A DNA stretch of 64,000 nucleotides, from contig DJKW01000001.1 in NCBI GenBank assembly GCA_002434805.1, positions 5,805-69,804 on the forward strand, given 5' to 3'. Position 1 is the stretch's first letter, and each line of letters begins with the position of its first letter. The notes under the pieces are model-generated. The model was not told the origin of the DNA. It worked only from the letters and a program-made list of their open reading frames with translations, and ran no database searches. The stretch comes from Patescibacteria group bacterium UBA6532. Lineage in GTDB: Bacteria > Patescibacteriota > Minisyncoccia > Minisyncoccales > UBA6532. The position numbers were made by a program, and so were the translations under genes. This document shows positions 1 to 64,000 of the stretch, piece by piece.

Positions 1-1
1 A

Positions 2-403
2 GCTTCATCTTTTGTAGCGATTGCTAACCAAGGAAAGCTTTTAGAGCCTAAAATAGTCCAGAAAGTAGTAAACCAGGATAAAAAATTAGTTAGAGAAATA
101 GATCCTGAAATCTTAAACGAAAACTTTATAGACCAAGAAAACCTTCAGGTAGTCAGAGAAGGAATGCGAGAAGCTGTAATTTACGGTTCATCGGTTCTCT
201 TGAGCAATTTACCCGTTAAAGCGGCAGCGAAAACAGGAACCGCTCAAACGCCAAAAGAAAACTATTATCATAACTGGATTACTGTTTTTGCTCCATATGA
301 TGATCCAGAAATCGTTCTCACTATAATGATTGAAAGCGTCTACGGTGAACAGGTAGCTGCCCTTCCTGTAGCTAAAGAAATTCTCTCTTGGTATTTTAGG
401 TAA
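2..403 (+). CDS. Penicillin-binding protein (transpeptidase), C-terminal fragment. The 5' end lies upstream of the window.
   Basis: The frame is open from position 2 (ASSFVAIANQGKLLEPKIV...). A KTGTA motif (the KTG box of PBPs) and the C-terminal tail are present. The ORF-track M at 164 is internal. Confidence 0.7.
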   Translation, partial: ASSFVAIANQGKLLEPKIVQKVVNQDKKLVREIDPEILNENFIDQENLQVVREGMREAVIYGSSVLLSNLPVKAAAKTGTAQTPKENYYHNWITVFAPYDDPEIVLTIMIESVYGEQVAALPVAKEILSWYFR

Positions 404-483
404 AGCATTAAAATAAAAGAAATAAAAATATATTGAGGTGGGAGGCAAGTTCTCCCTCTTTTTTATTCACATATTTGAGGTTG

Positions 484-571
484 ACCCCGCACCTAATCTC
501 TGATTAACAATCCTTATTTTAAAATCGGTCAATATTCAGCTTAATTCCTAACATAGATTAGGTGCGGGGTT
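484..571. promoter_or_regulatory. Perfect 16-bp inverted repeat (ACCCCGCACCTAATCT ... AGATTAGGTGCGGGGT) separated by a ~56-nt loop. The distal arm abuts a TTGACA-N17/19-TATAAT promoter for greA.
   Basis: Read directly from the sequence. TTGACA lies at 572-577 and the TATAAT-like box at ~594-599. Confidence 0.5.
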
Positions 572-616
572 GACAAAGTTTTTTAACTAAGTATTATAAT
601 CTAACATGTTAATTTT

Positions 617-1072
617 ATGGAAAAATTTTTAACCCCTGAGGGTTTTAAAAAACTAAAAAAGGAACTTCAGCATCTAAAAGAGGTTAAGCGAAAGGATATG
701 GCTCAACGTCTGAAAAAAAGCATTTCTTATGGCGATTTGAGTGAAAATTCCGAATACCAAGAGGCTAAAGAAGCCCAGGGTTTTTTAGAGGGAAAAATAG
801 TTGAACTTGAAGAACTAATGACCTCAGCTGAAATTATTTCTCCGAAGAAGAATTCTGGAGTTGCCCAAATTGGCTCGACAATTTTGGTGAGTTCTGGTTT
901 AAGAAAAGAGAAGTTCAGAATTGTTGGTGCTGAAGAAGCAAATCCTGTAGAAGGTAAAATTTCAGCTGACTCTCCTTTGGGAAAAGCCGTTTTAAATCAG
1001 TCGTCAGGCGCTAAGGTGGAAATAAAAACTCCTGATGGCAAGGTTTTGTATAAAATTATCAAAGTTGAATAA
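617..1072 (+). CDS. greA: Transcription elongation factor GreA
   Basis: 151 aa. It has the N-terminal coiled-coil and C-terminal FKBP-like domain pattern typical of GreA (LTPEGFKKLKKEL...YGDLSENSEYQEAKE). Confidence 0.9.
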   Translation: MEKFLTPEGFKKLKKELQHLKEVKRKDMAQRLKKSISYGDLSENSEYQEAKEAQGFLEGKIVELEELMTSAEIISPKKNSGVAQIGSTILVSSGLRKEKFRIVGAEEANPVEGKISADSPLGKAVLNQSSGAKVEIKTPDGKVLYKIIKVE

Positions 1073-1092
1073 AAGTTAATAGTTTCTGGAGA

Positions 1093-1130
1093 ACACCCTG
1101 ACTTGAATAAAGTAGGGTGTTTTTTCTTTT
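1093..1130 (+). terminator. Rho-independent terminator after greA
   Basis: Stem ACACCCT...AGGGTGT followed by a T-run. Confidence 0.6.
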
Positions 1131-1155
1131 GACCTAAATCTAAAAATGACATAAA

Positions 1156-2481
1156 ATGAAAAAAGATATGCCAATTAGCAAACTTCGGAAAAATCGATTA
1201 AAAAAGCTGGAAAATATCAAAAAATCCAAAGCTAACCCTTACCCTGCTAAAACAAAAAGAACTCATCTTATTGAGGAAGCTTTGTTGAATTTTGAGAAAT
1301 TTTCCAAGGGGAAAAAGAAGATAGTCTTGGTCGGTAGAATCAGGTCAATTCGAGAACACGGAGGTTCTACTTTTTTACACTTTGAAGACGGCACGGGAAC
1401 AATACAGGGCTATTTTAAGAAAAACATAGTAGGCTTGAAAAAGTATAGATTTTTCTTAGATAACTTTGAAACCGGAGATTTTATTGAAATTGAAGGAAAA
1501 CTCTTTAATACCAGAAAAGGAGAAAAAACCATTGAAGCTTCGGATTTTAAGATTTTAGCAAAATCACTTTTGCCCCTTCCTGAAAAATGGCACGGCTTAA
1601 AAGATGTTGAAGAACGTTTTAGAAAAAGGTACCTTGATTTAATAATGAACCCTAAAGTAAGGGAAAAGTTTAAGGTCCGCAGTAAGATTGTTAAAACCTT
1701 AAGGGAAATCTTAAACAAAGAGGAATTTTTTGAAGTTGAAACTCCAATTTTGCAACCAATTCCCGGAGGAGCTTTAGCCAAACCCTTTAAGACGCACCTA
1801 AACGCTCTAAATATTGATCTCTATCTTCGAGTAGCTCCAGAACTCTACTTAAAGCGTCTTTTGGTCGGTGGATTTGAAAAGATCTACGAAATTGGAAGAT
1901 GTTTTCGGAATGAAGGAATTGACGCTTACCATAACCCAGATTTCACTATGCTTGAACTTTACTGGGCCTATCAAGATCGAGACGGCCTTATGAAGTTCGT
2001 GGAAAATATTTTTAAGGAATTACTAAGCGGGATTGGGAAGGGAAATACGATCAGTTACCAGGGAAAAAAGATAAATTTCAAAACTCCCTGGAAAAGAATC
2101 AAATATAGCGAGATTGATTTTGAAAAAGATAAAGAAAAACTAATTCAGCCCACCTTTGTTGTTGACCACCCTTTGGAAATAACGCCTTTAGCTAAAGCTA
2201 AAGATGATAATAAAAAATATGCCGATCGGTTTCAGTTAGTGGCTGGTGGTATTGAATTAATAAATGGTTTTTCTGAATTGAATAATCCTTTAGAGCAAAG
2301 AGAGCGACTCTCAAAAAACAATAAAAGGAAAGATGAAGATTTTTTACAAGCTCTAGAATATGGAATGCCACCAGCTGCAGGATTTGGTATCGGCATTGAC
2401 AGATTATCGGCCCTGCTTACTGATTCCCATAGCTTGCGAGAGATAATTCTTTTTCCAACCATGCGTCCCAAGAAAAAATGA
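1156..2481 (+). CDS. lysS: Lysyl-tRNA synthetase, class II
   Basis: Class II motifs are present: FRNEG, GGIELINGFSELNNP and GMPPAAGFGIGIDRL. Confidence 0.9.
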   Translation: MKKDMPISKLRKNRLKKLENIKKSKANPYPAKTKRTHLIEEALLNFEKFSKGKKKIVLVGRIRSIREHGGSTFLHFEDGTGTIQGYFKKNIVGLKKYRFFLDNFETGDFIEIEGKLFNTRKGEKTIEASDFKILAKSLLPLPEKWHGLKDVEERFRKRYLDLIMNPKVREKFKVRSKIVKTLREILNKEEFFEVETPILQPIPGGALAKPFKTHLNALNIDLYLRVAPELYLKRLLVGGFEKIYEIGRCFRNEGIDAYHNPDFTMLELYWAYQDRDGLMKFVENIFKELLSGIGKGNTISYQGKKINFKTPWKRIKYSEIDFEKDKEKLIQPTFVVDHPLEITPLAKAKDDNKKYADRFQLVAGGIELINGFSELNNPLEQRERLSKNNKRKDEDFLQALEYGMPPAAGFGIGIDRLSALLTDSHSLREIILFPTMRPKKK

Positions 2482-3077
2482 AAAAGATATTAATTGCTAC
2501 AACTAACCCGGGAAAACTTTTAGAATATAGAGAAATATTAAAAGAACTGTCCCTAGAAATAGTCACCTTAAAAGACTTAAATAATCAAACAGAAGTAAAA
2601 GAAGACGGAAAGACTTTTAAAGAAAATGCCATAAAGAAGGTTAAGTTTTATTCAAAATTAACCGAATTTCCCACTATAGCTGAAGACAGCGGCCTGGAAA
2701 TAGACTATTTAAACGGAGAACCAGGAGTAAAATCAAAACGTTGGCCGGGTTATGAAGCTTCAGAGAAAGAATTGATAAATCTGACTCTTAAAAAGCTCCA
2801 GGGCGTTCCTTTAGAGAAAAGGGGAGCCCAACTACGAGTGGTTATAGCCCTGTCTATTAATAAAGAGATAAAGCTTTTTGAGGGGGTTATTCGAGGAGTG
2901 ATAATAGAAAAACCTATAAAAAAGATTATTCCCGGCTATCCTTTCAGAACTCTCTTTTATATTCCGGAAATTAAAAAAGTTTTAGGAGAATTAACAATGG
3001 AAGAAGAAACAAAAATAGCCCACCGGAAAAAAGCTTTAGAAAAAGCCTTACCAATAATTAAAAAATATTTATGTTAG
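2478..3077 (+). CDS. rdgB: Non-canonical purine NTP pyrophosphatase (Ham1/RdgB family)
   Basis: ATTNPGKLLE ... AEDSGL ... NGEPGV are Ham1 signature segments. Confidence 0.75.
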   Translation: MKKILIATTNPGKLLEYREILKELSLEIVTLKDLNNQTEVKEDGKTFKENAIKKVKFYSKLTEFPTIAEDSGLEIDYLNGEPGVKSKRWPGYEASEKELINLTLKKLQGVPLEKRGAQLRVVIALSINKEIKLFEGVIRGVIIEKPIKKIIPGYPFRTLFYIPEIKKVLGELTMEEETKIAHRKKALEKALPIIKKYLC

Positions 3078-4339
3078 ACATTAAATTTATTCGCCAAAAT
3101 CCTCAAGCTGTTAGAGACGGCTCCCGAAAAAAAGGAGTCAAAGTTGAAATTGACAAGCTTTTAAAAGTAGATAAAAAAAGGCGGAAAATCATTCTCGCTA
3201 TAGAAGACATAGCAGCTAAAAAGAACAACTCCTCTAGGAAAATATCTCAAACAAAAAATAAAAAAGAAAAGAAAAAGCTAATTTTGGAAATGAGAAAAAT
3301 CGATACTAATTCAGATAGATTGAATAAAGACTTAAAAAAGCTTAGCGTGGAGTTTAATGATTTAATGTATCAAATTCCCAATTTACCAGAAGATGACGTA
3401 CCTTTTGGCAAGAATGAAAAAGACAATGTGGTTTTAAAAAAATGGGGGAAGAAACTAAAATTTGGTTTTAAACCAAAAGATTCTTTAGAAATAGGAGAAA
3501 ACCTGGATTTAATTGACGTTAAAAGAGCAGCTAAAGTTTCTGGCACAAGGTTCGGTTATATTAAAAAAGAAGCAGCTTTAATTGAATTTGCTTTAATAAA
3601 TTTAGCTTTCGATACTCTTAGTAAAGAAGGATTTATTCCTATTGTTCCCCCGGTCTTTATAAAAGAAGAAGCAATGCGGGCCATGGGATATATTAATAAT
3701 AAAGAAGATTTAGCTGAAAGATATTTTTTTAAAAAAGATAAGCTCTTTTTAGTTGGAACTTCAGAACAATCAATTGGCCCAATACACCAAGATGAAATAT
3801 TTAAAGAAAAAGACTTGCCCCAGCGCTATGTTGCTTTTTCAAGCTGCTTTAGAAGAGAAGCTGGAAGCTATGGAAAAGATACCAGGGGAATTTTAAGAGT
3901 CCATCAATTCGATAAAGTAGAAATGTTTAGTTTCGCTCATCCTAAGCAATCAAAAGAGGAGTATAAATTTCTTTTATCAATAGAAGAAAAGTTAATGCAG
4001 CAGCTTAAAATTCCATATCAGGTGGTTCAAATGTGCACCGGGGATTTAGGTAATCCTGTAGCTGCCAAATATGACATTGAAGCTTGGCTTCCCAGTCAAA
4101 ATAAATATCGGGAAACCCATTCAGCTTCAAATACAACTGATTTTCAGACAAGAAGACTGAATATCCGCTATAGAAATTCAAAAACTAAGAAATTAGACTT
4201 TGTTCACACTTTAAATGGAACTACTTTCGCTATTGGCAGAATGCTCATTGCCATTATTGAAAACTACCAGCAAAAAGACGGGAGTGTAAAAATACCTGAA
4301 GCTTTACAAAAGTATCTTAATTTTCAAAAGATCGGCTAA
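3071..4339 (+). CDS. serS: Seryl-tRNA synthetase
   Basis: N-terminal coiled-coil arm followed by a class II core (FRREAGSYGKDTRGILRVHQFDKVE). Confidence 0.9.
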   Translation: MLDIKFIRQNPQAVRDGSRKKGVKVEIDKLLKVDKKRRKIILAIEDIAAKKNNSSRKISQTKNKKEKKKLILEMRKIDTNSDRLNKDLKKLSVEFNDLMYQIPNLPEDDVPFGKNEKDNVVLKKWGKKLKFGFKPKDSLEIGENLDLIDVKRAAKVSGTRFGYIKKEAALIEFALINLAFDTLSKEGFIPIVPPVFIKEEAMRAMGYINNKEDLAERYFFKKDKLFLVGTSEQSIGPIHQDEIFKEKDLPQRYVAFSSCFRREAGSYGKDTRGILRVHQFDKVEMFSFAHPKQSKEEYKFLLSIEEKLMQQLKIPYQVVQMCTGDLGNPVAAKYDIEAWLPSQNKYRETHSASNTTDFQTRRLNIRYRNSKTKKLDFVHTLNGTTFAIGRMLIAIIENYQQKDGSVKIPEALQKYLNFQKIG

Positions 4340-4340
4340 A

Positions 4341-5030
4341 ATGCCCACCTTATTAATTCTCCATGGCTGGGGATCTTCTTCTAAAAAATGGCAAAAAGTC
4401 AGAAAGATTTTAACTAGCCAGGGATTAAATGTTTTAGTTCCTGATCTGCCTGGTTTTGGCAATGCTTCATTGCCCTCAAAACCCTGGTCAGTTAATGATT
4501 ATGTCGAGTGGATAAGAGAATTCAGCGAAAAAGAGAATCTTTCGCAGTTTTTTTTATTAGGCCATTCTTTTGGAGGCAGAATAGCTATAAAGTTTAGCGT
4601 AAAGTATCCGGAAAAGGTATCTGGTTTAATTTTATCCGGGGTGCCAGCCATTAGAAAAAAAATGGAGACTGAAGAAAACTTAGCTGGAATATTATCAAAA
4701 CTTTCCTTTATACCCGGCTACCAGTTTTTACGGAAATTGTTTTATAAATATATTTTAAGGAAAACCGATTATATTAAACTTAAAGGAGTGATGAAAGAAA
4801 CCTTTAAAAAAATAGTAGCTGAAGATTTGGCAGTTTATCTTCCTCAAATAAAAGCTAAAACTTTGATTTTATGGGGCGATAAAGACGACTATGTTCCCGT
4901 TAAAACGGCTTCCTTAATAAAAGAAAGAGTTATTAATTCAGAAATGATAATTTTTCCCGGGTCTGGCCACAGCCTTCAAAAAGAAATCCCAGACAAGTTA
5001 TCTGAAAGCATGCTTAACTTTATTAAATAA
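4341..5030 (+). CDS. Alpha/beta-fold hydrolase
   Basis: GHSFGG nucleophile elbow, with HGWGSS near the N-terminus. Confidence 0.6.
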   Translation: MPTLLILHGWGSSSKKWQKVRKILTSQGLNVLVPDLPGFGNASLPSKPWSVNDYVEWIREFSEKENLSQFFLLGHSFGGRIAIKFSVKYPEKVSGLILSGVPAIRKKMETEENLAGILSKLSFIPGYQFLRKLFYKYILRKTDYIKLKGVMKETFKKIVAEDLAVYLPQIKAKTLILWGDKDDYVPVKTASLIKERVINSEMIIFPGSGHSLQKEIPDKLSESMLNFIK

Positions 5031-5035
5031 TCTTT

Positions 5036-6559
5036 ATGTCACTGGAAAACTTCAGCGCCATCTATCTTCTGACATTTTTCTTCTGGATTTTAACTTTTAA
5101 TAAAAGGTTGTTTTTTTGGTTTTGGCTCTGGCAGTTAAAAGAATACCATTTGGGAAGATTTAAGGCTCATTTTCAAACAGATAAGGGAAAACAACTAGTT
5201 TTAAACAAGTTTTTGGCAGGTAAAATAATTGTTTTACTGGGTTTTCTTTTAACTCCATTCTTTTTTTCTGCACCAACATTTAATTTATTTGCTGCTTCCT
5301 TGGCCATATTATTGTCAATATATCTAATTGAGGGAACTAAAGTTATCGTTGATATGTTCAAAAAACGGCTGAAATCTCCTGTTTTGACTAAAAAGACTGT
5401 TTTAATTATCGGCCTATCCTTTCTGGCTCAGTTTCTCTTTCTAGAACACGTCTTGAAGTACTTTTTTATATCTATTTTACTCTTAGATATTCTTTCTCCT
5501 TTTATTGCTTCATTTTTTGTAGGCCTCATTCATCCTTTAACTGTTTTTTGGCGCTGGCAGATTATTAAAAAAGCCAAAGAGAAGAGGAGTAAATTCAAAG
5601 ATTTAATCGTCATAGGGATTACGGGTTCTTATGGTAAAACCTCTACCAAGGAAATCTTAGCTCATATTTTAAGTAAAAAGTTTAAGGTTTTAAAAACAAA
5701 AAAGCATCAAAATTCAGAAGTAGGTGTTTCCCAGTGCGTCTTAAATGAGCTGACTTTAGAACACGAGGTTTTTGTCGTAGAAATGGGAGCTTATAATAGG
5801 GGAGGAATAAAGCTCCTTTCTCATATTGTAAGTCCTAAGATCGGGATTTTAACTGGCATTAACGAACAGCATATGGTGACTTTTAAGTCTTTAGAAAACA
5901 TTATTAAAACTAAATACGAATTAATTGAGAGCCTGCCAAAAGATGGAACAGCTTTCTTTAATGGAAGAAATGAATACTGCCTGGAGCTTTTTCAGAAAAC
6001 AAATATAAAGAAAAGTCTTTATGGAGAGAATGTGGAGTTAGCTGGCATGGAAAACATTGAAGGAGCTAAAGCTGTAGCCAGAGAATTGGGTATGACAAAT
6101 GAAGAAATTAACCAAGCTTGTGAAGAAATTAAGAGCAAGTTTCCGGGCCTTCAGTTAAAGAAAGGTATAAATGGATTGAATATTATTGATGCCAGCTATT
6201 CAGCTAACCCAGACAGTCTTATTTCCCATCTGGATTATTTGAAAACTTTACCGGCTAAGAAAATAATAGTCATGCCTTGTTTGATTGAATTGGGAAAAGC
6301 AGCTAAAAAAGTTCATAATAGAATAGGGGAGAGAATAGGAAAGGTTTCTCATTTAGTCATAATCACGACGAAAGATTATTTTGAGGAAATAAAAAAAAGC
6401 GCTATATCAAGCGGTTTTCCAAAAGAAAATATTTTGTATATTGAAGATCCAAAGAAAATTATTGAAAAGATAAAAGAATTTTCCAAACCAGGCGATATAG
6501 TCCTTTTAGAGGGCCGAATTCCACTTAAAACTAAGCTTAGTTTAATTATTGAAAATTGA
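5036..6559 (+). CDS. Mur-ligase family protein (MurF-like) with an N-terminal ~185-aa multi-pass membrane domain
   Basis: Residues 1-185 are hydrophobic helices, followed by the Mur ligase P-loop GITGSYGKTSTKE and a C-terminal domain. Confidence 0.6.
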   Translation: MSLENFSAIYLLTFFFWILTFNKRLFFWFWLWQLKEYHLGRFKAHFQTDKGKQLVLNKFLAGKIIVLLGFLLTPFFFSAPTFNLFAASLAILLSIYLIEGTKVIVDMFKKRLKSPVLTKKTVLIIGLSFLAQFLFLEHVLKYFFISILLLDILSPFIASFFVGLIHPLTVFWRWQIIKKAKEKRSKFKDLIVIGITGSYGKTSTKEILAHILSKKFKVLKTKKHQNSEVGVSQCVLNELTLEHEVFVVEMGAYNRGGIKLLSHIVSPKIGILTGINEQHMVTFKSLENIIKTKYELIESLPKDGTAFFNGRNEYCLELFQKTNIKKSLYGENVELAGMENIEGAKAVARELGMTNEEINQACEEIKSKFPGLQLKKGINGLNIIDASYSANPDSLISHLDYLKTLPAKKIIVMPCLIELGKAAKKVHNRIGERIGKVSHLVIITTKDYFEEIKKSAISSGFPKENILYIEDPKKIIEKIKEFSKPGDIVLLEGRIPLKTKLSLIIEN

Positions 6560-6582
6560 AATAAAAAAGAAAGTATTTCAGT

Positions 6583-7605
6583 ATGCAAATCATAAATTGT
6601 CAAATAAAAGAGATAATTAATAAAGAAGCTTGGGAAAACTTTCTTGCCGAGATTAAAGAGAAAACATTATTGCAGTCTTGGAATTGGGGCGAGTTTAACA
6701 AAGTTAGAGGAGATAAAATCTGGAGGTTGGGAATTTACGATAATGAAAAACTAATTGGAACTGCATTAACAATAAAAGTTAAATCAAAAAGGGGAACCTT
6801 TTTGTTTGTGCCCCATATCGTAAAGCTTCCCAAGAATATCTTAAAAGTCTTAACAGATCATTTAAAAGAACTGGCAAAGAAAGAAAAGGCTAGCTTTATC
6901 CGAATTGCTCCGGTTTGGGAAAAGAACGAAGAGAATAAAGAAATATTCAAAGAACTAGGGTTTAGAGAAGCGCCAATTCATATGCACCCGGAATTAACCT
7001 GGGAATTGGATATTATACCAACAGAAGAAGACCTTTTAAAGAACATGAGAAAAACAACCAGGTATCTTATCCGCCAAGCTAAAAAGAACCCTGATATTAA
7101 AATTGAACAAAGTAAAAATATAGAAGATATTGATAAATTCCAAAACCTTTACAAAAAAACGGTCCAGCGCCACCATTTTATAGCCTTTCCATCAGACTAT
7201 TTAAAAAACCAGTTTTCTTCTTTTTTAGGTGATAACCAAATCTCCATATTCTTAGGGGAGTACAAAGGAGAGCTGATTTCATCTGCTATTGTGGTTTTCT
7301 GGCAAGGATTGGCTTTTTATCATCACGGCGCTTCTTCAACTAAATACCCAAAAGTACCTGTTTCTTATTTGCTCCAGTGGGAAGTAATAAAAGAAGCTAA
7401 AAAAAGAGGTTGCAAATTGTATAATTTCTGGGGCATAGCTCCAGACAACAATAAAAAGCATCCCTGGGCCGGGCTTACTTTATTTAAAATGGGTTTTGGT
7501 GGGTATAAGAAAGAATACATTAAAACTCAAGATCTTCCTTTGTCTAATAAGTACTGGTTAACTTATATCTTTGAAAGGATTAGAAAATTCAAACGCCATC
7601 TATGA
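6583..7605 (+). CDS. FemAB-family peptidoglycan interpeptide aminoacyltransferase (FemX-like)
   Basis: N-terminus QSWNWGEF...W and C-terminus AFYHHGASS mirror the FemX pattern (QS..G..Q..W; WYMYAGS). Confidence 0.65.
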   Translation: MQIINCQIKEIINKEAWENFLAEIKEKTLLQSWNWGEFNKVRGDKIWRLGIYDNEKLIGTALTIKVKSKRGTFLFVPHIVKLPKNILKVLTDHLKELAKKEKASFIRIAPVWEKNEENKEIFKELGFREAPIHMHPELTWELDIIPTEEDLLKNMRKTTRYLIRQAKKNPDIKIEQSKNIEDIDKFQNLYKKTVQRHHFIAFPSDYLKNQFSSFLGDNQISIFLGEYKGELISSAIVVFWQGLAFYHHGASSTKYPKVPVSYLLQWEVIKEAKKRGCKLYNFWGIAPDNNKKHPWAGLTLFKMGFGGYKKEYIKTQDLPLSNKYWLTYIFERIRKFKRHL

Positions 7606-8402
7606 AAAAGAGTAAATTATTTAGAAAACGCCATACTTTTAGAAGAAAAAAACCAATATTAAAGAGCAGGTATCTCTGGATTATTGGTTTAGTCCTCATT
7701 GCTTCAGTATCTCTTTTTTACTTTCTGACCTTTTCTGAAACTTTTCAAATAAAGAATATAGTTGTTACAGGCGAAGAAAAAGCATCAAAAGAAGAAATTA
7801 TATTGATCGTTGAAGGAAAACTGGATAAAAGATTGTTATTTTTTAAAACAAAAAGTATTTTCTTTGTTAACTCAAAAGGAATAAGGGAAGATATTTTAAA
7901 TGCCTTTCCTCAGATAGCTGGAGTGGAAATCAGCAGGGGACTCCCTGCTACCTTAAATATTTTTGTCGTAGAAAGAATGGGACTACTTAACTGGTGCCAA
8001 GAAAACAATTGTTTTTTGCTTGATAATGAAGGAATAATCTTTGAGGAAGCTTCAAGAGAAATAGACTTAATCAAAATTATAGACAAAGAAAACGCACGCT
8101 CTTTAGTTCTGGGAGAAAGGGTGATTGAGAAAAACTTTCTCTTGAATATTTTAAAACTTAAATCTAATCTCAATGATGATTTAAAGCTGCCGATTGTTGA
8201 GATTTCCATTATATCTAATGAAAGATTGAACATTAAAACGTTCGAGGGATGGCTAATTTATTTTAATCCCAAAGAGGATTTAGATTGGCAGACCCAAAAG
8301 CTTGACTTGGTCTTAGAAAAACAAATTCCTCTCGAAAAAAGAGAGGAATTAGAATATATTGAATTACGATTTGGAAACCAGGCGTTTATAAAATACCAGT
8401 GA
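7602..8402 (+). CDS. ftsQ: Cell-division protein FtsQ/DivIB-like (POTRA)
   Basis: Basic N-terminus, a single TM helix, then FQIKNIVVTGEEKASKEEI, a POTRA-like beta strand pattern. Confidence 0.55.
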   Translation: MKKSKLFRKRHTFRRKKPILKSRYLWIIGLVLIASVSLFYFLTFSETFQIKNIVVTGEEKASKEEIILIVEGKLDKRLLFFKTKSIFFVNSKGIREDILNAFPQIAGVEISRGLPATLNIFVVERMGLLNWCQENNCFLLDNEGIIFEEASREIDLIKIIDKENARSLVLGERVIEKNFLLNILKLKSNLNDDLKLPIVEISIISNERLNIKTFEGWLIYFNPKEDLDWQTQKLDLVLEKQIPLEKREELEYIELRFGNQAFIKYQ

Positions 8403-8406
8403 TTTA

Positions 8407-10110
8407 TTATTCAATATAATAAATAAATATTGAATAGCCGATTTTAGTTACCGGAGTATAATCATTAAGCCAGTTAAAATAGCCAGACGACTCGTTAAGC
8501 CCTGGTATAGGAATTCCTCTGCCAACCTGGAGAAAGGTGGCGGAAACGGCAATCCAGCCCTTCTGAGGCTCTTCCCAGCTGAAATATTGGGCTTTATCTC
8601 CTAAATGATATATGGGATCAGCACCGCCAAAGTAGGCGATTTTTATTTCCTCAATATTGTTTTCATCTACCCATTGAGCCAGCCGTTTTAAATCCTGGCC
8701 CCAGTCTAAATTAGAGTCCACGGTATAAATATAGCCCTTATCCGGCCCTCCGACTAACTCATTAAAATAAGATAAAAAATGAGGATAAACTAAGGCTACG
8801 CTCGCTCCCTGCCATAAAAGAAGCAGGGCCAAAAGAATGTATTTTATCTTAAGAAAAGGTTCTTTAAGCCAATTTATTGTTACCTTGCTGACTAATAAAA
8901 TTAGAAAAGGAAAGGTGGGCAAAAGATGGCGTACCCCGATATTAAGATTACTGCTTAAACTGGTAAACCAATAAAGGCCGATAAAAGATATCATGGCAAA
9001 TTCCGGGAAATATGTCCTTAACTTTTCTAAGAATTTTCTTTTCCTTATAGACCAGAGAGCATAAAGAAGAGCAGTTAAGGTTAAAATATGAAAAGCCAAT
9101 GGTACTTTTATAGCATAAACTATGGGGAAATAGCTTTTCCATCCTAAGTTAGAAATCTCACCCATAAAATAGGTGGTGTGCCCAAAAGCGGCTCTCTGAA
9201 ATACCATAAAAAGGCCTGTAAAATACTGGCTGTAACCTTGCAGAAATGGATTTTCAGCTGCCCAGAAAATAGGTTCTTTAATAATATCAGGATAGTCAGC
9301 AATAGAAACCTTAGCATCGCTGAGTTGTCTTTCTGGAGGATAATTCCAAACATGGTACTGGTAAACAGGCCCAATAACCAAAAAGCTGATAATAACAACA
9401 AAAATCAGGGTTTTTAAAGCATTTTTAAGACTGCCTAGTTTTATCAGCCACCAGATGATAATTAAAAAGAAGAAAAAAGGAAAAAGAAGAATTACAGAAA
9501 ACTTCAAAAGCTGAGCTAAACCCAAAGCAATTCCAGCTAAGATAATATTCCTTTTACTTTGGTTTTTAAGGGCTTTAATAAAATAATAAGTGGCAATAAA
9601 AATAGCGGCTGCCGCTCCAACGTCAGTGGTAACCAATCTGCCGTGGGTAAGAAAAGTAGGGGAGAAGGAAAAGAGAAATAAAGCAAGTAATGCGCCCTTA
9701 TCTCCTATGAGCTCTCTTGCCCATTTAAAAACATATACTCCAAGGAGAATTAAAAGCAAAATCATTGGGATTCTGCCCCAAAAAATCATTTGATCTGTCG
9801 GGTTGCCGGCTTTATAAAGAAAATAGCTTCCAAATTCCCACTGGCCGTTAACGTCGTCTTTCCAGGCTTTAATATCGGAAGGAAAATTAATTCCATCTAA
9901 GAAAAGCAAAGGGACAGCGGATAGGTCCTTAATTAAAGGAGGGTGTTCTGGATTTAATCTCATATCTTTTTGGGTAAGATAAGAGTAACCAGCTGGCAAA
10001 TGAGCTAACTCGTCCATGGTAAGAGAGTCGTCTTTTATGCTAAAAACCGCCATTGAAAACATTATGACAAGCAATCCTCCGGCAATAATTAATGTAAAAC
10101 GATTAGACAT
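8407..10110 (-). CDS. GT39/GT83-family (ArnT/PMT-like) integral membrane glycosyltransferase
   Basis: About 12 TM helices, with an N-terminal D-E-x-x-H...HPPL loop (MDELAHLPAGY...PEHPPLIKDL). Confidence 0.65.
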   Translation of the reverse strand: MSNRFTLIIAGGLLVIMFSMAVFSIKDDSLTMDELAHLPAGYSYLTQKDMRLNPEHPPLIKDLSAVPLLFLDGINFPSDIKAWKDDVNGQWEFGSYFLYKAGNPTDQMIFWGRIPMILLLILLGVYVFKWARELIGDKGALLALFLFSFSPTFLTHGRLVTTDVGAAAAIFIATYYFIKALKNQSKRNIILAGIALGLAQLLKFSVILLFPFFFFLIIIWWLIKLGSLKNALKTLIFVVIISFLVIGPVYQYHVWNYPPERQLSDAKVSIADYPDIIKEPIFWAAENPFLQGYSQYFTGLFMVFQRAAFGHTTYFMGEISNLGWKSYFPIVYAIKVPLAFHILTLTALLYALWSIRKRKFLEKLRTYFPEFAMISFIGLYWFTSLSSNLNIGVRHLLPTFPFLILLVSKVTINWLKEPFLKIKYILLALLLLWQGASVALVYPHFLSYFNELVGGPDKGYIYTVDSNLDWGQDLKRLAQWVDENNIEEIKIAYFGGADPIYHLGDKAQYFSWEEPQKGWIAVSATFLQVGRGIPIPGLNESSGYFNWLNDYTPVTKIGYSIFIYYIE

Positions 10111-10113
10111 AAT

Positions 10114-11025
10114 TTAAAGCCATTTTTTCTTTCTAAAATAAAATACCATTAAACCTGTTAAAATACTCATTAGTCCTATTATAACCCAGAATCCTATGGC
10201 ATTATCATCAAGAGGCAGATGAATGTTCATACCCCAAACCGAAGCGATAAAAGTCAAAGGAAGCATAATGACTGAAAAAACGGTTAAAAGCTGAATGATT
10301 TCATTGGTCTTACTGGAAAGCAATGATTGATTCGTATCCTCTAAAGCTAAGATTGTTTCTTTGTACGTTCTTAAGTGGTTTAAAACCTGATTGTGCGTCC
10401 CTAAAATGTCAGAAAAATAAGGTTTAAGTTCTGGTCCGAAAAAGCTTGATCCCTCTCTATAAAGGGAATCCAAAATCTCTTCTTGGGGTTCTATTATTCT
10501 TAGAAAATCAATGATATCTGTTTTCACAAAAGAAATTTCCAAAACCATTTCTTTTTCTTTCCCTCTGAATATTTCTTTTTCCACTTCATCGATTCGTTGA
10601 TTTATTCTTTGCATCCTCGTTAAGCAATTTTTCCAAAATCCGCTTAAGGCGTAAAAGAGAAGCTGGCCAGTCCCTTCTGACATGTAATTCTTTTTTGATT
10701 CAGAATAAAGATTGCAGTTATCTAGAAGAGATTTTATTGGCAAAATTATTTTATGGTGGGTGGTAATTAAAGTATCTTTAGTAATAATTATATTTAACTG
10801 ACGGGGCCGGGTTTCTCTCCTTTCCTTATTGAAAACGGGATAATAAAGAATCATAAACAAATAATCCTTATAGTGTTCAACCTTGGGTCTGTGACCGTGC
10901 ACTTGTAATTCTTCCAAAACCAAAGGATGGAAATTGTAATTTTCCTTTAAATATTGAATGTCATCTTTGGTGGGATTTTGAAGATCAATCCAGGTTACTC
11001 TTGATCCTTTGGTTATCTTTCTCAT
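10114..11025 (-). CDS. corA: Magnesium/cobalt transporter CorA
   Basis: A C-terminal pair of TM helices carries the GMN motif (VWGMNI). Confidence 0.85.
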   Translation of the reverse strand: MRKITKGSRVTWIDLQNPTKDDIQYLKENYNFHPLVLEELQVHGHRPKVEHYKDYLFMILYYPVFNKERRETRPRQLNIIITKDTLITTHHKIILPIKSLLDNCNLYSESKKNYMSEGTGQLLFYALSGFWKNCLTRMQRINQRIDEVEKEIFRGKEKEMVLEISFVKTDIIDFLRIIEPQEEILDSLYREGSSFFGPELKPYFSDILGTHNQVLNHLRTYKETILALEDTNQSLLSSKTNEIIQLLTVFSVIMLPLTFIASVWGMNIHLPLDDNAIGFWVIIGLMSILTGLMVFYFRKKKWL

Positions 11026-11125
11026 TAAGTTATTTTATCATGTTTTTAAAAAACAATATTGTGGATAAAAACTTTAACTTGACGAAAATTTCTTATCATG
11101 ATTATAATAACAATTGGAGATATGA

Positions 11126-11338
11126 ATGGATAAAGATAGTATCATTGCTGGAGTCGTAGGACTACTTATTGGAATTACGTTCTTTCTACAAACCCTAAAA
11201 AGCCTTTCTACTTTCTCAATACTTTCTGAAGAAGCAACCGTATCTATCAGCATAGCTGTAGGTATGTTCGCAGGAATAGTTGTTTGGATAATCCTTAGAT
11301 TAGATAATAAACATAAGAAATCGTTCTCTAAAGGGTAG
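11126..11338 (+). CDS. Small membrane protein (hypothetical)
   Basis: 70 aa with two predicted TM helices. There is no homology I can name. Confidence 0.3.
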   Translation: MDKDSIIAGVVGLLIGITFFLQTLKSLSTFSILSEEATVSISIAVGMFAGIVVWIILRLDNKHKKSFSKG

Positions 11339-11385
11339 TAACCATTTTTTTGGCGAACCCTTTATTTTTTTTATTTCTTTACAAC

Positions 11386-11410
11386 TATCACTCTTGACAA
11401 GAGAGTGATA
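11386..11410 (+). promoter_or_regulatory. CIRCE-like HrcA operator (TATCACTC-N9-GAGTGATA) overlapping a TTGACA -35 box
   Basis: Compare the CIRCE consensus TTAGCACTC-N9-GAGTGCTAA. The site sits immediately upstream of hrcA. Confidence 0.7.
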
Positions 11411-11423
11411 ATGATTAAAATGA

Positions 11424-12137
11424 ATGATAATGGTTACAGAGCGCCAAAAAGAAATCTTAGGAGGAGTGATTGAAGAATACATTGATTCGGCTCAGCCCGT
11501 AAGTTCTAAATTTCTTGAGATAGAATATGATTTTGGCATTTGCCCGGCCAGCATTAGAATTGAAATGCAGAAATTAACAGATGATGGATATCTTTACCAA
11601 CCCCATACTTCAGCTGGCAGAGTGCCCACTGATAAGGGCTACCGGTTTTTTGTCGATGACTTGCTTGAGAGAGAATTAAAGGGCTTTAAAAAAGAACTTG
11701 AAATAGAAGATTGGGAAACACTCAAAGAACCCTTAATGACAACCCAAGTGATCACAAAAGGGGTTGCCGGAGCTTGTTCTGGCTTGGTAATAAGTTATCT
11801 TTTAAATAAGAAAATTTCCTGGAAAGAAGGCTGGGAAGGGATTTTCCAAGAACCAGAATTTAAAGAAGCTGGCTTTGCCTCAAAGTTTATACAAATGATT
11901 GACCAGTTTGAAAATAATGTTGAAGATATGGTTTTTGATTTGAAAGAAGAAGTCCGGGTCTACATCGGAAAAGAAAACCCTTTTCCTAAATCTCAAGATT
12001 TTAGCATTATAGTTTCTAGGCTGTCTCTTCCCAAAAAAGAACAGGGGATTGTAGCTATTCTGGGACCGAAAAGAATGACCTATCAAAAAAACATTAACCT
12101 GATTAACTCTTTAACAAGGTTATTAGAAAAACTTTAA
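11424..12137 (+). CDS. hrcA: Heat-inducible transcription repressor HrcA
   Basis: TERQKEILGGVIEEYIDSAQPVSSK winged-helix N-terminus. It sits first in the hrcA-grpE-dnaK-dnaJ order. Confidence 0.85.
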   Translation: MIMVTERQKEILGGVIEEYIDSAQPVSSKFLEIEYDFGICPASIRIEMQKLTDDGYLYQPHTSAGRVPTDKGYRFFVDDLLERELKGFKKELEIEDWETLKEPLMTTQVITKGVAGACSGLVISYLLNKKISWKEGWEGIFQEPEFKEAGFASKFIQMIDQFENNVEDMVFDLKEEVRVYIGKENPFPKSQDFSIIVSRLSLPKKEQGIVAILGPKRMTYQKNINLINSLTRLLEKL

Positions 12138-12139
12138 TT

Positions 12140-12622
12140 ATGGCAGATAAAAAAGAGAAATTAAAAAATCTAAAGAAAGAATTGGAAGAATTAAAAAAGC
12201 AAAAAGAGGAATACTTGGCTGGCTGGCAGCGCTCTCAGGCTGACTTATCAAATTACAAGAAAGAAGAGATAGCAAGAATTGGAGAGCTTTTAAAATATTC
12301 AACCGAAGAATTAATTTTAAAAATCTTTCCAATACTAGATAACTTTGAAACAGCTGAGAAAGCTGTCTCAAAAGATTTAAAAGACAACGAACACTTTAAA
12401 GGAGTTTTGCAGATTAAGGCTCAGCTTAAAAGCTTATTAAAAAGTCTGGGATTAGAAGAAATAAAGACGGTTGGTGAAAAATTTAATCCTAACTTTCAAG
12501 AAGTAGTCAAAGAGGTCGAAATAAAAGAAAAAGAATCGGGTACAATAACAGAAGAAATTCAAAAAGGTTATACATTACATGGCAAGGTCTTGAGACCGGC
12601 CAAAGTAAAGGTTGTAAAATAA
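12140..12622 (+). CDS. grpE: Nucleotide exchange factor GrpE
   Basis: Coiled-coil N-terminus followed by a GrpE C-terminal beta domain, positioned between hrcA and dnaK. Confidence 0.85.
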   Translation: MADKKEKLKNLKKELEELKKQKEEYLAGWQRSQADLSNYKKEEIARIGELLKYSTEELILKIFPILDNFETAEKAVSKDLKDNEHFKGVLQIKAQLKSLLKSLGLEEIKTVGEKFNPNFQEVVKEVEIKEKESGTITEEIQKGYTLHGKVLRPAKVKVVK

Positions 12623-12658
12623 CTGTATTTCATTATTAAAAAATAATTAATCAAACTT

Positions 12659-14548
12659 ATGTCAAAAATTCTAGGAATTGATCTCGGCACCACCTTTTCT
12701 GCAATGTCAGTAGTGGAAGCCGGGGAACCAAAAATCATTGAAAATAAAGAAGGAGCAAGAACAACTCCTTCAGTTGTTGCTTTAACTAAAAACAACGAAA
12801 GGTTAGTCGGTGTTTTAGCCAGAAGGCAGCAGATTACCAATCCCCAAAATACTATTTATTCAGTAAAGCGCCTGATTGGCCGAAGATTTAAAGATTCTCA
12901 GGTCCAAAAAGACAAGAAACTTTTGCCTTATGAAATAAAGGAAGCTTCGGACGGCGGGATTGAAGTTAAAATGGGTGATAAGTGGCACAAGCCAGCTGAA
13001 ATTTCAGCCATGATCTTGCAAAAACTAAAACAGGATGCTGAAGAAAAATTAGGAGAAAAAATTACCGAAGCCATAATCACTTGTCCGGCTTATTTTGATG
13101 ATTCCCAAAGAAAAGCAACCAAGGTAGCAGGTGAAATTGCCGGTTTTAAGGTCAGGCGGGTCATTAACGAACCCACAGCCGCTGCCTTAGCTTACGGTCT
13201 GACTAAAAAGAAAGAGCAAAGAATTGTCGTTTACGACTTTGGCGGAGGAACTTTTGATATTTCTGTATTAGATATTAGTAAAGATACAATAGAAGTAAAA
13301 GCTACGGGCGGCGATACCCATCTTGGCGGAGATGACTTTGACCAAAAGATAATGAACTGGATAGTGGACCAATTCAAAAAAGACCAGGGCATTGATCTCT
13401 CTAAAGACCAGTTAGCCCTTCAAAGGTTAAAAGAGGTGGCTGAAAAGGCAAAAATTGAACTGTCTTCATCCTTGGAAGCTGAAATCAACCTGCCTTTTAT
13501 TACTTCAGATCAGGCAGGCCCAAAACACCTTTACTATAAGATAACTAGGGCTAAATTAGAGGAACTAGTAAGAGAATATGTTGATAAATCAATTGACTTG
13601 GTTAAAGAAACCATAAAAGAAGCAAAGATGGAGCCCAAAGATATTGCGGAAATAGTTTTGGTTGGAGGACAAACCAGAATGCCCAAGATTCAAGAAGACC
13701 TTAAAAAGGTCTTTGGCAAAGAGCCCAATAAGTCAATTAACCCAGATGAGGTGGTAGCTATTGGAGCTGCTATTCAAGCTGGAATCTTGCAGGGTGAAGT
13801 AAAGGATGTTTTGCTTTTGGATGTAACCCCTTTGTCTTTGGGAATTGAGACTCTGGGAAGGGTAAACACCGTATTAATTGCTAAAAATACCACTATTCCT
13901 ACGGCCAAAACCCAGGTTTTCTCTACGGCGGGTGACAACCAGCCTTCTGTTGAAATTCATGTTTTGCAGGGAGAAAGAGCAATGACTGAAGACAATAAAA
14001 CCTTGGGAAGATTTATTCTGGACGGTATTCCTCCCTCTCCCCGGGGCCTTCCTCAAATTGAAGTAACCTTTGATATTGACGCTAACGGAATACTTAATGT
14101 TTCAGCCAAAGACAAGGCTACTAATAAATCCCAATCAATTAAAATTGAAGGGTCAACGGGAATCTCTAAAGAGGAAGTGGAGAAAATGAAAAAGGAAGCT
14201 GAACTCCATGCCAAAGAAGATGAAAAAAAGAAAGAACTAATTGAAATAAGGAATCTTGCAGATAATTTAATTTACAGCACAGAAAAAACTATTAAAGATG
14301 CAGGAGATAAAGTGACTCCTGAAGTTAAAAAAGAAATTGAAGGAAAAGTTGAAGCTTTAAAAAAGTTAAAAGACAGCGATAATACAGAAGAAATAAAGAA
14401 AACAGCTGACGATCTCTCTCAAGCAATCCAGAAAGTTGGAAAAGCAATGTACGAGAAAAAAGATAAGGATCAAAAACCAGAACAACCTCCGGTCAGCAAA
14501 GATAAAAAAGACACCCAAGAAGGGGAGTATAAAGAAAAAGAAAAGTAA
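12659..14548 (+). CDS. dnaK: Chaperone DnaK (Hsp70)
   Basis: Hsp70 signatures are present: [22 protein letters not shown]. Confidence 0.95.
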
Positions 14549-14551
14549 TCT

Positions 14552-15607
14552 ATGAAAGACTATTACCAGGTACTAGGCGTTTCGCGCAATGCCTCTCAAG
14601 AAGAAATAAAAAAAGCTTTTAGAAAACTGGCCCATCAATACCATCCAGATAAAGGCGGAGATGAAAAAAAGTTCAAAGAAATCAACGAAGCCTATCAGAT
14701 TCTTTCAGATAAGAACAAGAGGTCTCAATATGACAGGTTTGGCCAGGGTTTTGAAGGAGGAGCTCCATTTGGCCAGGGTTTTGACTTTGGGTCAGCTCAA
14801 GGTTTTGACTTTGGGGCATTCGGTGATATATTTGGAGACCTTTTCGGAGGTGGGGCTCAAAGAAAAGAAGATTTAAAAAGAGGTAAAAATATTGAAATTC
14901 AAATAGAAGTTCCCTTAGAGATAACCCTTAAAGGAAGAAGCAAAGAAATTTCTTTGGAAAAAATGATTTTATGCAATCGATGCCAGGGAAAAGGAGGAGA
15001 ACCTGGCACCCCTCTCAATGAATGTTTTTCCTGCCGGGGAACCGGACAAGTTCAACAAATTATGAAAACTCCTTTGGGATCTTTTACCAGGATTACGATT
15101 TGTCCTGAATGTAAGGGAGAGGGATCTAAGCCCAAAAACCCCTGTAACGTTTGTAAGGGAGAAGGAAGAACTAGAGGAAAAGAGAGTATTAAAATCTTTA
15201 TTCCAGCCGGAGTTGATACCAATCAAGTAATAAAGCTTGAAGGAAAAGGGGAAGCAGGAAGAAAAGGAGGAGAATCAGGCGATTTGTACTTTAGAATCTT
15301 TCTTAAAGAACATCCTATTTTTAAGAGAAGAGGGGATGACTTGTTTTTAAGAGTACCTATTTCCTTTTCTCAGGCCGCTTTGGGAGATGAAGTAGAAATA
15401 CCCACTCTAGAAGGAACCAATATCTTGCTTAAAGTCCCTCAAGGTACAGAAACAGGAAAGATTTTCCGGATTTCAAGTAAAGGGATTCCTCGCTTTTCTG
15501 GTTTTGGCAGAGGCAGCATCTATGTTGAATTAGTTTTAAAAACGCCTAAAAAATTAACTAGAGAACAAAAAGAACTTCTAAAGAAATTGAAGGAAGAAGG
15601 AATATAA
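14552..15607 (+). CDS. dnaJ: Chaperone DnaJ
   Basis: J-domain HPD, a G/F-rich linker, and four CxxCxGxG zinc-finger repeats. Confidence 0.9.
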
Positions 15608-15639
15608 TAAAAAGTGTGGTAAGATAAAAAACGTCACAT

Positions 15640-15712
15640 GCCCCCGTAGCTCAATTGGTAGAGCAGTGGCCTTTTAAGCCATTGGTTCCCCGTTCGAGTC
15701 GGGGCGGGGGTA
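15640..15712 (+). tRNA. tRNA-Lys (anticodon UUU)
   Basis: The cloverleaf was folded by hand. It has a 7-bp acceptor stem with a G1:U72 wobble, D-stem GCTC/GAGC, anticodon stem GTGGC/GCCAT with loop CTTTTAA, T-arm CCCCG-TTCGAGT-CGGGG, and no encoded CCA. Confidence 0.8.
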
Positions 15713-15871
15713 CTTTTTATTTACAAAATATTAATATAAAGAAATAGTTGACAAGAAAACATCCTCATGTTATCTTATAAATAGAGGACATTACCAAAGA
15801 TATTTATTTTAAAGCATCATAAACCGATGGCTAAAGAGCAATGGGATCTTATGGTGCTTTTTGATTAAAAT

Positions 15872-16189
15872 ATGGCTTATTCCAACAAATATACATTTAA
15901 AGATGTCCAAGAGAAAGCCCTTAGCTGGTTCTGGGTTATTATATTTATTAGTGCAATCTTCTACTTGCGATGGCTTTTAATAGAAATGCACGTACAGACT
16001 CTTGAGCTAGCTGAAGAAAGAAGAAGAATAGAAATAGCTATGGAAGAAAACCACAAAGAGATGGAACATTTCCAAACAGAGTTTCAAGCTGAAGTAGAAA
16101 AAGCAGCTATGGATTTTATTAGATTTCTCCAGAACACAAGTGAATATCCTTCTTATTACAGATATCTTCCACCAAAAACAGATGATTAA
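15872..16189 (+). CDS. Hypothetical protein with one N-terminal TM helix
   Basis: The ORF is followed by a clean terminator at 16203-16231. Confidence 0.35.
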   Translation: MAYSNKYTFKDVQEKALSWFWVIIFISAIFYLRWLLIEMHVQTLELAEERRRIEIAMEENHKEMEHFQTEFQAEVEKAAMDFIRFLQNTSEYPSYYRYLPPKTDD

Positions 16190-16202
16190 TTCTTAAAGCA
16201 AA

Positions 16203-16231
16203 ACCGCCCAGCGATGGGTGGTTTTTGTTTT
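16203..16231 (+). terminator. Rho-independent terminator
   Basis: ACCGCCCA-GCGA-TGGGTGGT followed by TTTTTGTTTT. Confidence 0.6.
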
Positions 16232-16469
16232 AACTCCCATAATTTTATTTTTTAGATTATGTTATAATTTAATAATGAATTATGGTAACAAGGCTTTAGA
16301 TCAAATAAGAGGATATGGTTTAGGTGTTTTTTCAAAAGATAATTTTGAACTTCTCTTTTGGGTATTTATTATCTCTTCTATTCTTAATCTTTTTTTTACT
16401 AATGGTAATTATTTTGAATTCTATTTAGGAGGAACAATAATCTTCTTTCTACTTCATAAGTTTTTCTAA
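16218..16469 (+). CDS. Small membrane protein (hypothetical)
   Basis: 83 aa and hydrophobic. Confidence 0.3.
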   Translation: MVFVLTPIILFFRLCYNLIMNYGNKALDQIRGYGLGVFSKDNFELLFWVFIISSILNLFFTNGNYFEFYLGGTIIFFLLHKFF

Positions 16470-16649
16470 AATATCTTTTTCCATTTTACTATCAATTATT
16501 CCTTCTTTTTTCCAAAATAGAATTATCCTAAAGATAGATAATCTATAAAATGTCGCACAAGATGTGTTATGGGATTTAAACAAGAAACTAATCATGACTG
16601 ATTAGTTTTTTTGTCGACTTTTATTTGAAAATTTGTTATATTAATAAAG

Positions 16650-17864
16650 ATGACAACTCTAGGTAAAAAAAGTTTCTTGTTGTTTTTTTTAGTTGTAGCT
16701 ATTTTAGCTACATTTGCTTTTGGTTATTATATCGGCCAAAGACAGAAAGAATTAGCTCCCATAAAAGGAGTAATCAATACAGATCTTGGAGAACAAGAAG
16801 GAGTGGACTTTTCTCTTTTTTGGGATGTCTGGAGAATCGTCCAAGAAAAACACGTTGATAGAGGGAATCTGGATTTTCAGGAAATGGTATATGGAGCAAT
16901 CTCTGGAATGGTAAAAGCCCTAGATGATCCCTATACTGTTTTCATGCCTCCGGCCGATACTAAAATATTCAAAGAAGACGTGACTGGAGAATTCCAAGGA
17001 GTAGGGATGGAAATTGGGATAAGAAATGGAGAGCTTACAGTGGTTTCTCCGTTAGAAGGAACTCCGGCTGAAAGAGCAGGATTGAGGGCTGGTGATAAAA
17101 TTCTTAAAGTAGATGATACTTTTACTCGAGACTTAACTATTGATGAAGCCGTAAAGCTTATTCGAGGCCCCAAAGGAGAAGAGGTTGTCTTGACCGTTTT
17201 AAGAGACAGCTGGGAGAAGACAAAGGAAATTAAAATTATCCGGGATGTTATTGAAATTCCTTCTCTTAAATGGGAAATGAAAGGGGAAGACATCGCTTAT
17301 ATTAAGCTTTATCAATTTTCAGAAAAGGCAAAGACCGACTTTGATATAGCCGGGATTGAAATCTTAAACAGCCAAGCAAAGAAAATCATTCTAGATTTAC
17401 GAGGCAACCCCGGAGGATATCTTGAGGTGGCTAGAGACATAGCTGGATGGTTTTTGGAAACAGGACAAATTGTTACCATAGAAGATTTTGGACACGATAT
17501 AAAATCAGAAGAATACAAAGCAACCGGTAACGAAAAATTCCTATCCTACCCAGTAGTAGTTTTAATAAACCAGGGTTCAGCTTCCGGGTCTGAAATTTTA
17601 GCTGGAGCTCTCAGGGATAATCGTGGTATAAAGCTCATAGGCGAGACTTCCTTCGGCAAAGGTTCTGTCCAGCAGTTAGAAGATTTAAAAGAAAACTCAA
17701 GCTTAAAGGTGACAATAGCTAAATGGTTAACTCCTAATGGAGATTTGATCGCCGGCCAAGGATTAGAACCAGATATTAAAGTGGAGATGACAGAAGAAGA
17801 TTATAATGAAGAAAGAGATCCTCAGCTTGACAAAGCAATTGAAACACTAAATCAGATAAGGTAA
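16650..17864 (+). CDS. ctpA: Carboxyl-terminal processing protease (S41 family, PDZ domain)
   Basis: PDZ segment GDKILKVDD, and S41 catalytic segments GNPGGYL and SASGSEI. Confidence 0.85.
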   Translation: MTTLGKKSFLLFFLVVAILATFAFGYYIGQRQKELAPIKGVINTDLGEQEGVDFSLFWDVWRIVQEKHVDRGNLDFQEMVYGAISGMVKALDDPYTVFMPPADTKIFKEDVTGEFQGVGMEIGIRNGELTVVSPLEGTPAERAGLRAGDKILKVDDTFTRDLTIDEAVKLIRGPKGEEVVLTVLRDSWEKTKEIKIIRDVIEIPSLKWEMKGEDIAYIKLYQFSEKAKTDFDIAGIEILNSQAKKIILDLRGNPGGYLEVARDIAGWFLETGQIVTIEDFGHDIKSEEYKATGNEKFLSYPVVVLINQGSASGSEILAGALRDNRGIKLIGETSFGKGSVQQLEDLKENSSLKVTIAKWLTPNGDLIAGQGLEPDIKVEMTEEDYNEERDPQLDKAIETLNQIR

Positions 17865-17873
17865 AATTAGAAT

Positions 17874-18320
17874 ATGCGTATTATACTTCTCAAAGACGTA
17901 GATAAAGTAGGAAAGAAATATGAAATAAAAAATGTGGCAGACGGTTTTGCCAGAAATTTTTTAATTCCAAAAGAATTAGCTAAGCCAGCAACGGAAAAAT
18001 ATATTAAGTGGGTGGAAACCCAAAAAGAAATCCTGGAGAAAAAAGCCGAAGAAGACCTTAAAAAATACCAAGAGTCAGCTTCAAAACTGGAAGGATTAGA
18101 AGTCACTATTCCAGTTAAAGTAGGAAAAGAGGATCAGCTTTTTGAATCAATAACTCCTCAAAAGGTGTCTGAGAAAATAAAAGAGCTTGGTATTAATGTT
18201 AAAAAATCGGAAATTGATCTGATAAATCCCATAAAAGAACTTGGCGAATTCCCAGTAAAGATTAAATTTAATCACAACTTAGAGATAGAAATAAAGATAG
18301 TAGTTGTTGAAGAGAAATAA
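17874..18320 (+). CDS. rplI: 50S ribosomal protein L9
   Basis: MRIILLKDVDKVGKKYEIKNVADGFARNFLIPKELA. Confidence 0.9.
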   Translation: MRIILLKDVDKVGKKYEIKNVADGFARNFLIPKELAKPATEKYIKWVETQKEILEKKAEEDLKKYQESASKLEGLEVTIPVKVGKEDQLFESITPQKVSEKIKELGINVKKSEIDLINPIKELGEFPVKIKFNHNLEIEIKIVVVEEK

Positions 18321-19941
18321 GTTTGTGCCCCGATATATTTTCGTTGCCGGAGGTGTAATGTCTGGTATCGGCAAAGGGGTGGCTATAGCCAGTATTGGAA
18401 GAATACTTCAAAGCAAGGGTTTTAAAGTCACCGCAACTAAAATTGATCCTTACGTCAATGTTGATGCCGGAACAATGAACCCCATTGAACATGGGGAAGT
18501 TTTTGTAACAGATGACGGAACAGAGTGCGACCAAGATATTGGAAATTACGAAAGATTCTTAGATTTAAACCTTGATACTAATAACTATATTACAACTGGA
18601 CGAGTTTATCTCTCAGTCATCAATCGAGAAAGGAACTTGGAGTATAAAGGTAAATGCGTTGAGGTTGTGCCGGATATTCCCAATGAAGTAATTTCAAGAA
18701 TTAAAAAAGCAGTAAAAATTTCCAATGCTGACTTTGTTTTAGTGGAAATTGGAGGAACAGTGGGGGAATACCAAAGTGTTCTTTTCTTGGAAGCAGCCCG
18801 AATGATGAAAATTGAAGATCCCAAAAGCGTTCTCTTTATTCTCGTAAGCTATTTGCCAGTACCCGAGATGATAGGTGAAATGAAAACCAAGCCGACCCAG
18901 TATGCCGTAAGATCGCTGAACATGGCCGGTATTCAGCCCGATATCATTATTGCCAGGTCAATCATTCCTTTAGACAAACAAAGAAAAAAGAAAATATCCA
19001 CTTTCTGCAATGTTTTAGAAGAAAATGTTATTGCCGCTCCCGATGTTTCCTCTATCTATGAAATTCCTCTTAATTTTGAAAAAGAGAATCTAGGAAATAA
19101 GATTTTAAAGAAACTAGATTTAAAGCCAAGAAAATCTGATTTAAGAAAATGGAAAAATCTAGTCAAGGTTATTAAGTCTTCCAGAAAGAATGTAAAAATA
19201 GGGATAATCGGCAAATACTTTCGAACCGGGAAATTTACCTTAACAGACTCTTATATCTCCGTTATTGAAGCTGTAAAGCACGCTGTTTGGTTTTATAAAA
19301 GAAAACCAGAGATTGTCTGGTTAAGTGCCGAAGATTACGAAAAAAATCCTCACCAGCTTGAAGAATTAAAGGATTATGACGGTATTATTGTTCCTGGCGG
19401 CTTTGGCAAAAGAGGAATAGAAGGAAAGATAAAAGCAATTGAATTTTGCAGAAAGAATAAAATTCCTTTTTTTGGCCTTTGCCTTGGCATGCAGCTGGCT
19501 GTAGTAGAATTCGCGAGGAATGTCTCTAAAATGAAAGGAGCCCATACAACAGAAATCATGACAAACTCCAAGTACCCGGTTATTGACTTTATGGCAGACC
19601 AAAAAATTCTTTTAAAGGAAAAAAAGTACGGAGGAACAATGAGGTTAGGGGAGTATAAATGCAAGATTAAGCCAAAAACAATCAGCTTTAAGGCCTATAA
19701 AACTTCTAATATTTCCGAGCGCCATCGCCACCGCTATGAGTTAAATAATAAATTTAGAAATGCTCTAGAAAAGAAAGGAATGGTTATGGCAGGAATTAAT
19801 CCAAAAAGAAACCTGGTAGAAATTATCGAACTTAAGGACCACCCATTTTTCCTGGGAACCCAGTTCCATCCAGAATTCAAATCAAGGGCTTTGGAACCAC
19901 ATCCTTTGTTCAGAGAATTTATTCGAGCTTCTTTGAAATAA
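18304..19941 (+). CDS. pyrG: CTP synthase
   Basis: YIFVAGGVMSGIGKG at the N-terminus, and a glutamine-amidotransferase domain with GLCLGMQ. Confidence 0.95.
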   Translation: MLKRNKFVPRYIFVAGGVMSGIGKGVAIASIGRILQSKGFKVTATKIDPYVNVDAGTMNPIEHGEVFVTDDGTECDQDIGNYERFLDLNLDTNNYITTGRVYLSVINRERNLEYKGKCVEVVPDIPNEVISRIKKAVKISNADFVLVEIGGTVGEYQSVLFLEAARMMKIEDPKSVLFILVSYLPVPEMIGEMKTKPTQYAVRSLNMAGIQPDIIIARSIIPLDKQRKKKISTFCNVLEENVIAAPDVSSIYEIPLNFEKENLGNKILKKLDLKPRKSDLRKWKNLVKVIKSSRKNVKIGIIGKYFRTGKFTLTDSYISVIEAVKHAVWFYKRKPEIVWLSAEDYEKNPHQLEELKDYDGIIVPGGFGKRGIEGKIKAIEFCRKNKIPFFGLCLGMQLAVVEFARNVSKMKGAHTTEIMTNSKYPVIDFMADQKILLKEKKYGGTMRLGEYKCKIKPKTISFKAYKTSNISERHRHRYELNNKFRNALEKKGMVMAGINPKRNLVEIIELKDHPFFLGTQFHPEFKSRALEPHPLFREFIRASLK

Positions 19942-19991
19942 AAAAGGGCCTTTTAAAGGACCAACTTATAAAAATAAGTTTTTAATATTAA

Positions 19992-20267
19992 TTAGGGTTC
20001 CACGCTTATAATCTTAACTATTCTCTGGGAATTATCAAATAATCTTTTCTTTTTAGTCTGAAATTTAACTACTCCTGATTTTAAAGCATACAAGGTATCG
20101 TCTCCGCCCCGCTTTACATTTTTGCCGGCTAAAATCCTGGTTCCTCTCTGCCTAACTAAAATCTGACCAGTTTTAGCTGACTGACCTTCATAAAGTTTTA
20201 CTCCCAAATATTTGGGAAGGGAATCTCTTCCTAATCCCGTAGAACCTGTAGCTTTAGTCTTTGCCAT
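19992..20267 (-). CDS. rpmA: 50S ribosomal protein L27
   Basis: [16 protein letters not shown]...[14 protein letters not shown]. Confidence 0.9.
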
Positions 20268-20430
20268 ATTAAAGGTATGTTATCACGACTTAGACAATTC
20301 ATCAAGGAACATCAAGAAGAAATTATCTTGTTTATTGGAGTTATTTTAATTTCTTTGCTTTCTTTTGCTGCCGGCTTTATTACAGCAAAAAGTGAAGAAA
20401 AACAGCCAATTAGAATAGAAAAAAATCAAA

Positions 20431-21366
20431 ATGAAAAACACCAAAGTAGCCATTATTGGAGCGGGGATATGCGGATTGTATCTCGCTTGGAAGCTTTCTG
20501 AAAAAGGGCATAAAGTTACTGTTTTTGAAAAGAAAGGAGAAATCGGAAAATATACTTGCTCAGGACTCTTTTCCCAAAAAATATTAAAGTTTATCCCCCA
20601 AAGCTCTTCTTTAATTAAAAATAAAATCAGCCATACGATAATACATTTCCCTAAAAAAAGTTCTACGGTTAAATTCAAAGAACCTTTTTTTCTAATGAAT
20701 CACCCTGATTTAGATCAGCTGGTATATAAATTAGCTAAAGAGTCAGGAGCTGAAATTATTTTAAATTCTTCAATTAATTCTTTGCCAACTGGATTTGATA
20801 GGATTATCGGATGCGATGGAGCAAGTTCGTTTGTTAGAAAAAGTCTTGGGCTGGGAGAACCCTCCCTGCGTTTGGGAATTAAAGGATACTTTAAAGAGAA
20901 AAACGGCTCAAATTTTGTAGAAGCCTGGGCCAAAAAACATGGGTTTATCTGGAAAATACCGAGGGGTGAAAATATCGAATACGGTATTATGGCTCAACCA
21001 AAAGAAGCGAAAGAAATCTTTGAAAAATTTCTAATGAAAAATAATATTAAATTAGACGGGCTGACAGCTGCCTTCATACCTCAGAGATTCTTAATTCCCA
21101 AAAACCCCTCAATTACCCTTTGCGGGGATGCAGCCGGTTTAACTAAACCCTGGAGCGGAGGCGGCGTTATTTGGGGATTAAAAGCAGCTGAAATTCTTTT
21201 AGATAATTTCCCTGACTTTTTAGCTTACAGAAAGGAAGCGGCAAGATTCTTTATTCCCAAGATAGTTTTCTCAAAAGTAGCTACTAAAATAATTTACTTT
21301 TTAGGTTTCAATATTCCCGTACTCTTGCCTTCAAAAGCTAAAATAGAAAGCGATTACTTAATTTAA
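20431..21366 (+). CDS. FAD-dependent oxidoreductase, geranylgeranyl-reductase-like family
   Basis: An N-terminal GxGxxG Rossmann motif (VAIIGAGICG) and CDGASSFVRK. It lies adjacent to uppS. Confidence 0.55.
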   Translation: MKNTKVAIIGAGICGLYLAWKLSEKGHKVTVFEKKGEIGKYTCSGLFSQKILKFIPQSSSLIKNKISHTIIHFPKKSSTVKFKEPFFLMNHPDLDQLVYKLAKESGAEIILNSSINSLPTGFDRIIGCDGASSFVRKSLGLGEPSLRLGIKGYFKEKNGSNFVEAWAKKHGFIWKIPRGENIEYGIMAQPKEAKEIFEKFLMKNNIKLDGLTAAFIPQRFLIPKNPSITLCGDAAGLTKPWSGGGVIWGLKAAEILLDNFPDFLAYRKEAARFFIPKIVFSKVATKIIYFLGFNIPVLLPSKAKIESDYLI

Positions 21367-21383
21367 ATATTAACTTATAAAAT

Positions 21384-22103
21384 ATGATAGAAAAATCCCA
21401 GGTTATTAAAACGGTAAATAAAGAGGTGCTATACCACCTTGGAATTATTCTTGACGGAAACCGAAGATGGGCTAAATCAAAAAATCTGCCAGCTATTATT
21501 GGTCATAACGAAGGGAAAAAAAGAGTAAAAGAAGTCTGCCGCTGGTGCAAAGCCAAAGGAATAAAAATAATTACTCTTTATGCATTTTCAACCGAAAACT
21601 GGGAAAGATCTTTAAAAGAGGTTAAATTTTTAATAAAATTGATTGAAATGTCAATAAGGGAAGATATGAAAGAAATCCACCGTGAAGGATATAAAATAAA
21701 AATTATCGGAGAGAAAGATAAGCTGCCAAAATCTTTTCAAAAAGTAATAAAAGAAGCTGAAGAATTGACTAAAGATAATAAAGGAGGGATTTTAAACCTG
21801 GCTATTTCTTACGGGGGAAGATTAGATATAGTGCAAGCTGTTAAAAAGATTATAAAGAAGGGGATTTCTCCAGATGATGTTACCGAAAAAATGATAGATA
21901 AAAACCTCTGGACAGCCGACGTTCCACACCCTAATTTAATTATTAGAACCAGCGGAGAACAGCGGCTTTCGGGGTTTTTAACCTGGCAGTCAGCTTATTC
22001 TGAACTCTATTTTTCTAAAAAATTATGGCCTGACTTTACCGAAAAAGACCTAGATAAAGCCCTTAAAGAATATGCCCAGCGACAGAGAAGATTTGGAAAG
22101 TGA
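21384..22103 (+). CDS. uppS: Undecaprenyl-diphosphate synthase (cis-prenyltransferase)
   Basis: HLGIILDGNRRWAK, FSTENWERS and the RLSGFLTWQSAYSELYF motifs. Confidence 0.9.
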   Translation: MIEKSQVIKTVNKEVLYHLGIILDGNRRWAKSKNLPAIIGHNEGKKRVKEVCRWCKAKGIKIITLYAFSTENWERSLKEVKFLIKLIEMSIREDMKEIHREGYKIKIIGEKDKLPKSFQKVIKEAEELTKDNKGGILNLAISYGGRLDIVQAVKKIIKKGISPDDVTEKMIDKNLWTADVPHPNLIIRTSGEQRLSGFLTWQSAYSELYFSKKLWPDFTEKDLDKALKEYAQRQRRFGK

Positions 22104-22194
22104 TTAAAAAAAAGCCTCAATTTACTTGAGGCACAAAAGATTTTATCTTTTAGTTTCCCCCTCAATATTATGACGGTTTTTCCGTTAAAGTATT

Positions 22195-22231
22195 ACACCC
22201 TTAAAGAACAAGCTTTAAGGGTGTTTTAATA
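22195..22231 (+). terminator. Rho-independent terminator after uppS. A second, weaker hairpin lies at 22114-22131.
   Basis: A 12-bp stem ACACCCTTAAAG/CTTTAAGGGTGT followed by TTTTAAT. Confidence 0.6.
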
Positions 22232-22317
22232 AATATAGTTCAAGCTGTTTTGGTAAAGGGGTTGATAAAATTAAAAATAAGGTTTATATTGTAAATAATT
22301 AAAGGAGGAATGAATGA

Positions 22318-22659
22318 ATGAGCCAAACAGGTTTAAGCAAGAAAGAATTATTCGAAGAATTAAAGAATCCTTCATGTAGATATATAGAATGCCTCATTGT
22401 CAACGATATAGGGAAATTGTGCGAAAATACTGACGAAAAATCCAGAAAGGAAGGGGAAGAAGCTTTAAGGGAAATACTAAAAAGCAGTAGTGACAAAATT
22501 AACAAAATCACAGCTTTTTTTTGGCTTTCTGTTTTAGAAAATTTAGGGAAGCGAACTCTTCTTACGCTGAAAGAATTTAAAAACAATCCAGATAACAAAG
22601 CTCTAGTACAAAAAGCACAACGGTCTATAGAAAAATATAAGGAAAACCAATCTAATTAA
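22318..22659 (+). CDS. Hypothetical protein
   Basis: Strong SD AAAGGAGGA, a promoter TTGATA-N17-TATATT upstream, and a terminator downstream. Confidence 0.5.
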   Translation: MSQTGLSKKELFEELKNPSCRYIECLIVNDIGKLCENTDEKSRKEGEEALREILKSSSDKINKITAFFWLSVLENLGKRTLLTLKEFKNNPDNKALVQKAQRSIEKYKENQSN

Positions 22660-22661
22660 AA

Positions 22662-22686
22662 GGGGTACTTGTACCCCGTTTTATTT
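22662..22686 (+). terminator. Rho-independent terminator
   Basis: GGGGTAC-TTG-GTACCCC followed by GTTTTATTT. Confidence 0.65.
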
Positions 22687-22725
22687 ACAATCGCCAATCA
22701 GGCGGTTTTTTGATAGAATATAAAT

Positions 22726-23637
22726 ATGAAAAGAGGAATATATAAACCCTGTAAAGGAAAACTAGATTCTTGTCATGGTAAACCAATAAAGATATTGGGC
22801 ATTTCCAGCAGTAAAAGGAGCGCCAGAGGATGTGCCAGAGAAGACCCCATAAGCTTGTATTATCTTAAGCTCGCCCTAAAAACAGCAGCAAAGCAGGGAG
22901 CTAAAACCCAACTAGTTGATTTAAGGGACTTGGAGATTGGGGACTGTAAAGGATGTTACAGCACTTGTCCGGCCCAATGCCGTTTTAATGAAAAAACCAA
23001 TCAGTGCGATTGCTATCCTTTTAATGAAGATCTTATTTTTATTGACGAGAAAACCGTATTGCCAATAAAGAAGGCTTACGATAAGCTAAGTAAAAAAGAT
23101 TTCTTTGACTTGTATTATGATGAAGAAAGGTTCGCTAAAAAAGACGACATGACAATGGTTTACAAAGCAATGAGAGAGGCAGACGGCATAATCTTTGCCA
23201 CATCTACGAATTATTACGGCAGGCCAGCCATGTTCCAAGCTATGTTTTCCAGATTCTGTGCCTTAGACGGAGGAGTAGAAGAACTTTGGGGAGACGGGAA
23301 AAACTTAAAGAATTCCATAAAATACGCTAAGAATCCGAAAGCGAAGTATAAGCAAAGGCTTTACGGTAAATGGGCAGCTTTTATTAACTCCAGCAAGGAA
23401 GGAGACAGCGTAACACCAAATCTCATGAAAGCTTGCTCTATGATGGGAATGAAAATACTCCAATTAGGAGTAGCTTATAGGGTTAATTGGTACGATGACC
23501 CAGCCCATAGAAGCGATGCTAAAAACTCAAAGAAAGATGAATATGCCTTGTCTTTAGTGAATCACATTGGAAAAGAAATGGTTAAACAGATTAAAAGCGG
23601 TTCGAGAAAATACGGTCTTTACTCTAGAGTGGTTTAA
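22726..23637 (+). CDS. NADPH-dependent FMN reductase / iron-sulfur flavoprotein (Isf)-like protein
   Basis: Flavodoxin-like segment DGIIFATSTNYYGRPAMFQAMFSR, plus a compact N-terminal Cys cluster CKGCYSTCPAQC...CDC. Confidence 0.5.
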   Translation: MKRGIYKPCKGKLDSCHGKPIKILGISSSKRSARGCAREDPISLYYLKLALKTAAKQGAKTQLVDLRDLEIGDCKGCYSTCPAQCRFNEKTNQCDCYPFNEDLIFIDEKTVLPIKKAYDKLSKKDFFDLYYDEERFAKKDDMTMVYKAMREADGIIFATSTNYYGRPAMFQAMFSRFCALDGGVEELWGDGKNLKNSIKYAKNPKAKYKQRLYGKWAAFINSSKEGDSVTPNLMKACSMMGMKILQLGVAYRVNWYDDPAHRSDAKNSKKDEYALSLVNHIGKEMVKQIKSGSRKYGLYSRVV

Positions 23638-23643
23638 AGTAAA

Positions 23644-23745
23644 ATGTGGTCACTTCTTACCAAAAAAATACCCTGGTGGATGGTAATTTTAATTAGTCTT
23701 CTTTTGGGCAGCCTGCTTGTCTTATTGGAGGTTTTTTTGATATAA
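23644..23745 (+). CDS. Possible 33-aa single-TM micro-protein (MWSLLTKKIPWWMVILISLLLGSLLVLLEVFLI)
   Basis: It is an unlisted short ORF that starts 6 nt after the preceding gene. The call rests on hydrophobicity only. Confidence 0.25.
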   Translation: MWSLLTKKIPWWMVILISLLLGSLLVLLEVFLI

Positions 23746-23781
23746 AAAAAGTCCGCCAGAGAAAATCTAGAGCGGATTTTT
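23744..23781. terminator. Bidirectional intrinsic terminator between convergent genes
   Basis: A7-TCCGC...GCGGA-T5. Confidence 0.55.
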
Positions 23782-24003
23782 ACTTAGATCGCGGTCGTTG
23801 GCAAGAAGATGAACTCTTTTTCCGTCAGTGAGTTCAATAATGAGACGATGGTCTTCTGTAAGATCATGTTCTCCCTTAATTTCAACAACGATTCCTTCAA
23901 GCGTTTCCTCGGGCTCATCTGTTTTCTTATTTTTTAAAAAAATCTTATCGCCAACGGAATATTTACATTCTCCATCCAATTTCAATTCCTCATTTTTTAA
24001 CAA
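23767..24003 (-). CDS. Hypothetical small protein
   Basis: 78 aa, acidic, with no recognisable motif. Confidence 0.35.
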   Translation of the reverse strand: MLKNEELKLDGECKYSVGDKIFLKNKKTDEPEETLEGIVVEIKGEHDLTEDHRLIIELTDGKRVHLLANDRDLSKNPL

Positions 24004-24058
24004 CTAAGCATATTATTATAAAAAATCGCCAAAATGTCAACTTTTTGTTAATATTAAG

Positions 24059-24181
24059 ATGGTTATGAAAAAATCTTTACTAAAACCGAATCAGAAAAAG
24101 AAAAGAAAGTGGGGTCTTGCCAGTCGTCTTGAACATCGGAGAATAAGGAACAAAAAGAGTAAAGGAAAGAAAAAATATTAA
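24059..24181 (+). CDS. Small basic protein, possibly a divergent ribosomal protein bL34
   Basis: The 40-aa sequence MVMKKSLLKPNQKKKRKWGLASRLEHRRIRNKKSKGKKKY aligns loosely with bL34 (K-R-T-x-Q-P-N...HGF-x-x-R-M). It is not in the ORF track because it is under 60 aa. Confidence 0.3.
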   Translation: MVMKKSLLKPNQKKKRKWGLASRLEHRRIRNKKSKGKKKY

Positions 24182-24182
24182 A

Positions 24183-24842
24183 ATGAAGATCATTACTAAA
24201 AAAGAGATTCTTCCAATTGCTTTAATTGCCCTAGCTTTTATCGTTGGAAGCTTTTTGTATCCTGTTTTACCAGATAAAATGCCTACTCACTGGAATATTC
24301 AAGGAGAAGTTGATGCCTGGTCAACTAAAAATTTTGGTGTTTTCTTTTTTCCGGTTATAACCTTAGGAATCTATTTTCTAATGACCTTGATTCCCTTGAT
24401 CGATCCTTTGAAAAGAAACTATCCAAAATTTCACACTCCTTATTTTTTCTTTAGGACTCTTTTTGTTTTCTTTTTTGTTGCCATTTATTTCTACACCCTT
24501 TCGGCTGCCCTGGGAACAAAAATTAATATAAACTACTTCATATTTCCTGCTATTTCGATATTGTTTATTTTAATAGGGTTATTTATTCCAAAAATAAAGA
24601 AGAATTATTTTGTCGGCATTAGAACCCCTTGGACGCTCCATTCAGAAGAAGTCTGGGATAAAACCCATCAATTTAGCGGAAAGTTGTTTGTTGCGGCCGG
24701 AATAATTGCTCTAACCAGCCTTTTCTTTCCTAAATATTCTTTTATAATGGTTATAGGACCTATCTTATCTGCTTCATTTATTTCCATAATTTATTCTTAT
24801 TTTATCTTCCGGAAAATCGGAGGATTTAATCAAAACTTATGA
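24183..24842 (+). CDS. SdpI/YhfL-family (DUF1648) membrane protein
   Basis: [14 protein letters not shown] ... [18 protein letters not shown]. Confidence 0.55.
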
Positions 24843-25258
24843 ACAAAGAAATTTTAATAATCGTTTTAGTTTTAATCATTGCTGGAGCTGCTTATTATTT
24901 CATCTCCCAGCCAAAAGAAAAAGAAGAATCCCAACTTCCTAATACAGAAATTTCGGAAGAGGAGGGGACTGGCAAAATAGCTAAAAACGGCGATACTGTA
25001 AGCGTGCATTATACAGGCACCCTAGAGGATGGAACAAAGTTTGATTCAAGCTTAGACAGAGGAACGCCTTTTACTTTTACCTTAGGAATCGGCCAGGTAA
25101 TAAAAGGTTGGGATCAAGGAATTTTAGGAATGAAAGTAGGAGAGAAAAAGACGCTAACAATTACTCCGGAATTAGCTTATGGAGAAGCGGGAATACCAGG
25201 GATCATACCACCAAACGCAACGCTTATCTTTGAAGTTGAGATCATGGGAATTCAATAA
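24839..25258 (+). CDS. FKBP-type peptidyl-prolyl cis-trans isomerase with an N-terminal membrane anchor
   Basis: [16 protein letters not shown]...[24 protein letters not shown]. Confidence 0.85.
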
Positions 25259-25273
25259 CTGTTATATAGTTAA

Positions 25274-25287
25274 TATTGTGCGACATT
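25274..25287 (+). repeat. 14-bp motif TATTGTGCGACATT, copy 1, directly abutting the xer stop codon
   Basis: It matches copy 2 at 26291-26304 exactly, and the reverse complement of 16549-16562 over 12/12 of the core. Confidence 0.6.
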
Positions 25288-26243
25288 TATTCCTTTAAAT
25301 CTCTGCCGCTGTGGAATTTACGGTGAACGTCCCTAAGACGCTTATTTGTCACATGGGTGTAAATTTGAGTGCTGGTGATACTTCTATGGCCAAGAAATTC
25401 TTGAATAGTCCTTAGATCAACACCTTGATTTAATAAATCAGTAGCCATTGAGTGGCGAAGTGTATGAGGAGTGGTAAAAATAGGGATGCCAGCTAAAACT
25501 GCGTATTTTTTAACAATTCTTTCTATGGAACGGGACGTAAGACGACTCTCAGTATCCTTTTTAACTCTATAATTTATAAATAGGGCTTTTTCTTTGTCTT
25601 TGCGGGTCTCCAGATACTTCTTAATCCAAGAAAGAGCTCTGTCTGAAAAGTAAACTGTCCGAGGATGACCCCCTTTGCCAATAACTCCGAGTTCTAAATC
25701 CTTTTTATCTTTAATATTGGTAAACTGTTCTTTATTTAAAGCTTCTAATTCAGCTATTCTTAAACCGGTTGAGAATAAGGCTTCTAAAATAGCCCTGTCT
25801 CTCAAACCTTGTGGGATGCTTATATTGGGAGCCATTAAAAGCTTCTCTATTTGATCTAAAGTAAGGAATTTTACGGCTTTTTCAGTTCTAGCATCCTTTG
25901 GGAGGACTATTTTATCTGATGGAGGCGCAACTATGTCTTTGGCTGTAAAGTAGCTTAAAAGGGCTCTTAAAGCGATTAAATAGTAGTTCTGGGTGATTCT
26001 CTTTAAAGGACGTCCATTTTCTCCTTTATAACGAGATAGATACAGGCGGTAGGCCCAAATATCCTCGGAAGTAAGCTCATGAGGTAGAAGAGCATCTTTT
26101 TTGGTCTTTTTTATCCATATAACAAACTTTTGGAGATAGCGCTGATAGTTTCTTTGAGTTTTATCTGCCAAACCTTTTTCTACTTCACAATAATCTAAAA
26201 AATCTGGAATATGCTTAATAATGGGTATGTTTGATTTTTTCAT
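25287..26243 (-). CDS. Tyrosine site-specific recombinase (XerC/XerD family)
   Basis: C-terminal catalytic segment HTLRHSMATDLLNQGVDLRTIQEFLGHRSITSTQIYTHV, with the R...HxxR...Y residues present. Confidence 0.85.
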   Translation of the reverse strand: MKKSNIPIIKHIPDFLDYCEVEKGLADKTQRNYQRYLQKFVIWIKKTKKDALLPHELTSEDIWAYRLYLSRYKGENGRPLKRITQNYYLIALRALLSYFTAKDIVAPPSDKIVLPKDARTEKAVKFLTLDQIEKLLMAPNISIPQGLRDRAILEALFSTGLRIAELEALNKEQFTNIKDKKDLELGVIGKGGHPRTVYFSDRALSWIKKYLETRKDKEKALFINYRVKKDTESRLTSRSIERIVKKYAVLAGIPIFTTPHTLRHSMATDLLNQGVDLRTIQEFLGHRSITSTQIYTHVTNKRLRDVHRKFHSGRDLKE

Positions 26244-26290
26244 AATATAAGGGGACTGTTATAAAGCCCTATTAAATGTCGGTTTACCAC

Positions 26291-26304
26291 TATTGTGCGA
26301 CATT
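26291..26304 (+). repeat. 14-bp motif TATTGTGCGACATT, copy 2, in the xer 5' leader just downstream of the TTGACA-hairpin-TATTAT promoter
   Basis: Read directly from the sequence. Confidence 0.6.
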
Positions 26305-26361
26305 ATCTATATTCATAATAACAGGCCAAAAAGGCCTGTCAACCACTTCCCCGTACCAATA

Positions 26362-26853
26362 TCACCCTCTTACTTGGAAACTATAAGGCATAACAACGCT
26401 GTAATCTTTTTTCTTAGATAAATAAAATATTTTTCTGACAAATGGATGGCTACCAGACGGCGGCTTTGAAAAAAATCTGTATTCTGAATGCTGTTCGTCC
26501 ATTTTAATCTTAAAGCTTCCTATCGGCTTAACAAGAAAACCGAATGTAATACAAAACATGTCTTTTTGATTAAACTTCCCAGGAGAACAAAATAACTCAA
26601 AGACACCCAAAAACTTCTTAATATTAATTTTCTTAATCCCCAACTCCTCTTTTACTACTCTATGAGCCGCATCTCTTATCTGCTCATTTTTATAAACCCT
26701 GCCACCAGGCGTCCACCAAAATCCTTTACAAGGAAAATGTTTTCTTTTCAATAATAGATATTTCCCTTTAGACTCTAGTAAAATATCGCAGGTTATAACC
26801 GGGGTTAATTTTGTTATTATTTTGTAGGTTTTGGGAGGAATAAATCCAGACAT
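26362..26853 (-). CDS. NUDIX hydrolase
   Basis: Nudix box GGRVYKNEQIRDAAHRVVKEELGI. Confidence 0.75.
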   Translation of the reverse strand: MSGFIPPKTYKIITKLTPVITCDILLESKGKYLLLKRKHFPCKGFWWTPGGRVYKNEQIRDAAHRVVKEELGIKKINIKKFLGVFELFCSPGKFNQKDMFCITFGFLVKPIGSFKIKMDEQHSEYRFFSKPPSGSHPFVRKIFYLSKKKDYSVVMPYSFQVRG

Positions 26854-26856
26854 GAT

Positions 26857-27333
26857 CTATTTTATCAACTCTTTAAATCTCTCCCAAAGACTTTTAGTAA
26901 CTCCGGGCAATTCTTCTATTAGTTCGTCTTTTTCTTTTTCAAACTCCTTTTTAATGATTGGTTTTTGTTTTTCAATTTCTATGCCAATCATATCTCGAAC
27001 TCTATACCACCAATAATCAATTTGTGGCTCTATAAAGGATATCCAAAAACTTTTTCCATAATTCCACATCTTTTGCCAAACAGGTTTAACTTCATTTTGC
27101 CATATCCCGCTTATGATACCGGGCAACTGTTCTTGAGCTTCTTTACTAAACCTCTCCCCTATTTCTTTAGCCTCTTCCATAGTTTCTGGAGCTGTTTTTA
27201 CTTCTGGGAATTCTTGAGCTAAAACCAAAGAACTTGATAAAACCAAACCAAATATTATAAATAGGGTTGACAAAATTATTATTTTTTTATATAATATATT
27301 CATAGGATAAGATAGAATATGATTAGAATGCAA
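26857..27333 (-). CDS. Secreted/anchored hypothetical protein with a signal peptide
   Basis: N-terminal hydrophobic segment followed by AQE. There is no known domain. Confidence 0.35.
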   Translation of the reverse strand: MHSNHILSYPMNILYKKIIILSTLFIIFGLVLSSSLVLAQEFPEVKTAPETMEEAKEIGERFSKEAQEQLPGIISGIWQNEVKPVWQKMWNYGKSFWISFIEPQIDYWWYRVRDMIGIEIEKQKPIIKKEFEKEKDELIEELPGVTKSLWERFKELIK

Positions 27334-27496
27334 AAATTGCTAAAAGATCTTTTTTCTTGGCCATTCAAAATCTTGATATTCTCTATCTTCTATTTCTTCT
27401 TAGGCATAGCTGGTATCCTAGAAGAGAGACAAGATAGAAAGAGGAAAAATCAAGAATCTCAACGTAGTGTCGTCTTAAACTAAAGGAGACTCTTTT

Positions 27497-28972
27497 TTAT
27501 TTTATTAATTCCTTCGCCTCTTTTATTCTCTTTAGTACTTTTTCTTTCCCTAAAATTTCAGCTATCTCAAATGGTCCGGCTGAAGATTCTTTTCCAGAAA
27601 GAGCCGCCCTCAAAGGCCATAAAAGCTTTCCCCTATCCCCCATTCTTCCTGCTTCAATTAATAAAATCTTTTCTAAGTTTTCTTTATTAAAATTAGAAAG
27701 TTTGATTTTAGATAACAACTCTTCTAATTTATCAAGAGAATCCTTAATTTCCTCATCTGTCATCTCTTTCCATTTTAAGAGGCCTTTATTATATTCTATC
27801 TTGTCTTTGAAGAAGAAATCAACTAAGTCGGGAAGCTCAGATAACTTCTTTAATCTTTCCTGATATATTGATATAATTTTCTTTAATTGCTCTATATCTG
27901 GATCTTCTTTTATTAATTTAGCTTTTTTTAAATAAGGAATAGAAATCTCGGCTAATTTCTTTATGGATTTTTGGCGGATGTAAAAACCGTTTAAGTAATC
28001 TAATCTCTTAATATTAAATACTGCCCCTCCTTTTTGAACTTTTTCTAAAGAAAATTCTTTAACTAAAGATCTTAAAGAATAGATTTCTCTTTCTGTTCCC
28101 GGATTCCATCCCAAAAAGGCCATAAAGTTAACTATAGTTTCTGAAAGATAACCATCTTCTCGATAATCAGATACTGCTGTAGCTCCGTGCCTTTTACTTA
28201 ATTTACTGCGATCTGACCCTAAAATTAATGGCAAGTGGGCATATTCTGGCCTAGGAAAGTCTAGGGCTTCCTGAATTAAAATCTGCTTTGGGGTATTTGG
28301 AAGATGGTCTTCTCCACGAATAACGTGAGTAATCTTCATTTCAAAGTCATCTACAACCACAGCAAAATTATACAAAGGAGTAGCTAAGTCTTTAGCTATG
28401 GCAATATCCCCTATCAATAACGTATCAAATTCCAAATTACCTCGAATTAAATCTTTAAACTTCATCTTTTTTCCAGAAACTTTAAAACGAATAACAGATT
28501 TTTTTCCTTCAGCTAATCTTTTTTTTACTTCTTTCTCTGGAATCTCTCTGCACTTGCCAGAGTATTTGGCCGGCTCGCCAATACTCATTAAATACTGCCT
28601 TTCAGCTTCCAGCTCGTCTTCTGAACAAAAACAATGATAAACTTTACCTTCTTTAAAAAGCTTCTTAAGATATTTCGCATAACTGGACAGACGCTCGCTT
28701 TGTTTGTATGGGCCATATTCCCCTTTAACATCAGGCCCTTCATCCCATTTAATCCCTAACCACTTTAAATTATCAATAATATCTTTCTCCCATTTTGGGT
28801 CAGATCTCTCTAAATCCGTATCTTCTATTCTTAAAACAAAACTGCCCTCATTCTTTTTAGCAAAAAGATAATTAAAAAGGGCAGTTCGGGCAGTACCGAT
28901 GTGTAAAGTTCCCGTAGGTGAGGGTGCAATCCTCACTCTAATTTTATTTCTTTTCGGATTATTATTTGACAT
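27497..28972 (-). CDS. gltX: Glutamyl-tRNA synthetase
   Basis: HIGH motif (SPTGTLHIGTAR) and KLSKR (the KMSKS equivalent). Confidence 0.9.
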   Translation of the reverse strand: MSNNNPKRNKIRVRIAPSPTGTLHIGTARTALFNYLFAKKNEGSFVLRIEDTDLERSDPKWEKDIIDNLKWLGIKWDEGPDVKGEYGPYKQSERLSSYAKYLKKLFKEGKVYHCFCSEDELEAERQYLMSIGEPAKYSGKCREIPEKEVKKRLAEGKKSVIRFKVSGKKMKFKDLIRGNLEFDTLLIGDIAIAKDLATPLYNFAVVVDDFEMKITHVIRGEDHLPNTPKQILIQEALDFPRPEYAHLPLILGSDRSKLSKRHGATAVSDYREDGYLSETIVNFMAFLGWNPGTEREIYSLRSLVKEFSLEKVQKGGAVFNIKRLDYLNGFYIRQKSIKKLAEISIPYLKKAKLIKEDPDIEQLKKIISIYQERLKKLSELPDLVDFFFKDKIEYNKGLLKWKEMTDEEIKDSLDKLEELLSKIKLSNFNKENLEKILLIEAGRMGDRGKLLWPLRAALSGKESSAGPFEIAEILGKEKVLKRIKEAKELIK

Positions 28973-29035
28973 AATCTCCTGCTTTTAGCTTAACATACCT
29001 TAAAAAGTTTGGGAATTAGTAAAAAAAAGGCACCA

Positions 29036-29350
29036 TTAGCTTTTATATGCTATTTTGGTGTCATTTATTGTTTTTTTTACTAAATGAGTTAAAGTTTCTC
29101 TAACTTCTATCAATTCTTTTAATGCTATTAATACTGTTAATGTCATCTGATTAATAAGAATTTTTATACGCATCAGATCCATACATTTAAGATTCCCGGA
29201 TTTAAGAAAACTATAATATAGTTCTCTTGCCCATATTCTATAGCTTCTTAAAAGAATTATTCTTTCACTCACAGTAATCGTATTTTTTTTTATGTTCATA
29301 GTCTGAGTTACCGAATTATTTACCAGTGATGATAAACAATTCGGTCGCAC
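29036..29350 (-). CDS. Hypothetical protein. The start is uncertain: GTG at 29350 or ATG at 29299.
   Basis: No recognisable domains. Confidence 0.3.
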   Translation of the reverse strand: MRPNCLSSLVNNSVTQTMNIKKNTITVSERIILLRSYRIWARELYYSFLKSGNLKCMDLMRIKILINQMTLTVLIALKELIEVRETLTHLVKKTINDTKIAYKS

Positions 29351-29420
29351 AGACTATTTTAATTTAAAGAACTATTCTCTTTTTCCAACTAACGAAATAC
29401 TTTCATTAGCTCGAAGAAAA

Positions 29421-29556
29421 GCGTGGGGTGGATAATATATATACTAATCTTTTCGTCCTCTGGAGAATATGAATGCTATATTGAGAACATTCTCCAGAGG
29501 ACAGCAACTCCGACTTTCTGACTCAAAGCAGTAATATTGTAATTCCACCCCTTTTA
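29421..29556. ncRNA. Candidate structured RNA of unknown class. An 8-bp outer helix (GGGGTGGA/TCCACCCC) encloses a 13-bp perfect inner hairpin (TCCTCTGGAGAAT/ATTCTCCAGAGGA), and U-rich tracts follow on either strand.
   Basis: The pairing was seen by eye. It lies in a 295-bp ORF-free gap between murG and a small gene. The strand is not resolved. Confidence 0.3.
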
Positions 29557-29644
29557 ATTTTAAAAAGTACTGTTTTTATCTTTATTCTCTTGTATTTATA
29601 GTATAGCATACCCTATCAAGCTTGTCAAGCCCTAATCCGCTTTC

Positions 29645-30784
29645 CTACTTTTTATTCCCTTGATTTAAATAATCAACGATGTATTGAGAAATTATTCTGC
29701 CAGCTTCTGGCTTGGAAAACTCTTTAGCTTTTTGAGACATCTTCTCTAACTCTTCAGGATTGGAAAATAGATATCTTAATTTTTCCAAAAAGAAATTTGG
29801 GGTTAAGTTCCCTTCTTCAATAACTATAGTAGCTTTTGCCCGAGAATAAGCATAGGCGTTTTTAACTTGGTGATTTTGGGCAGCTCCCAATAATGGCACT
29901 AAAATGCTTGGTTTTCCAAGAGCTGAGATCTCAAAGATGCTCCCTGATCCCGCCCGGCTCAAAATCAGACCGGAAGCCTCGTAAGCGTGCCTTAAATCAG
30001 TTTCCTTTAAAAAAGGAACTAAATGATAATATCTTTCCGATTTTTTAGTTAAAACCACTTTTGCTTCAGCTTTTACTCCTTTAAAGTTATTTTCTCCGCA
30101 CTGGTGAATTACTTCAAATTCTTTTAAAAACTCAGGCAATATATTTAAAATCATATCGTTGATTTTCTGAGCTCCCTGAGAACCCCCCAAGATTAAAATT
30201 ATTGGCTTTTCTCCGCTTAAATTAAATATTCTCTTTGCATCATCCTTTGATCCTTTTAAAACCGCTTTGCGGATGGGATTTCCAGTAATAATTATTTTTT
30301 TCACAGAAAAGTATTCTGTCTTGGGAAATGAAGTAAAGACTTTAGAAGCAAACTTGCTTAAAAACTTATTTGCCAGTCCCGGAGAAATATCAGATTCGTG
30401 AAGCAAGATAGGAACTTGTAAAATCCAGCCGGTAACAACAACAGGCAAGGAACCATAGCCTCCTTTGCTGAAAATTAGGTCAGGAGCTAAAAAGAAGATA
30501 TGAAAGAAAGACTGGAAAATTCCAATTGGAACCTTAAATAAGATATCAATGATATTTTCTAAAATGCTTTTTGGGGTAAGATACCTCCTGATCTTTCCCG
30601 CTAAAATTTCTTTGACTTTAATCCCCTCTTGGGAAAGTAAAATATTCCCAAATTCGTCTTTGGGGCCGATATAATAAAAGTCTAAGGATTTTTCTGATTG
30701 ATAAATCCTTCTTATCTCCCTGGCTACAGCTAATATTGGCAGAATGTGACCTCCGGTACCGCCGCCGGTAAAAAGTATTTTCAT
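29645..30784 (-). CDS. murG: Undecaprenyldiphospho-muramoylpentapeptide beta-N-acetylglucosaminyltransferase
   Basis: [16 protein letters not shown] at the N-terminus, and a GT28 fold. Confidence 0.9.
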   Translation of the reverse strand: MKILFTGGGTGGHILPILAVAREIRRIYQSEKSLDFYYIGPKDEFGNILLSQEGIKVKEILAGKIRRYLTPKSILENIIDILFKVPIGIFQSFFHIFFLAPDLIFSKGGYGSLPVVVTGWILQVPILLHESDISPGLANKFLSKFASKVFTSFPKTEYFSVKKIIITGNPIRKAVLKGSKDDAKRIFNLSGEKPIILILGGSQGAQKINDMILNILPEFLKEFEVIHQCGENNFKGVKAEAKVVLTKKSERYYHLVPFLKETDLRHAYEASGLILSRAGSGSIFEISALGKPSILVPLLGAAQNHQVKNAYAYSRAKATIVIEEGNLTPNFFLEKLRYLFSNPEELEKMSQKAKEFSKPEAGRIISQYIVDYLNQGNKK

Positions 30785-31998
30785 ACGCTTTTTGATATAT
30801 TAAGTAATATTCCAACTCCAATCAACTCAGCTACTAAAGCTGACCCTCCGTAGCTTATAAAAGGAAGAGGGATTCCGGTTAAGGGTAATATTCCCACCAT
30901 GGCCCCAATATTAGTTAAAGCCTGAATGATAATCCAGCAGCTAACCCCCAAGGCTAAAAGCTTAGAAAATTTATCTTTAGCTCTTTTGGCAATCTCAATC
31001 CCCCGCCAAAAAAAGATTAAAAAAGCAATTATTAAAATAAGGCTGCCGATAAATCCAGTTTCTTCGACAAAGACAGCAAAGATAGCGTCTGACATTGGCT
31101 GGGGAAGAAAGCCTAATTTTTGAACTCCCATTCCCAATCCCAATCCAAATATTCCTCCAGATCCAATAGCGATTAAAGCCTGCTTTACCTGATATCCTAT
31201 TCCCATGGGATCAATATCGGGATTCAAGAAAACCAAGAGTCGGTTAATACGATAAGGGGCGATATTTACTAAAACAAACAAGGAAGCTAGGGATAAAGAA
31301 ACTATCAAGACGCTGTGAAAAATTGGTCCTCCAGCCGAAAAGTAAATCAAGATTGCTACTAAAGTAATTATTCCTAAAGTGCTAATATCCGGCTGGGCAA
31401 TTAAAAAAGAACCGATCACTCCAATTATTATTAAAAAAGGAATAAACCTGTCAGTGAGACCTAGGGTAAGATTGGAAAAGTTAAATCTCTTAACTTTGGT
31501 TCTCCAGGTTTTCTTTATATTAGAATTTGGAGTTAAATAGTCAACTCTGGAAAGCCAAGCTGCTAAATAAATAAAAAATGTTATTTTTAAAAACTCCGAT
31601 GGTTGAAAAGAAATAGGACCCAAAGAAATCCAACGTGAAGCCCCCCAAAAAGAACCTCCTAATGATGGCACAAAAACAAGAGCCATTAAAATTAAATTTA
31701 GAAAAAGTAAACGTGGTGCCCATTTTTTAAAATCAAATAAAGAAATCTTAAAAGCTAAAAAAGCCAAAATTATCCCAAGAATTAATCCGTATATTTGATG
31801 GGTTAAAAAATAGTACGGGGTGCCAAATCTGTCTAAAGAGGTTAAAGCCGAAGCGCTGGCTAAAGCTAAAATGCCTAAAACGATTAAAATAATTACGGCA
31901 CCTAAAAGAATATAGTCTGGATGATTATCTTTTGGCATATTTTTTAACAAACTTTTTAAATAAATTTCCTCTTTCTTTATAGTCCTTAAAGATGCCAA
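30781..31998 (-). CDS. ftsW: SEDS-family peptidoglycan glycosyltransferase FtsW/RodA
   Basis: Ten TM helices and the conserved SEDS loops. It sits between murD and murG. Confidence 0.85.
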
Positions 31999-33148
31999 AA
32001 GATGGCGAGGCTGATGAAAGAAGGCAAATTTTCCCTTTCAAAGTATATTCATAACCCAGCTTAACAGCATCTGACATATTATTTACGAAAAAATGCTTTG
32101 GCGCTTTAATCTTTTTCTTCTTTGCCAAAGAAACAATCTCTCGCCAGATTCTCTGGCCGGTGGTCGGAAATAAAATAACTGTTTTTATCTTGCTATCAAG
32201 GATCGTTCTGGCTAACTGGCTAAAATCATAATGCCTTTCAAATCCGCCCGTAATTATAGTCTGAACATTCTCCCCTAAAGCTTCAATAGCCAAAATAGAA
32301 GCTTTTGGAATAGTGGCTAAAGAATCGTTATAAAACTTTATTCTCTTGAATTCTCCTGCAAATTCCAAGCGGTGGGGCAAACCCTTAAAACCTTTTAATG
32401 TCCTCTTAATAATTTTCTCTGGGGTTTTAAATATCCTGGCTACAGCTTTAGCAGCCTCAAAATCAGCTTCATAAAATCTGCCCTGGAATCTGACTTTTTT
32501 AGCTAAAGAATCCTTGGCTATCTTTAAAACAATCTTGTCTTCAGCATTAAAAACCAGATAGTCTTTTTTTGTTTGAAACTTAGTTATATTAGCCTTGGCC
32601 TTAATATAATCTTTAAAGCTGGAGTAATAATCAAGGTGCTCTCTATAGATATTCAAAAGAACAGCAATATGAGGACTTTTCTTAAGACCTGCTAACTGAT
32701 GACTGGAAAGTTCGTAAACATAAATATCCTTTTTAGTGGCAGAAGGTAAAAATTGCAATACTGGTTTTCCAATGTTTCCTACCAAATAAACCTTCTTTCC
32801 CCAATTCTTTAATATTTGGTAGATCAAAGAACTGGTAGTGCTTTTTCCTTTAGTACCGGTAATGCCAATAATTTTCCCGGGACAATTTTCAAAAAAAATC
32901 TCGGTTTGAGAAGTAACTGTCTGGCCTTTCTTTAAAAAAGGCTTAATTACTTTTGTGGGAATGCCGGGTGACTTAATTATAATATCATAATTCTTAAGAG
33001 ATTTAAGATAATCCTTTTTTATATCCTTATCCCCTACTCCAAAGGCCTTTTTTGGAAATATCTTTTTTAAAAATTTAATGGTATCTTTGCCCTCTCTCTT
33101 AAATCCGAGTATTAATATTTTTTTCTTTTCTAAATCTTTTAACTTCAT
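31925..33148 (-). CDS. murD: UDP-N-acetylmuramoylalanine--D-glutamate ligase
   Basis: Mur-ligase P-loop [13 protein letters not shown], in the dcw context. Confidence 0.85.
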
Positions 33149-33512
33149 TATATCTTAAAAATAACATAAATTGAGTTAAAAATAAATAATGGCGAGATAA
33201 TCTCGCCGTAAATAAAAAAGCTCCTACTCTTAAGCTCTAAAATCTAATTCTGAACCTAAGAGTAAGAGAGGAAGAAAATACAAGATTTTCTTCCTTTCCC
33301 TTATTTCCACTGCCGAGCAATGGATGGACGCAAGCTGGAAATTTGAAACAATCAGTATCAATAATCTTATATGTCTTGTTTTATACTAATGCCAGTATCC
33401 GCTCTGATTCTTTTAGTAAAGAACTGTTTACGTCCAGAGAAATATTGTTATTTAACCATAGCTCTCTGGAAGCAAACAATATTTTATTTTTAATCTACTT
33501 TCTTCTACATTC

Positions 33513-34931
33513 TTATTGTAGCATACCTATATAATTTGTCAAGTATTTTAGGTCTTTTTTAAACCTAACGGGCAAATTGTGTTGATTATTCCAGGACTTC
33601 ATTGTTCTTTGAGACTCTTTCTTTAAATTAAGATGCTTTGGCAATATCTTTTTTTCAAAATACTTTAATAGAAATGGTAATTCATTCAATTTACTGGCTT
33701 TTTCCCAGCTTAAATAAAAAGCTACTAAGCTTTCTTTTTTTGTTCCAACGCATTCAAAAGGTTTAAATTTTCTTTCTCCAATTAACTCTTTCATAATTAC
33801 TAAAAGTTCTTTTTTAGTAAAAAGGTTCTTTTTAAAAATCCTGATTAGATCTCTTTGTTTTAAAAATGGATAGAGCACGGCAAAGACAAAAAGACACTTT
33901 GGACATTTGCCGCACCACCCTTTAATAGGCTTCTTTCTGCCTGAATTTGTTTTATGGGCTTCGTTACAGCTCAGAAAAGAAAAGAAATATTTTGGGTATT
34001 TTGAAAACAATTTAGCTATTTGAATTTCATATAAAGGCCTTAAAAAGCTAAAATATTCCACTTCTTTTGCCAAATACTTTTTAGAATATTTTCTGAATAA
34101 ATTTTCAAACTGGAAGCTTTTTGACCACTGATGGTTAATATTTCTCCCTAAATACTTTAGATTTCCTTCGTTTGAACTTCTCTCATTAGAGAAGGCAATA
34201 AACTTATGATCGAAAATTAAAGCGAGCAAAACGCTCAAAAAAGCCAAATAGGCGGAAAACGGGGTGTGGCCGTTTAAATATCCCTTTTGGTTTAATTTAA
34301 GCAAATTCTTATCGATTCTGCGCTCCACTATTATGGGATTTTGGCAATGAGCAGCCTTCATTATCTTTTTTGAAGCTAAAGTAGGATTTAGAGAAAAACA
34401 ATTAATATTTCTTTTTAAAATTTCCATAGTTATTACCGAATCTTTCCCTCCGCCCACCGGAACCAAGACTTTACTTGTTTTAAGCTTTCCTCGGTACTGC
34501 TCTCTTCTTTCAGCTCCTTTAAAATCATTTGAAATTTTCAAAAAATTAGGGTCAGTAAAGTTAATATTATTCTCGTAAAAAAACTGGCCCATTCCATTAA
34601 AGATTAAATCCTTCCACCACTTAATCTGCTCTTTATTTAAATATCCGGCCTTAATAATGATTTCTGGAGAACTGGCTGCTTTCCAATAGGAAAGAACTTC
34701 TATTAACCCTATATGAAAAACTAAATTATTTAATACCCTATCCCCTATTAAAGCCAGCCTTTTCTTGTCAATTCCCTTAATGGTTATTTCTGGAGAAAAA
34801 ATAATATCAGGTTCAATCTTAAACTGAAAAAACATCTTAAAATTATTATTTAAGATGTTGTAAGAATATTTTTCGTAAACGAATTTAGGATGCTTTTCCC
34901 TTAAATTTTTAACTCTGTTATTGGTTTTCAT
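33513..34931 (-). CDS. PP-loop (SGGxDS-like) ATP-pyrophosphatase superfamily protein with a C-terminal C-x17-CxxCxxC zinc motif. Its function is unknown.
   Basis: VLVPVGGGKDSVITMEIL PP-loop at about residue 160, and a C...GWCGKCPKC cluster near residue 340. It has a ~150-aa N-terminal extension. Confidence 0.45.
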   Translation of the reverse strand: MKTNNRVKNLREKHPKFVYEKYSYNILNNNFKMFFQFKIEPDIIFSPEITIKGIDKKRLALIGDRVLNNLVFHIGLIEVLSYWKAASSPEIIIKAGYLNKEQIKWWKDLIFNGMGQFFYENNINFTDPNFLKISNDFKGAERREQYRGKLKTSKVLVPVGGGKDSVITMEILKRNINCFSLNPTLASKKIMKAAHCQNPIIVERRIDKNLLKLNQKGYLNGHTPFSAYLAFLSVLLALIFDHKFIAFSNERSSNEGNLKYLGRNINHQWSKSFQFENLFRKYSKKYLAKEVEYFSFLRPLYEIQIAKLFSKYPKYFFSFLSCNEAHKTNSGRKKPIKGWCGKCPKCLFVFAVLYPFLKQRDLIRIFKKNLFTKKELLVIMKELIGERKFKPFECVGTKKESLVAFYLSWEKASKLNELPFLLKYFEKKILPKHLNLKKESQRTMKSWNNQHNLPVRFKKDLKYLTNYIGMLQ

Positions 34932-34967
34932 TTACTTAAGTCAGTTTAGTATAACAGAATTTCCCTG

Positions 34968-36044
34968 CTAACCCAATAACCTTATACCAACTCCTATAAC
35001 AGCTGCTACGACGCCGATAATCCAAAATCTCATGGTTACCTTGTAATGAGGCCAGCCCTTAGCTTCAAAGTGCAAATGAATAGGGGCAGCTAAAAAGATC
35101 TTCTTTTTAGCAAATCTTTTAGAAAGAAGCTGTAAAATTACTGACCCCGATTCTATAACCAATAATAAGGCAATAATCGGTAAAACCAAAACCGAATCGG
35201 TTAAGAAAGCAACTACGGTAAGAGCCGCAGTTAAGCCCATAATTCCCGTTTCTCCCATATAGAATCTGGCCGGAGGAATGTTAAACCAAAGAAAAGCCAA
35301 TATTGCTCCCACTATGACGGCGCAAAAAGCAGCTATATCAAATTGGCCCAGGGCCAAGGCAATGGCAGTAAAAGCTCCGAAGATAACCGCAAAAGAACCT
35401 CCAGCCAAACCATCCAAGCCATCAATCACCCCGCCAGAATAAGTTGCCATCATTACCAGGACAAAAAAAGGCAGATACCAAATACCAATTTCAAAATTAC
35501 CTATTCCTGGAACATAAATGTATGACCAGCCTAGCTTGTAAAAAAACCACCAAGCGCCGATAATCCCCAAGGCAGCAATCAACAAAAGCCGGTATTTCAA
35601 ACTCAAGCCGCCTCCAATATATTTTCCTTTACCAATAACTTGCAAAATGTCGTCTGACAAACCGACAAGGGATGCTGTTACTAAAGCAAAAAGAGGAAGC
35701 CAAGTTTGAGAACGGCTGAGAAAATTAAGCTTTTGAAAAATCCAAATATCAGTTCCAGATAATAAATAAAATACAAAGGCAAATATTAAGGGGATTGTCC
35801 AGATTAATATCCCCCCAAAACGAGGAATATTAGTTTCTCCTTTAGAATGGAATTTTTGAAAAATTGGGGTTCCTCCCCCGTCAATTGCTACCTTTCTCAC
35901 CTCTTTGCGCCAAAGCTTGTATTTATAAAGGAAATGAGTTAAAAACGGGGCTGTTAAAAAAGCTAAAATAAAGCCTCCAGTTCCCAGGGTAAAAATCTTA
36001 ATAATATTAATTGTGCTTTCAGGGCTAATATACATAATTACCAT
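34968..36044 (-). CDS. mraY: Phospho-N-acetylmuramoyl-pentapeptide transferase
   Basis: DGLDGLAGG motif and ten TM helices. Confidence 0.85.
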   Translation of the reverse strand: MVIMYISPESTINIIKIFTLGTGGFILAFLTAPFLTHFLYKYKLWRKEVRKVAIDGGGTPIFQKFHSKGETNIPRFGGILIWTIPLIFAFVFYLLSGTDIWIFQKLNFLSRSQTWLPLFALVTASLVGLSDDILQVIGKGKYIGGGLSLKYRLLLIAALGIIGAWWFFYKLGWSYIYVPGIGNFEIGIWYLPFFVLVMMATYSGGVIDGLDGLAGGSFAVIFGAFTAIALALGQFDIAAFCAVIVGAILAFLWFNIPPARFYMGETGIMGLTAALTVVAFLTDSVLVLPIIALLLVIESGSVILQLLSKRFAKKKIFLAAPIHLHFEAKGWPHYKVTMRFWIIGVVAAVIGVGIRLLG

Positions 36045-37021
36045 TTATAGGCTTTGGGAAGCCAGTTTATTAATTCTTTCATGTCTTTAAAGCGGTCTTC
36101 AGAACCCAAAATAACATTTACGAGATAACCCTTGCCTTTTGGCGCCTCTAAAATTAAAATAAGGCATCCTTGGGCTTCAGGAGTCCAGCCTGTCTTACCG
36201 CCAATGATTCTTGAAACCCAAGGCTCATCTGCCGTTAAAAGCTCATTGGTATTAATAAGCTTGTGGTGAAAAACGCCGTCTGAATCATAAAGGTCATATT
36301 CTTTTTTAGAAAGAATCTCCCAAATTAAAGGATAATCAAAAAGATTATCAACTAGTTTTACTAAATCTTTAGCAGTAGAGTAATTTATTGGATCTTCCAA
36401 GTCGTCTGGATCAAGACCGGTAGAATTTACAAAAAAAGTGTCTTTGAGGCCGAATACATTGGCTTTTAGATTCATCCAGCCAAAAAAATTATCCTCTCCC
36501 ACTAATTGAGATATGGCAAAAGCAGCATCATTGCTAGACTCTATTAAAAAAAGGTAAAGAAGATTTCTAATACTAAGTCTTTCCCCGATTCTCAGATTTC
36601 CGAAATCACCTTCTTCTTCTACTGCTTCTTTGCTTATCTCCACAACTTGATCTAAATCATAATTTTCCAAAACAAGATAGGCTGTCATCAGCTTGGTTAA
36701 AGAGGCAATGGGCAGTTTTCTCTCGCTCTCTTTATCAAAAAGAACTCTGCCTTCTTTCTGAGAACTGGTAAATAAGACAGAAATTATTGTCTTGGCTGAA
36801 AGTTCGAGTTCTTCTATTCTATGATCTCTTATTGGCTTTAAATCCCGTAATTCTTTTTCTAAAACAATGGTTTGAGCTTGGGCGGATAAAACTTCAGGGT
36901 TTTCTGCCATTTCCCGCCAAAATAAAAAATGCTCGAGATTGCTTTCTAAAATATTGATTCCCTGCCAAAGAGGAATAGCTACTAATAAAGCAGCTAAAAA
37001 AATTATTATTCTTTTCTTCAT
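36038..37021 (-). CDS. dacA: D-alanyl-D-alanine carboxypeptidase (S11, PBP5-like)
   Basis: SxxK (SLTKLMT), SxN (SSND) and KTG (KTGWT) motifs. Confidence 0.8.
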   Translation of the reverse strand: MKKRIIIFLAALLVAIPLWQGINILESNLEHFLFWREMAENPEVLSAQAQTIVLEKELRDLKPIRDHRIEELELSAKTIISVLFTSSQKEGRVLFDKESERKLPIASLTKLMTAYLVLENYDLDQVVEISKEAVEEEGDFGNLRIGERLSIRNLLYLFLIESSNDAAFAISQLVGEDNFFGWMNLKANVFGLKDTFFVNSTGLDPDDLEDPINYSTAKDLVKLVDNLFDYPLIWEILSKKEYDLYDSDGVFHHKLINTNELLTADEPWVSRIIGGKTGWTPEAQGCLILILEAPKGKGYLVNVILGSEDRFKDMKELINWLPKAYKW

Positions 37022-38424
37022 CTTTTTCTTTTCTTTGGCTTAACAATCTTAAGGTATAACTCTTTTAACTGCTCTTCACTTACTTCATCAGGGCTATTCA
37101 TCATTAAATCCTGGTTGTCTCCTGTCTTTGGAAAAGCCATCACTTCTCTAATATTGGGTTCATTGAGAATTACAGCCATAAATCTATCAATCCCTGGAGC
37201 TATTCCTCCATGAGGAGGAACCCCGTAGTCAAAAGCTCTTAAAATGTGACCGAATTTTTCTCTTACCTCTTTCTTTTTGTGTCCCATTACCACGAAAACT
37301 TCTTCTAATATTTCTGGTTTATAGCTTCTTAAGCTCCCGCCGCCAACCTCATGGCCATTCAAGACAAAGTCATATTGATGGGCTAAAACTTTTCCCGGGT
37401 TCTTTTTCAGTTCTTTAATGTCTTTAATTTTTGGACGGGTAAATGGATGATGGACAGTATCCCATCTCTTTTCTTCTTTCCGCCATTCAAACATGGGAAA
37501 GTCAACGATAAAAGCAAAAGCCAGCTCATCTGGATTTTTTTTATCCCTTCTTAAATCGGGCTTATCGGTCTTATATCTTTTCATTGCCTCTTTATATGAA
37601 ATTCTCGGAAAAGGAATTTTGGAAATTCTCTTTTCCGGAAGGAGCTTTCTAACTAACTGAATAAAAAGGCGCTCTATTAAATCCAATATTTCTCCTTGGT
37701 CCATAAAAGACATTTCCAAATCCAGCTGGCTGAATTCAGCTTGGCGGTCAGCCCTTGGATCCTCATCTCTAAAACAGCGGGCTATCTGAAAATACTTTTC
37801 AATGCCGGCAACCTGTAAAAGCTGCTTGTACTGCTGGGGGCTTTGAGGAAGAGCGTAAAATTTTCCCGGATAAGTTCTTGAAGGAACCAAGAAATCTCTT
37901 GCTCCTTCAGGAGTAGATTTGGTTAAAATCGGGGTCTCTACCTCAATAAAGCCTTCTATTTCCAAAAATCCTCTCATAAACTGGATAACCTTTTGCCGGG
38001 CAATTAAATTTTTTCTCAACCTTTCTCTCCTTAAATCCAAATAACGATACCTCAATCTCTTCTCTTCTGTTATTTCATATCCTGAAGTATCAATAGCAAA
38101 AGGAAGAGTTTTCGCTTCAGATAAAACTTCTAAATCCTTAACAGAAATCTCTATCTTCCCGGTTTCAACTTTTGGATTAACCATTCCTTTTGGCCTTTCT
38201 TTTACCTGGCCTTGGACTGAAATTATCCACTCTGGCCTGATGGTTTGGGCCAGCTTATATATTTTCTCTTCTTTCGGGGTAAAAACCAGCTGGAGGACCG
38301 CACTTTTATCTCTTAAATCAACAAAGATAATTTTACCGTGCGATCTTAGAGATCCGACCCAGCCGGAAACCTTAACCTCTTTTCCAATATATTTCAGAGT
38401 GTTGATATTTTCTACTCTTTTCAT
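37018..38424 (-). CDS. aspS: Aspartyl-tRNA synthetase, short form lacking the GAD insertion
   Basis: FRDEDPRADRQAEFSQLDLEMSF and GGGSLR class II motifs, at 468 aa. Confidence 0.85.
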   Translation of the reverse strand: MKRVENINTLKYIGKEVKVSGWVGSLRSHGKIIFVDLRDKSAVLQLVFTPKEEKIYKLAQTIRPEWIISVQGQVKERPKGMVNPKVETGKIEISVKDLEVLSEAKTLPFAIDTSGYEITEEKRLRYRYLDLRRERLRKNLIARQKVIQFMRGFLEIEGFIEVETPILTKSTPEGARDFLVPSRTYPGKFYALPQSPQQYKQLLQVAGIEKYFQIARCFRDEDPRADRQAEFSQLDLEMSFMDQGEILDLIERLFIQLVRKLLPEKRISKIPFPRISYKEAMKRYKTDKPDLRRDKKNPDELAFAFIVDFPMFEWRKEEKRWDTVHHPFTRPKIKDIKELKKNPGKVLAHQYDFVLNGHEVGGGSLRSYKPEILEEVFVVMGHKKKEVREKFGHILRAFDYGVPPHGGIAPGIDRFMAVILNEPNIREVMAFPKTGDNQDLMMNSPDEVSEEQLKELYLKIVKPKKRKR

Positions 38425-38432
38425 AATTTTGA

Positions 38433-39665
38433 TTATATGGTTTCTTCAATTTCTAATAACTTATTATACTTTACCACTCTTTCTCCGCGAGCCACGGTTC
38501 CTGACTTAATAAACTCAGCTTCAATGCCCACGGCAAAATCTGCAATAAAGTTATCGCAGGTTTCACCCGATCTATGAGAAACTATTATCTTCCAGTCAAA
38601 ATCTTTAGCCATCTTAACTGCCTCCATTGCTTCAGTAACCGTTCCAATTTGATTAATCTTTATAATAACGGCGTTAGCGGCCTTCTTTTCTTGGGCTTCT
38701 TTTATTTTTTTGGAATTAGTAACCAAGAGGTCGTCTCCAATAACCATAATCTTTTTTCCAAATTTCTTTGTAATTTCCTCAAACCCTTCCCAATCTTCTT
38801 CTGAAAAAGGATCTTCTAATCCTAAGATTGGATATTTTCCAATCAAGTCTGAATAATAATCAAGCAAGCTTTTTCTTGTTAATTCTTTTGATTCAAGCTG
38901 GTATTTTCCTTTCCGATAAAACTGGGAAGCGGCGCAGTCTAAAATAAATTTTATCTTTCCTTCATAGCCGGCCTCTTTGACTGCTTTTTCAATTAAATCA
39001 AGGGCTTCTTTAGAGCTCTTAAGAGGCGGGGCAAAACCGCCTTCGTCTCCCACGTTAACGGCTAAATCAGAGTATTTTTTTATAATAACCTGCCTGAGCT
39101 GATGATAAACTTCTGTTCCAGCTCTTAAACAATCTTTAAAACTAGAAAGCTCTGGAACTATCATGAACTCTTGAATGTCTAAATCATTTCCGGCATGAAT
39201 CCCCCCGTTTATTACATTAAAGCAGGGCTTTGGTATAATGCCCTTTTTGCCTGAAATTTCAGCTAAGTGCTGATAAAGAGGCATTCCTTTAGCCGTAGCT
39301 CCAGCTTTGGCCACAGCTATAGAAACCGGAACAATAGCGTTGGCTCCCAGTTTTGACTTATTTTTAGTTCCGTCCAATTCTATCAGTAATTTGTCTATTT
39401 CTTTCTGGTTGATTGGATCTTGCCCTATTAACTTAGGAGCAATAACCTTATTAACGTTTTCCACTGCTTTTAAAACACCTTTACCATGGTATCTCTTCCC
39501 CCCATCCCTTAATTCTACAGCTTCATATTTACCCATAGAGGAACCCGATGGAGCTGCGCCAAAGAATGATCCCTGATTTGTAATTAAATAAACCCCAACA
39601 GTGGGATCCCCTCTGGAATCTAAAATTTCCCGTGCTTTTATGGATTTAATTCCAGCATCTTTCAT
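38433..39665 (-). CDS. eno: Enolase
   Basis: SHRSGETCDNFIADFAVG, plus an N-terminal enolase domain. Confidence 0.9.
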   Translation of the reverse strand: MKDAGIKSIKAREILDSRGDPTVGVYLITNQGSFFGAAPSGSSMGKYEAVELRDGGKRYHGKGVLKAVENVNKVIAPKLIGQDPINQKEIDKLLIELDGTKNKSKLGANAIVPVSIAVAKAGATAKGMPLYQHLAEISGKKGIIPKPCFNVINGGIHAGNDLDIQEFMIVPELSSFKDCLRAGTEVYHQLRQVIIKKYSDLAVNVGDEGGFAPPLKSSKEALDLIEKAVKEAGYEGKIKFILDCAASQFYRKGKYQLESKELTRKSLLDYYSDLIGKYPILGLEDPFSEEDWEGFEEITKKFGKKIMVIGDDLLVTNSKKIKEAQEKKAANAVIIKINQIGTVTEAMEAVKMAKDFDWKIIVSHRSGETCDNFIADFAVGIEAEFIKSGTVARGERVVKYNKLLEIEETI

Positions 39666-40549
39666 TGATTTATTTCCTCTAAAAACTTTTTAAGCTCGGG
39701 TCCGAACTTAGGATGATTTAAAGAAAAGTAAAGATTGGTTTTTAGCCAGCGAAGCTTGTCTCCGCAATCAAGCCATCTCCCTTCAACTTCGTATCCGTAA
39801 ATCATTTTACCGTCTTTCACCATTTGCTTGAATGTATTAGCTAGAACTATTTCTCCTTTTTGGCTGGCCGGGGTTTTTTTAAGATAATCAAAAACTTCAG
39901 GAGTTATAATATATCTTCCCAAAACAGCTAAATCAGAGGGGGCTGTATCAATAGATGGTTTTTCAATAATATTTTTAATTTTATGCAGCCTGGAAGCAAT
40001 TTTTTCAGTATCTACCACCCCATACTGAAAGAGTTCTTTTTTAGGTAATTTCTTTAAAGCAAGAATCGGCTTTTGACAGGTTTTAAAAACTGAAAGAAGC
40101 TGGGAAAGGCAGGGAATTTTTGAATCAACTAAATCATCACAAAAAAAGACTGCACAGGGTTCTTCTCCTATCAGTTTTTTCGCTTGTAAAATAGCGTGGC
40201 CGTCGCCCAAAGGTTCTTTCTGGATAACATAAGTAAAGGAAAGCTTCTCTGAGAGTTCTTTTAAATTTTTAAGTTCATCTAAAAGATATTCTTTATCTCG
40301 GCTTTTTAAAATCTTCTCCAGTTTTGGTGCATTTTCAAAGTAATCTACAATCTCATGGTTCTTTTTAGCCGGACGGGTGACAAAAATAATCTCTTCAATA
40401 CCAGCAGCTATAGCTTCCTCAAGAAGATACTGGATAATAGGTCTATCAGCTAAGGGCAAAAGTTCTTTGGGAAAGGCCTTAGAAAGCGGTAAAAATCTGG
40501 TACCCAAACCAGCAATTGGAATAATGGCTTTTCTAATTTTTGTTATCAT
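39662..40549 (-). CDS. galU: UTP--glucose-1-phosphate uridylyltransferase
   Basis: AIIPIAGLGTRFLPLSKAFPKELLP. Confidence 0.8.
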   Translation of the reverse strand: MITKIRKAIIPIAGLGTRFLPLSKAFPKELLPLADRPIIQYLLEEAIAAGIEEIIFVTRPAKKNHEIVDYFENAPKLEKILKSRDKEYLLDELKNLKELSEKLSFTYVIQKEPLGDGHAILQAKKLIGEEPCAVFFCDDLVDSKIPCLSQLLSVFKTCQKPILALKKLPKKELFQYGVVDTEKIASRLHKIKNIIEKPSIDTAPSDLAVLGRYIITPEVFDYLKKTPASQKGEIVLANTFKQMVKDGKMIYGYEVEGRWLDCGDKLRWLKTNLYFSLNHPKFGPELKKFLEEINQ

Positions 40550-42101
40550 CGATTATTTTAGGAATTCTTTTTCTTAAAAAGGCGGGTACATCCCATTTTT
40601 TTTCTTCTTCGAGTATCTTTTCTTCCATCTCTTTGGCATCTTTTTTTAAATCTAAAGCGCTTCGCCTAACCTTCAAGTTATTAGTGCTTTCTTTTGGCTC
40701 TGTCTTATTTTCAATACTAGATGGCAGAATGACGGGAACTATCTCTGTTTTAGGTTTTAAACGAGAAGCAGATTTCTTTGATTTTGAAATTAATGGTTTC
40801 TTTTTTCTCTTTAAAGCTGGTTTCTTGGATTTTTTCTTTTTTGGATGTGAACTCTTTTTTGGTTTTTCGGTTGTCTTTGGTTTTCTTTTTGGTCTCCTCT
40901 TTGTTCTTTTTCTTTTCTTTTTTTCTAAAACAACGGGAGGAGGCAAGGTCTCTATTTTAACAATCTGCTTTGGTTTCTTTTTAGTTCTTTTGCTCTTGCT
41001 TCCGGTAGCCAGTAGAGTTATTTTTATCTTTCCGTTATATTTATTATCCTGGGCAATGCCGAAAATAATCTTTGCTCTTTTATTGGAATCACAAATGGTT
41101 TTACTGATCTCTTCAACCTCTTTCATCCTCAAATCTCTTCCAGCGTAAATGTTAAATAAGATTTTATCTACTGTAAAAGAACCCCCTTCTAAATGATCTT
41201 TGTCTTCATTATTGGGAAAACTGTATTCAGAAAGAGGATCAAGAAGTATTTTTCTTGCCGCTTCTTCGGCCCGATTGGGCCCCTGGGCCATTGTACTGTT
41301 TAAATAGATCAGCTTCCCTCTGCCGTCTAAAATTGCTTTTAAGTCGGCAAAATCAATATTAATTAAACCGGGTGAATAAATCATTTCAATAAGGCCCTCC
41401 AGACCTTCAACTAGTTTCTGGTTAACAGCGGAAAAAGCTTCTTGAAGAGGCGTTTTTTTGTCAATAATTCGGAAAATTCTTTCGTTGGGAAAGACCTGCA
41501 GAACATTTAAGTTAGGAGCTAATCTTTCTAAGCTGTTTTTGGCAATTTGATATTTCTTTTCTCCTTCAAACTTAAAGGGCAAGGTGAAAATTCCAAAGGT
41601 CATCACTCCGAGGTCTCTGGCAATTTTGGCAAATTGAGGAGCAGCTCCAGAACTAGTTCCCCCGCCTAAAGAAGCTACTAAGATACACAAATCAACTCCT
41701 TTAAAGAGTTTTACTATTCTTTGCTCTTCTTCTTTGGCAGCCCTCTGTCCAATTTTCCAGTCCATTCCGCATCCCAAGCCATGGGTTAGATTCTGGCCAA
41801 AGTTAAAAGTTTTTACTAATCGAGAAACCGATTTTAAAGCCTGGAGATCAGTGTTAGCAGTTATAAAATCTACTTTTTTAACCCTTGAAGCAATTTCAGA
41901 AATAATAGTCCCTCCTCCTCCGCCAATACCGATTATCCGAATCTTAGTCTTATGAGCCTTATTTTCTTCCAATCCGCTCCTTTTTACTGTCTTTCTTGCT
42001 TTTACCTTTCTCTTTTTCGCTTTCTTCGTTTTTTTTCTTTTCTTCAGAACTTTTTTAATTTTTCTCTTTTTCTTTTGAATTTTCTTCCTTTTTTTAGCCA
42101 T
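40533..42101 (-). CDS. ftsZ: Cell-division GTPase FtsZ with long poly-lysine N- and C-terminal extensions
   Basis: GIGGGGGTIISEI and GGGTSSGAAP tubulin signature, and the C-terminal peptide DVPAFLRK. An in-frame TTG at 41972 preceded by AAAGGAG could be the true start. Confidence 0.85.
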   Translation of the reverse strand: MAKKRKKIQKKKRKIKKVLKKRKKTKKAKKRKVKARKTVKRSGLEENKAHKTKIRIIGIGGGGGTIISEIASRVKKVDFITANTDLQALKSVSRLVKTFNFGQNLTHGLGCGMDWKIGQRAAKEEEQRIVKLFKGVDLCILVASLGGGTSSGAAPQFAKIARDLGVMTFGIFTLPFKFEGEKKYQIAKNSLERLAPNLNVLQVFPNERIFRIIDKKTPLQEAFSAVNQKLVEGLEGLIEMIYSPGLINIDFADLKAILDGRGKLIYLNSTMAQGPNRAEEAARKILLDPLSEYSFPNNEDKDHLEGGSFTVDKILFNIYAGRDLRMKEVEEISKTICDSNKRAKIIFGIAQDNKYNGKIKITLLATGSKSKRTKKKPKQIVKIETLPPPVVLEKKKRKRTKRRPKRKPKTTEKPKKSSHPKKKKSKKPALKRKKKPLISKSKKSASRLKPKTEIVPVILPSSIENKTEPKESTNNLKVRRSALDLKKDAKEMEEKILEEEKKWDVPAFLRKRIPKIIDDNKN

Positions 42102-42185
42102 TTTTTAAATATATTAATATAATTATGCTTTATTTAGCTTATCATCCAAAGAATTTTTCTGCAACTTAATATTATAAACGAATAA

Positions 42186-42731
42186 TTATTGATTACGAAG
42201 ATAAATTTTCTGAGAAATTAAAAAACTGATTATTAATAAAAAGGCGGTTAATGACATTATTGGGAAAGTGATATAGCCAAACTCCATTATAAATATCTTA
42301 GAGCAAGAACTTAAATTATTCAAAGTAGAACAAATAATCTGAGGAGGGTCGCCTACTTGAAGATAATAATGAAAACCAGCAATTAGAGTTCCAACTAGAG
42401 AAAGAACGATACTGTAATCTTTAATGTTTTTCTTCTTTTTCCAGAGAGCCATTCCTAATAAAATTACTTGAGGATACATAAATACTCGTTGAAACCAGCA
42501 AAGTTTACAAGGTTCCCATCCTACTATCTCTGAATAAAAAAGACTTACAATAGTAGAAACTAAAGCAACAATAAAAGCCAAGATAATTGCATTCTTACTA
42601 AAAAAACTTAAAATTACGTTTTTTTCTTTTTCACGAAAAACAAAAAAAGAAATAACCAATAAAATTATGGTAATTTGGCCAATAAGAGTAAATAAAGGAA
42701 AGATTTGATTTATTGTTAATACAAGTTCCAT
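42186..42731 (-). CDS. Disulfide-bond formation protein DsbB/BdbC family
   Basis: CKLCWFQRVFMYP matches the BdbC CxxC...QR loop. Four TM helices. Confidence 0.75.
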   Translation of the reverse strand: MELVLTINQIFPLFTLIGQITIILLVISFFVFREKEKNVILSFFSKNAIILAFIVALVSTIVSLFYSEIVGWEPCKLCWFQRVFMYPQVILLGMALWKKKKNIKDYSIVLSLVGTLIAGFHYYLQVGDPPQIICSTLNNLSSCSKIFIMEFGYITFPIMSLTAFLLIISFLISQKIYLRNQ

Positions 42732-42738
42732 AGACTTA

Positions 42739-43110
42739 TTAAGGAAGCTGACAATCGGTTTTCTCTGATAAATGCTTTAATGAAAGGACTCTGGGTTCTC
42801 TACTTCCATCAGAAAACTCCCAGGTCGGATAAACCTCAATTTCCTTTTCCTTGCACTCTCCAGTTTGCCTTCTCCCGTCTGGTGTTGAACATTCAATATA
42901 TGGAAGGAACTTTTGAGATTTACCAAATATTTTCTTTTGATCCTGACAATGTGGACACCAAAATGCTCCATAAAATATTACACCTTGTTCTTTTAAACAT
43001 TGAGCGAATTCATCAAGTTCCCCGGGTTTGCTTTCATAAAAGAATAAAAAGAAAACAATAGCGACAATTACTAATCCTACGACTCCCCATATAATAAGTT
43101 TTGTATTCAT
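42739..43110 (-). CDS. Membrane-anchored thiol-disulfide oxidoreductase (DsbA/BdbD-like)
   Basis: YGAFWCPHCQDQKKIFG CPHC active site. Confidence 0.75.
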   Translation of the reverse strand: MNTKLIIWGVVGLVIVAIVFFLFFYESKPGELDEFAQCLKEQGVIFYGAFWCPHCQDQKKIFGKSQKFLPYIECSTPDGRRQTGECKEKEIEVYPTWEFSDGSREPRVLSLKHLSEKTDCQLP

Positions 43111-43119
43111 ATTTTTATT

Positions 43120-43195
43120 CTACCAAAAAATCGCCTGTCTGGCGATTAGTCTATTTGAAATAAAAAAAGCCCATTAATGAGCTTCTATGTTTTCT
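43120..43195 (-). promoter_or_regulatory. Conserved terminator/promoter module, copy A: CTACCAAAAAAYCGCC-N5-GGCGATT plus a distal hairpin
   Basis: It is one of at least 12 copies, analysed in the findings below. Confidence 0.55.
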
Positions 43196-43212
43196 TTTGA
43201 ATAAAAGAACTT

Positions 43213-43500
43213 TCACTTTGCTATCGATTTAATATATTCTTCTAAACTTTTTGATGTAGCGTCTTTGACCTTCTCTTCTGACTTTTTAATTATTTCTTTT
43301 ACTTCATCTTGATTTATATTAAATTCATTAGATATCTTTCTGATTACTTTATCATCATTCTGTTGATTCTTTTTAAGATTAATGAATTTCTTTGATATTT
43401 TGTATTCATCCTTTGTCAATAAAAATTCTCTTTTTTTGTTGTTTTTCCTCAATATAAATATACCTAGAGTTAATTTTACTAAACTGTAATTAAAAGTCAA
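43213..43500 (-). CDS. Lys-rich hypothetical protein with an apparent TTG start
   Basis: No recognisable domains. Confidence 0.35.
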   Translation of the reverse strand: MTFNYSLVKLTLGIFILRKNNKKREFLLTKDEYKISKKFINLKKNQQNDDKVIRKISNEFNINQDEVKEIIKKSEEKVKDATSKSLEEYIKSIAK

Positions 43501-43565
43501 ACCATTGTAGTAAAAAAACCGCCTAAAAGACGATTTTTAGATTACTCTGAGTTTAAAGTTCTTCT

Positions 43566-44585
43566 TTATTTGAATTTGGAAAAACTTTCGCCTTTATATA
43601 CATCGATTTCGTTATGAATTAAATCTTGTAAAACATTCCAGACTATAATACTGATGATCAATCTATTAATAACCATTAACTGTTCAGTAAAAAAGAGGAA
43701 AAATTGTGTTAAAAAAATAGAAATAAGCACTGCTGTTTTAAACATTAGATAAGCCCTTAAACGCCGACGAATTAGCATTAAAAAAATACCTAAAACAACA
43801 AATACTCCAGATCCAAAAAGTGATAATAAAAGGCCCCACCAATAAAAAGGCAATTCTGGTGTTCTTTCTCTAAACATTGCAGAAAAATTCAAGACAGTTA
43901 GAATGCTGAAAAAACCAATAATAGAAGTTGCAAAATACGGGTTTTTAGTAATTTTTAAATAATATTTCCTTTTAATGTTCTTTAATCTTGTAGTCAGCCG
44001 TTTTTTCTCAAAAGGCACCATCTTAATCTGTGTAATCGCATGTCTTAATGTTTGGACAATTGAATTATTTGAATCACTATCGTTTAAAAATTTAACTGCC
44101 AGTTTTTTTTCTTCTGAATCTAAGCCATTTAAAACGCCCTCTTTTATTAACTCAATGGCGTTTATGAGGCTTTCTTTCGCTGATATTCCCTTAGACTCAA
44201 TGAATAATCTCGATATTAAGTATATCAAAATAAGAATTACATAAATTAAAGCAATTGTTGGTTGAAAGAAATAATTATTATCATGGGTTATAAACTTGCC
44301 CAACTCATCAATAAAAATCCCGAATCCAATACCACTTATAACTGCAGCTACAAGTTTAATCTGACGATTAAGAAATGTAATCAGTCCAATTATGGCTATC
44401 GTCATTAAGAGTCCTCCCCATAACATATGCGCTATGTGAAGCGATTCTCCGCCAATTTGAATATAATTAACTAAATTCAAAAAAAATCGGATAAACAATA
44501 TAGCTGCAACTGCTGAAATTAAAAACAATTCTATATGATCTCCTGCTTCAACATTTCTAGTAAAATAGTTAAATTTAATTTTCAT
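43566..44585 (-). CDS. Multi-pass membrane protein (hypothetical)
   Basis: About 8 TM helices. No recognisable domains. Confidence 0.4.
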   Translation of the reverse strand: MKIKFNYFTRNVEAGDHIELFLISAVAAILFIRFFLNLVNYIQIGGESLHIAHMLWGGLLMTIAIIGLITFLNRQIKLVAAVISGIGFGIFIDELGKFITHDNNYFFQPTIALIYVILILIYLISRLFIESKGISAKESLINAIELIKEGVLNGLDSEEKKLAVKFLNDSDSNNSIVQTLRHAITQIKMVPFEKKRLTTRLKNIKRKYYLKITKNPYFATSIIGFFSILTVLNFSAMFRERTPELPFYWWGLLLSLFGSGVFVVLGIFLMLIRRRLRAYLMFKTAVLISIFLTQFFLFFTEQLMVINRLIISIIVWNVLQDLIHNEIDVYKGESFSKFK

Positions 44586-44619
44586 ATTTTGGTTATCTAA
44601 TTTTGAGTTAAAAATTTCT

Positions 44620-45747
44620 TTATTTTAAATATTTTTTCCCTTTTAATTTATCTGGTAATAAATCTTTTTCAGTATATTTATCATATCCTTTGCCATAATC
44701 CAATTCCTTCATAAGTTTCGTAGGCGCATTGCGCAAAGATAAAGGAATCGGCAAATTGCCATACTCTTTTACGTCTTCCATGGCAGCCATATAAGCATCG
44801 TAAGATGTTCTATTTTTCTTACATTTAGATAGATAAGCAACTCCGTGAGCTAGGTTTATACCGCATTCTGGCAACCCAATGGTTTCTACGGCCCTGAAGA
44901 CATCATTAGCTACTACTAAAGCTGTTGGATGAGCCAGTCCAATATCTTCTGAAGCGAAAATAACCATTCTTCTTGCTATAAACTTAGGATCTTCCCCAGC
45001 ATCAATCATTCTGGCTAAATAATATAAGGCAGCATCTGGCTGTGAAGCCCTCATACTTTTAATAAAAGCCGAAATAGTATTATAGTGCTCGTCTCCCTGT
45101 TTATCATATCTTAAAAACTTTGATTGAAGAGTATTTTTTAAATTCTCTATATTAATTTTATTATAAAGACGGGATGTATTCTCCAACATTGTAATAACTT
45201 GCCTTGCATCTCCATTTGCCATAGCAATTAACCAATCTTTTGATTCTTTATCCAGCTTAAACCCAGTTTGTTGAATAATAGCCAGCATTTCTTTGGCTGA
45301 AAGTTCATTTAAAACAAAAACTCTGCAGCGTGAGAGTAGGGCTGGAATTACTTCAAAGCTTGGATTTTCTGTAGTAGCTCCAATAAGAGTTATATCCCCT
45401 CTTTCTACAAACGGAAGTAAGAAATCTTGCTGAGATTTATTGAAACGGTGAATTTCATCTAAAAACAAAATTTTAGATTGGTTTTTAATCTCTTCAGCTA
45501 TTATTTTTCTAATATCCGCTTTTCCCGCTGAAACAGCAGAAAGATCATAAAAGCGGGCCTTTAAACTATTAGCATATATCCTCGCTAAGGTGGTTTTTCC
45601 CGTACCCGGAGGGCCCCAGAGAATAAAAGAAAACAAATGTTTTTGTTTTATGGCAATATTTAAAGGTTTTCCCTCCCCCACTAAATGTTCTTGCCCTACA
45701 AATCCTTTTAAGGTTTTTGGCCTTATTTTTGAGGCTAACGGTTCCAT
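44620..45747 (-). CDS. rarA: Replication-associated recombination protein A (AAA+ ATPase RarA/MgsA)
   Basis: GPPGTGKTTLA Walker A, RarA-type layout. Confidence 0.85.
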   Translation of the reverse strand: MEPLASKIRPKTLKGFVGQEHLVGEGKPLNIAIKQKHLFSFILWGPPGTGKTTLARIYANSLKARFYDLSAVSAGKADIRKIIAEEIKNQSKILFLDEIHRFNKSQQDFLLPFVERGDITLIGATTENPSFEVIPALLSRCRVFVLNELSAKEMLAIIQQTGFKLDKESKDWLIAMANGDARQVITMLENTSRLYNKINIENLKNTLQSKFLRYDKQGDEHYNTISAFIKSMRASQPDAALYYLARMIDAGEDPKFIARRMVIFASEDIGLAHPTALVVANDVFRAVETIGLPECGINLAHGVAYLSKCKKNRTSYDAYMAAMEDVKEYGNLPIPLSLRNAPTKLMKELDYGKGYDKYTEKDLLPDKLKGKKYLK

Positions 45748-45751
45748 TTAA

Positions 45752-46258
45752 TTATTCTACCCTTTCTTGGTTTTGGATTATTTCACTAAAATCACCTTCA
45801 ATAATATGGGCCTCTGGTGTGGCATCAATAACCGTCTCTTTGGTGATAACTACTCTGTAATATTCTGAAAAACTCCCTTCAGCATTATATTCAAGCAGCC
45901 AAATACCTGCTTGATTCTTTTTCATGACGCCGGTTGAGAAAAATTTTAAGGGGCTTGGTTGAACCAACCATCCCTCGTATTTAATTCCCTCTTGAGGATC
46001 TGGTAAAAAAGCTGTAACTACATGATATAATACACCGTCTTTAACAAGGCGGTAAGCAATTCCTGAAGAATCACTCTCATCTACAACCTTAAGCACTGCT
46101 GATTGAGTATTAATATCACTTGTGATTATAGTTAAGATACTTGGCTTTTCTTCTTCATTAAAAGACTCTTGGCCGCCAGGAAAAATACTGTCCCTAGCAA
46201 TAAAAATAATAATACCTAGAACAATAACTGAAACTATGATAATAATTACTTTTTTCAT
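45752..46258 (-). CDS. Membrane-anchored protein with an anti-sigma-K (RskA)-like C-terminal domain
   Basis: YEGWLVQPSPLKFFSTGV...GIWLL resembles the RskA C-domain pattern. Confidence 0.3.
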   Translation of the reverse strand: MKKVIIIIVSVIVLGIIIFIARDSIFPGGQESFNEEEKPSILTIITSDINTQSAVLKVVDESDSSGIAYRLVKDGVLYHVVTAFLPDPQEGIKYEGWLVQPSPLKFFSTGVMKKNQAGIWLLEYNAEGSFSEYYRVVITKETVIDATPEAHIIEGDFSEIIQNQERVE

Positions 46259-46323
46259 AATAAATTATATATTAATTATTATTTAAACCCTTATCCCGGT
46301 ATAGTTTTCCACGACTATTTACT

Positions 46324-47049
46324 TCACCTCTCGAGTTTGGGACCGGTAATATCAGCATCATGGCTATATCCCACGCCCTTATACGTTCCTTTATAATCAA
46401 TATCGTCAGATAATTCTATTTTTGTAAGCCACTTAATCCATTTGTAGCCCCACTTATTCTCTGACACGAGCTGAAAAGGAAAACCTCTTTCTGGCGGTAA
46501 AACTACGTCGTTAATTTTATAAGCAAGAATAATATCATTGTCTATTAAAAAATCTAAAGGTAAAGAAGTTGTGAAACCATCACTCGCATAAAAGATGACT
46601 GCTTTGGACTCAGGCTTAACACTAGCCTCTTCCAGAATATCCTTGATTAAGAATCCCTCCCATAAGATTTTTGCCCTCCAACCAGTAACGCAATTAAGTT
46701 CAACTACTTTTGAATATTTAGGGAAATTCAAAACCTCTTGGTAAGTGTATGCTTTTGGGGTATTTACAAGACCAGTAATTTCTAGCTTGTAATCTTTAAT
46801 ATCTATATATTGTGTGCCACTAATAGATGTTTCTTTTAAGTCAGCAATAGATGAAAGATTCTGGCCTTCATATTCCCTAACTTCTTTCTCTTGAAGTTTT
46901 CTAATACTCTCTGGCTGCCATGGATCACTATAAATAAACAATATGGTCGAGATAGCTAATATAAGAAAAATGAAATGCCATAGTTTAAAATGTGCACCAC
47001 CTAACCCTATTTTCCTATCTAAAAAATTTGTTACGTATCTTATCTTCAT
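46324..47049 (-). CDS. Sulfite-oxidase-family molybdopterin oxidoreductase domain protein (MsrP/YedY-like)
   Basis: VELNCVTGWRAKILWEGFLIKDIL and GFPFQLVSENKWGYKWIKWLTKIEL parallel E. coli MsrP CVEAWSMVVPWIGFPL and [25 protein letters not shown]. Confidence 0.65.
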   Translation of the reverse strand: MKIRYVTNFLDRKIGLGGAHFKLWHFIFLILAISTILFIYSDPWQPESIRKLQEKEVREYEGQNLSSIADLKETSISGTQYIDIKDYKLEITGLVNTPKAYTYQEVLNFPKYSKVVELNCVTGWRAKILWEGFLIKDILEEASVKPESKAVIFYASDGFTTSLPLDFLIDNDIILAYKINDVVLPPERGFPFQLVSENKWGYKWIKWLTKIELSDDIDYKGTYKGVGYSHDADITGPKLER

Positions 47050-47102
47050 TAATCTTGTCTGACGTTTAGAGAAAGTCAGATAAAGACTTCTCTAAACTTT
47101 GA

Positions 47103-47630
47103 TTATTTTATATATTTCTCAAGCAATTCAAAATCAATTTTATCAAAATGATCATTATCCTCAACTATTTTTAATTCGGCGTTAAGATATTTCGCCAAAT
47201 CTTTTCCATGTTGAAGTGGCACTACCGGATCTTCTGTTTGATTAAAAACTATAAACTTTTGGCATGATTTTTTAATCACTTCCCAATCAAAATCCGTTTC
47301 TAAAAAATTTTCGATTCCTTCATACCCAGAACCAAGTTTCTTTATTGGTGAAGCAATAAGGATGCACTTACCAACCTTTTCAGTTATTTCTTCTAGATAC
47401 CTAAGAATTGTTGGCCCACCTAAACTATACCCAATAAGTATTGATTCTTTATCTGGATGAAAGTTTTTTATAACCTGAACCCACTCTTCTTTTTGAGGAT
47501 GCAAGGTATTAGGCATATCAGGAACTACTACCTCATAACCTAATTTTTCCAACCTTTCTTTTTCTTCTAAAAACCAATGTTCTCTCGAGTTACTCTCCCA
47601 TCCATGAATTATTAAAACTCTTTTTCTCAT
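47103..47630 (-). CDS. Alpha/beta hydrolase of the YdeN/RBBP9 serine-hydrolase family
   Basis: VLIIHGWESNS...GYSLGG. Confidence 0.55.
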   Translation of the reverse strand: MRKRVLIIHGWESNSREHWFLEEKERLEKLGYEVVVPDMPNTLHPQKEEWVQVIKNFHPDKESILIGYSLGGPTILRYLEEITEKVGKCILIASPIKKLGSGYEGIENFLETDFDWEVIKKSCQKFIVFNQTEDPVVPLQHGKDLAKYLNAELKIVEDNDHFDKIDFELLEKYIK

Positions 47631-47648
47631 AATTTCTTTAACTTTTGA

Positions 47649-48167
47649 TTATTTTACTTTAGCGTAAAGATGAACGTCCATGAACCTATTGTTTTTCTTA
47701 TAGTGTTTCTTCATAATTCCTTCAAATTTATAACCGTTATTTTCTAAAACATGCATTGAAGCTTTATTAGAAGAAAAAACAGTAGCATAAATTCTTTTTA
47801 GTTTTAATTTCTTAAATCCGATCTTTGTTGCTAATTTTACAGCTTCTGCCATAATCCCTTGTCCCCAATATTTTTCAGCTAACCAATACCCTATCTCTGC
47901 TTTATGTCCTTTAATTTTGGAAAAGCCAATTGAACCAACTAATTCATCTTCAATATCAATAACAAAATTAATTTCTGATTTCTTTTTCTCTTTATTAAAT
48001 TTTAAATTACAACTAACCCAGAAATGAGCATCTTTCTTAGTATATGGATAAGGAATCCTTAAAGTATTACGATAAATCTTTTTATTATTTATATTCTTTC
48101 TTAAAGATGCTTCGTCTCCTCTTTTATACGGTCTTAATATAAACATTTTTGAACGAATAATCACCAT
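47649..48167 (-). CDS. GNAT-family N-acetyltransferase (RimJ/RimL-like)
   Basis: GNAT motif A region ...WGQGIMAEAV... and VFSSNKASMHVLENNGYKFEG. Confidence 0.75.
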   Translation of the reverse strand: MVIIRSKMFILRPYKRGDEASLRKNINNKKIYRNTLRIPYPYTKKDAHFWVSCNLKFNKEKKKSEINFVIDIEDELVGSIGFSKIKGHKAEIGYWLAEKYWGQGIMAEAVKLATKIGFKKLKLKRIYATVFSSNKASMHVLENNGYKFEGIMKKHYKKNNRFMDVHLYAKVK

Positions 48168-48176
48168 AAATTTTTA

Positions 48177-48428
48177 TTAATTCTTCTCATAAATTCTTTT
48201 CCACCAAAATTTCCCCTGCCAAAAACCAAATAAAACCCCAGCAATAAAAAGAACAACAGTTCCTATGTGATGGATTGTGAACCATTGAGACCACGAAAAA
48301 CCAAAGCTATATTTTGGGAAATTACCGATTAAAAAACCAATATACCAAGTTTCAACCAAACCGTGAATTAAGAGTTGAAGTAAAATACCTAAAAATGTGA
48401 ATAAAATTATATAAATTTTCTTTTTCAT
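48177..48428 (-). CDS. Small membrane protein (hypothetical)
   Basis: 83 aa with two TM helices. Confidence 0.35.
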   Translation of the reverse strand: MKKKIYIILFTFLGILLQLLIHGLVETWYIGFLIGNFPKYSFGFSWSQWFTIHHIGTVVLFIAGVLFGFWQGKFWWKRIYEKN

Positions 48429-48436
48429 TATTTCAT

Positions 48437-48550
48437 TCTACCAAAAAACCGCCTGTTTGATAAGACGGATTTTGCGTCGTCTAAGAAACGATATTCGAAC
48501 CTATTTTATTGGATAAAAAAAGCCGTGAGTTAAGTAACACACGGTCTTTG
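48437..48550 (-). promoter_or_regulatory. Conserved terminator/promoter module, copy C
   Basis: CTACCAAAAAACCGCC..., the core CGTCGTCTAAGAAACGATATTCGAACCTATTTTATTGGATAAAAAAAGCC, and the hairpin CCGTG..CACGG. Confidence 0.55.
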
Positions 48551-48562
48551 GGCAATAATGAA

Positions 48563-49036
48563 CTAACTTTTTTTAAGGCTTGATTCTATTCTTTTACCGT
48601 TATAGTCAATATGGAAGAATTTAGTATCTTTTCTTGCTCTAGCTAATCCTTCGTAGAAATCCATTACAAGCTCATATCTCTCTTCATAGGCAGGTTTTCC
48701 GTTGTGGTCAATATGGAAGCCTTTGCTGTAATTGTCTATACTTACTCGAGCTAATCCTTCGTAGAAGTTACCTACATCATCGTATCTCTCTTTATAGGCA
48801 GGTTTTCCATTATGGTTGATGTGGAAGTATTCATTACCTTTTTTTACCTGAGCTAATCCTTCGTAGAAGTTACCTACATCATCGTATCTCTCTTTATAGG
48901 CAGGTTTTCCATTATGGTTGATGTGAAATCGTTTATTGTCTTTGCTTACTCGAGCTAATCCTTCGTAGAAAAAATTAGCTATACAGTCATAACCGAATTT
49001 CTTTTCTATCTTTTTTATATCTTCTTCGTTAATCAT
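48563..49036 (-). CDS. WG/KWG-like tandem-repeat protein, with four ~30-aa repeats FHINHNGKPAYKERYDDVGNFYEGLARV
   Basis: It shows both protein repeats and near-identical ~75-bp DNA repeats at 48757-48830 and 48847-48920. Confidence 0.5.
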   Translation of the reverse strand: MINEEDIKKIEKKFGYDCIANFFYEGLARVSKDNKRFHINHNGKPAYKERYDDVGNFYEGLAQVKKGNEYFHINHNGKPAYKERYDDVGNFYEGLARVSIDNYSKGFHIDHNGKPAYEERYELVMDFYEGLARARKDTKFFHIDYNGKRIESSLKKS

Positions 49037-49084
49037 TCTTATCGCGCCTATTATTACATTATATTATTAATTTGTCAAGACTCT

Positions 49085-49183
49085 TTACTAAAAAACCGCC
49101 TTTATGGCGATTTTGTCTCGCAATCTATAATGTCCGTCCTGGAATAAAAAAAGCCGTTAGTCTTTTTTATACTAACGGTCTTG
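49085..49183 (-). promoter_or_regulatory. Conserved module, copy D, followed by a TTGACA-N17-AATAAT promoter at 49037-49084
   Basis: Read directly from the sequence. Confidence 0.5.
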
Positions 49184-49206
49184 ATATTGGTACGTACAAT
49201 GTATTA

Positions 49207-49482
49207 TTACGTAATAATTATCTTCGAATGTATATTCTCATATCTTGATTCTTCAAACTTTATGCGCCACCCAACGCTTTCGTAGATTAATTTGAGCACT
49301 TCTCTAACATTTTCTTCCGGAAAAGGATCAGCATTTATTGATATTCTTCCTTTAGCTTCCAGAACAAATGATGCATTATCTTCATTAATCACTGAATCAA
49401 TTTTTTTTTCCAACTTATTAAGTATTATTAATTGTCCAACATCAAGAGCTTTCTTAAGGAAAGTTTCCTTTCTGACAACCAT
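49207..49482 (-). CDS. Hypothetical protein
   Basis: 91 aa with no recognisable domain. Confidence 0.35.
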   Translation of the reverse strand: MVVRKETFLKKALDVGQLIILNKLEKKIDSVINEDNASFVLEAKGRISINADPFPEENVREVLKLIYESVGWRIKFEESRYENIHSKIIIT

Positions 49483-49570
49483 ATTATTTCAACAGTATTG
49501 TAGTATAAATAATTAAGATAATCAAGTTATAAAGCCAAATCCTTAGGGACACAGCTCCTTTTTTTTATTT

Positions 49571-49640
49571 CAGGTCCGACAACGTAACTTGAACGACGTT
49601 AGAACCTATTTGGAATAAAAAAGCCCTAAAAGGGCTTAAT
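49571..49640 (-). promoter_or_regulatory. Conserved module, copy E, with the core CGACGTTAGAACCTATTTGGAATAAAAAAGCCC-hairpin
   Basis: Read directly from the sequence. Confidence 0.5.
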
Positions 49641-49670
49641 GAAAAGTAATAAGAAATTATAGAAATAGCT

Positions 49671-49925
49671 TTATAGTTTGCCTTCTTTTGCCTTTCTTAT
49701 TGCTTCCCTTATTTGTTTCTCTACTGTCTTTACTATTGCGTTCTCTATTTCTAGCGTAATGCTAACGTTCTCTTCTGTTAATGCTTGTTTTACTTCTACC
49801 TCTTTTCCTTTTATTGCTTGTTCTATATCAAGCTTGAAACCGTGGCCTAAATTATATTTGATTCTTCCTGTTGCACTAAGTATTGCTCGAAACGCTATAA
49901 GTTCTATCTTATCTATATTATCCAT
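49671..49925 (-). CDS. Hypothetical protein
   Basis: 84 aa, charged and alpha-helical. Confidence 0.35.
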   Translation of the reverse strand: MDNIDKIELIAFRAILSATGRIKYNLGHGFKLDIEQAIKGKEVEVKQALTEENVSITLEIENAIVKTVEKQIREAIRKAKEGKL

Positions 49926-49955
49926 TTGAATTTCATATTAGTAGATAATGAAAGT

Positions 49956-50040
49956 TTATCAATCAAAAAATCGCCTGTATGGCAATTAACCTGTTTGGGA
50001 TAAAAAAGAGTGTCAGATCTTTAAAGAAATGACACTATAC
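49956..50040 (-). promoter_or_regulatory. Conserved module, copy F
   Basis: AAAAAATCGCCTGTATGGC...CCTGTTTGGGATAAAAAAGAGTGTCA-hairpin. Confidence 0.5.
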
Positions 50041-50050
50041 TGAGGCAATA

Positions 50051-50311
50051 TTAGATTATTGCCTCAAATAAATTTTCTTTTTCCTTAACTCCTAAAGGTT
50101 CACAGAGGCGAGGATGTTGTCCTTTTGTTATTTCTATATCATGTGGAGGATGGCAATGTATGACTATATCTTCCTCTTTCCTCTTTACTGTAATCGATTC
50201 TGCTACAGATGTTAAGCTCCCAAAGGATTCTACTCTCTAATCATTATATCCCACTTTATATGCGTGTTTTCCGTTAATAGAAGTTATTCTATACACCCAG
50301 ATTTCTATCAT
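50051..50311 (-). pseudogene. Small ORF interrupted by one in-frame TAG (MIEIWVYRITSINGKHAYKVGYND*RVESFGSLTSV...IVIHCHPPHDIEITKGQHPRLCEPLGV...)
   Basis: I translated it by hand. The stop is at minus positions 50239-50237, and a TTGACA-N17-TAATAT promoter lies upstream. Confidence 0.3.
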
Positions 50312-50746
50312 TATCTATCACTAGTAGCTCCTATATTAAACATATTCAATAATTTTGTCAAAAAAAAAACGGGCTTCTATTAATTTCGGTGGCGCGAGAC
50401 AAGAACGAAATCATCTCGCAAGGTGGCTTAGCAGATACTGATCTTGACCGAATTTCTACTACTAAGTCACCACAGGAGCAGCCCATTACCGTTAAAAGAA
50501 GACCGTTTTTATCTAGAGGGGAAAATGGAAAGAATAGATGTGGTTTTCTATTTTTTAACTCTGATCTACTCACGTAAGATTTTGGCAGTCTTTGGCCTGC
50601 TTTGTAGAACAAGTTATATTATTTTTTTACCCTTCTTATTCTTTGTTCCGCTTATCCCTTTCTCCTTTAGTTAAGATATTATCAAAGTTAAAATAATTGT
50701 CAATAAAAAAATATGGGTAAAAACCTATGTTGGTTTTACCCTTTGT

Positions 50747-51127
50747 CTAGTACTTATTCCACAGTATTTTCATTGTTGCCAATTTTTTATCTATTTCTTT
50801 TGAAAGATACCATTTGATGTGGTATATTTCTTTAAACTTTACCATAGCGATGCGGTATTTTTCCTTCCTGGTATATAAACTTAGATGCCTTAAATCTTCA
50901 AGCATCACGTTAGTTAAGTACTGTACTGATTCCTGAAATTGCTCAGTAAGTTTCCTATCTTCGTTTAATTTTTGAAAGAACTTTAGAGCTCTTTCTTTTC
51001 CAATCTCTTCAACAGTTTCCTTCAAAACTATACTGGCATCTAATTTTGGTATACTGAAATCCTCGGCTATTTTAGGCAACGAGTCAAGACAAATATCAAT
51101 ATTATGTTTCTCTTCTTGAACAGTCAA
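50747..51127 (-). CDS. Hypothetical protein with an apparent TTG start
   Basis: 126 aa with no recognisable domain. Confidence 0.35.
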   Translation of the reverse strand: MTVQEEKHNIDICLDSLPKIAEDFSIPKLDASIVLKETVEEIGKERALKFFQKLNEDRKLTEQFQESVQYLTNVMLEDLRHLSLYTRKEKYRIAMVKFKEIYHIKWYLSKEIDKKLATMKILWNKY

Positions 51128-51221
51128 CCTTATTCCTCTTTATTTTATAAAAAACTTAATATTTTATCAAACAAAAAAACCGCCATAGAGGAGGTTCTTT
51201 GTTATCTTAAACAGATAATGT

Positions 51222-52391
51222 TTATCTTTCTATTCGCTTGCATGTCTGTTTCTTTATTTCAACCATAGCTCCCAAAGCCCAACAAATTCCCAAGAATGCA
51301 ATAATCCCACCAAGAAAAGGAAGACCTGTGAGGATAGAGAAAACTACTACTCCTAAAATCATTGTCCAGACTAATGAAACTTCTTTCTTTTTGCCTGCCC
51401 ATTCTAGTAATTTTTGGCCTAAAACAATTCCTATAAAAATTTTAGTTAGATACAAAGAAATGAGATAAACAGCCAAAGCAATTAAAGATAATGGAATGCC
51501 AATAACGGTAATAGCCACCAAAAACAAAATAACAGGAGTGATAATAAGATAAACTACTCCCCAACCAAGACTGTCCCAGGGTTTATCTACCATTCTTTTT
51601 CCTATTGATTTACTGGTTTTAGGAGCTAGAAGAATTATAATCAAACCAATTATCAATAAAGCAAAAAGAGCCATTATCTTTCCTATAAAAGAAGAAATTC
51701 CAAAATCCTGCTTAATAGGAATAACCGGTAAAATACTTTCTTTGTATATGGTCTCCCCTCCTATCTTAGCTCCTTCTTTTATCTCTGCTTTCGTTGAAGC
51801 GGTGTAAGTCAAATCTCCTTTGATATCAGCTTGATGATATAAAACGAGATGGCCCTCTTCAGCATCAATTTTTAAGTCAACGTTACCACCGATTTCATTA
51901 GCCAAGAGTACGGCTCCACCACCTCCTCTAACATCTCCACCAACTTTTCCTCTAATCTCAATATTGCCGGCAAAAGATAAAACATCCCAGCCAACTTCAG
52001 CATCCTCTCCAATAACCACTGTTCCTCCGAATAGACTTACATTCTTGCCAACTTTGCTGTTAACTTCTACTGTTCCTCCAACAACACGAATGTTACCTGT
52101 CACATCTCCCTTAATTCTGACAGTTCCGCCAGCAACCAAAACATCTCCTTTAACAGGTCCTGTAATATTAATTGACCCTCCGGCAATAATAACATCTTTT
52201 TGAGCTTGGCCGTCAAAATCAATTACTTCACCTGCTTTAATAAAATTACCTTCAATTACTTCTTCGCTGCCAACATAAATATTTTGCTTACTATCTTCAA
52301 TTGAGGCTCCGCTAATCAACGGCAAAGCAGTTAGAGAAATAATAACTGCCAATAGACTAAATGATAAGAAGAATCTTTTTTTGTTAAACAT
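51222..52391 (-). CDS. Membrane-anchored beta-helical repeat protein (DUF4097/bactofilin-like fold)
   Basis: A signal peptide, then a repeated G-x-V-x-(V/I)-x-G pattern (GDVLVAGGTVRIKGDVTGNIRVVGGTVEV...), then four C-terminal TM helices. Confidence 0.4.
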   Translation of the reverse strand: MFNKKRFFLSFSLLAVIISLTALPLISGASIEDSKQNIYVGSEEVIEGNFIKAGEVIDFDGQAQKDVIIAGGSINITGPVKGDVLVAGGTVRIKGDVTGNIRVVGGTVEVNSKVGKNVSLFGGTVVIGEDAEVGWDVLSFAGNIEIRGKVGGDVRGGGGAVLLANEIGGNVDLKIDAEEGHLVLYHQADIKGDLTYTASTKAEIKEGAKIGGETIYKESILPVIPIKQDFGISSFIGKIMALFALLIIGLIIILLAPKTSKSIGKRMVDKPWDSLGWGVVYLIITPVILFLVAITVIGIPLSLIALAVYLISLYLTKIFIGIVLGQKLLEWAGKKKEVSLVWTMILGVVVFSILTGLPFLGGIIAFLGICWALGAMVEIKKQTCKRIER

Positions 52392-52445
52392 AAATTAAAG
52401 TAATTTATTAATTCTTTTCTCGACCTTTATTATTGTAACATATTC

Positions 52446-53414
52446 TTATTCTGACTTTTGCTTGATTATCTCCCGTAATATTCCCTCAATTAGTTTCAGG
52501 CTCTTTTCATTTATTATAGAAACAGCCAGTACCTCTCTCTTTGTTTTTTTAAGCAGGGCTACTTTCTTTTTAATATCTTTTTCAGAAAGCAAGTCGCTTT
52601 TAGTCAAAAAAACGTATTCTGGTTTTAATAAAAGCTCTTTATTATAAGCCTCGAGTTCCTTTCTGATAATTTTATAGTCTTTCAAAGGATCTTGGGATTC
52701 AGACGAAATAAAATGGAAAAGGGTTTTTGTTCTTTTAATGTGCCGCAAAAACTTAATGCCCAAACCCTTGCCTAAAGAAGCGCCTTCAATAAGGCCGGGG
52801 ATGTCGGCTAAAACGAGCTCAAAATAAACTCCCAGGTTGGGACTTAAGGTCGTAAAAGGATAATTGGCCACTTTGCTTTTAGCTTTGGTCAGCTCGTTCA
52901 ATAAGCTGGACTTTCCGACATTGGGCAGTCCGACAAACCCGACATCAGCTATCATCTTTAATTCCAGCCTTAATTCGTATTCCTGGCCTAAAGAACCTTG
53001 TCCAAATTCCTTAGGACTCGTATTAGTAGAAGATCTGAACTTAAAGTTCCCCCATCCTCCTTTTCCGCCTTTAACTATCAATAATCTCTGCCCTATGGAA
53101 ATAATTTCTGAATCCTCTTTTAAGGACAAGTTATGAATGACCGTGCCGACAGGTACCTTTAAAAAAAGGTCTTTGCCGTCTGTGCCGTCAATGAATTTCC
53201 CTTTGCCGTTTTTCCCGTTTCCAGCTGACAGTTCTTTTTTAAAGCGAAATTGATTCAAGGCGCTTAAATCAGAAACACCTTCAAAGTAAACACTGCCTCC
53301 TTTGCCGCCGGCTCCACCGGTCGGACCAAGAGACATTTTAACCTTACTGAAAGCCACAGCCCCTTTGCCGCCGTCGCCTCCTTTCACTTTAATTTTGATG
53401 TCGTCAATTAACAT
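52446..53414 (-). CDS. obg: GTPase Obg/CgtA
   Basis: Gly-rich N-terminal Obg fold (GGDGGKGAVAF...GGAGGKGGSV) and the G1 motif GLPNVGKSS. Confidence 0.85.
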   Translation of the reverse strand: MLIDDIKIKVKGGDGGKGAVAFSKVKMSLGPTGGAGGKGGSVYFEGVSDLSALNQFRFKKELSAGNGKNGKGKFIDGTDGKDLFLKVPVGTVIHNLSLKEDSEIISIGQRLLIVKGGKGGWGNFKFRSSTNTSPKEFGQGSLGQEYELRLELKMIADVGFVGLPNVGKSSLLNELTKAKSKVANYPFTTLSPNLGVYFELVLADIPGLIEGASLGKGLGIKFLRHIKRTKTLFHFISSESQDPLKDYKIIRKELEAYNKELLLKPEYVFLTKSDLLSEKDIKKKVALLKKTKREVLAVSIINEKSLKLIEGILREIIKQKSE

Positions 53415-53415
53415 A

Positions 53416-56400
53416 TTATTTGATCATTTTACGTAATTTACAGTATTCACAATCTGGATCGTCGCAAGTCTTATCCCAAAAAGACAAAGAAAGAATTTCT
53501 TTAGCCACCGCCTTTATCTGTTTTTCAAGGGCAACCATTTCTTCCGGGTTAATATCAAATAATTCCTTTTTATAATTACCCTTACTATCTGGTTCTATAA
53601 AGTTGATTTCCCCGGCCTTCATATTGAATTTCCCTTCCTGGTAATGATTCAAAAGAAGGTTATAAAAAACCAACTGGCGCTTGTAATCCCCTTTGCTGTT
53701 TTTAGTCAAACCCTCTATTTCATTTCGGGACCTGGGCTTTCCGGTTTTATAGTCTATAACATTAATATTATTTGAAGAATCAAGAAGAATGATTTTGTCC
53801 AATTTTCCACTAAGTATAATACCACCACCCAAATCAATGCCTTTAATGCTGAATTCATTAAGTATATTCTTACTCCAGGATTTGTAATAGTGGTCGTAAT
53901 ATCCGGAAAGCGCAGCTTTCCCCTTGCTTAAAGCCTCTTTATAGTCTTTTTCCTGGATGGGCTGGCTATTTAAAGATTCCACAAATCTATTGATAAGATA
54001 TTTTTTGCCGGGATTCTCTCCTTTGCCAAACCTGTCAAAAAAGCTTTTTAGAGCATTGTGCACGGCCGTACCGAAAATCAAATGTTTATTGGGAGCTCCG
54101 GGAATGCGAAGCAAGTTGTTATAAAAATATTTCCAGGGGCACTGAAGATAATTGTTCAGGGCGGTCGGCGAAAACATCTGCTGGTAGAAAAGCTGGTTCA
54201 AAAACTCTTTCTCTTTGGCAGTTGAAGGAAGCGATGGGGTTAAAGAAAACTCCAAATCCTCTTTCTTTTTAAGCTCAACTTTCGTCTCAACCTTTTTTAT
54301 GAGTTCTGGCTTAATTTCCATTATGAATCTTGAAGGCAACTGCTCTTTGCCGTTCTGATTCTGTTTTGCGTAAAGTATTGAAGCCTGCTTTCTCACTCTG
54401 GTCAAGGCAACATAGAATAAATTGCGTTCATCTTCATCGCTTTCTCCGCTAAAGCTTTCTTCAACCTTCTTTAATAAAGAATAAACTCGCCGCGGCAGCT
54501 TAATGTGTTCGTAGTGGCGGCGGGATCCCCAGTGGCCGTCAACCGCATTAATAATGTAAACGTATTCAAATTCCAATCCTTTTGATTTATGGGCCGTCAT
54601 CAGCCTCACCCTGTTGGGAGCCTGTTCAAATACGGTTGTTTTTATCAAAACGTTGTGCTCTTTGATAATGTCCAAATATTCAAAGAAATTCTCTAAAGTA
54701 TAGTCCTTATGGCTTTCAATCAGCGACTTTATTTGGTCGAATAAAGCATGGAGCTTGGCCAGTTTTTCAGCGGCTGATGGCTTGTTTAAGATATAGACGA
54801 GAAATCCCGACTCCCGGACAATGTCTTCAAAAGCCTGAACAGCCCCTTTGTTTTTTGCCCCTCTCTTAAAAGAAGAAACTTTTTTATATATTTCCAATAA
54901 TTTATCTATTTCTTCTATGCCGGCTTTTTCCATTACCTTGCGGTCTTTAATAACGTCATAGGGATCCAACGGCAAACTGGCAATCTTATAAACATCAAGA
55001 GGAGGAATCTTAAAAATATCAATATGAAGCATTTCTACCAGTTCTGAAGGAGAACCGAAATTCTGAACCGATTTTAAAATAATAAGGAGTTTTCTGATAT
55101 CTTCGTCGTTTAAAACATCCTGGTTAGATTCAATGACAAAAGGAACGCCGGCTTTTTCCAATATCCTGGATACTGGAATGACGTCCCTGTTGTCTCTGTA
55201 AAGGACAGCTATCTGGCTGGCTAATACTTTTTGCTTTAAGAGTTTTTTAATGCTCTGAGCCAAGAAATACTGTTCTCTCTCCTGAGTCGGCAGGATATAA
55301 AGATTGATAAGAGATTCTTTGTGCCCGGCTTTAGCTAAAAGCTTTTTGCTGTCTTTAGAGTTAAGGTCGTAAGCTGCATTAAGAATTGTCTGCGTTGAAC
55401 GATAATTGCGCCAAAGCGTAATCAGTTTGACGTTCTTGTAAAGATTCTTAAAATACATGAAGTTTTCCATAGAAGCTCCCTGAAAGCGGAAAATAGCCTG
55501 TTTTTCATCTCCGACGATAAAAATGTTCGGGTCTTTGTGGTAGCTCGCCAAAAGTTCAAGAATTTTATTCTGAGCGGTATTGGTATCCTGGTGCTCGTCA
55601 ACCAGAATATACAAATACTGCTCTTGAAGCGTTAAAAGCAAATCATTGTTTTTTTTCAAAACAACCATAGCCTGGACAATCATGTCGCTGTAGTCATAGA
55701 ACCTTAAATTGCTCAGGGATTTTTGGTACTCATCATATATTGAAATAAGCTCTTTGTTGCGCTTAATATGCTTTTGCATGTCTATATACTTCCCTTTCAT
55801 CTTTCCTTTATGCGCTCCTTTCTTATGATAAAGATCTTCAATTTTTAAAAAAACTTTTTCCTGGTCATTGATGATTTGAGAAAACTCTTCAGGCAGCACG
55901 CCCTGCTGCTTTAATTCATTTATGGCGTTGATGATAGAGCGAAGGTAAAAATACCTGCTACCAAAAGGCCTTAAGTTAAAAAGCTCCAAAGAATCTATGA
56001 TCTGTCGGACAATCTGCACCTGGTCAACGTCTGAAATATTGGTTGAACCGATAATGTTTGGAAAATCATCCGGATAGTTCTTGATAATGTCGTTAGCGAA
56101 CCCGTGGAAAGTCGTGATGTTGACGCGGTAAGCTTCAGAACCTATCAGTTCTGATAATTTTTTGCGCATGGAAGCTACGGCTGACTCTGTAAAAGTCAAA
56201 GCCAAAACGGCTTCTGGAGGAGTGTCTGTTTCAGCTAAAATATTAGCGATCCTCATTGTCAGCAAATGCGTTTTTCCGGTGCCTGGCCCGGCAATAACCA
56301 TAACAGGCCCTTCAATAGCATCAACGGCCTGTTTTTGTTCTGGGTTCAGCTTTCTATAAGCAATCTTAAATTTGTTCTGAGATACCTTTCTCATATTTTT

Positions 56401-56418
56401 ACCAGTCAACTTCATCAA
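53416..56418 (-). CDS. UvrD/PcrA-family helicase fused to a C-terminal Cas4-like PD-(D/E)XK nuclease with a Cys cluster (AddA-like helicase-nuclease)
   Basis: Walker A AGPGTGKTHL, helicase motifs through about residue 700, then LQCPWKYF...IDYKTGKP...CDDPDCEYC. Confidence 0.75.
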   Translation of the reverse strand: MMKLTGKNMRKVSQNKFKIAYRKLNPEQKQAVDAIEGPVMVIAGPGTGKTHLLTMRIANILAETDTPPEAVLALTFTESAVASMRKKLSELIGSEAYRVNITTFHGFANDIIKNYPDDFPNIIGSTNISDVDQVQIVRQIIDSLELFNLRPFGSRYFYLRSIINAINELKQQGVLPEEFSQIINDQEKVFLKIEDLYHKKGAHKGKMKGKYIDMQKHIKRNKELISIYDEYQKSLSNLRFYDYSDMIVQAMVVLKKNNDLLLTLQEQYLYILVDEHQDTNTAQNKILELLASYHKDPNIFIVGDEKQAIFRFQGASMENFMYFKNLYKNVKLITLWRNYRSTQTILNAAYDLNSKDSKKLLAKAGHKESLINLYILPTQEREQYFLAQSIKKLLKQKVLASQIAVLYRDNRDVIPVSRILEKAGVPFVIESNQDVLNDEDIRKLLIILKSVQNFGSPSELVEMLHIDIFKIPPLDVYKIASLPLDPYDVIKDRKVMEKAGIEEIDKLLEIYKKVSSFKRGAKNKGAVQAFEDIVRESGFLVYILNKPSAAEKLAKLHALFDQIKSLIESHKDYTLENFFEYLDIIKEHNVLIKTTVFEQAPNRVRLMTAHKSKGLEFEYVYIINAVDGHWGSRRHYEHIKLPRRVYSLLKKVEESFSGESDEDERNLFYVALTRVRKQASILYAKQNQNGKEQLPSRFIMEIKPELIKKVETKVELKKKEDLEFSLTPSLPSTAKEKEFLNQLFYQQMFSPTALNNYLQCPWKYFYNNLLRIPGAPNKHLIFGTAVHNALKSFFDRFGKGENPGKKYLINRFVESLNSQPIQEKDYKEALSKGKAALSGYYDHYYKSWSKNILNEFSIKGIDLGGGIILSGKLDKIILLDSSNNINVIDYKTGKPRSRNEIEGLTKNSKGDYKRQLVFYNLLLNHYQEGKFNMKAGEINFIEPDSKGNYKKELFDINPEEMVALEKQIKAVAKEILSLSFWDKTCDDPDCEYCKLRKMIK

Positions 56419-57247
56419 CTTTTTTGTTCTTTAGAGGAATATTGTCTTTTTCCGGACAAACATCTAAATATTCGCAGTAAGAACACAATCTATTGATTTT
56501 AGGCAAAAGAGCAGTATCGCTTTTAGCTTCTTTAATGACATTGATAACCTTCTTCTCAAGCCCTTTTATTTTCTCTTTATTCCAAACAATGTCATAAACT
56601 TTGGAATACTTAAGGTAAATCAAGCCAGCCCTGATTTTTTCGGCAAAGGGATTAAGGTACGAGGCGATGATGGCGTAAAAAGGAATCTGAAGGTCTTCTT
56701 CTATTATTTTCTCAACGCTGCTTTTATAAGGCAGCTTGCCTGTTTTATAATCCCAAATAGAAATGGCTGAATCCGAATCCTTGTCGATTCTGTCTATCCT
56801 TCCAGCTATCTTAAAACCGTTAATATCGCACTCCATCCAATCTTCCAAGGATAAGGGAACAATTGATAAATCAGCTTTCCTTAGATAATTACTCAGCATG
56901 CCGATAGCGCCTATCCCGAAAGCCCTTTCCTGTTCCAGAGAACCGAATAGCTCTCTTCTCTCCTGAGCTGACCAATACTCATTACTCCGATTGTCTTTAG
57001 GCATCCTCGCCCAAGCATGCCTAACCATAGACCTTAAATCCTCTTCTTTTCTTTTATTTATAGGAACCTTTTTAATATCAAAAAAATCATTGAGCACGCT
57101 GTGAATAACGCTGCCGACAAAGCTTTGGGGGGTTTCAATGAATACGGCTTTAATATCCTTATCATTATGGCACTTGAACTTAAAAGGACACCTTAAATAG
57201 TGGTTTAAAGCGCTAGGGAATATTTTTTCTGGGAATATGTAAGCCAT
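56399..57247 (-). CDS. Cas4/AddB-like PD-(D/E)XK nuclease with four Cys (putative Fe-S cluster)
   Basis: RCPFKFKC near the N-terminus, IWDYKTGK catalytic lysine motif, and a C-terminal CSYCEYLDVC. Confidence 0.65.
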   Translation of the reverse strand: MAYIFPEKIFPSALNHYLRCPFKFKCHNDKDIKAVFIETPQSFVGSVIHSVLNDFFDIKKVPINKRKEEDLRSMVRHAWARMPKDNRSNEYWSAQERRELFGSLEQERAFGIGAIGMLSNYLRKADLSIVPLSLEDWMECDINGFKIAGRIDRIDKDSDSAISIWDYKTGKLPYKSSVEKIIEEDLQIPFYAIIASYLNPFAEKIRAGLIYLKYSKVYDIVWNKEKIKGLEKKVINVIKEAKSDTALLPKINRLCSYCEYLDVCPEKDNIPLKNKKVDEVDW

Positions 57248-57255
57248 ATTCCTTA

Positions 57256-57352
57256 TTCTACCAAAAAACCGCCTTTTGGGCGATTGAGTCAGTAAACGAC
57301 GTTAAAACCTGTTCGGGATAAAAAAAGAACCAGGCGAGTTTCCTGGTCTATT
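57256..57352 (-). promoter_or_regulatory. Conserved module, copy H, with tandem hairpins each followed by a U-tract
   Basis: CTACCAAAAAACCGCCTTTTGGGCGATT...CGACGTTAAAACCTGTTCGGGATAAAAAAAGAACCAGG-CGAGTTT-CCTGGTCT. Confidence 0.55.
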
Positions 57353-57523
57353 TATATTTAAACTCTAAGAGTATTTTTTTCTCACACGGCTGGCAAATAT
57401 GATATTTCATTACTTTTGATGGTATTTCCACTGTATCTGGATGTGTGAACAAAATTGCTCATGGTTTTTTCTCGACATCAAAATGATCGCCGCATCTATT
57501 ACATCTCGGTATATTCATCTCAC

Positions 57524-57847
57524 CTACCTTTCAAAATATCGGTCTGATATAGAAAAACCATTTTTAGGATTGAATGGTTTAATGAAACATTCAACCAACG
57601 ATGGTTCTGGAAAGAACTCCCTTGTTATTTTTACTAACTCTATTGCAAGACGATTCCTTACTTCTTCCGTCCTTTCTGGTTTAATGAAAATTTCTGCCTC
57701 AATGATAATTTCACTTCCTAACCCTTTCTTCATCATGTCTGGAGGAAAGAATACTGAAACTTGCGTTGATTTTATTTCTAATTCTTTAATCGCCGCAGTT
57801 TTCTCCATAAGCCTGTCTGTAAACTTCCCTAATTTCTCTTCTGTCAC
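57524..57847 (-). CDS. Hypothetical soluble protein
   Basis: I prefer it over the antisense ORF 57441-57866 because its composition looks globular. Confidence 0.45.
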   Translation of the reverse strand: MTEEKLGKFTDRLMEKTAAIKELEIKSTQVSVFFPPDMMKKGLGSEIIIEAEIFIKPERTEEVRNRLAIELVKITREFFPEPSLVECFIKPFNPKNGFSISDRYFER

Positions 57848-58151
57848 ATCAACCGGTATTCCATAAACTGTGATTATAGGTATTTCAATCTTCTCCTAAG
57901 TTTTACCTTATAAAGATATTAATAATTTGTCAACCAAAAAACCGCTAAAGAGACGACTTTAGAGATATCTTACCAATGCGTCTTGACCGGGGTAGTTACC
58001 GCTTGACCTTTTTTTAATAATGTGTATAATGATAATAAGCTTATAAGTCGAGTTGTCTTAAAGTAAGTCTTTAGTAATAAAGATCCCAAATAAGTAGAGC
58101 GACTTAGGAGTTAAAAAGGTCGCTTTTTTAATTCGTAATTAGTAAAATAAT

Positions 58152-58331
58152 ATGGCTTTTAATGAATCTGGTTCCGACAGAGGATTTCCAAGAAAAATGT
58201 ATCAAGGAAATTGGAAATGTTCTGAGTGCGGAAAAGAAATAACAGAGCTTCCATTTGAGCCCTCTGGCGACAGACCTCTTTATTGTAGGGACTGCCACGC
58301 TAAGAGGAGACCTCAAAGATTCGGACGCTAA
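58152..58331 (+). CDS. 59-aa zinc-ribbon protein of the CxxC-x17/18-CxxC type (WKCSECGKEITELPFEPSGDRPLYCRDCH)
   Basis: It is unlisted in the track because it is under 60 aa. It has a strong terminator downstream. Confidence 0.55.
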   Translation: MAFNESGSDRGFPRKMYQGNWKCSECGKEITELPFEPSGDRPLYCRDCHAKRRPQRFGR

Positions 58332-58344
58332 TTAAAACAAACCT

Positions 58345-58374
58345 CCCCCGCATTATTGCGGGGGTTTTGTTTTG
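58345..58374 (+). terminator. Rho-independent terminator
   Basis: CCCCCGC-ATTATT-GCGGGGG followed by TTTTGTTTT. Confidence 0.7.
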
Positions 58375-58459
58375 ATTAAAAGAAAATTTTAGCTTGCAAA
58401 AAAATCAAATTTATGTTTTATAAGGAGTAGATGTTTTACAATTTGGAGGAAAGAATATT

Positions 58460-59425
58460 ATGGAGATTAGTTTTTTAAAAACTCGCTGCACTCATTGTGG
58501 TAAAACAAAAATGGTAGAAGATGCCGTCTCTGGCGAAATCACTTGTAAAAATTGTGGCTTTGTAATCAAAGAAAAGAAAGAAGAAACAGGTCCTGAATGG
58601 AGAGAATTTCCAGAAGAAAAGAATACAAAAAGCCGTGTCGGTCTTCCATCCTCACTTGCTGACTACGACCAATGGTTAACAACAGACATCGGAAAAGGAG
58701 AAAAAGATGCATTCGGCAAATTTCTTCCTTCAGGATCACAAACACTTATAAGACGGCTAATAACATGGGATGAAAGAAGTAAGCTTCGCGAGCCAGGGAA
58801 AAGAAATTTAATACAAGCCTTTCAATACCTTAGTCGGCTAAAAGACAAGCTTAACCTCAGTGATGCAATAACAGAGAAAGCCGCATATATATACCGAAAA
58901 GCATTGGAACGAGGAATCATTAGAGGAAGATCAATTGAGCTTGTTATAACAGCTTCCCTCTACGCTGCCTGTAGAGAGACTACTACGCCGCGTACATTGA
59001 AAGATTTTTCGGAAGCCGCTAATATCCAAAGAAAAGGTCTGACACGATCATACCGTCTCTTACACAAAGAACTAGATTTAAGAGTACCTGTAGTTACCCC
59101 TGACAGGTTTATTCCAAGAATTGCCAATGCTTGTAGGGTAAGTGAAAAAACTAAGCGCCAAGCATTAGAGATTTTAAAAAAAGCAGTGGAGGAAAGAATA
59201 AGTGCTGGAAAAGATCCAACAGGCCTAGCTGCTGCTGCACTCTATTTAGCTTGTGTACTTACAGGAGAAAGCGTAACCCAAAAAGAGATTGCGGAGGCCG
59301 CTGGAGTTACAGAAGTAACAGTTAGAAACCGATATAAAGATTTAAGAAAAAATCTATCAGATATTCAAAAAATACTAAAATTACCAGAGCAAAATAATAA
59401 ATTCTGGTTGTCCCAAAGATGGTAA
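58460..59425 (+). CDS. Archaeal/eukaryotic-type transcription initiation factor IIB (TFB) homolog, full length
   Basis: N-terminal zinc ribbon CTHCG-x15-CKNCG, B-reader GPEWREF, and two cyclin-fold repeats with RGIIRGRSIE, ASLYAACRE, PRTLKD, GLTRSYR, GKDPTGLAAAALYLA and TQKEIAEAAGVTEVTVRNRYKDL. Each matches archaeal TFB almost residue for residue. Confidence 0.85.
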   Translation: MEISFLKTRCTHCGKTKMVEDAVSGEITCKNCGFVIKEKKEETGPEWREFPEEKNTKSRVGLPSSLADYDQWLTTDIGKGEKDAFGKFLPSGSQTLIRRLITWDERSKLREPGKRNLIQAFQYLSRLKDKLNLSDAITEKAAYIYRKALERGIIRGRSIELVITASLYAACRETTTPRTLKDFSEAANIQRKGLTRSYRLLHKELDLRVPVVTPDRFIPRIANACRVSEKTKRQALEILKKAVEERISAGKDPTGLAAAALYLACVLTGESVTQKEIAEAAGVTEVTVRNRYKDLRKNLSDIQKILKLPEQNNKFWLSQRW

Positions 59426-59529
59426 TCTAAAAGATTACCTCTTTTTTTATAAAAACATCTCTGCCAGTCGCAGGCGGAGAGCTTGCTTTGGTGGATAAAA
59501 AAAGTTCTCTTTTTAGACTGAAGAGAACC

Positions 59530-59817
59530 TTAAATAGTGTATTCTATTACTCTATTTTTATCATCCAGAGTTTCTTTTTCAAGTGGCACTCTGGTAAGTA
59601 AAAGTCTGAGTAATTTGAGTGAACTTAAGATATTATTGGTTAGAAAAACTTCAACTGTTCTATCTAGAACTCTCTCTAACTGTTCCTGTAAAAAAACAGA
59701 TGTTTCACTTGTATCAACTATGACATATCGCTCCCTTAAAATACGTCTTTGAAGAGAATCTATTTTTTCTTGAATTTCTTTAAGTTCTTTCAGTGAATAT
59801 TCATCAGATTCAATCAT
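59530..59817 (-). CDS. Hypothetical coiled-coil protein
   Basis: 95 aa. Confidence 0.35.
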   Translation of the reverse strand: MIESDEYSLKELKEIQEKIDSLQRRILRERYVIVDTSETSVFLQEQLERVLDRTVEVFLTNNILSSLKLLRLLLTRVPLEKETLDDKNRVIEYTI

Positions 59818-59857
59818 TTTTTATCACTTTTAAAAGATATCAATTTATTAAAAGTTT

Positions 59858-59935
59858 GTCAATAAAAAAATGCCTGTTTGACGAATAAAAAATGGCGAAT
59901 TAGTTTCCTAAAACGCCCTTAATTTTTTGATAGTT
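59858..59935 (-). promoter_or_regulatory. Conserved module, copy J, with a TTGACA-N17 promoter
   Basis: Read directly from the sequence. Confidence 0.45.
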
Positions 59936-59937
59936 GA

Positions 59938-60153
59938 TTAGTCAGATGGTTGGATATCAGATTTCTCGAAACCACAGTTTGAACATACAAGTTTCCCTGG
60001 TTTTCCTTTATTCAAGAAAGATGCACATTTTGGACAACGAGCATATTCGCTTACTTTATTTAATGTTTCTATTAATCCATATTTATCATCTTTTTCTTCA
60101 TTATCATCAGGCTTAATACTGATTACTTGCATTTTATTTTTTTTATTTTCCAA
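59938..60153 (-). CDS. Zinc-ribbon protein (CPKC-x15-CSNC)
   Basis: 71 aa with an acidic N-terminus and a C-terminal 4-Cys ribbon. Confidence 0.5.
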   Translation of the reverse strand: MENKKNKMQVISIKPDDNEEKDDKYGLIETLNKVSEYARCPKCASFLNKGKPGKLVCSNCGFEKSDIQPSD

Positions 60154-60209
60154 AGAACTTTTCTCCTTGAATAAAGATATAACTATCTTCCTAGAAAGTC
60201 AAATTCTTT

Positions 60210-60275
60210 ACTAAAAAATCGCCTTCCTGGCGACAAGCAGTTGCGGGACCTAGATGACCTTAGAACTATATTTCA
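60210..60275 (-). promoter_or_regulatory. Conserved module, copy K
   Basis: AAAAAATCGCCTTCCTGGCGA...AGTTGCGGGACCTAGATGACCTTAGAAC. Confidence 0.5.
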
Positions 60276-60582
60276 ATATCAAACCAAATACACTTACCTA
60301 CCAAAACTTTCCCGTTTTACTAATCACTTTTATCAATTATTTATTTTACCCCAAAAATTACTAAAATAGTGATTTTTTAGATAGGTAAAAAATTAATTTG
60401 CTAAATAAAATAAAGCAAATAAATAAATCAACAAAGCAACCCTTACTTTTTTATAGAAGACTTTTTGATTGATACCACTTTTCTCCACTTAGCCAACATT
60501 GTAGGATTTGAGGAACATATTCTGCAACTAATAGGAGCTACTTTCTTTTTTAAAGTATTTTTTTTCATAATTTATAAAGAAA

Positions 60583-60831
60583 TTAAATCTTTAATTCTCG
60601 ACCTTTATCTTTTAATAAGATATCATAATAAAGCAAATTCCACAAGGGATACAAGCAAGTATCTCCTTTCTGTAATGAATTTAAAATTTTATCTTTTTCT
60701 ATTGCTCCTTTATTTTTGGCAGATTCCCTCTTAAACCACTTTGATGTTTTTTTATCAACAATATAAATAGCATCTCCTAAATATAGATAATCAACACCTT
60801 TACCTTTTTTAATTTGGACAACAATACGCAT
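60583..60831 (-). CDS. Hypothetical small protein immediately downstream of the radical-SAM pair
   Basis: 82 aa. Confidence 0.4.
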   Translation of the reverse strand: MRIVVQIKKGKGVDYLYLGDAIYIVDKKTSKWFKRESAKNKGAIEKDKILNSLQKGDTCLYPLWNLLYYDILLKDKGRELKI

Positions 60832-60858
60832 ATTTGGTTCTTTATTTATTATAGCAAT

Positions 60859-61854
60859 TTAAATATCGCAACTAAAATCTTCTCCATGAATATCTCCTTT
60901 GGTATACGCTATAGCCCTGCATCCTCCACATATATACTTAAACCGACAAGACTTGCATTTTCCTCTTAGGTTTTCTTTAAAGAATATATTTGTTTTTTTA
61001 ATTTTTTTTAAAATGTTTTCTAGGGAATCAGAGTATAAATTTCCTAGTCTATAAGGAATATAAGCACATGGATAGATGTCTAAATTAGGTTTAACGTAAA
61101 AATTTGCTATTCCCGCAAGACATCCGGCAAACATCTCACCGTTATATATATTACCATACTCCTTTAGTTTTTCTATATATTTTTGATTAAATAAATTAAT
61201 CTTAGGATTATCTGTTGTAATGCCAATTTTATATTTTTCAGATAATGTGTAAATTTTATTAAATAATTCTTTATCCGAAACCTTATTTTTTTCCCAAAAA
61301 GAGTAATTTTTTCCAGAGGGAAGAATATTTTGTAACGCGATACGTTTAAATTTTTTTTTGTCTAAAAACCCAATTAAATCCTCTAAATACCCGATGTTCT
61401 CTTTTTGCACAACACATTTAAAAATCACGTTTCCGCCACCTGATTTAAGCCTTAAAGCGTTTTCTATTATTTTATCAAAAATACCCGCAATGCCCCTGAT
61501 CTTTTCATGAATCTTTTTGGGACCATCAATACTTATTTGTATAAGATCAATTTTAGACTTTAATAAATTATTCAAAACCGAATTATTAAATATCCCATTA
61601 GTTGTTATTGCCCTAAATAAACCTTGTTTTTTCGTAATATAGAGCAAGTCAAAAATATCATCTCTTAATGTTGGTTCTCCGCCTGAAAAATTAATTTCTT
61701 TAAAACCTAACTTTTTAGCATTTTCTATAATTTTTTTAAGTTTACGAAAATCCGGCTCTATTTGTCCCTTATTAATAGCCTCTCTTACGCAATGCTGACA
61801 CCGCAAATTACATCTGTTAGTTATATCTATTTGTAATACCTGATATTTTTGCAT
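60859..61854 (-). CDS. Radical SAM enzyme with a C-terminal SPASM/twitch Cys-rich domain
   Basis: CNLRCQHC (CxxxCxxC), and a C-terminal GCLAG...CAYIP...CKSC...CGGC...C cluster. Confidence 0.8.
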   Translation of the reverse strand: MQKYQVLQIDITNRCNLRCQHCVREAINKGQIEPDFRKLKKIIENAKKLGFKEINFSGGEPTLRDDIFDLLYITKKQGLFRAITTNGIFNNSVLNNLLKSKIDLIQISIDGPKKIHEKIRGIAGIFDKIIENALRLKSGGGNVIFKCVVQKENIGYLEDLIGFLDKKKFKRIALQNILPSGKNYSFWEKNKVSDKELFNKIYTLSEKYKIGITTDNPKINLFNQKYIEKLKEYGNIYNGEMFAGCLAGIANFYVKPNLDIYPCAYIPYRLGNLYSDSLENILKKIKKTNIFFKENLRGKCKSCRFKYICGGCRAIAYTKGDIHGEDFSCDI

Positions 61855-61858
61855 AAAT

Positions 61859-62911
61859 TTATTTATTCAAAAATGCACAGTATGGATCACAAGAATATAT
61901 ATCGCCAGTTAAGTGATATGTATCACAAGGACATCCTCCAAAACAAATGTCATAGTATTTGCAATCTGTTTTAATCAACTTTTTCCTCTTGTGTTTCCAT
62001 TCTAAACCAGTTTTTGAATTCCAAATTTCTTTAAGGGAGTTTTTATACACATTTCCCATTACAAATATATCATCAAAACCATATGGGCAATGTGTTACTC
62101 TTCCATCGGGCCATATGAAGCAACTATATTCTCCACAAGGACAGCCAAAATTATGCGTTATAATAGATTTTTCAATTTCTTTTGCAGATTCTTTAATTTC
62201 TGAAGCATTGTTTCTTTTCTGTATCAAACATTCAATTTTATTTACTTCGGCAATATCCAATATCTTACTATAAATCCTATTAAGGTTTTTATCTTTAATA
62301 AATAATTTATTATAATTAATTAACCCCTGACCTGTAGGATGAAATAAACCAGCCGAAAAAAAAGTTTTTATTTTTTGCTTACCTATATACTTTAAAAAAA
62401 TTAAAATATCCTGATAATTTATTTTTGTTATAGTAGTAGTGAATATGAACGGAAGCTCGTATTCTATGCCCAAACGAATATTCTTTTTTAGTTTCTCAAA
62501 ATTATTCTTGTTAGTTCTACAAAATCTTTTTAATATTTTTTCAGAAAATCCATGGATGCTAATATCAATATGAGACACTCTCAGTTTTGCTAGTTCTTTT
62601 ATGATTGCTTTATCAAGAACAGTAAAATTAGTATTTAAATGTATCCGCATCTTTTTTCTTTCGGCATATCTTAATACCTCCATTATACGTCCATTTTGGT
62701 ATAAAAAAGGTTCGCCACCCGTTATGTTGAGATTATAAACCCTGTTAGCTTCCATCTCATCTATAATATTTTTCACTGTTTCAATATTCAAATCTTTATT
62801 TATCCCTCGATCAACAACACAACAATGCATACAATTAAAGTTGCATTTATCGGTAATTATAATTGAGACCTCTAGAGGAAATATTTGTCTTTTCCATTTA
62901 ATTTTCTGCAT
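61859..62911 (-). CDS. Radical SAM enzyme with a C-terminal SPASM domain
   Basis: CNFNCMHC, and a C-terminal GCPCGEYSC...HCPY...CKYYDICFGGCPCD...CDPYC. Confidence 0.8.
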   Translation of the reverse strand: MQKIKWKRQIFPLEVSIIITDKCNFNCMHCCVVDRGINKDLNIETVKNIIDEMEANRVYNLNITGGEPFLYQNGRIMEVLRYAERKKMRIHLNTNFTVLDKAIIKELAKLRVSHIDISIHGFSEKILKRFCRTNKNNFEKLKKNIRLGIEYELPFIFTTTITKINYQDILIFLKYIGKQKIKTFFSAGLFHPTGQGLINYNKLFIKDKNLNRIYSKILDIAEVNKIECLIQKRNNASEIKESAKEIEKSIITHNFGCPCGEYSCFIWPDGRVTHCPYGFDDIFVMGNVYKNSLKEIWNSKTGLEWKHKRKKLIKTDCKYYDICFGGCPCDTYHLTGDIYSCDPYCAFLNK

Positions 62912-62921
62912 ATTTGAATTT

Positions 62922-63227
62922 TTAATTTATTATAAAATAATCGTTCCTATATGTTTCTGAAAGATATTTCGTTCTATTTGTGTTAATTAAACCAATAACT
63001 TTATATCTCCCCTTTTCTCTATTGCCCACATTATATTTTCTAAAATAATCAGAATTACTTTGGGGTTTGCATTTAAAACTAAACAAAAAAGATTTAACCA
63101 ACTCATTTGTGGGAGAAAAAATCAAAATTTCTATAATCCCCTTCAAGGTATTATTTCTTCTATTAGAAACTCTTAAATGAATGGTTATATCTTTATTTTT
63201 TGAAACTTTCCTAGGATATATACTCAT
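62922..63227 (-). CDS. Hypothetical 101-aa protein 10 nt upstream of the radical-SAM pair (candidate substrate or partner)
   Basis: Position only. Confidence 0.4.
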   Translation of the reverse strand: MSIYPRKVSKNKDITIHLRVSNRRNNTLKGIIEILIFSPTNELVKSFLFSFKCKPQSNSDYFRKYNVGNREKGRYKVIGLINTNRTKYLSETYRNDYFIIN

Positions 63228-63326
63228 ATTTATTGTTTTACCTTTTTTCTATCTATAATGGGCTTACTCTGAACAGGCTTGACGTAAAACGGAGAACGCG
63301 TCACGTGGACGACGTTATAAGCGGTT

Positions 63327-63668
63327 TTACTTAGGTTTCTTCTTAAATTTATATGTGTAAGCAAAAACTGGCGTATTATTGTTAATCTTATAGGCAGGAT
63401 TATGACGCCTAAATGCTTTTATAAGTTCCTGTCTGTTTTTATATGTTTTATAGTGAGTTTTATCCTTTAGGTCTATCTGTCCGACAGTTGTTATAATAAC
63501 TTTTGTTATTTTTCCGAATCCAAAAATTTCTTCTGTCTGGCTATTTTCAAAAGCCACAACATCGCCTTTTTTTAACTTATGGTCTCTGAGTCTCCAGGTA
63601 CTTATTTTCCCATCAAAAACCTGTGGGACAATACTCTCGTGAAACCCCATTTTTGGCAAATTTTTCAT
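63327..63668 (-). CDS. ASCH/PUA-like small protein
   Basis: GFHESIVPQVFDGKISTWRLRDHKLKKGDVVAFEN...FGFGKITKV resembles the ASCH beta-barrel pattern. Confidence 0.4.
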   Translation of the reverse strand: MKNLPKMGFHESIVPQVFDGKISTWRLRDHKLKKGDVVAFENSQTEEIFGFGKITKVIITTVGQIDLKDKTHYKTYKNRQELIKAFRRHNPAYKINNNTPVFAYTYKFKKKPK

Positions 63669-63676
63669 ATCTTTAT

Positions 63677-63790
63677 CCTACCAAAAAACCGCCTTCTTGG
63701 CGATAAATAGTTGCGGGTCGTGGACGATATTAGAACCTGTTTTTGCTTAAATGAATAAAAAAAGGTTCTTTCTGAGAACATCTTTTTTGG
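63677..63790 (-). promoter_or_regulatory. Conserved module, copy L, the most complete example
   Basis: CTACCAAAAAACCGCCTTCTTGGCGATAAATAGTTGCGGGTCGTGGACGATATTAGAACCTGTTTTTGC...AAAAAAAGGTTCT-TTCTG-AGAACATCTTTTTT. Confidence 0.55.
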
Positions 63791-63798
63791 CTTGTTTT

Positions 63799-63999
63799 TT
63801 ACTTCAACTGTTGACACCGATGAGCAAGATTAGATAAATCTTCTTTACTTAAAACTTCCTCTGCCATTGGATATAGGCAATCATTTTCTTTATTAATATG
63901 ATCCTGTAAAAGACTTATTATCGCTAGACTGCTTTCTTTAATTTGACTTTCGTTATCCTCATTAAGGGCTTCTTTTAATTTCCTTACATGATTTCTCTT
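63799..63999 (-). CDS. Hemerythrin-like small protein, C-terminal part. The 5' end lies beyond the window.
   Basis: ...HINKENDCLYPMAEEVLSKEDLSNL... Open frame to the window edge. Confidence 0.35.
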   Translation of the reverse strand, partial: KRNHVRKLKEALNEDNESQIKESSLAIISLLQDHINKENDCLYPMAEEVLSKEDLSNLAHRCQQLK

Positions 64000-64000
64000 T

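Follow-up and report, generated by a model that had tools for sequence, protein, structure and literature searches.

Repeated intergenic modules in a Patescibacteria genome join a predicted terminator-promoter junction to a probable leftover serine-integrase attachment site

The intergenic module repeated in the window, the 64,000-nt stretch of Patescibacteria DNA analysed here, is real and combines a predicted terminator-promoter junction with what appears to be a leftover serine-integrase attachment site. Most probably, the boxes of the module are attR-type integrase scars lying on native tRNA flanks, within a tRNA-anchored gene-capture island in which the gene boundaries are four-layer composites. 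The module is neither an operator regulon nor an integron.

The repeated sequence was found at all 12 places listed by the first-pass annotation, on the minus strand and 5' of minus-strand genes. With at most one mismatch, ATCGCCN5GGCGRTTTTT matched 8 times in the window, where 100 shuffles led to an expectation of 0.01, and nine of the 11 minus-strand matches to GGCGRTTTTT fell within 43-64 kb. Terminator-like sites numbered 32 (10.4 +/- 3.2 expected), and the copies were connected by the repeat families D2, D3 and D5. Ten of the 12 hairpins had folding energies of -7.2 to -10.6 kcal/mol; the other two, at 57929 (-4 kcal/mol) and 59858 (-1.3 kcal/mol), are degenerate. The list had omitted a plus-strand copy at 22662-22728 and a partial box at 63290-63323.

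The copies, described earlier as uniform four-part units, are nevertheless a mosaic and not 12 examples of one unit (Table 1). The full set of upstream terminator, box, conserved hairpin and extended -10 occurs only at 63677, 57256 and 48437 (copies D, C and F). At 43120 the box is deleted and the other parts are present, and at 49571 the box is present without the conserved hairpin and without GGTAGAAT. The copies at 49085, 49956, 60210, 43508, 51165, 57929 and 59858 combine the hairpin, decayed in some, with a separate TTGACA/TTGATA-N16-17-TAnAAT promoter and not GGTAGAAT. The box GGTTCTAAYRTCGTCC with its 12-nt tail occurs once intact and five times decayed in the window, and two further intact boxes lie just past it; about half of the 12 copies lack any box. 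The nhmmer box profile matched strongly only at 63741 (E 1.8e-5) and weakly at 49610 (0.085) and 48505 (0.98), the boxes at 57286-57315, 60240-60270 and 63290-63323 being recognised by eye only.

Table 1. Features of the module copies, in window positions.
Copy	Feature	Position	Strand	Evidence
D	Terminator of the upstream gene itself; variable hairpin AAAAAAGATGTTCT..AGAACC + T7	63757..63788	-	sequence
D	Intact box AAACAGGTTCTAATATCGTCCACGACCCGCAAC, putative P half-site / recombinase 3'-end relic	63710..63742	-	nhmmer E 1.8e-5
D	Opposite-strand translation of box, LRVVDDIRTCFCLNE and stop	63710..63742		
D	Conserved predicted terminator hairpin TTATCGCC-AAGAA-GGCGG-T6	63683..63706	-	-7.8 kcal/mol
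D	Extended -10 TGGTAGGAT, 6 nt, ATG of 113-aa gene; leaderless spacing	63666..63683	-	
	Partial box CGCTTATAACGTCGTCCACGTGACGCGT, then TCTCCG; left junction of 3.8-kb strain polymorphism	63290..63323	-	
E	Decayed box, AGTTCTAA and tail GTCCCGCAAC kept	60240..60270	-	below nhmmer threshold
E	Hairpin TTGTCGCC-AGGAA-GGCGA-T6	60213..60236	-	
E	Promoter TTGACT-N17-TATCTT, after hairpin	60174-60202	-	
M (59858)	Decayed hairpin CGTCAAACAGGCA-T7 + TTGACA-N17 promoter	59834..59883	-	-1.3 kcal/mol
L (57929)	Decayed hairpin ..GTCGTCTCTTTAGCGG-T6 + TTGACA promoter	57905..57960	-	-4 kcal/mol
C	Upstream terminator GACCAGG..CCTGGTTC-T7	57320..57348	-	
C	Box, 5' part CGAACAGGTTTTAACGTCGT intact, tail lost	57286..57315	-	
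C	Hairpin AATCGCC-CAAAA-GGCGG-T6, TGGTAGAAT, 7 nt, ATG	57245..57285	-	
C	Downstream PD-(D/E)XK nuclease / UvrD-helicase / Obg operon		-	
K	Imperfect hairpin AACCTCC..GGCGG-T7 + TTGATA-N17-TAAAAT promoter	51142..51196	-	
B	Upstream terminator, box truncated to ATCCCAAACAGGTT, TTGATA promoter	49935..50035	-	
B	Hairpin AATTGCC-ATACA-GGCGA-T6	49965-49987	-	
H	Upstream terminator	49617-49637 (within 49579..49637)	-	
H	Box AAATAGGTTCTAACGTCGTTC...; without conserved hairpin	49579-49611	-	nhmmer E 0.085
G	Upstream terminator + hairpin + TTGACA-N17-AATAAT promoter	49050..49180	-	
G	Hairpin AAAATCGCC-ATAAA-GGCGG-T6	49090-49114	-	
F	Upstream terminator	48515-48546 (within 48426..48546)	-	
F	Decayed box	48474-48506	-	nhmmer 0.98
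F	Type-2 hairpin CCGTCT-TATCAAAC-AGGCGG-T6	48443-48471	-	
F	Loop of type-2 hairpin supplies TTATCA 17 nt upstream of TAGAAT; then TGGTAGAAT, 6 nt, ATG		-	
J	Hairpin AAAAATCGTC-TTTTA-GGCGG-T7 + TTGACT-N16-TAAAAT promoter	43473..43538	-	
A	Upstream terminator; box deleted	43162-43186 (within 43108..43186)	-	
A	Hairpin AATCGCC-AGACA-GGCGA-T6, then TGGTAGAAT, 6 nt, ATG	43125-43147 (hairpin)	-	
Extra	Terminator GGGGTAC..GTACCCC, hairpin AATCGCC-AATCA-GGCGG-T6	22662..22728	+	
Extra	TGATAGAAT, 6 nt, ATG of plus-strand gene at 22726		+	

Intrinsic terminators consist of a GC stem of 5-7 bp followed by a U-tract, and extended -10 and leaderless promoters are known in Actinobacteria and Deinococcus. The third and fourth parts of the module share these traits (a 5-7 bp GC stem with a U-tract; TGn-TAnAAT 6-7 nt before the start, with no Shine-Dalgarno), but differ in being fused into a unit of about 40 nt, nearly fixed in sequence and geometry and shared by the phylum. 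The data support reading AATCGCC-N5-GGCGR-T6, abutting TGnTAGAAT 6-7 nt 5' of ATG, as a predicted terminator and leaderless-promoter junction. In the window modules ATG follows the end of TAGAAT after 6-7 nt and not after 8-12 nt as first given; of 137 oriented sites, 100 had an ATG in range, the spacing being 6 nt at 38 of them, 7 nt at 13 and 8 nt at 11. Where the stem departs from Watson-Crick pairing, the gene-sense strand nearly always has G.U: pair 5 is T.G in 75 cases and T-A in 42, pair 6 is G.T in 16, true mismatches number only 8, and C.A does not occur. This asymmetry fits an RNA hairpin and not a symmetric DNA site. The T-run follows the conserved stem directly.

The junction motif was present at at least 120 loci, almost all of them CPR (Patescibacteria), before unrelated genes throughout the phylum, and 13 of 146 hairpins followed a co-oriented tRNA at a distance below 150 nt (about 0.75 expected). 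The third and fourth parts are supported as generic to Patescibacteria and as not restricted to 43-64 kb. The suggestion of a lineage-specific terminator-promoter cassette holds for these two parts, at the scale of the Patescibacteria and not of one region, and occurrence irrespective of region, proposed as the mark of a generic promoter/terminator, was found in part for them. The -10 box is preceded, exactly 17 nt upstream, by the hairpin 5' arm (TCGCCA) or loop (TTATCA). The hairpin sequence may be conserved through this overlap of terminator and promoter, which would account for the constancy of the 5-nt loop and of the T6; for the strong conservation of the 5' arm the explanation is tentative. 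Terminator and promoter activity of the junction is predicted from sequence.

Read on the opposite strand, 99 box copies (nhmmer profile matches) give L-x-x-x-DD[VIF]RT..., and in box sub-families the reading frame runs a constant 23-36 aa further to a stop; codon-position bias in these tails is weak. A profile of the tails picked out 179 cluster representatives, nearly all of which are orphan ORFs (32-144 aa). One of them, P0107, has a recombinase Zn-ribbon and a coiled coil and ends in ...NWLAGWDDFRTADW...LLQI and a stop. Its homologues (669 proteins at E <= 1e-20) carry PF07508 and PF13408, to which the full-length members (485-527 aa) add PF00239 Resolvase. By homology, the opposite strand of the box encodes the C-terminal residues (L...DD[VIF]RT...) of a large serine recombinase (LSR) family. 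Most members of the family read P(R/G/E)xDSN(H/L/Q)... after a conserved ...SRQxW-L, which is the translated reverse complement of a real tRNA T-arm, and the DDFRT-type tail is kept in a minority. The hosts are bacteria (CPR, Chloroflexota, Omnitrophica). LSR genes or fragments were found neither in the window nor in the 10 kb past it, so that the local array is integrase-less, and none were found in the 120 CPR loci carrying the motif. The one recombinase encoded locally is Xer-like, at a distance of at least 17 kb.

Where genes of the LSR family are integrated in other genomes, they overlap a tRNA-Gln or tRNA-Asn gene at its 3' end (P0168 with tRNA-Gln(ctg), P0160 with tRNA-Asn(gtt)), and in a Patescibacteria MAG the end of the P0298 gene falls on the 3' end of tRNA-Asn. 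Of the 72 box tails, 27 were Gln-like (CAGC/CAGT/CAAC) and 31 Asn-like (GAGC/GAGT). The box of copy D and the 3' end of the local tRNA-Gln were identical at 20 of 23 positions with one 5-nt gap, and at 35 of 38 with the trailer. The attB of serine integrases has its ZD motif 5 bp closer to the crossover than attP does (PMC3783163), and the alignment shows the 5-nt insertion in the box, as a putative half-site, to be this published offset.

An intact tRNA-Gln(CUG) heads the array about 1.6 kb past the window end (L001, 7986-8057), where the first-pass annotation had advised looking for an integrase and where none was seen. It is followed by cupin, HAD-hydrolase, hemerythrin and 113-aa genes, each with a box at its end. 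The cupin gene is flanked by a perfect 23-nt direct repeat, CCCGCAACAAATTAAGTTCAAAA; the flanks of this unit are attB-like and attR-like repeats and not the attL/attR pair expected of a simple LSR insertion, and in three other genomes a box is not consistently present 3' of the cupin gene. The same arrangement of tRNA-Gln and co-oriented box array was found in L115 and L041, where the box tails are unlike the 3' end of the head tRNA. Some copies adjoin housekeeping genes (AddAB-like nuclease/helicase, Obg, DsbB-like). Among strain variants, a 3.8-kb indel begins directly after a box (63290..63323), and haplotype L010 diverges exactly at the hairpin 3' arm AGGCGG of copy G (about 49101). The repeat at the indel is only 6 bp (TCTCCG), and ordinary illegitimate recombination could suffice for it.

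In the reading considered probable here, the first layer of the boundary would be the upstream gene's own intrinsic terminator, the variable hairpin, and the second, in about half of the copies, the 28-33-nt box as a scar of site-specific integration. LSRs with Resolvase, Recombinase and Zn-ribbon domains would insert mobile DNA into the 3' ends of tRNA-Gln or tRNA-Asn, using an attP inside the 3' end of their own gene whose P arm mimics the tRNA T-arm and acceptor. Integration would bring the recombinase gene next to the tRNA at attL and leave the last ~33 codons of this gene, the P arm, at attR, joined to the DNA natively 3' of the tRNA; the box would be this P arm. The third layer, AATCGCC-N5-GGCGR-U6, would be an RNA terminator native 3' of Patescibacteria tRNA-Gln/Asn and of many other genes, and the fourth the extended -10 TGnTAGAAT, abutting the hairpin 6-7 nt before ATG and yielding a leaderless mRNA. 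The array would have formed by serial integration and decay, and any present activity of the sites is likewise something that we infer. To our knowledge, neither attL nor attR serves serine integrases as a recombination partner for attP, and serial tandem insertion therefore needs the extra assumption that box and native trailer act as a pseudo-attB.

That the module is only an ordinary terminator-promoter junction of the lineage, with an AT-rich spacer for a box and a likeness produced by the needs of compact CPR intergenic regions (GC hairpin, T-run, -10 box), is unlikely for the module as a whole. The phylum-wide hairpin and -10 motif before unrelated genes, the plus-strand occurrence at 22.7 kb and the absence of any box from about half of the copies agree with it, and in other genomes the hairpin 3' of boxes can vary in sequence with the architecture unchanged. 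The box, however, is a specific 33-nt sequence with 99 profile matches, protein-level homology to LSR C-termini, tRNA-Gln/Asn-type tails and an offset from the tRNA of exactly 5 nt; as none of this is expected of spacer DNA, the explanation is refuted for the second part, and it is essentially accepted for the third and fourth. The regulon suggested by the first-pass annotation, in which a dimeric regulator bound to AATCGCC-N5-GGCGATT co-controls the downstream genes, is hardly credible. The near-perfect dyad of some copies, its fixed position over the -35 region and the invariant 5' arm, with T never C even at the wobble pair, would suit an operator, but the 75 T.G and 16 G.T wobbles of the sense strand are C.A mismatches on the other strand and the T-run after the dyad is obligatory. 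Moreover, the dyad is found 3' of tRNA genes, other stems substitute in some lineages with pairing preserved, and the downstream genes are functionally unrelated across the phylum.

There is a small but appreciable chance that the boxes are live sites of an integron-like cassette system, integrase-less single-gene units being excised and put back at boxes or tRNAs by a recombinase that acts in trans from elsewhere in the genome. In several genomes the units between boxes are co-oriented and 0.3-1.6 kb long, each with a single accessory gene, three adjacent boxes are nearly identical with unrelated flanks, strain breakpoints coincide with module boundaries, and box plus native trailer resembles attB. 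The 33-nt core is also kept although the remaining recombinase tail has decayed, which suggests selection on the half-site. Against this stand the lack of a recombinase near any array, the Xer-like nature and distance (at least 17 kb) of the only local one, the P' arm not being seen beside the head tRNA, the cupin gene not always being box-linked, no circular junctions being observed, and the normal inertness of attR-type sites absent a directionality factor (PMC3783163). Very improbable is a box acting as RNA, a tRNA-like 3' UTR element between stop codon and terminator (processing, stability, CCA-tagging), or encoding a small antisense protein. In other genomes the box often starts 0-15 nt from the upstream stop codon, it mimics the T-loop and acceptor 3' strand, and gene callers predict ORFs of 32-71 aa across it; yet the 5' acceptor strand and the T-stem partner are both missing, making a minihelix impossible, and an Rfam search gave no match for the module. 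The ORF N-termini are unrelated and often without a start codon, homology sets in precisely at the crossover point, and the tRNA similarity runs 15 nt into a trailer without transcribed function, which argues for descent at the DNA level.

She and colleagues are said to have described in 2001 SSV-type integrases and 'gene capture' beside archaeal tRNA genes. The likeness lies in an attP within the integrase gene that matches the 3' part of a tRNA, in the partitioning of the gene by integration, and in trapped DNA and integrase fragments building up beside tRNA genes; SSV-type enzymes, however, are archaeal tyrosine recombinases split near the N-terminus, and here a bacterial serine recombinase would be clipped at the C-terminus. 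For Prochlorococcus, Hackl and colleagues reportedly described in 2023 tRNA-anchored islands and tycheposons with repeated partial tRNA ends. Also there a marine bacterium with a small genome has accessory genes stacked 3' of a tRNA, with tRNA-3'-end-like repeats between them and presence varying by strain, whereas tycheposons have tyrosine recombinases and true tRNA ends as repeats and not serine-recombinase-derived attP-type mimics with a 5-nt offset, and the units here are often single genes. With the sites of phage large serine integrases (A118/LI, Bxb1, phiC31; Rutherford et al. 2013, PMC3783163) the system shares a Resolvase, Recombinase and Zn-ribbon/coiled-coil recombinase, a half-site of ~25-30 bp, a distal motif shifted outwards by 5 bp in the P half-site relative to the B half-site, and a hybrid attR at the far end of the insert. 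It differs in its target, the 3' end of tRNA-Gln/tRNA-Asn and not a protein-coding gene, in an attP inside the 3' coding end of the integrase, through which integration would swap the last ~33 residues for ones encoded by the tRNA reverse complement, and in a window that holds only arrayed relics without an integrase. Integron arrays and CALINs, integrase-less attC clusters (Cury et al. 2016, PMC4889954), likewise have co-oriented small accessory genes, a site-like element near the stop codon and an integrase that may be missing. Here, unlike in integrons, IntI and the attC R''-L''/L'-R' fold are both lacking, conservation of the site is by sequence and not by structure, every unit brings a promoter and a terminator of its own, and a tRNA gene and not attI is the anchor; the earlier proposal of cassette-array boundary sites stands for the second part in modified form, as a putative LSR attachment relic targeting tRNA-Gln/Asn. 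Under the probable reading of attR-type scars, the run of modules would mark an island of captured accessory genes, anchored at the tRNA-Gln(CUG) ~1.6 kb past the window end.

The first-pass annotation had described at least 12 minus-strand copies of a four-part module between 43120 and 63790: an upstream terminator (part 1), a box (part 2), a conserved hairpin AATCGCC-N5-GGCGR-T6 (part 3) and an extended -10 TGnTAnAAT (part 4). The repetition proved real and far over chance. The motif ATCGCC-N5-GGCGRTTTTT, allowing at most one mismatch, was present eight times in the window against 0.01 expected, and terminator-like sites were enriched three-fold (32 vs 10.4 expected). The module is, however, a mosaic of copies joined by repeat families and not one four-part unit, as only the copies at 63677, 57256 and 48437 hold all four parts and the others are incomplete. 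Copy 43120 had no box, copy 49571 had the box and no conserved hairpin, and in seven copies the hairpin was followed by a separate TTGACA/TTGATA-N16-17 promoter. Ten of the 12 hairpins fold at about -7 to -10.6 kcal/mol; those of copies 57929 and 59858 are decayed.

Features located in the window and in contigs related to it (positions are those of the window unless a contig is named)
Feature	Position	Strand	Remarks
Module copy overlooked by the first-pass annotation	22662-22728	+	Ahead of a plus-strand gene
Partial box overlooked by the first-pass annotation	63290-63323		
Hairpin of the second type	48443-48471		
Xer-like tyrosine recombinase gene	25287-26243		Only recombinase found locally
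Polymorphic 3.8-kb segment	~59480-63289		L001 10380-14188
Two radical-SAM/SPASM genes	60859-62911		
321-aa ORF	58460-59425	+	Pfam Zn_Ribbon_TF + TFIIB
Gene of 157-aa protein	48563-49036	-	~34-aa repeats FYEGLA..NG-KPAY, KWG-like; DNA tandem repeats of 102-108 nt behind them
Intergenic region with AATGTCGCACAA	16470-16649	+	
Intergenic region with AATGTCGCACAA	26244-26361	-	Directly upstream of the Xer-like recombinase gene
Long inverted repeat GGTTGACCCCGCACCTAATCT ... AGATTAGGTGCGGGGTTGACA	404-616	+	~70 nt enclosed; directly upstream of promoter-like TTGACA...TATAAT
tRNA-Gln(CUG) gene, intact	L001 7986-8057		~65.6 kb in window coordinates
5'-UTR motif	L001 8058-8151		
Release-factor gene (PCRF/RF-1 domain)	L001 5195-6383		Past the window end
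tRNA-Asn gene with insert	L257 ~10790-11080		Beside an integrated serine recombinase

The window has a G+C content of 34.6%, bacterial sigma-70-type promoters and a gene content including FtsZ, Obg, RarA, an AddAB-like nuclease/helicase and DsbB. Exact protein look-ups identified near-identical contigs in Tara Oceans assemblies, and all relatives found later belonged to Patescibacteria (CPR).

Parts 3 and 4 recur across the phylum. A scan with GGCGRTTTTTTGRTAGRAT, using one genome per species, gave at least 120 loci, nearly all of them in Patescibacteria metagenome-assembled genomes (MAGs) of many classes. Among 137 oriented CPR sites the 5' arm of the hairpin was most often AATCGCC (63 sites), followed by AGTCGCC (12) and TATCGCC (7), and the loop was almost always 5 nt long and A-rich. 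An ATG was in range at 100 of these sites; it lay 6 nt past TAGAAT at 38 of them, 7 nt past at 13 and 8 nt past at 11. In the window the distance was 6–7 nt, in place of the 8–12 nt given earlier, and five copies there combine TGn and TAnAAT with a start codon 6–8 nt further on and no Shine-Dalgarno sequence. Such a spacing is what initiation of transcription at the start codon would predict, and TGnTAGAAT would then be an extended -10 sigma-70 promoter driving a predicted leaderless mRNA.

The irregular pairs of the stem were nearly all G.U when read on the gene-sense strand: pair 5 was T.G in 75 sites vs T-A in 42, pair 6 was G.T in 16, and true mismatches numbered eight. On the sense strand, a U-tract comes directly after the GC-rich stem-loop. 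This asymmetry together with the U-tract fits an RNA hairpin and not a symmetric DNA operator, and the earlier suggestion of a regulon with a common operator was accordingly abandoned; the hairpin is a candidate intrinsic (factor-independent) terminator. The T of the 5' arm was never replaced by C, even where it faced G, and the hexamer TCGCCA lay exactly 17 nt upstream of TAGAAT. In a second hairpin type, CCGYCT-TATCAGTTA-GGCGG, the loop supplies TTATCA, likewise 17 nt upstream of TAGAAT. Terminator and promoter thus probably overlap, which would explain the fixed lengths of the loop and of the T6 tract. For parts 3 and 4, the reading as a terminator-promoter cassette therefore held, and phylum-wide. 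Hairpins were found less than 150 nt downstream of co-oriented tRNA genes in 13 of 146 cases vs about 0.75 expected, these genes being mostly tRNA-Asn and tRNA-Gln. Many loci, among them L068, L130 and the contig L001, which runs beyond the window end, also have a conserved 5'-UTR motif AAAGGTCGCAA(T)AAATAAAAA 10–20 nt past the -10 box; it precedes, for example, cupin genes 77–80% identical between distant CPR genomes.

The first-pass annotation had proposed looking past 64 kb for an integrase or an attI-like end. No integrase was present within 10 kb beyond the array head; instead, the array is headed by an intact tRNA-Gln(CUG) gene. It is followed by single-gene units encoding a cupin, a HAD hydrolase and a hemerythrin, then by the 113-aa gene of the window, and every unit terminates in GGTTCTAAYATCGTCCACGACCCGCAAC. 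The first box and the tRNA 3' end with its trailer have in common a perfect 23-nt repeat, CCCGCAACAAATTAAGTTCAAAA. The release-factor gene past the window end was called complete in some strain contigs and uncalled in L001, which is consistent with the programmed frameshift that is usual in prfB or with a calling artefact.

With a 33-nt profile, 99 box copies were detected over about 0.9 Mb, comprising the window, L001 and CPR loci totalling 822 kb. Co-oriented arrays were found also elsewhere, with seven copies in 8 kb in the locus L115 and at least five in each of L052 and L013; the arrays of L115 and L041 likewise begin downstream of tRNA-Gln. The 12-nt box tails were tRNA-Gln-like or tRNA-Asn-like in 58 of 72 copies. 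Locally, the box was identical to the tRNA-Gln 3' end at 20 of 23 positions, and at 35 of 38 with the trailer included, once one gap of 5 nt is allowed between GGTTCNAA and the part resembling the acceptor. In attachment sites of large serine recombinases (LSRs), the Zn-ribbon-domain (ZD) motif lies 5 bp nearer to the crossover in attB than in attP (Rutherford et al. 2013, PMC3783163). Box and tRNA show the same arrangement: their half-sites have motifs in common, and the distal ZD motif is displaced by 5 bp. After tRNA-Asn and tRNA-Gln genes, and after boxes as well, a second T-arm-like motif, GCTAGTGCTCGGTTCGAGCGACCGAG(NN)GCA, was observed (L018, L029, L047, L095, L102, L105, L112 and L114); it may belong to the native flank of attB.

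The opposite strand of every box reads L-x-x-x-DD[VIF]RT. In several box sub-families this frame runs on for a constant 23–36 residues to a stop codon, with conservative substitutions. A codon-position test on the tails showed only a weak third-position excess; it was the long homologues that proved decisive. Pfam gave no match to the antisense peptides. An exhaustive search with a tail profile yielded 179 cluster representatives, nearly all orphan ORFs of 32–144 aa with unrelated N-termini. One protein, P0107, has a recombinase Zn-ribbon and a coiled coil and ends in ...NWLAGWDDFRTADW...LLQI*. Its homologues, 669 at E ≤ 1e-20, are LSRs with PF00239, PF07508 and PF13408 (485–527 aa when full-length), hosted by Patescibacteria, Chloroflexota and Omnitrophica; PF07508 and PF13408 were confirmed on the family member P0166. 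This domain evidence comes from family members in other genomes.

Most members of the LSR family have a conserved ...SRQxW-L followed by P-x-x-DSN(H/L/Q)..., a stretch that results from translating the opposite strand of a genuine tRNA T-arm. The conserved Trp codon is CCA read from the other strand, which puts the crossover at the tRNA 3' terminus. The DDFRT-type tail is kept by a minority. In three of the LSR-family proteins, P0107, P0157 and P0246, the attP-type tail is retained, and their C-terminal residues match what the box encodes on its opposite strand. The target was likewise identified, with integrated copies abutting it: LSR genes overlap tRNA-Gln(ctg) in L254/L255, the gene of P0168 doing so convergently, and the gene of P0160 overlaps tRNA-Asn(gtt) in L256. 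In a Patescibacteria MAG, P0298, on JBHPHQ010000005.1, ends on the 3' end of tRNA-Asn, and the element carries HTH_17, a methyltransferase and a ResIII helicase. In L257, an intron-like insert of about 270 nt appears to separate the 5' and 3' halves of a tRNA-Asn gene, and the tRNA was uncalled by ARAGORN. On its homology to the P arm (the attP half-site), we read the box as a probable attR-type LSR relic: it is the P arm, i.e. the final integrase codons, and would have been stranded at attR, fused to the DNA that natively lies downstream of the tRNA. The earlier idea of cassette boundaries survives in this modified form, and not as an integron.

Comparison of strains indicates that the boundaries of the units move. 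Strain contigs L003 and L005 lack the 3.8-kb segment; its radical-SAM/SPASM genes, together with small ORFs, may form a peptide-modification cluster. The left junction of this indel directly follows the partial box, and a 6-bp repeat, TCTCCG, is present at both ends. The strain contig L010 has a different upstream gene and is 100% identical to the window from precisely the hairpin's AGGCGG arm onwards (about 49101); positions 1–1417 of L010 form an alternative haplotype in which the 157-aa gene is preceded by a gene for a 431-aa secreted-looking protein. In the relative L080, whose Xer-like recombinase is 77% identical, the 83-aa gene has the same GGTAGAAT promoter, and its hairpin type and neighbours differ from those in the window. 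The 321-aa ORF, of the archaeal/eukaryotic transcription factor B type and found here in a bacterial CPR genome, sits inside the variable island, with alleles of 304, 321 and 335 aa in the strain contigs.

Integron cassettes would also give arrays of single-gene units, but the defining features, IntI and the attC fold, were tested and absent. No IntI-type tyrosine recombinase was present within 10 kb beyond the array head, and the sole tyrosine recombinase here, a Xer-like one, lies 17 kb or more away from the closest module. Inverted repeats are absent within the box, and with them the attC pairing (R''/R', L''/L', GTTRRRY); on inspection, TTCTAAC/GGTAGAA pairing was seen only in copies bearing GGTAGAAT, and it was asymmetric. 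Mobile repeats of the MITE or REP type were rejected as well, since no TIR or TSD marks the copy boundaries, which vary from copy to copy, and the GTAG that might suggest a REP belongs to the -10 box and is missing from seven copies. A dif/Xer-like 28-bp site, attC, REP/GTAG and boxA were dropped on inspection for their lack of dyad symmetry or defining motifs. A tRNA pseudogene or minihelix was also rejected: ARAGORN called nothing at the boxes, and the partner strand is absent. Rfam gave no family for the module at gathering or E ≤ 10 thresholds, and clustering of upstream ORFs showed no recurrent protein family beside boxes. A metagenome scan with TCGTCCACGACCCGCAAC gave 119 loci, 114 of them GC-rich chance matches; a viral-contig scan with the box core gave three matches, two by chance inside a DNA-methyltransferase gene and one at a contig end. 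The papers searched contained no account of the motif, nor of LSRs integrating at tRNA genes of CPR bacteria.

The module works in the manner of serine-integrase attachment sites and of tRNA-anchored gene-capture islands (SSV-type partitioned integrases, tycheposon islands). We consider it rather unlikely that the boxes are working sites of a tRNA-mimicking serine-recombinase gene-capture system widespread in Patescibacteria, in which box and native tRNA trailer form a renewable pseudo-attB and single-gene units are stacked, shuffled and lost in trans. If the relic reading holds, the array would have been built up by serial integration and decay. A serine integrase is not expected to act again on attL or attR, and tandem growth therefore needs box and trailer as a pseudo-attB, or later deletions. 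The repeats on either side of the cupin unit are attB-like and attR-like, not attL and attR. A tblastn search covering the window, the adjoining 10 kb (L001) and 120 CPR loci detected no LSR gene or fragment. Box tails of L115 and L041 differ from the head tRNA, box-less modules adjoin housekeeping operons, and cupin-gene contexts in four genomes showed no constant gene and box cassette, the cupin not always being box-linked. The local copies are most likely relics. If the boxes were live, the system would be a functional integron analogue of a different recombinase class, anchored at tRNA-Gln/Asn, each unit carrying its own terminator and leaderless promoter.

The proposed attR-relic origin of the box accounts for a motif found across the phylum and brings to light an unusual integrase/att design: an LSR family that targets tRNA-Gln and tRNA-Asn, with attP inside its own 3' end and tRNA mimicry with a 5-bp half-site offset. 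The att pairs of this family can be read straight from genomes, which is useful for the discovery of integrase tools, and the hairpin with its promoter would give genetic work in CPR bacteria a ready-made, portable unit of terminator plus leaderless promoter. A concrete origin is thus offered for an abundant conserved intergenic motif across Patescibacteria, one that points to the flanks of tRNA-Gln and tRNA-Asn as main hot spots of gene acquisition in these reduced, episymbiotic genomes.

Follow-up and report, generated by a model that had tools for sequence, protein, structure and literature searches.

A probable RiPP-like operon with paired radical-SAM/SPASM enzymes and a 41-residue peptide of near-invariant core in a marine Parcubacteria bacterium

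Much new peptide chemistry has its source in radical-SAM/SPASM RiPP pathways, in which substrate recognition is usually ascribed to an RRE domain, whose canonical fold is a β1-β2-β3-α1-α2-α3 winged helix. In the mycofactocin (MftA/MftB/MftC) and PQQ (PqqA/PqqD/PqqE) systems, as in the locus described here, a short and highly conserved precursor is accompanied by a radical-SAM/SPASM enzyme without a fused recognition domain. Both also resemble our locus in encoding a separate small partner beside the peptide, in having no exporter or immunity gene, and in a peptide whose conservation far exceeds that of the enzymes. The maturases of ranthipeptides/SCIFF and sactipeptides (CteB, PapB, RumMC1/2, SkfB) are likewise radical-SAM/SPASM enzymes and act on Cys-containing cores. 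The ACGX-repeat peptide system (TIGR04340, rSAM_ACGX) is predicted and uncharacterised. Haft is said to have predicted paired radical-SAM cassettes (SynChlorMet ScmE/ScmF, His-Xaa-Ser HxsB/HxsC, GeoRSP), which, like the present locus, place two adjacent radical-SAM(/SPASM) genes, or one radical-SAM gene with small partners, around a short peptide. Enzymes of this class can also act on proteins: QhpD cross-links QhpC, and anSME modifies sulfatases. Two precedents are of particular relevance here. [quoted passage not shown]

We analysed a stretch of 64,000 nucleotides (the window) from a marine, tiny-genome Parcubacteria bacterium, which carries a rare five-gene operon. The operon and the features around it are as follows.

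63688..63717, minus strand: upstream copy of a repeat with a terminator-like hairpin (terminator scan; two copies aligned)
63327..63668, minus strand: 113-aa ORF between the upstream repeat and S100, with no assigned function
62922-63227, minus strand: S100, 101 aa, NCBI locus tag CMI54_05425
61859-62911, minus strand: rSAM-A, radical-SAM/SPASM enzyme, 350 aa
60859-61854, minus strand: rSAM-B, radical-SAM/SPASM enzyme, 331 aa
60583-60831, minus strand: S80, 82 aa, NCBI locus tag CMI54_05410
60443-60568, minus strand: P41, precursor-like peptide of 41 aa and final gene of the operon; sequence MKKNTLKKKVAPISCRICSSNPTMLAKWRKVVSIKKSSIKK, with the core SCRICSSNPTMLAKW at residues 14-28
60218..60247, minus strand: terminator-like hairpin GTCGCCAGGAAGGCGAT followed by a T-run, downstream of the operon (terminator scan)

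The five genes are separated, in order, by 10, 4, 27 and 14 nt, the start codon of P41 lying 14 nt past the stop of S80. The original prediction had the coordinates, sizes and minus-strand orientation of all its ORFs right, including the 101-aa ORF 10 nt upstream of the enzymes and the 82-aa ORF immediately downstream, and inspection of the cluster genes bears out its remark that neither a protease nor a transporter is among them. The hairpin at 60218..60247 probably marks where the operon ends on its 3' side. It sits within the second copy of an imperfect direct repeat of ~57 nt, whose upstream copy comes after the preceding hemerythrin gene and forms the 5' boundary of a 3.5-kb low-GC segment containing the cassette (GC 0.28-0.30 vs ~0.35 in the rest of the window). 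The 28-nt core of the repeat has just two matches in the window and in locus L001 (chance expectation 0). The 113-aa ORF lies inside the repeat-bracketed segment and outside the conserved cassette, and was found solely in contigs of the same species. Its identification as an ASCH protein syntenic with one in a related locus (L007) was rejected, as BLASTP against that protein gave E=0.69 and there was no match to Pfam ASCH.

In Pfam, rSAM-A and rSAM-B score above threshold for the radical-SAM core (84.8 bits for rSAM-A, 91.4 for rSAM-B) and for SPASM (37.3 and 26.2 bits; cutoff 21.5). The radical-SAM CX3CX2C motif is C23/C27/C30 in rSAM-A, where the conserved SPASM cysteines are 257, 259, 275, 317, 323, 327 and 345, and C15/C19/C22 in rSAM-B, which has a canonical seven-Cys SPASM domain at 245, 263, 300, 303, 309, 312 and 329. 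The tandem architecture proposed at the outset, CxxxCxxC plus C-terminal SPASM cysteines, is thus borne out with seven conserved cysteines per enzyme. Since CX3CX2C begins at residue 23 or 15, neither protein has an N-terminal domain; both start directly at the radical-SAM core, whereas CteB, PapB, RumMC1/2 and SkfB carry an N-terminal RRE. The two are paralogues (26% identity, E=1e-16), and rSAM-A has a family-specific motif, GCPCGE[YF]SCFIWPDG. Among solved structures, the nearest full-length relatives of rSAM-B are CteB 5wgg (E=2.9e-14), anSME 4k36 and SuiB 5v1q, which are maturases of peptides and proteins.

To place the enzymes among named families, we compared them with NCBIfam models, those for heme, mycofactocin, PQQ, sulfatase and known RiPP maturases included, none of which scored above 148 bits with either enzyme (cutoffs 265-650). 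The best match of rSAM-A was GeoRSP (115.5 bits vs 400) and that of rSAM-B was NirJ2 (148.3 bits vs 500). For the two enzymes, the MftC model gave 92.9 and 91.1 bits (cutoff 265), PqqE 69.1 and 92.4 (cutoff 381), PapB 54.6 and 86.4 (cutoff 340), and TIGR04340 55 and 97.7 (cutoff 400). Scores were 76.5 bits against 425 for the SCIFF maturase and 87.6 against 625 for StsB. With the models of Haft's paired cassettes, scores of 49-115 bits compare with cutoffs of 268-400, and the partner peptides and proteins that define those cassettes are absent here. The models of radical-SAM enzymes of heme and heme d1 synthesis (AhbC, AhbD, NirJ, NirJ1, NirJ2) have cutoffs of 500-650, and AhbD scored 139.8 bits with rSAM-B and 108.9 with rSAM-A. 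The original prediction depended on how both enzymes would be classified by HMM, and neither reaches the cutoff of a housekeeping family (115-148 bits vs 400-500).

The enzyme family is extremely rare. In a set of 5.8 billion proteins, just 6 clusters are at least 33% identical to rSAM-A. A scan of 185,579 species-representative genomes with the rSAM-A alignment, saturated by the generic GGEPF pattern, returned no close relative: among the matches listed, full-length identity was at most 28%, a level of 34-35% was seen for two partial matches of ~115 residues, and none carries S100 or S80. By comparison of sister loci, we found rSAM-A, rSAM-B, S100 and S80 together in seven distinct locus types despite reordering and domain fusions. 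The rSAM-B orthologues in these loci are 36-49% identical, and the cysteines listed above are kept in essentially all seven orthologue pairs. Because homologues occur in every sister locus, the S100 and S80 ORFs are real genes. The syntenic comparison suggested originally yields an enzyme pair that always travels with S100, S80 and, in the four of seven types whose contigs cover the region, a small peptide gene. In sister loci a GNAT or an APH-like kinase joins the cassette, both of which the window version lacks. None of the seven cassette-type loci contains an exporter, a protease or an immunity gene.

These contexts bear on a housekeeping reading, in which rSAM-A and rSAM-B would be a divergent pair of AhbC/AhbD- or NirJ-type tetrapyrrole enzymes, or act on another small molecule, and the small ORFs would be incidental. 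NirJ2 and AhbD (heme b synthase) are indeed the top NCBIfam models by score, and, of the genome-collection matches listed, the closest (26-28% identity) come from Desulfobulbaceae and Nitrospirota genomes, where AhbD/NirJ-like proteins are often found. The scores, at 109-148 bits, nevertheless stand far from cutoffs of 500, neither the window nor any sister locus has a heme or siroheme biosynthesis gene, and what travels with this very rare enzyme family is a peptide, S100, S80, GNAT and a kinase. We regard the housekeeping reading as highly improbable.

The peptide gene was at first only a tentative 41-aa ORF. Its core motif, SCRICSSNP[TV][ML]L[AS]KW, recurs in small ORFs adjoining the cassette at three distant metagenomic loci (L009; L013/L014/L104; L015/L016). 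Averaged over pairs, amino-acid identity across the core reaches 0.90 in the sense frame vs 0.26-0.56 in the other five frames. Comparison of the three distant loci shows 11-14 nucleotide differences per 45 nt, all of them synonymous; almost every codon position has a synonymous change, including AGY/TCN serine switches. We conclude that P41 is a real gene under selection at the level of translation, since core identity peaks in its own frame and the nucleotide changes are synonymous. An RNA or DNA element in place of a peptide was considered and rejected, as Rfam gave no match and substitutions are synonymous in the sense frame only. Some antisense ORFs, among them one at 60465-60734 on the plus strand of the window, are conserved as well, but as a by-product: their amino-acid identity does not exceed 0.56.

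Conservation of the core greatly exceeds that of its surroundings: the window has 13 of the 15 core residues in common with loci in which identity is 34-40% for the enzymes and 22-31% for S100 and S80. Around this invariant core, the N- and C-terminal flanks of the homologues vary in length and sequence. In every case seen, the gene has the same orientation as the cassette and is the immediate neighbour of the S80 module, and in L009 and L013 the peptide stop codon touches the ATG of a GNAT::S80 fusion. The gene is known from only four distinct sequences. L007 has no peptide gene in the 177 nt after S80, and the contigs of L006, L008 and L010 stop short of the expected site. A metagenome scan with the peptide alignment returned the known loci and no new one; a match in a high-GC contig (L105) was an out-of-frame false positive. 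No NCBIfam or Pfam model matches P41, and we found no occurrence of its core motif in the literature.

As the original prediction had it, the substrate was unclear and might be a flanking protein or one modified in trans. This was too cautious, for the genomic evidence supports P41 as the best candidate substrate, ahead of both. Judged by its sequence context, P41 has what is expected of a RiPP precursor gene, namely clustering with putative modifying enzymes. It differs from known precursors in several respects. The mycofactocin precursor ends in ...GVY (C-terminal Val-Tyr) and PQQ derives from Glu...Tyr, whereas the P41 core is internal, contains Cys, and is set between Lys-rich, cationic flanks with the C-terminus ...KKSSIKK. 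In contrast to sactipeptide and ranthipeptide systems, P41 has only two Cys, and it is without ACGX repeats. No GG/GA-type leader-cleavage site was found in any cassette locus, nor a protease or transporter that would serve it.

A CxxC within an entirely invariant core could also be a structural or metal site. P41 would then be a metal-binding peptide, for example forming a dimeric rubredoxin-like Fe(Cys)4 centre, which feeds electrons or metal to the radical-SAM enzymes, and the real substrate would be elsewhere. The lack of a leader-cleavage motif is compatible with this, and a lone CxxC could be a metal ligand. Yet each chain offers just two Cys, P41 resembles no known redox protein family in NCBIfam or Pfam, and variable flanks around a short invariant core are typical of precursor peptides. 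Moreover, related S100 clusters have an ACGX-like precursor peptide at the equivalent position. A redox or metal-delivery role is therefore, in our view, very unlikely.

S80 and S100 are small proteins of previously undescribed families. S80 is predicted to fold as β-β-β-α-α followed by a conserved aromatic tail, LWNLLYYD (AF2 model, pLDDT 75), in which Y69-D70 is invariant and lies in a low-confidence, possibly flexible segment. Its homologues are free-standing in L006 and L007 and fused to the C-terminal end of a GNAT acetyltransferase in L008, L009, L010, L013 and L015 (BLASTP E=6e-8); across the sister loci, S80 is found in a GNAT fusion or as the neighbour of an APH-type kinase. Wherever a peptide gene was seen (4/7 locus types), the S80 gene adjoins it. 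A Foldseek search of the PDB gave no significant match, S80 has no Pfam family, and neither S80 nor S100 matched PqqD (PF05402) even at E up to 5. In hhalign against a self-built profile of bona fide N-terminal RREs of radical-SAM maturases, S80 gave a probability of 0.3%, and a PDB sequence profile likewise lent no support to a PqqD-type RRE; in this respect the locus departs from mycofactocin and PQQ, to whose MftB/PqqD-type RREs S80 has no detectable relation. It departs from them also in having two radical-SAM enzymes and an additional β-sandwich protein. S80 is a candidate peptide-binding adaptor.

That β-sandwich protein is S100, modelled with high confidence as all-β (AF2, pLDDT 95.4). 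Foldseek matches are to generic Ig/FnIII-like domains (TM about 0.7), and there is no sequence match in Pfam, NCBIfam or the PDB. Conserved features are an N-terminal MSIYP[KR]K, H17, G73-x-Y75 and a C-terminal SETxxxDYF; H17, Y75, S90, T92, D96 and Y97 are invariant, and no Cys is conserved. Homologues occur in every sister locus, alone or extended. An exhaustive profile search placed the S100 domain in about 81 representative protein clusters, nearly all at residue 1, and a radical-SAM/SPASM gene was present in 10/10 informative contexts. S100 is a putative accessory module partnered with radical-SAM/SPASM enzymes.

The wider family includes long forms with a middle β domain and a winged-helix C-terminus, the latter without significant hhalign similarity to S80, and a methyltransferase fusion (P0132). 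In four clusters (L098, L100-102) the gene order is MFS - 48-aa peptide (...EKCGVCGSSS...) - radical-SAM/SPASM - long S100, adjoined by RNPP or two-component regulators. The enzyme of L098 scores 351.6 bits on TIGR04340 (cutoff 400), and the S100 domain is common to these ACGX-like systems and to our cassette. Long S100 directly follows the enzyme and the 48-aa peptide, which ends KCGVCGSSS and has in common with P41 a CxxC followed by Ser-Ser. The ACGX-like clusters differ in having one radical-SAM enzyme, an MFS exporter and regulators, and in the winged-helix C-terminus of S100 in place of a separate S80. A third cluster type (L099) contains no convincing hidden Cys-rich peptide, and the long form had no match among PLSDB plasmids.

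The tight linkage of S100 and S80 to the enzymes, equal to that of P41 and seen in more loci, invites the view that the enzyme pair modifies one of these folded proteins, with P41 accessory or unrelated. Precedents are QhpD and anSME; rSAM-B aligns with anSME over its full length, and the invariant residues of S100 and the invariant aromatic tail of S80 would offer targets. However, fusions of S100 and S80 to GNAT, methyltransferase and winged-helix modules fit adaptors better than substrates, S100 has no conserved Cys, and constraint on the P41 core is much stronger than on either protein. The long-form S100 clusters, furthermore, have a classical Cys-rich 48-aa precursor of their own. We consider a protein substrate unlikely.

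Taken together, the operon probably makes a RiPP-like peptide of a previously undescribed family. The original proposal of a RiPP-like peptide-modification locus gains support, at the level of sequence, from co-conservation, from tailoring enzymes in sister loci, and from the occurrence of S100 in clusters of precursor, radical-SAM/SPASM enzyme and exporter. In the pathway we propose, the core S-C-R-I-C-S-S-N-P-x-x-L-x-K-W of P41 would be modified by both paralogous enzymes. In each, SAM would undergo reductive cleavage at the CX3CX2C [4Fe-4S] cluster and a residue of the core would lose a hydrogen atom, after which two auxiliary SPASM clusters per enzyme would complete an intramolecular cross-link. 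A thioether that joins Cys15, Cys18 or both to a residue further downstream is the most likely candidate; a carbon-carbon bond involving Lys27/Trp28 is an alternative. S80 may present the peptide to the enzymes, a role we propose because its gene adjoins that of the peptide, because it is fused to GNAT in sister loci and because the enzymes lack a recognition domain. The S100 β-sandwich could provide the radical-SAM enzymes with another module for docking or as a scaffold, and the GNAT::S80 and S100::methyltransferase fusions fit both proteins as recruitment modules. In sister cassettes, GNAT would contribute acetylation, or an APH-like kinase phosphorylation.

The absence of protease, exporter and immunity genes, together with a core far better conserved than the enzymes, suggests a product with a conserved and probably intracellular target, nearer to the cofactor-type logic of PqqA/MftA than to a fast-evolving bacteriocin. 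The organism is presumably an episymbiont of a host bacterium, and modified P41 might instead be exported by a transporter encoded elsewhere and act on other cells, for example the host. The cationic, Lys-rich flanks would suit such a secreted product, and next to the long-form S100 clusters lie an MFS exporter and regulators, either of the RNPP type (quorum-sensing) or two-component. Against this, the seven cassette-type loci are without exporter, protease or immunity gene, and a core identity of 13/15 alongside enzymes at 34-40% is unusual for bacteriocins. We consider export fairly unlikely. With regard to the wider family, we tentatively raise the possibility that S100, with its split-off S80, is an unrecognised recognition/scaffold module replacing the RRE in about 80 clusters, including ACGX, and that the window holds a twin-enzyme pathway in which an ultra-conserved core would be turned into a cofactor-like or target-specific intracellular molecule.

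The cassette combines a clear candidate substrate with the lack of any detectable RRE. What it has instead is two families of small proteins, both uncharacterised and both recurrent alongside radical-SAM/SPASM enzymes. The S100 family ties it to the still-uncharacterised ACGX systems, and characterising S100 could reveal a new mode of recognition and new cross-link chemistry. The system is compact, consisting of four proteins of small or medium size besides the 41-aa peptide, and is testable by heterologous expression. The retention of five genes for one small peptide is unusual in a genome-reduced CPR bacterium, and the near-invariant P41 core suggests a conserved physiological role, not that of an arms-race toxin.

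Five closely packed ORFs run along the minus strand of the window from 63227 down to 60443, with intergenic gaps of 10, 4, 27 and 14 nt. Their segment has a GC content of 0.28–0.30, against ~0.35 in the remainder of the window. Together with a species-specific 113-aa ORF they make up a 3.5-kb low-GC segment bracketed by an imperfect direct repeat.

Features of the operon and its borders
63660–63735 and 60190–60265, minus strand: flanking direct repeat of ~57 nt, copies ~80% identical
63688–63717 and 60218–60247: terminator-like hairpin, one per repeat copy
63327–63668, minus strand: 113-aa ORF between the upstream repeat and S100, seen only in contigs of the window's species
62922–63227, minus strand: S100, 101-aa ORF
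61859–62911, minus strand: rSAM-A, 350-aa ORF
60859–61854, minus strand: rSAM-B, 331-aa ORF
60583–60831, minus strand: S80, 82-aa ORF
60443–60568, minus strand: P41, 41-aa ORF

The repeat occurs in exactly two copies within ~74 kb of genome (chance expectation 0) and, with the low GC, is compatible with a segment gained as a unit or with a terminator duplication. Family hints for the 113-aa ORF are weak (End_beta_barrel, E = 0.008), and an ASCH identity was rejected. Contig NYZL01000050.1 of the marine MAG GCA_002687125.1, labelled "Parcubacteria group bacterium", matches the window exactly, and the gene arrangement recurs in at least 17 contigs that were assembled independently (Tara, JGI, Logan).

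The window also carries a full-length archaeal/eukaryotic-type TFIIB/TFB gene (58460–59425, plus strand; Pfam TFIIB 149.8 bits, TFIIB Zn-ribbon 39.8 bits), adjoined by a 59-aa treble-clef zinc-finger ORF (58152–58331, plus strand). The contig, labelled Parcubacteria, is otherwise bacterial, with DnaK, FtsZ and MgsA in the window and DnaX, RF-1, FtsEX and Obg close by, and the junctions of the gene reappear in three independent assemblies (L001, L003 and L004). This gene could be an inter-domain transfer; a literature search on TFIIB/TFB in such a contig found nothing specific.

Both enzymes score above the Pfam thresholds for Radical_SAM and SPASM. Each has CX3CX2C close to the N-terminus and seven cysteines kept across all orthologues, with no N-terminal extension able to serve as a recognition domain, and the two are paralogues (26% identity). 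They touch dozens of NCBIfam rSAM/SPASM models (including GeoRSP, AhbD, NirJ2, MftC, PqqE, PapB, SCIFF maturase, anSME, ScmE/F and HxsB/C) at 50–148 bits, compared with curated cutoffs of 265–650, and therefore lie outside every named family. The original prediction had proposed a possible RiPP-like locus, and the confident housekeeping classification that would have refuted it did not occur. The nearest full-length solved relatives of rSAM-B are CteB, anSME and SuiB, and rSAM-A matches solved structures only weakly; that the pair are divergent heme-type enzymes is highly improbable. The family is rare, with 6 clusters at ≥33% identity among 5.8 billion proteins and no close relative among 185,579 species-representative genomes.

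All small ORFs in the gaps around every cassette were enumerated. The motif SCRICSSNP[TV][ML]L[AS]KW was present in P41 (residues 14–28, the core) and in three other distinct small ORFs (loci L009, L013/14 and L015/16), each on the cassette strand and immediately upstream of a GNAT::S80 fusion gene; at L009 and L013 the peptide stop codon touches the GNAT start codon. Core serines are encoded by AGT in some loci and TCG/TCT in others, or by TCC versus AGT, and the Leu, Arg, Ile, Pro, Asn, Lys and Cys codons each vary. Among the three distant loci, 11–14 of the 45 core nucleotides differ with zero amino-acid changes, and mean core identity is 0.90 in the peptide frame versus 0.26–0.56 in the five other frames. 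We conclude that P41, which the original prediction had offered only tentatively, is conserved at the protein level. The same frame-specific signal excludes an RNA or DNA element at this site, as well as an antisense ORF over P41.

Between the window and the distant loci, 13 of the 15 core residues are identical, compared with 34–40% identity for rSAM-A/B and 22–31% for S100/S80, and the flanks of the core vary in length and sequence. No NCBIfam or Pfam model matches P41, no paper matching the peptide was found in a literature search, and scanning metagenomes with the peptide alignment gave back the same loci only. At the other cassettes, three contigs (L006, L008, L010) stop short of the expected peptide position, and in L007 the motif is absent from the 177 nt downstream of S80. 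L006–L008 and L010 come from the samples SRR22388141, SRR22388171, SRR22387962 and ERZ27262658. It appears quite improbable that P41 acts, through the two cysteines of its core, as the enzymes' metal or redox partner.

In every context examined the enzyme pair is accompanied by homologues of S100 and S80, in three layouts.

Layouts of the cassette
Layout 1, window: S100 – A – B – S80 – P41
Layout 2, L006/L007 (enzymes 55% identical): S100 – A – B – APH-like kinase – S80
Layout 3, L008, L009, L010, L013/14, L015/16 (enzymes 34–40% identical): GNAT::S80 fusion – A – B – S100 with a ~60-aa extension

The shuffled modules are homologous by BLASTP (S80, E = 6e-8; S100, E = 2e-8), which establishes both small ORFs as genuine genes and as integral to the system. 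The original prediction had noted them as ORFs flanking the enzymes. That the rSAM pair acts on one of these constant companions, S100 or S80, as a protein substrate seems improbable.

Several further features were observed at the sister loci. The public gene call for rSAM-A of L009 (8830–9783, 317 aa) begins too late and misses CX3CX2C; an upstream TTG at 8740 (gene 8740–9783) recovers CNFRCVHC. Three loci of a single sample series, SRR2238xxxx, have a class-I aminoacyl-tRNA synthetase (L006:263–1723, L007:511–1953, L099:1364–3037) as the gene directly upstream of the S100/rSAM cluster. Its N-terminus (...FYITTPIYY.SG.PHIGH) is MetRS-like in appearance, and its position probably reflects inherited synteny, not function. 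An Amidohydro_2-like gene (L009:6996–7868, L015:1091–1978 and L016:416–1093, all minus strand; N-terminus ...VDSH[VA]HF.L.KYK.MI) is transcribed away from the peptide gene and lies directly upstream of it in two of the cassette types, and may be a further accessory gene.

S80 is predicted to fold as β-β-β-α-α (pLDDT 75), followed by a low-confidence tail with a conserved LWNLLYYD. Neither fold nor sequence searches gave it a significant relative, and none of the RRE tests run on it was positive; the original prediction had proposed such a test for the flanking ORFs.

S100 is predicted to be an eight-strand β-sandwich (pLDDT 95.4), with generic Ig/FnIII-like accessory domains as structural neighbours (AlkC Ig-like, GH3 FnIII, Wzt carbohydrate-binding). 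When 1.84 billion representatives were searched exhaustively with a profile, 81 clusters emerged (25 at E ≤ 1e-10), in nearly all of which the domain begins at residue 1 ("MSI[FY]PK..."), in proteins of 100–320 aa. The longer proteins carry, in addition, another β domain and a C-terminal module resembling a weak winged helix (PDB AdcR/MarR matches, E = 0.002; in Pfam, TrmB in 5 of 13 members, MarR in 3 of 13 and, marginally, PqqD in 2 of 13 at E = 0.04). One member from this search, the 320-aa protein P0132, joins an N-terminal S100 domain to a class-I SAM-dependent methyltransferase (Methyltransf_25, 75.7 bits), which suggests that S100 can bring a tailoring enzyme to its target.

All ten informative S100-domain loci also contain an rSAM/SPASM gene. 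Two of the arrangements are as follows.

Gene orders around other S100 domains
L098:6702–9380, L100:5156–8191, also L101 and L102 (long form): 48-aa ORF – rSAM/SPASM – S100-long – 185/205-aa ORF, with an MFS transporter beside the cluster, ahead of the 48-aa ORF
L099:3050–8695: PEP-utilizer swivel domain (105 aa), rSAM/SPASM, 360-aa unknown, S100 (105 aa), enolase-superfamily (MR/MLE), 327-aa unknown, convergent Amidohydro_2

The long-form loci, of which L098 is from NCBI assembly GCA_965331825.1, adjoin an RNPP-type or two-component regulator. On the ACGX-system rSAM model TIGR04340 their enzyme reaches 351.6 of the 400 bits set as cutoff, and on the model for the thio(seleno)oxazole maturase SbtM 238.9 of 350; the 185/205-aa protein is conserved with no family match. 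Two of the 48-aa peptides are 73% identical, ending in ...VHVEKCGVCGSSS, and these ACGX-related peptides share with P41 a CxxC followed by Ser-Ser. The long-form loci are textbook RiPP clusters, so S100 recurs alongside peptide-modifying rSAM/SPASM enzymes as their partner. At L099, the rSAM/SPASM protein is 31% identical to rSAM-B of the window, and a search of the cluster for a small Cys-rich peptide gene found none.

Collectively, we favor, with some reserve, a reading in which P41 serves as a precursor peptide and rSAM-A and rSAM-B cross-link its invariant core. The cross-link could be a thioether from C15/C18 or a C–C link at K27/W28, a type that we infer. S80 probably presents P41 to the enzymes, because it is always encoded beside the P41 gene and is fused to a tailoring GNAT; S100 probably docks onto the enzymes, and the sister cassettes would add acetylation or phosphorylation. 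No gene for an exporter, a protease or immunity lies in the operon, and a secreted product served by a transporter encoded elsewhere is unlikely. With these genes lacking and a core far better conserved than the enzymes, the precursor system resembles the logic of PqqA/PqqD/PqqE and MftA/MftB/MftC (PMC10114670) more closely than that of bacteriocins. It works like an rSAM/SPASM RiPP pathway, yet falls outside the membership criteria of every named family. Its new features are the precursor family, the twin-enzyme family, two accessory protein families without a Pfam or NCBIfam model, and the lack of a detectable RRE.
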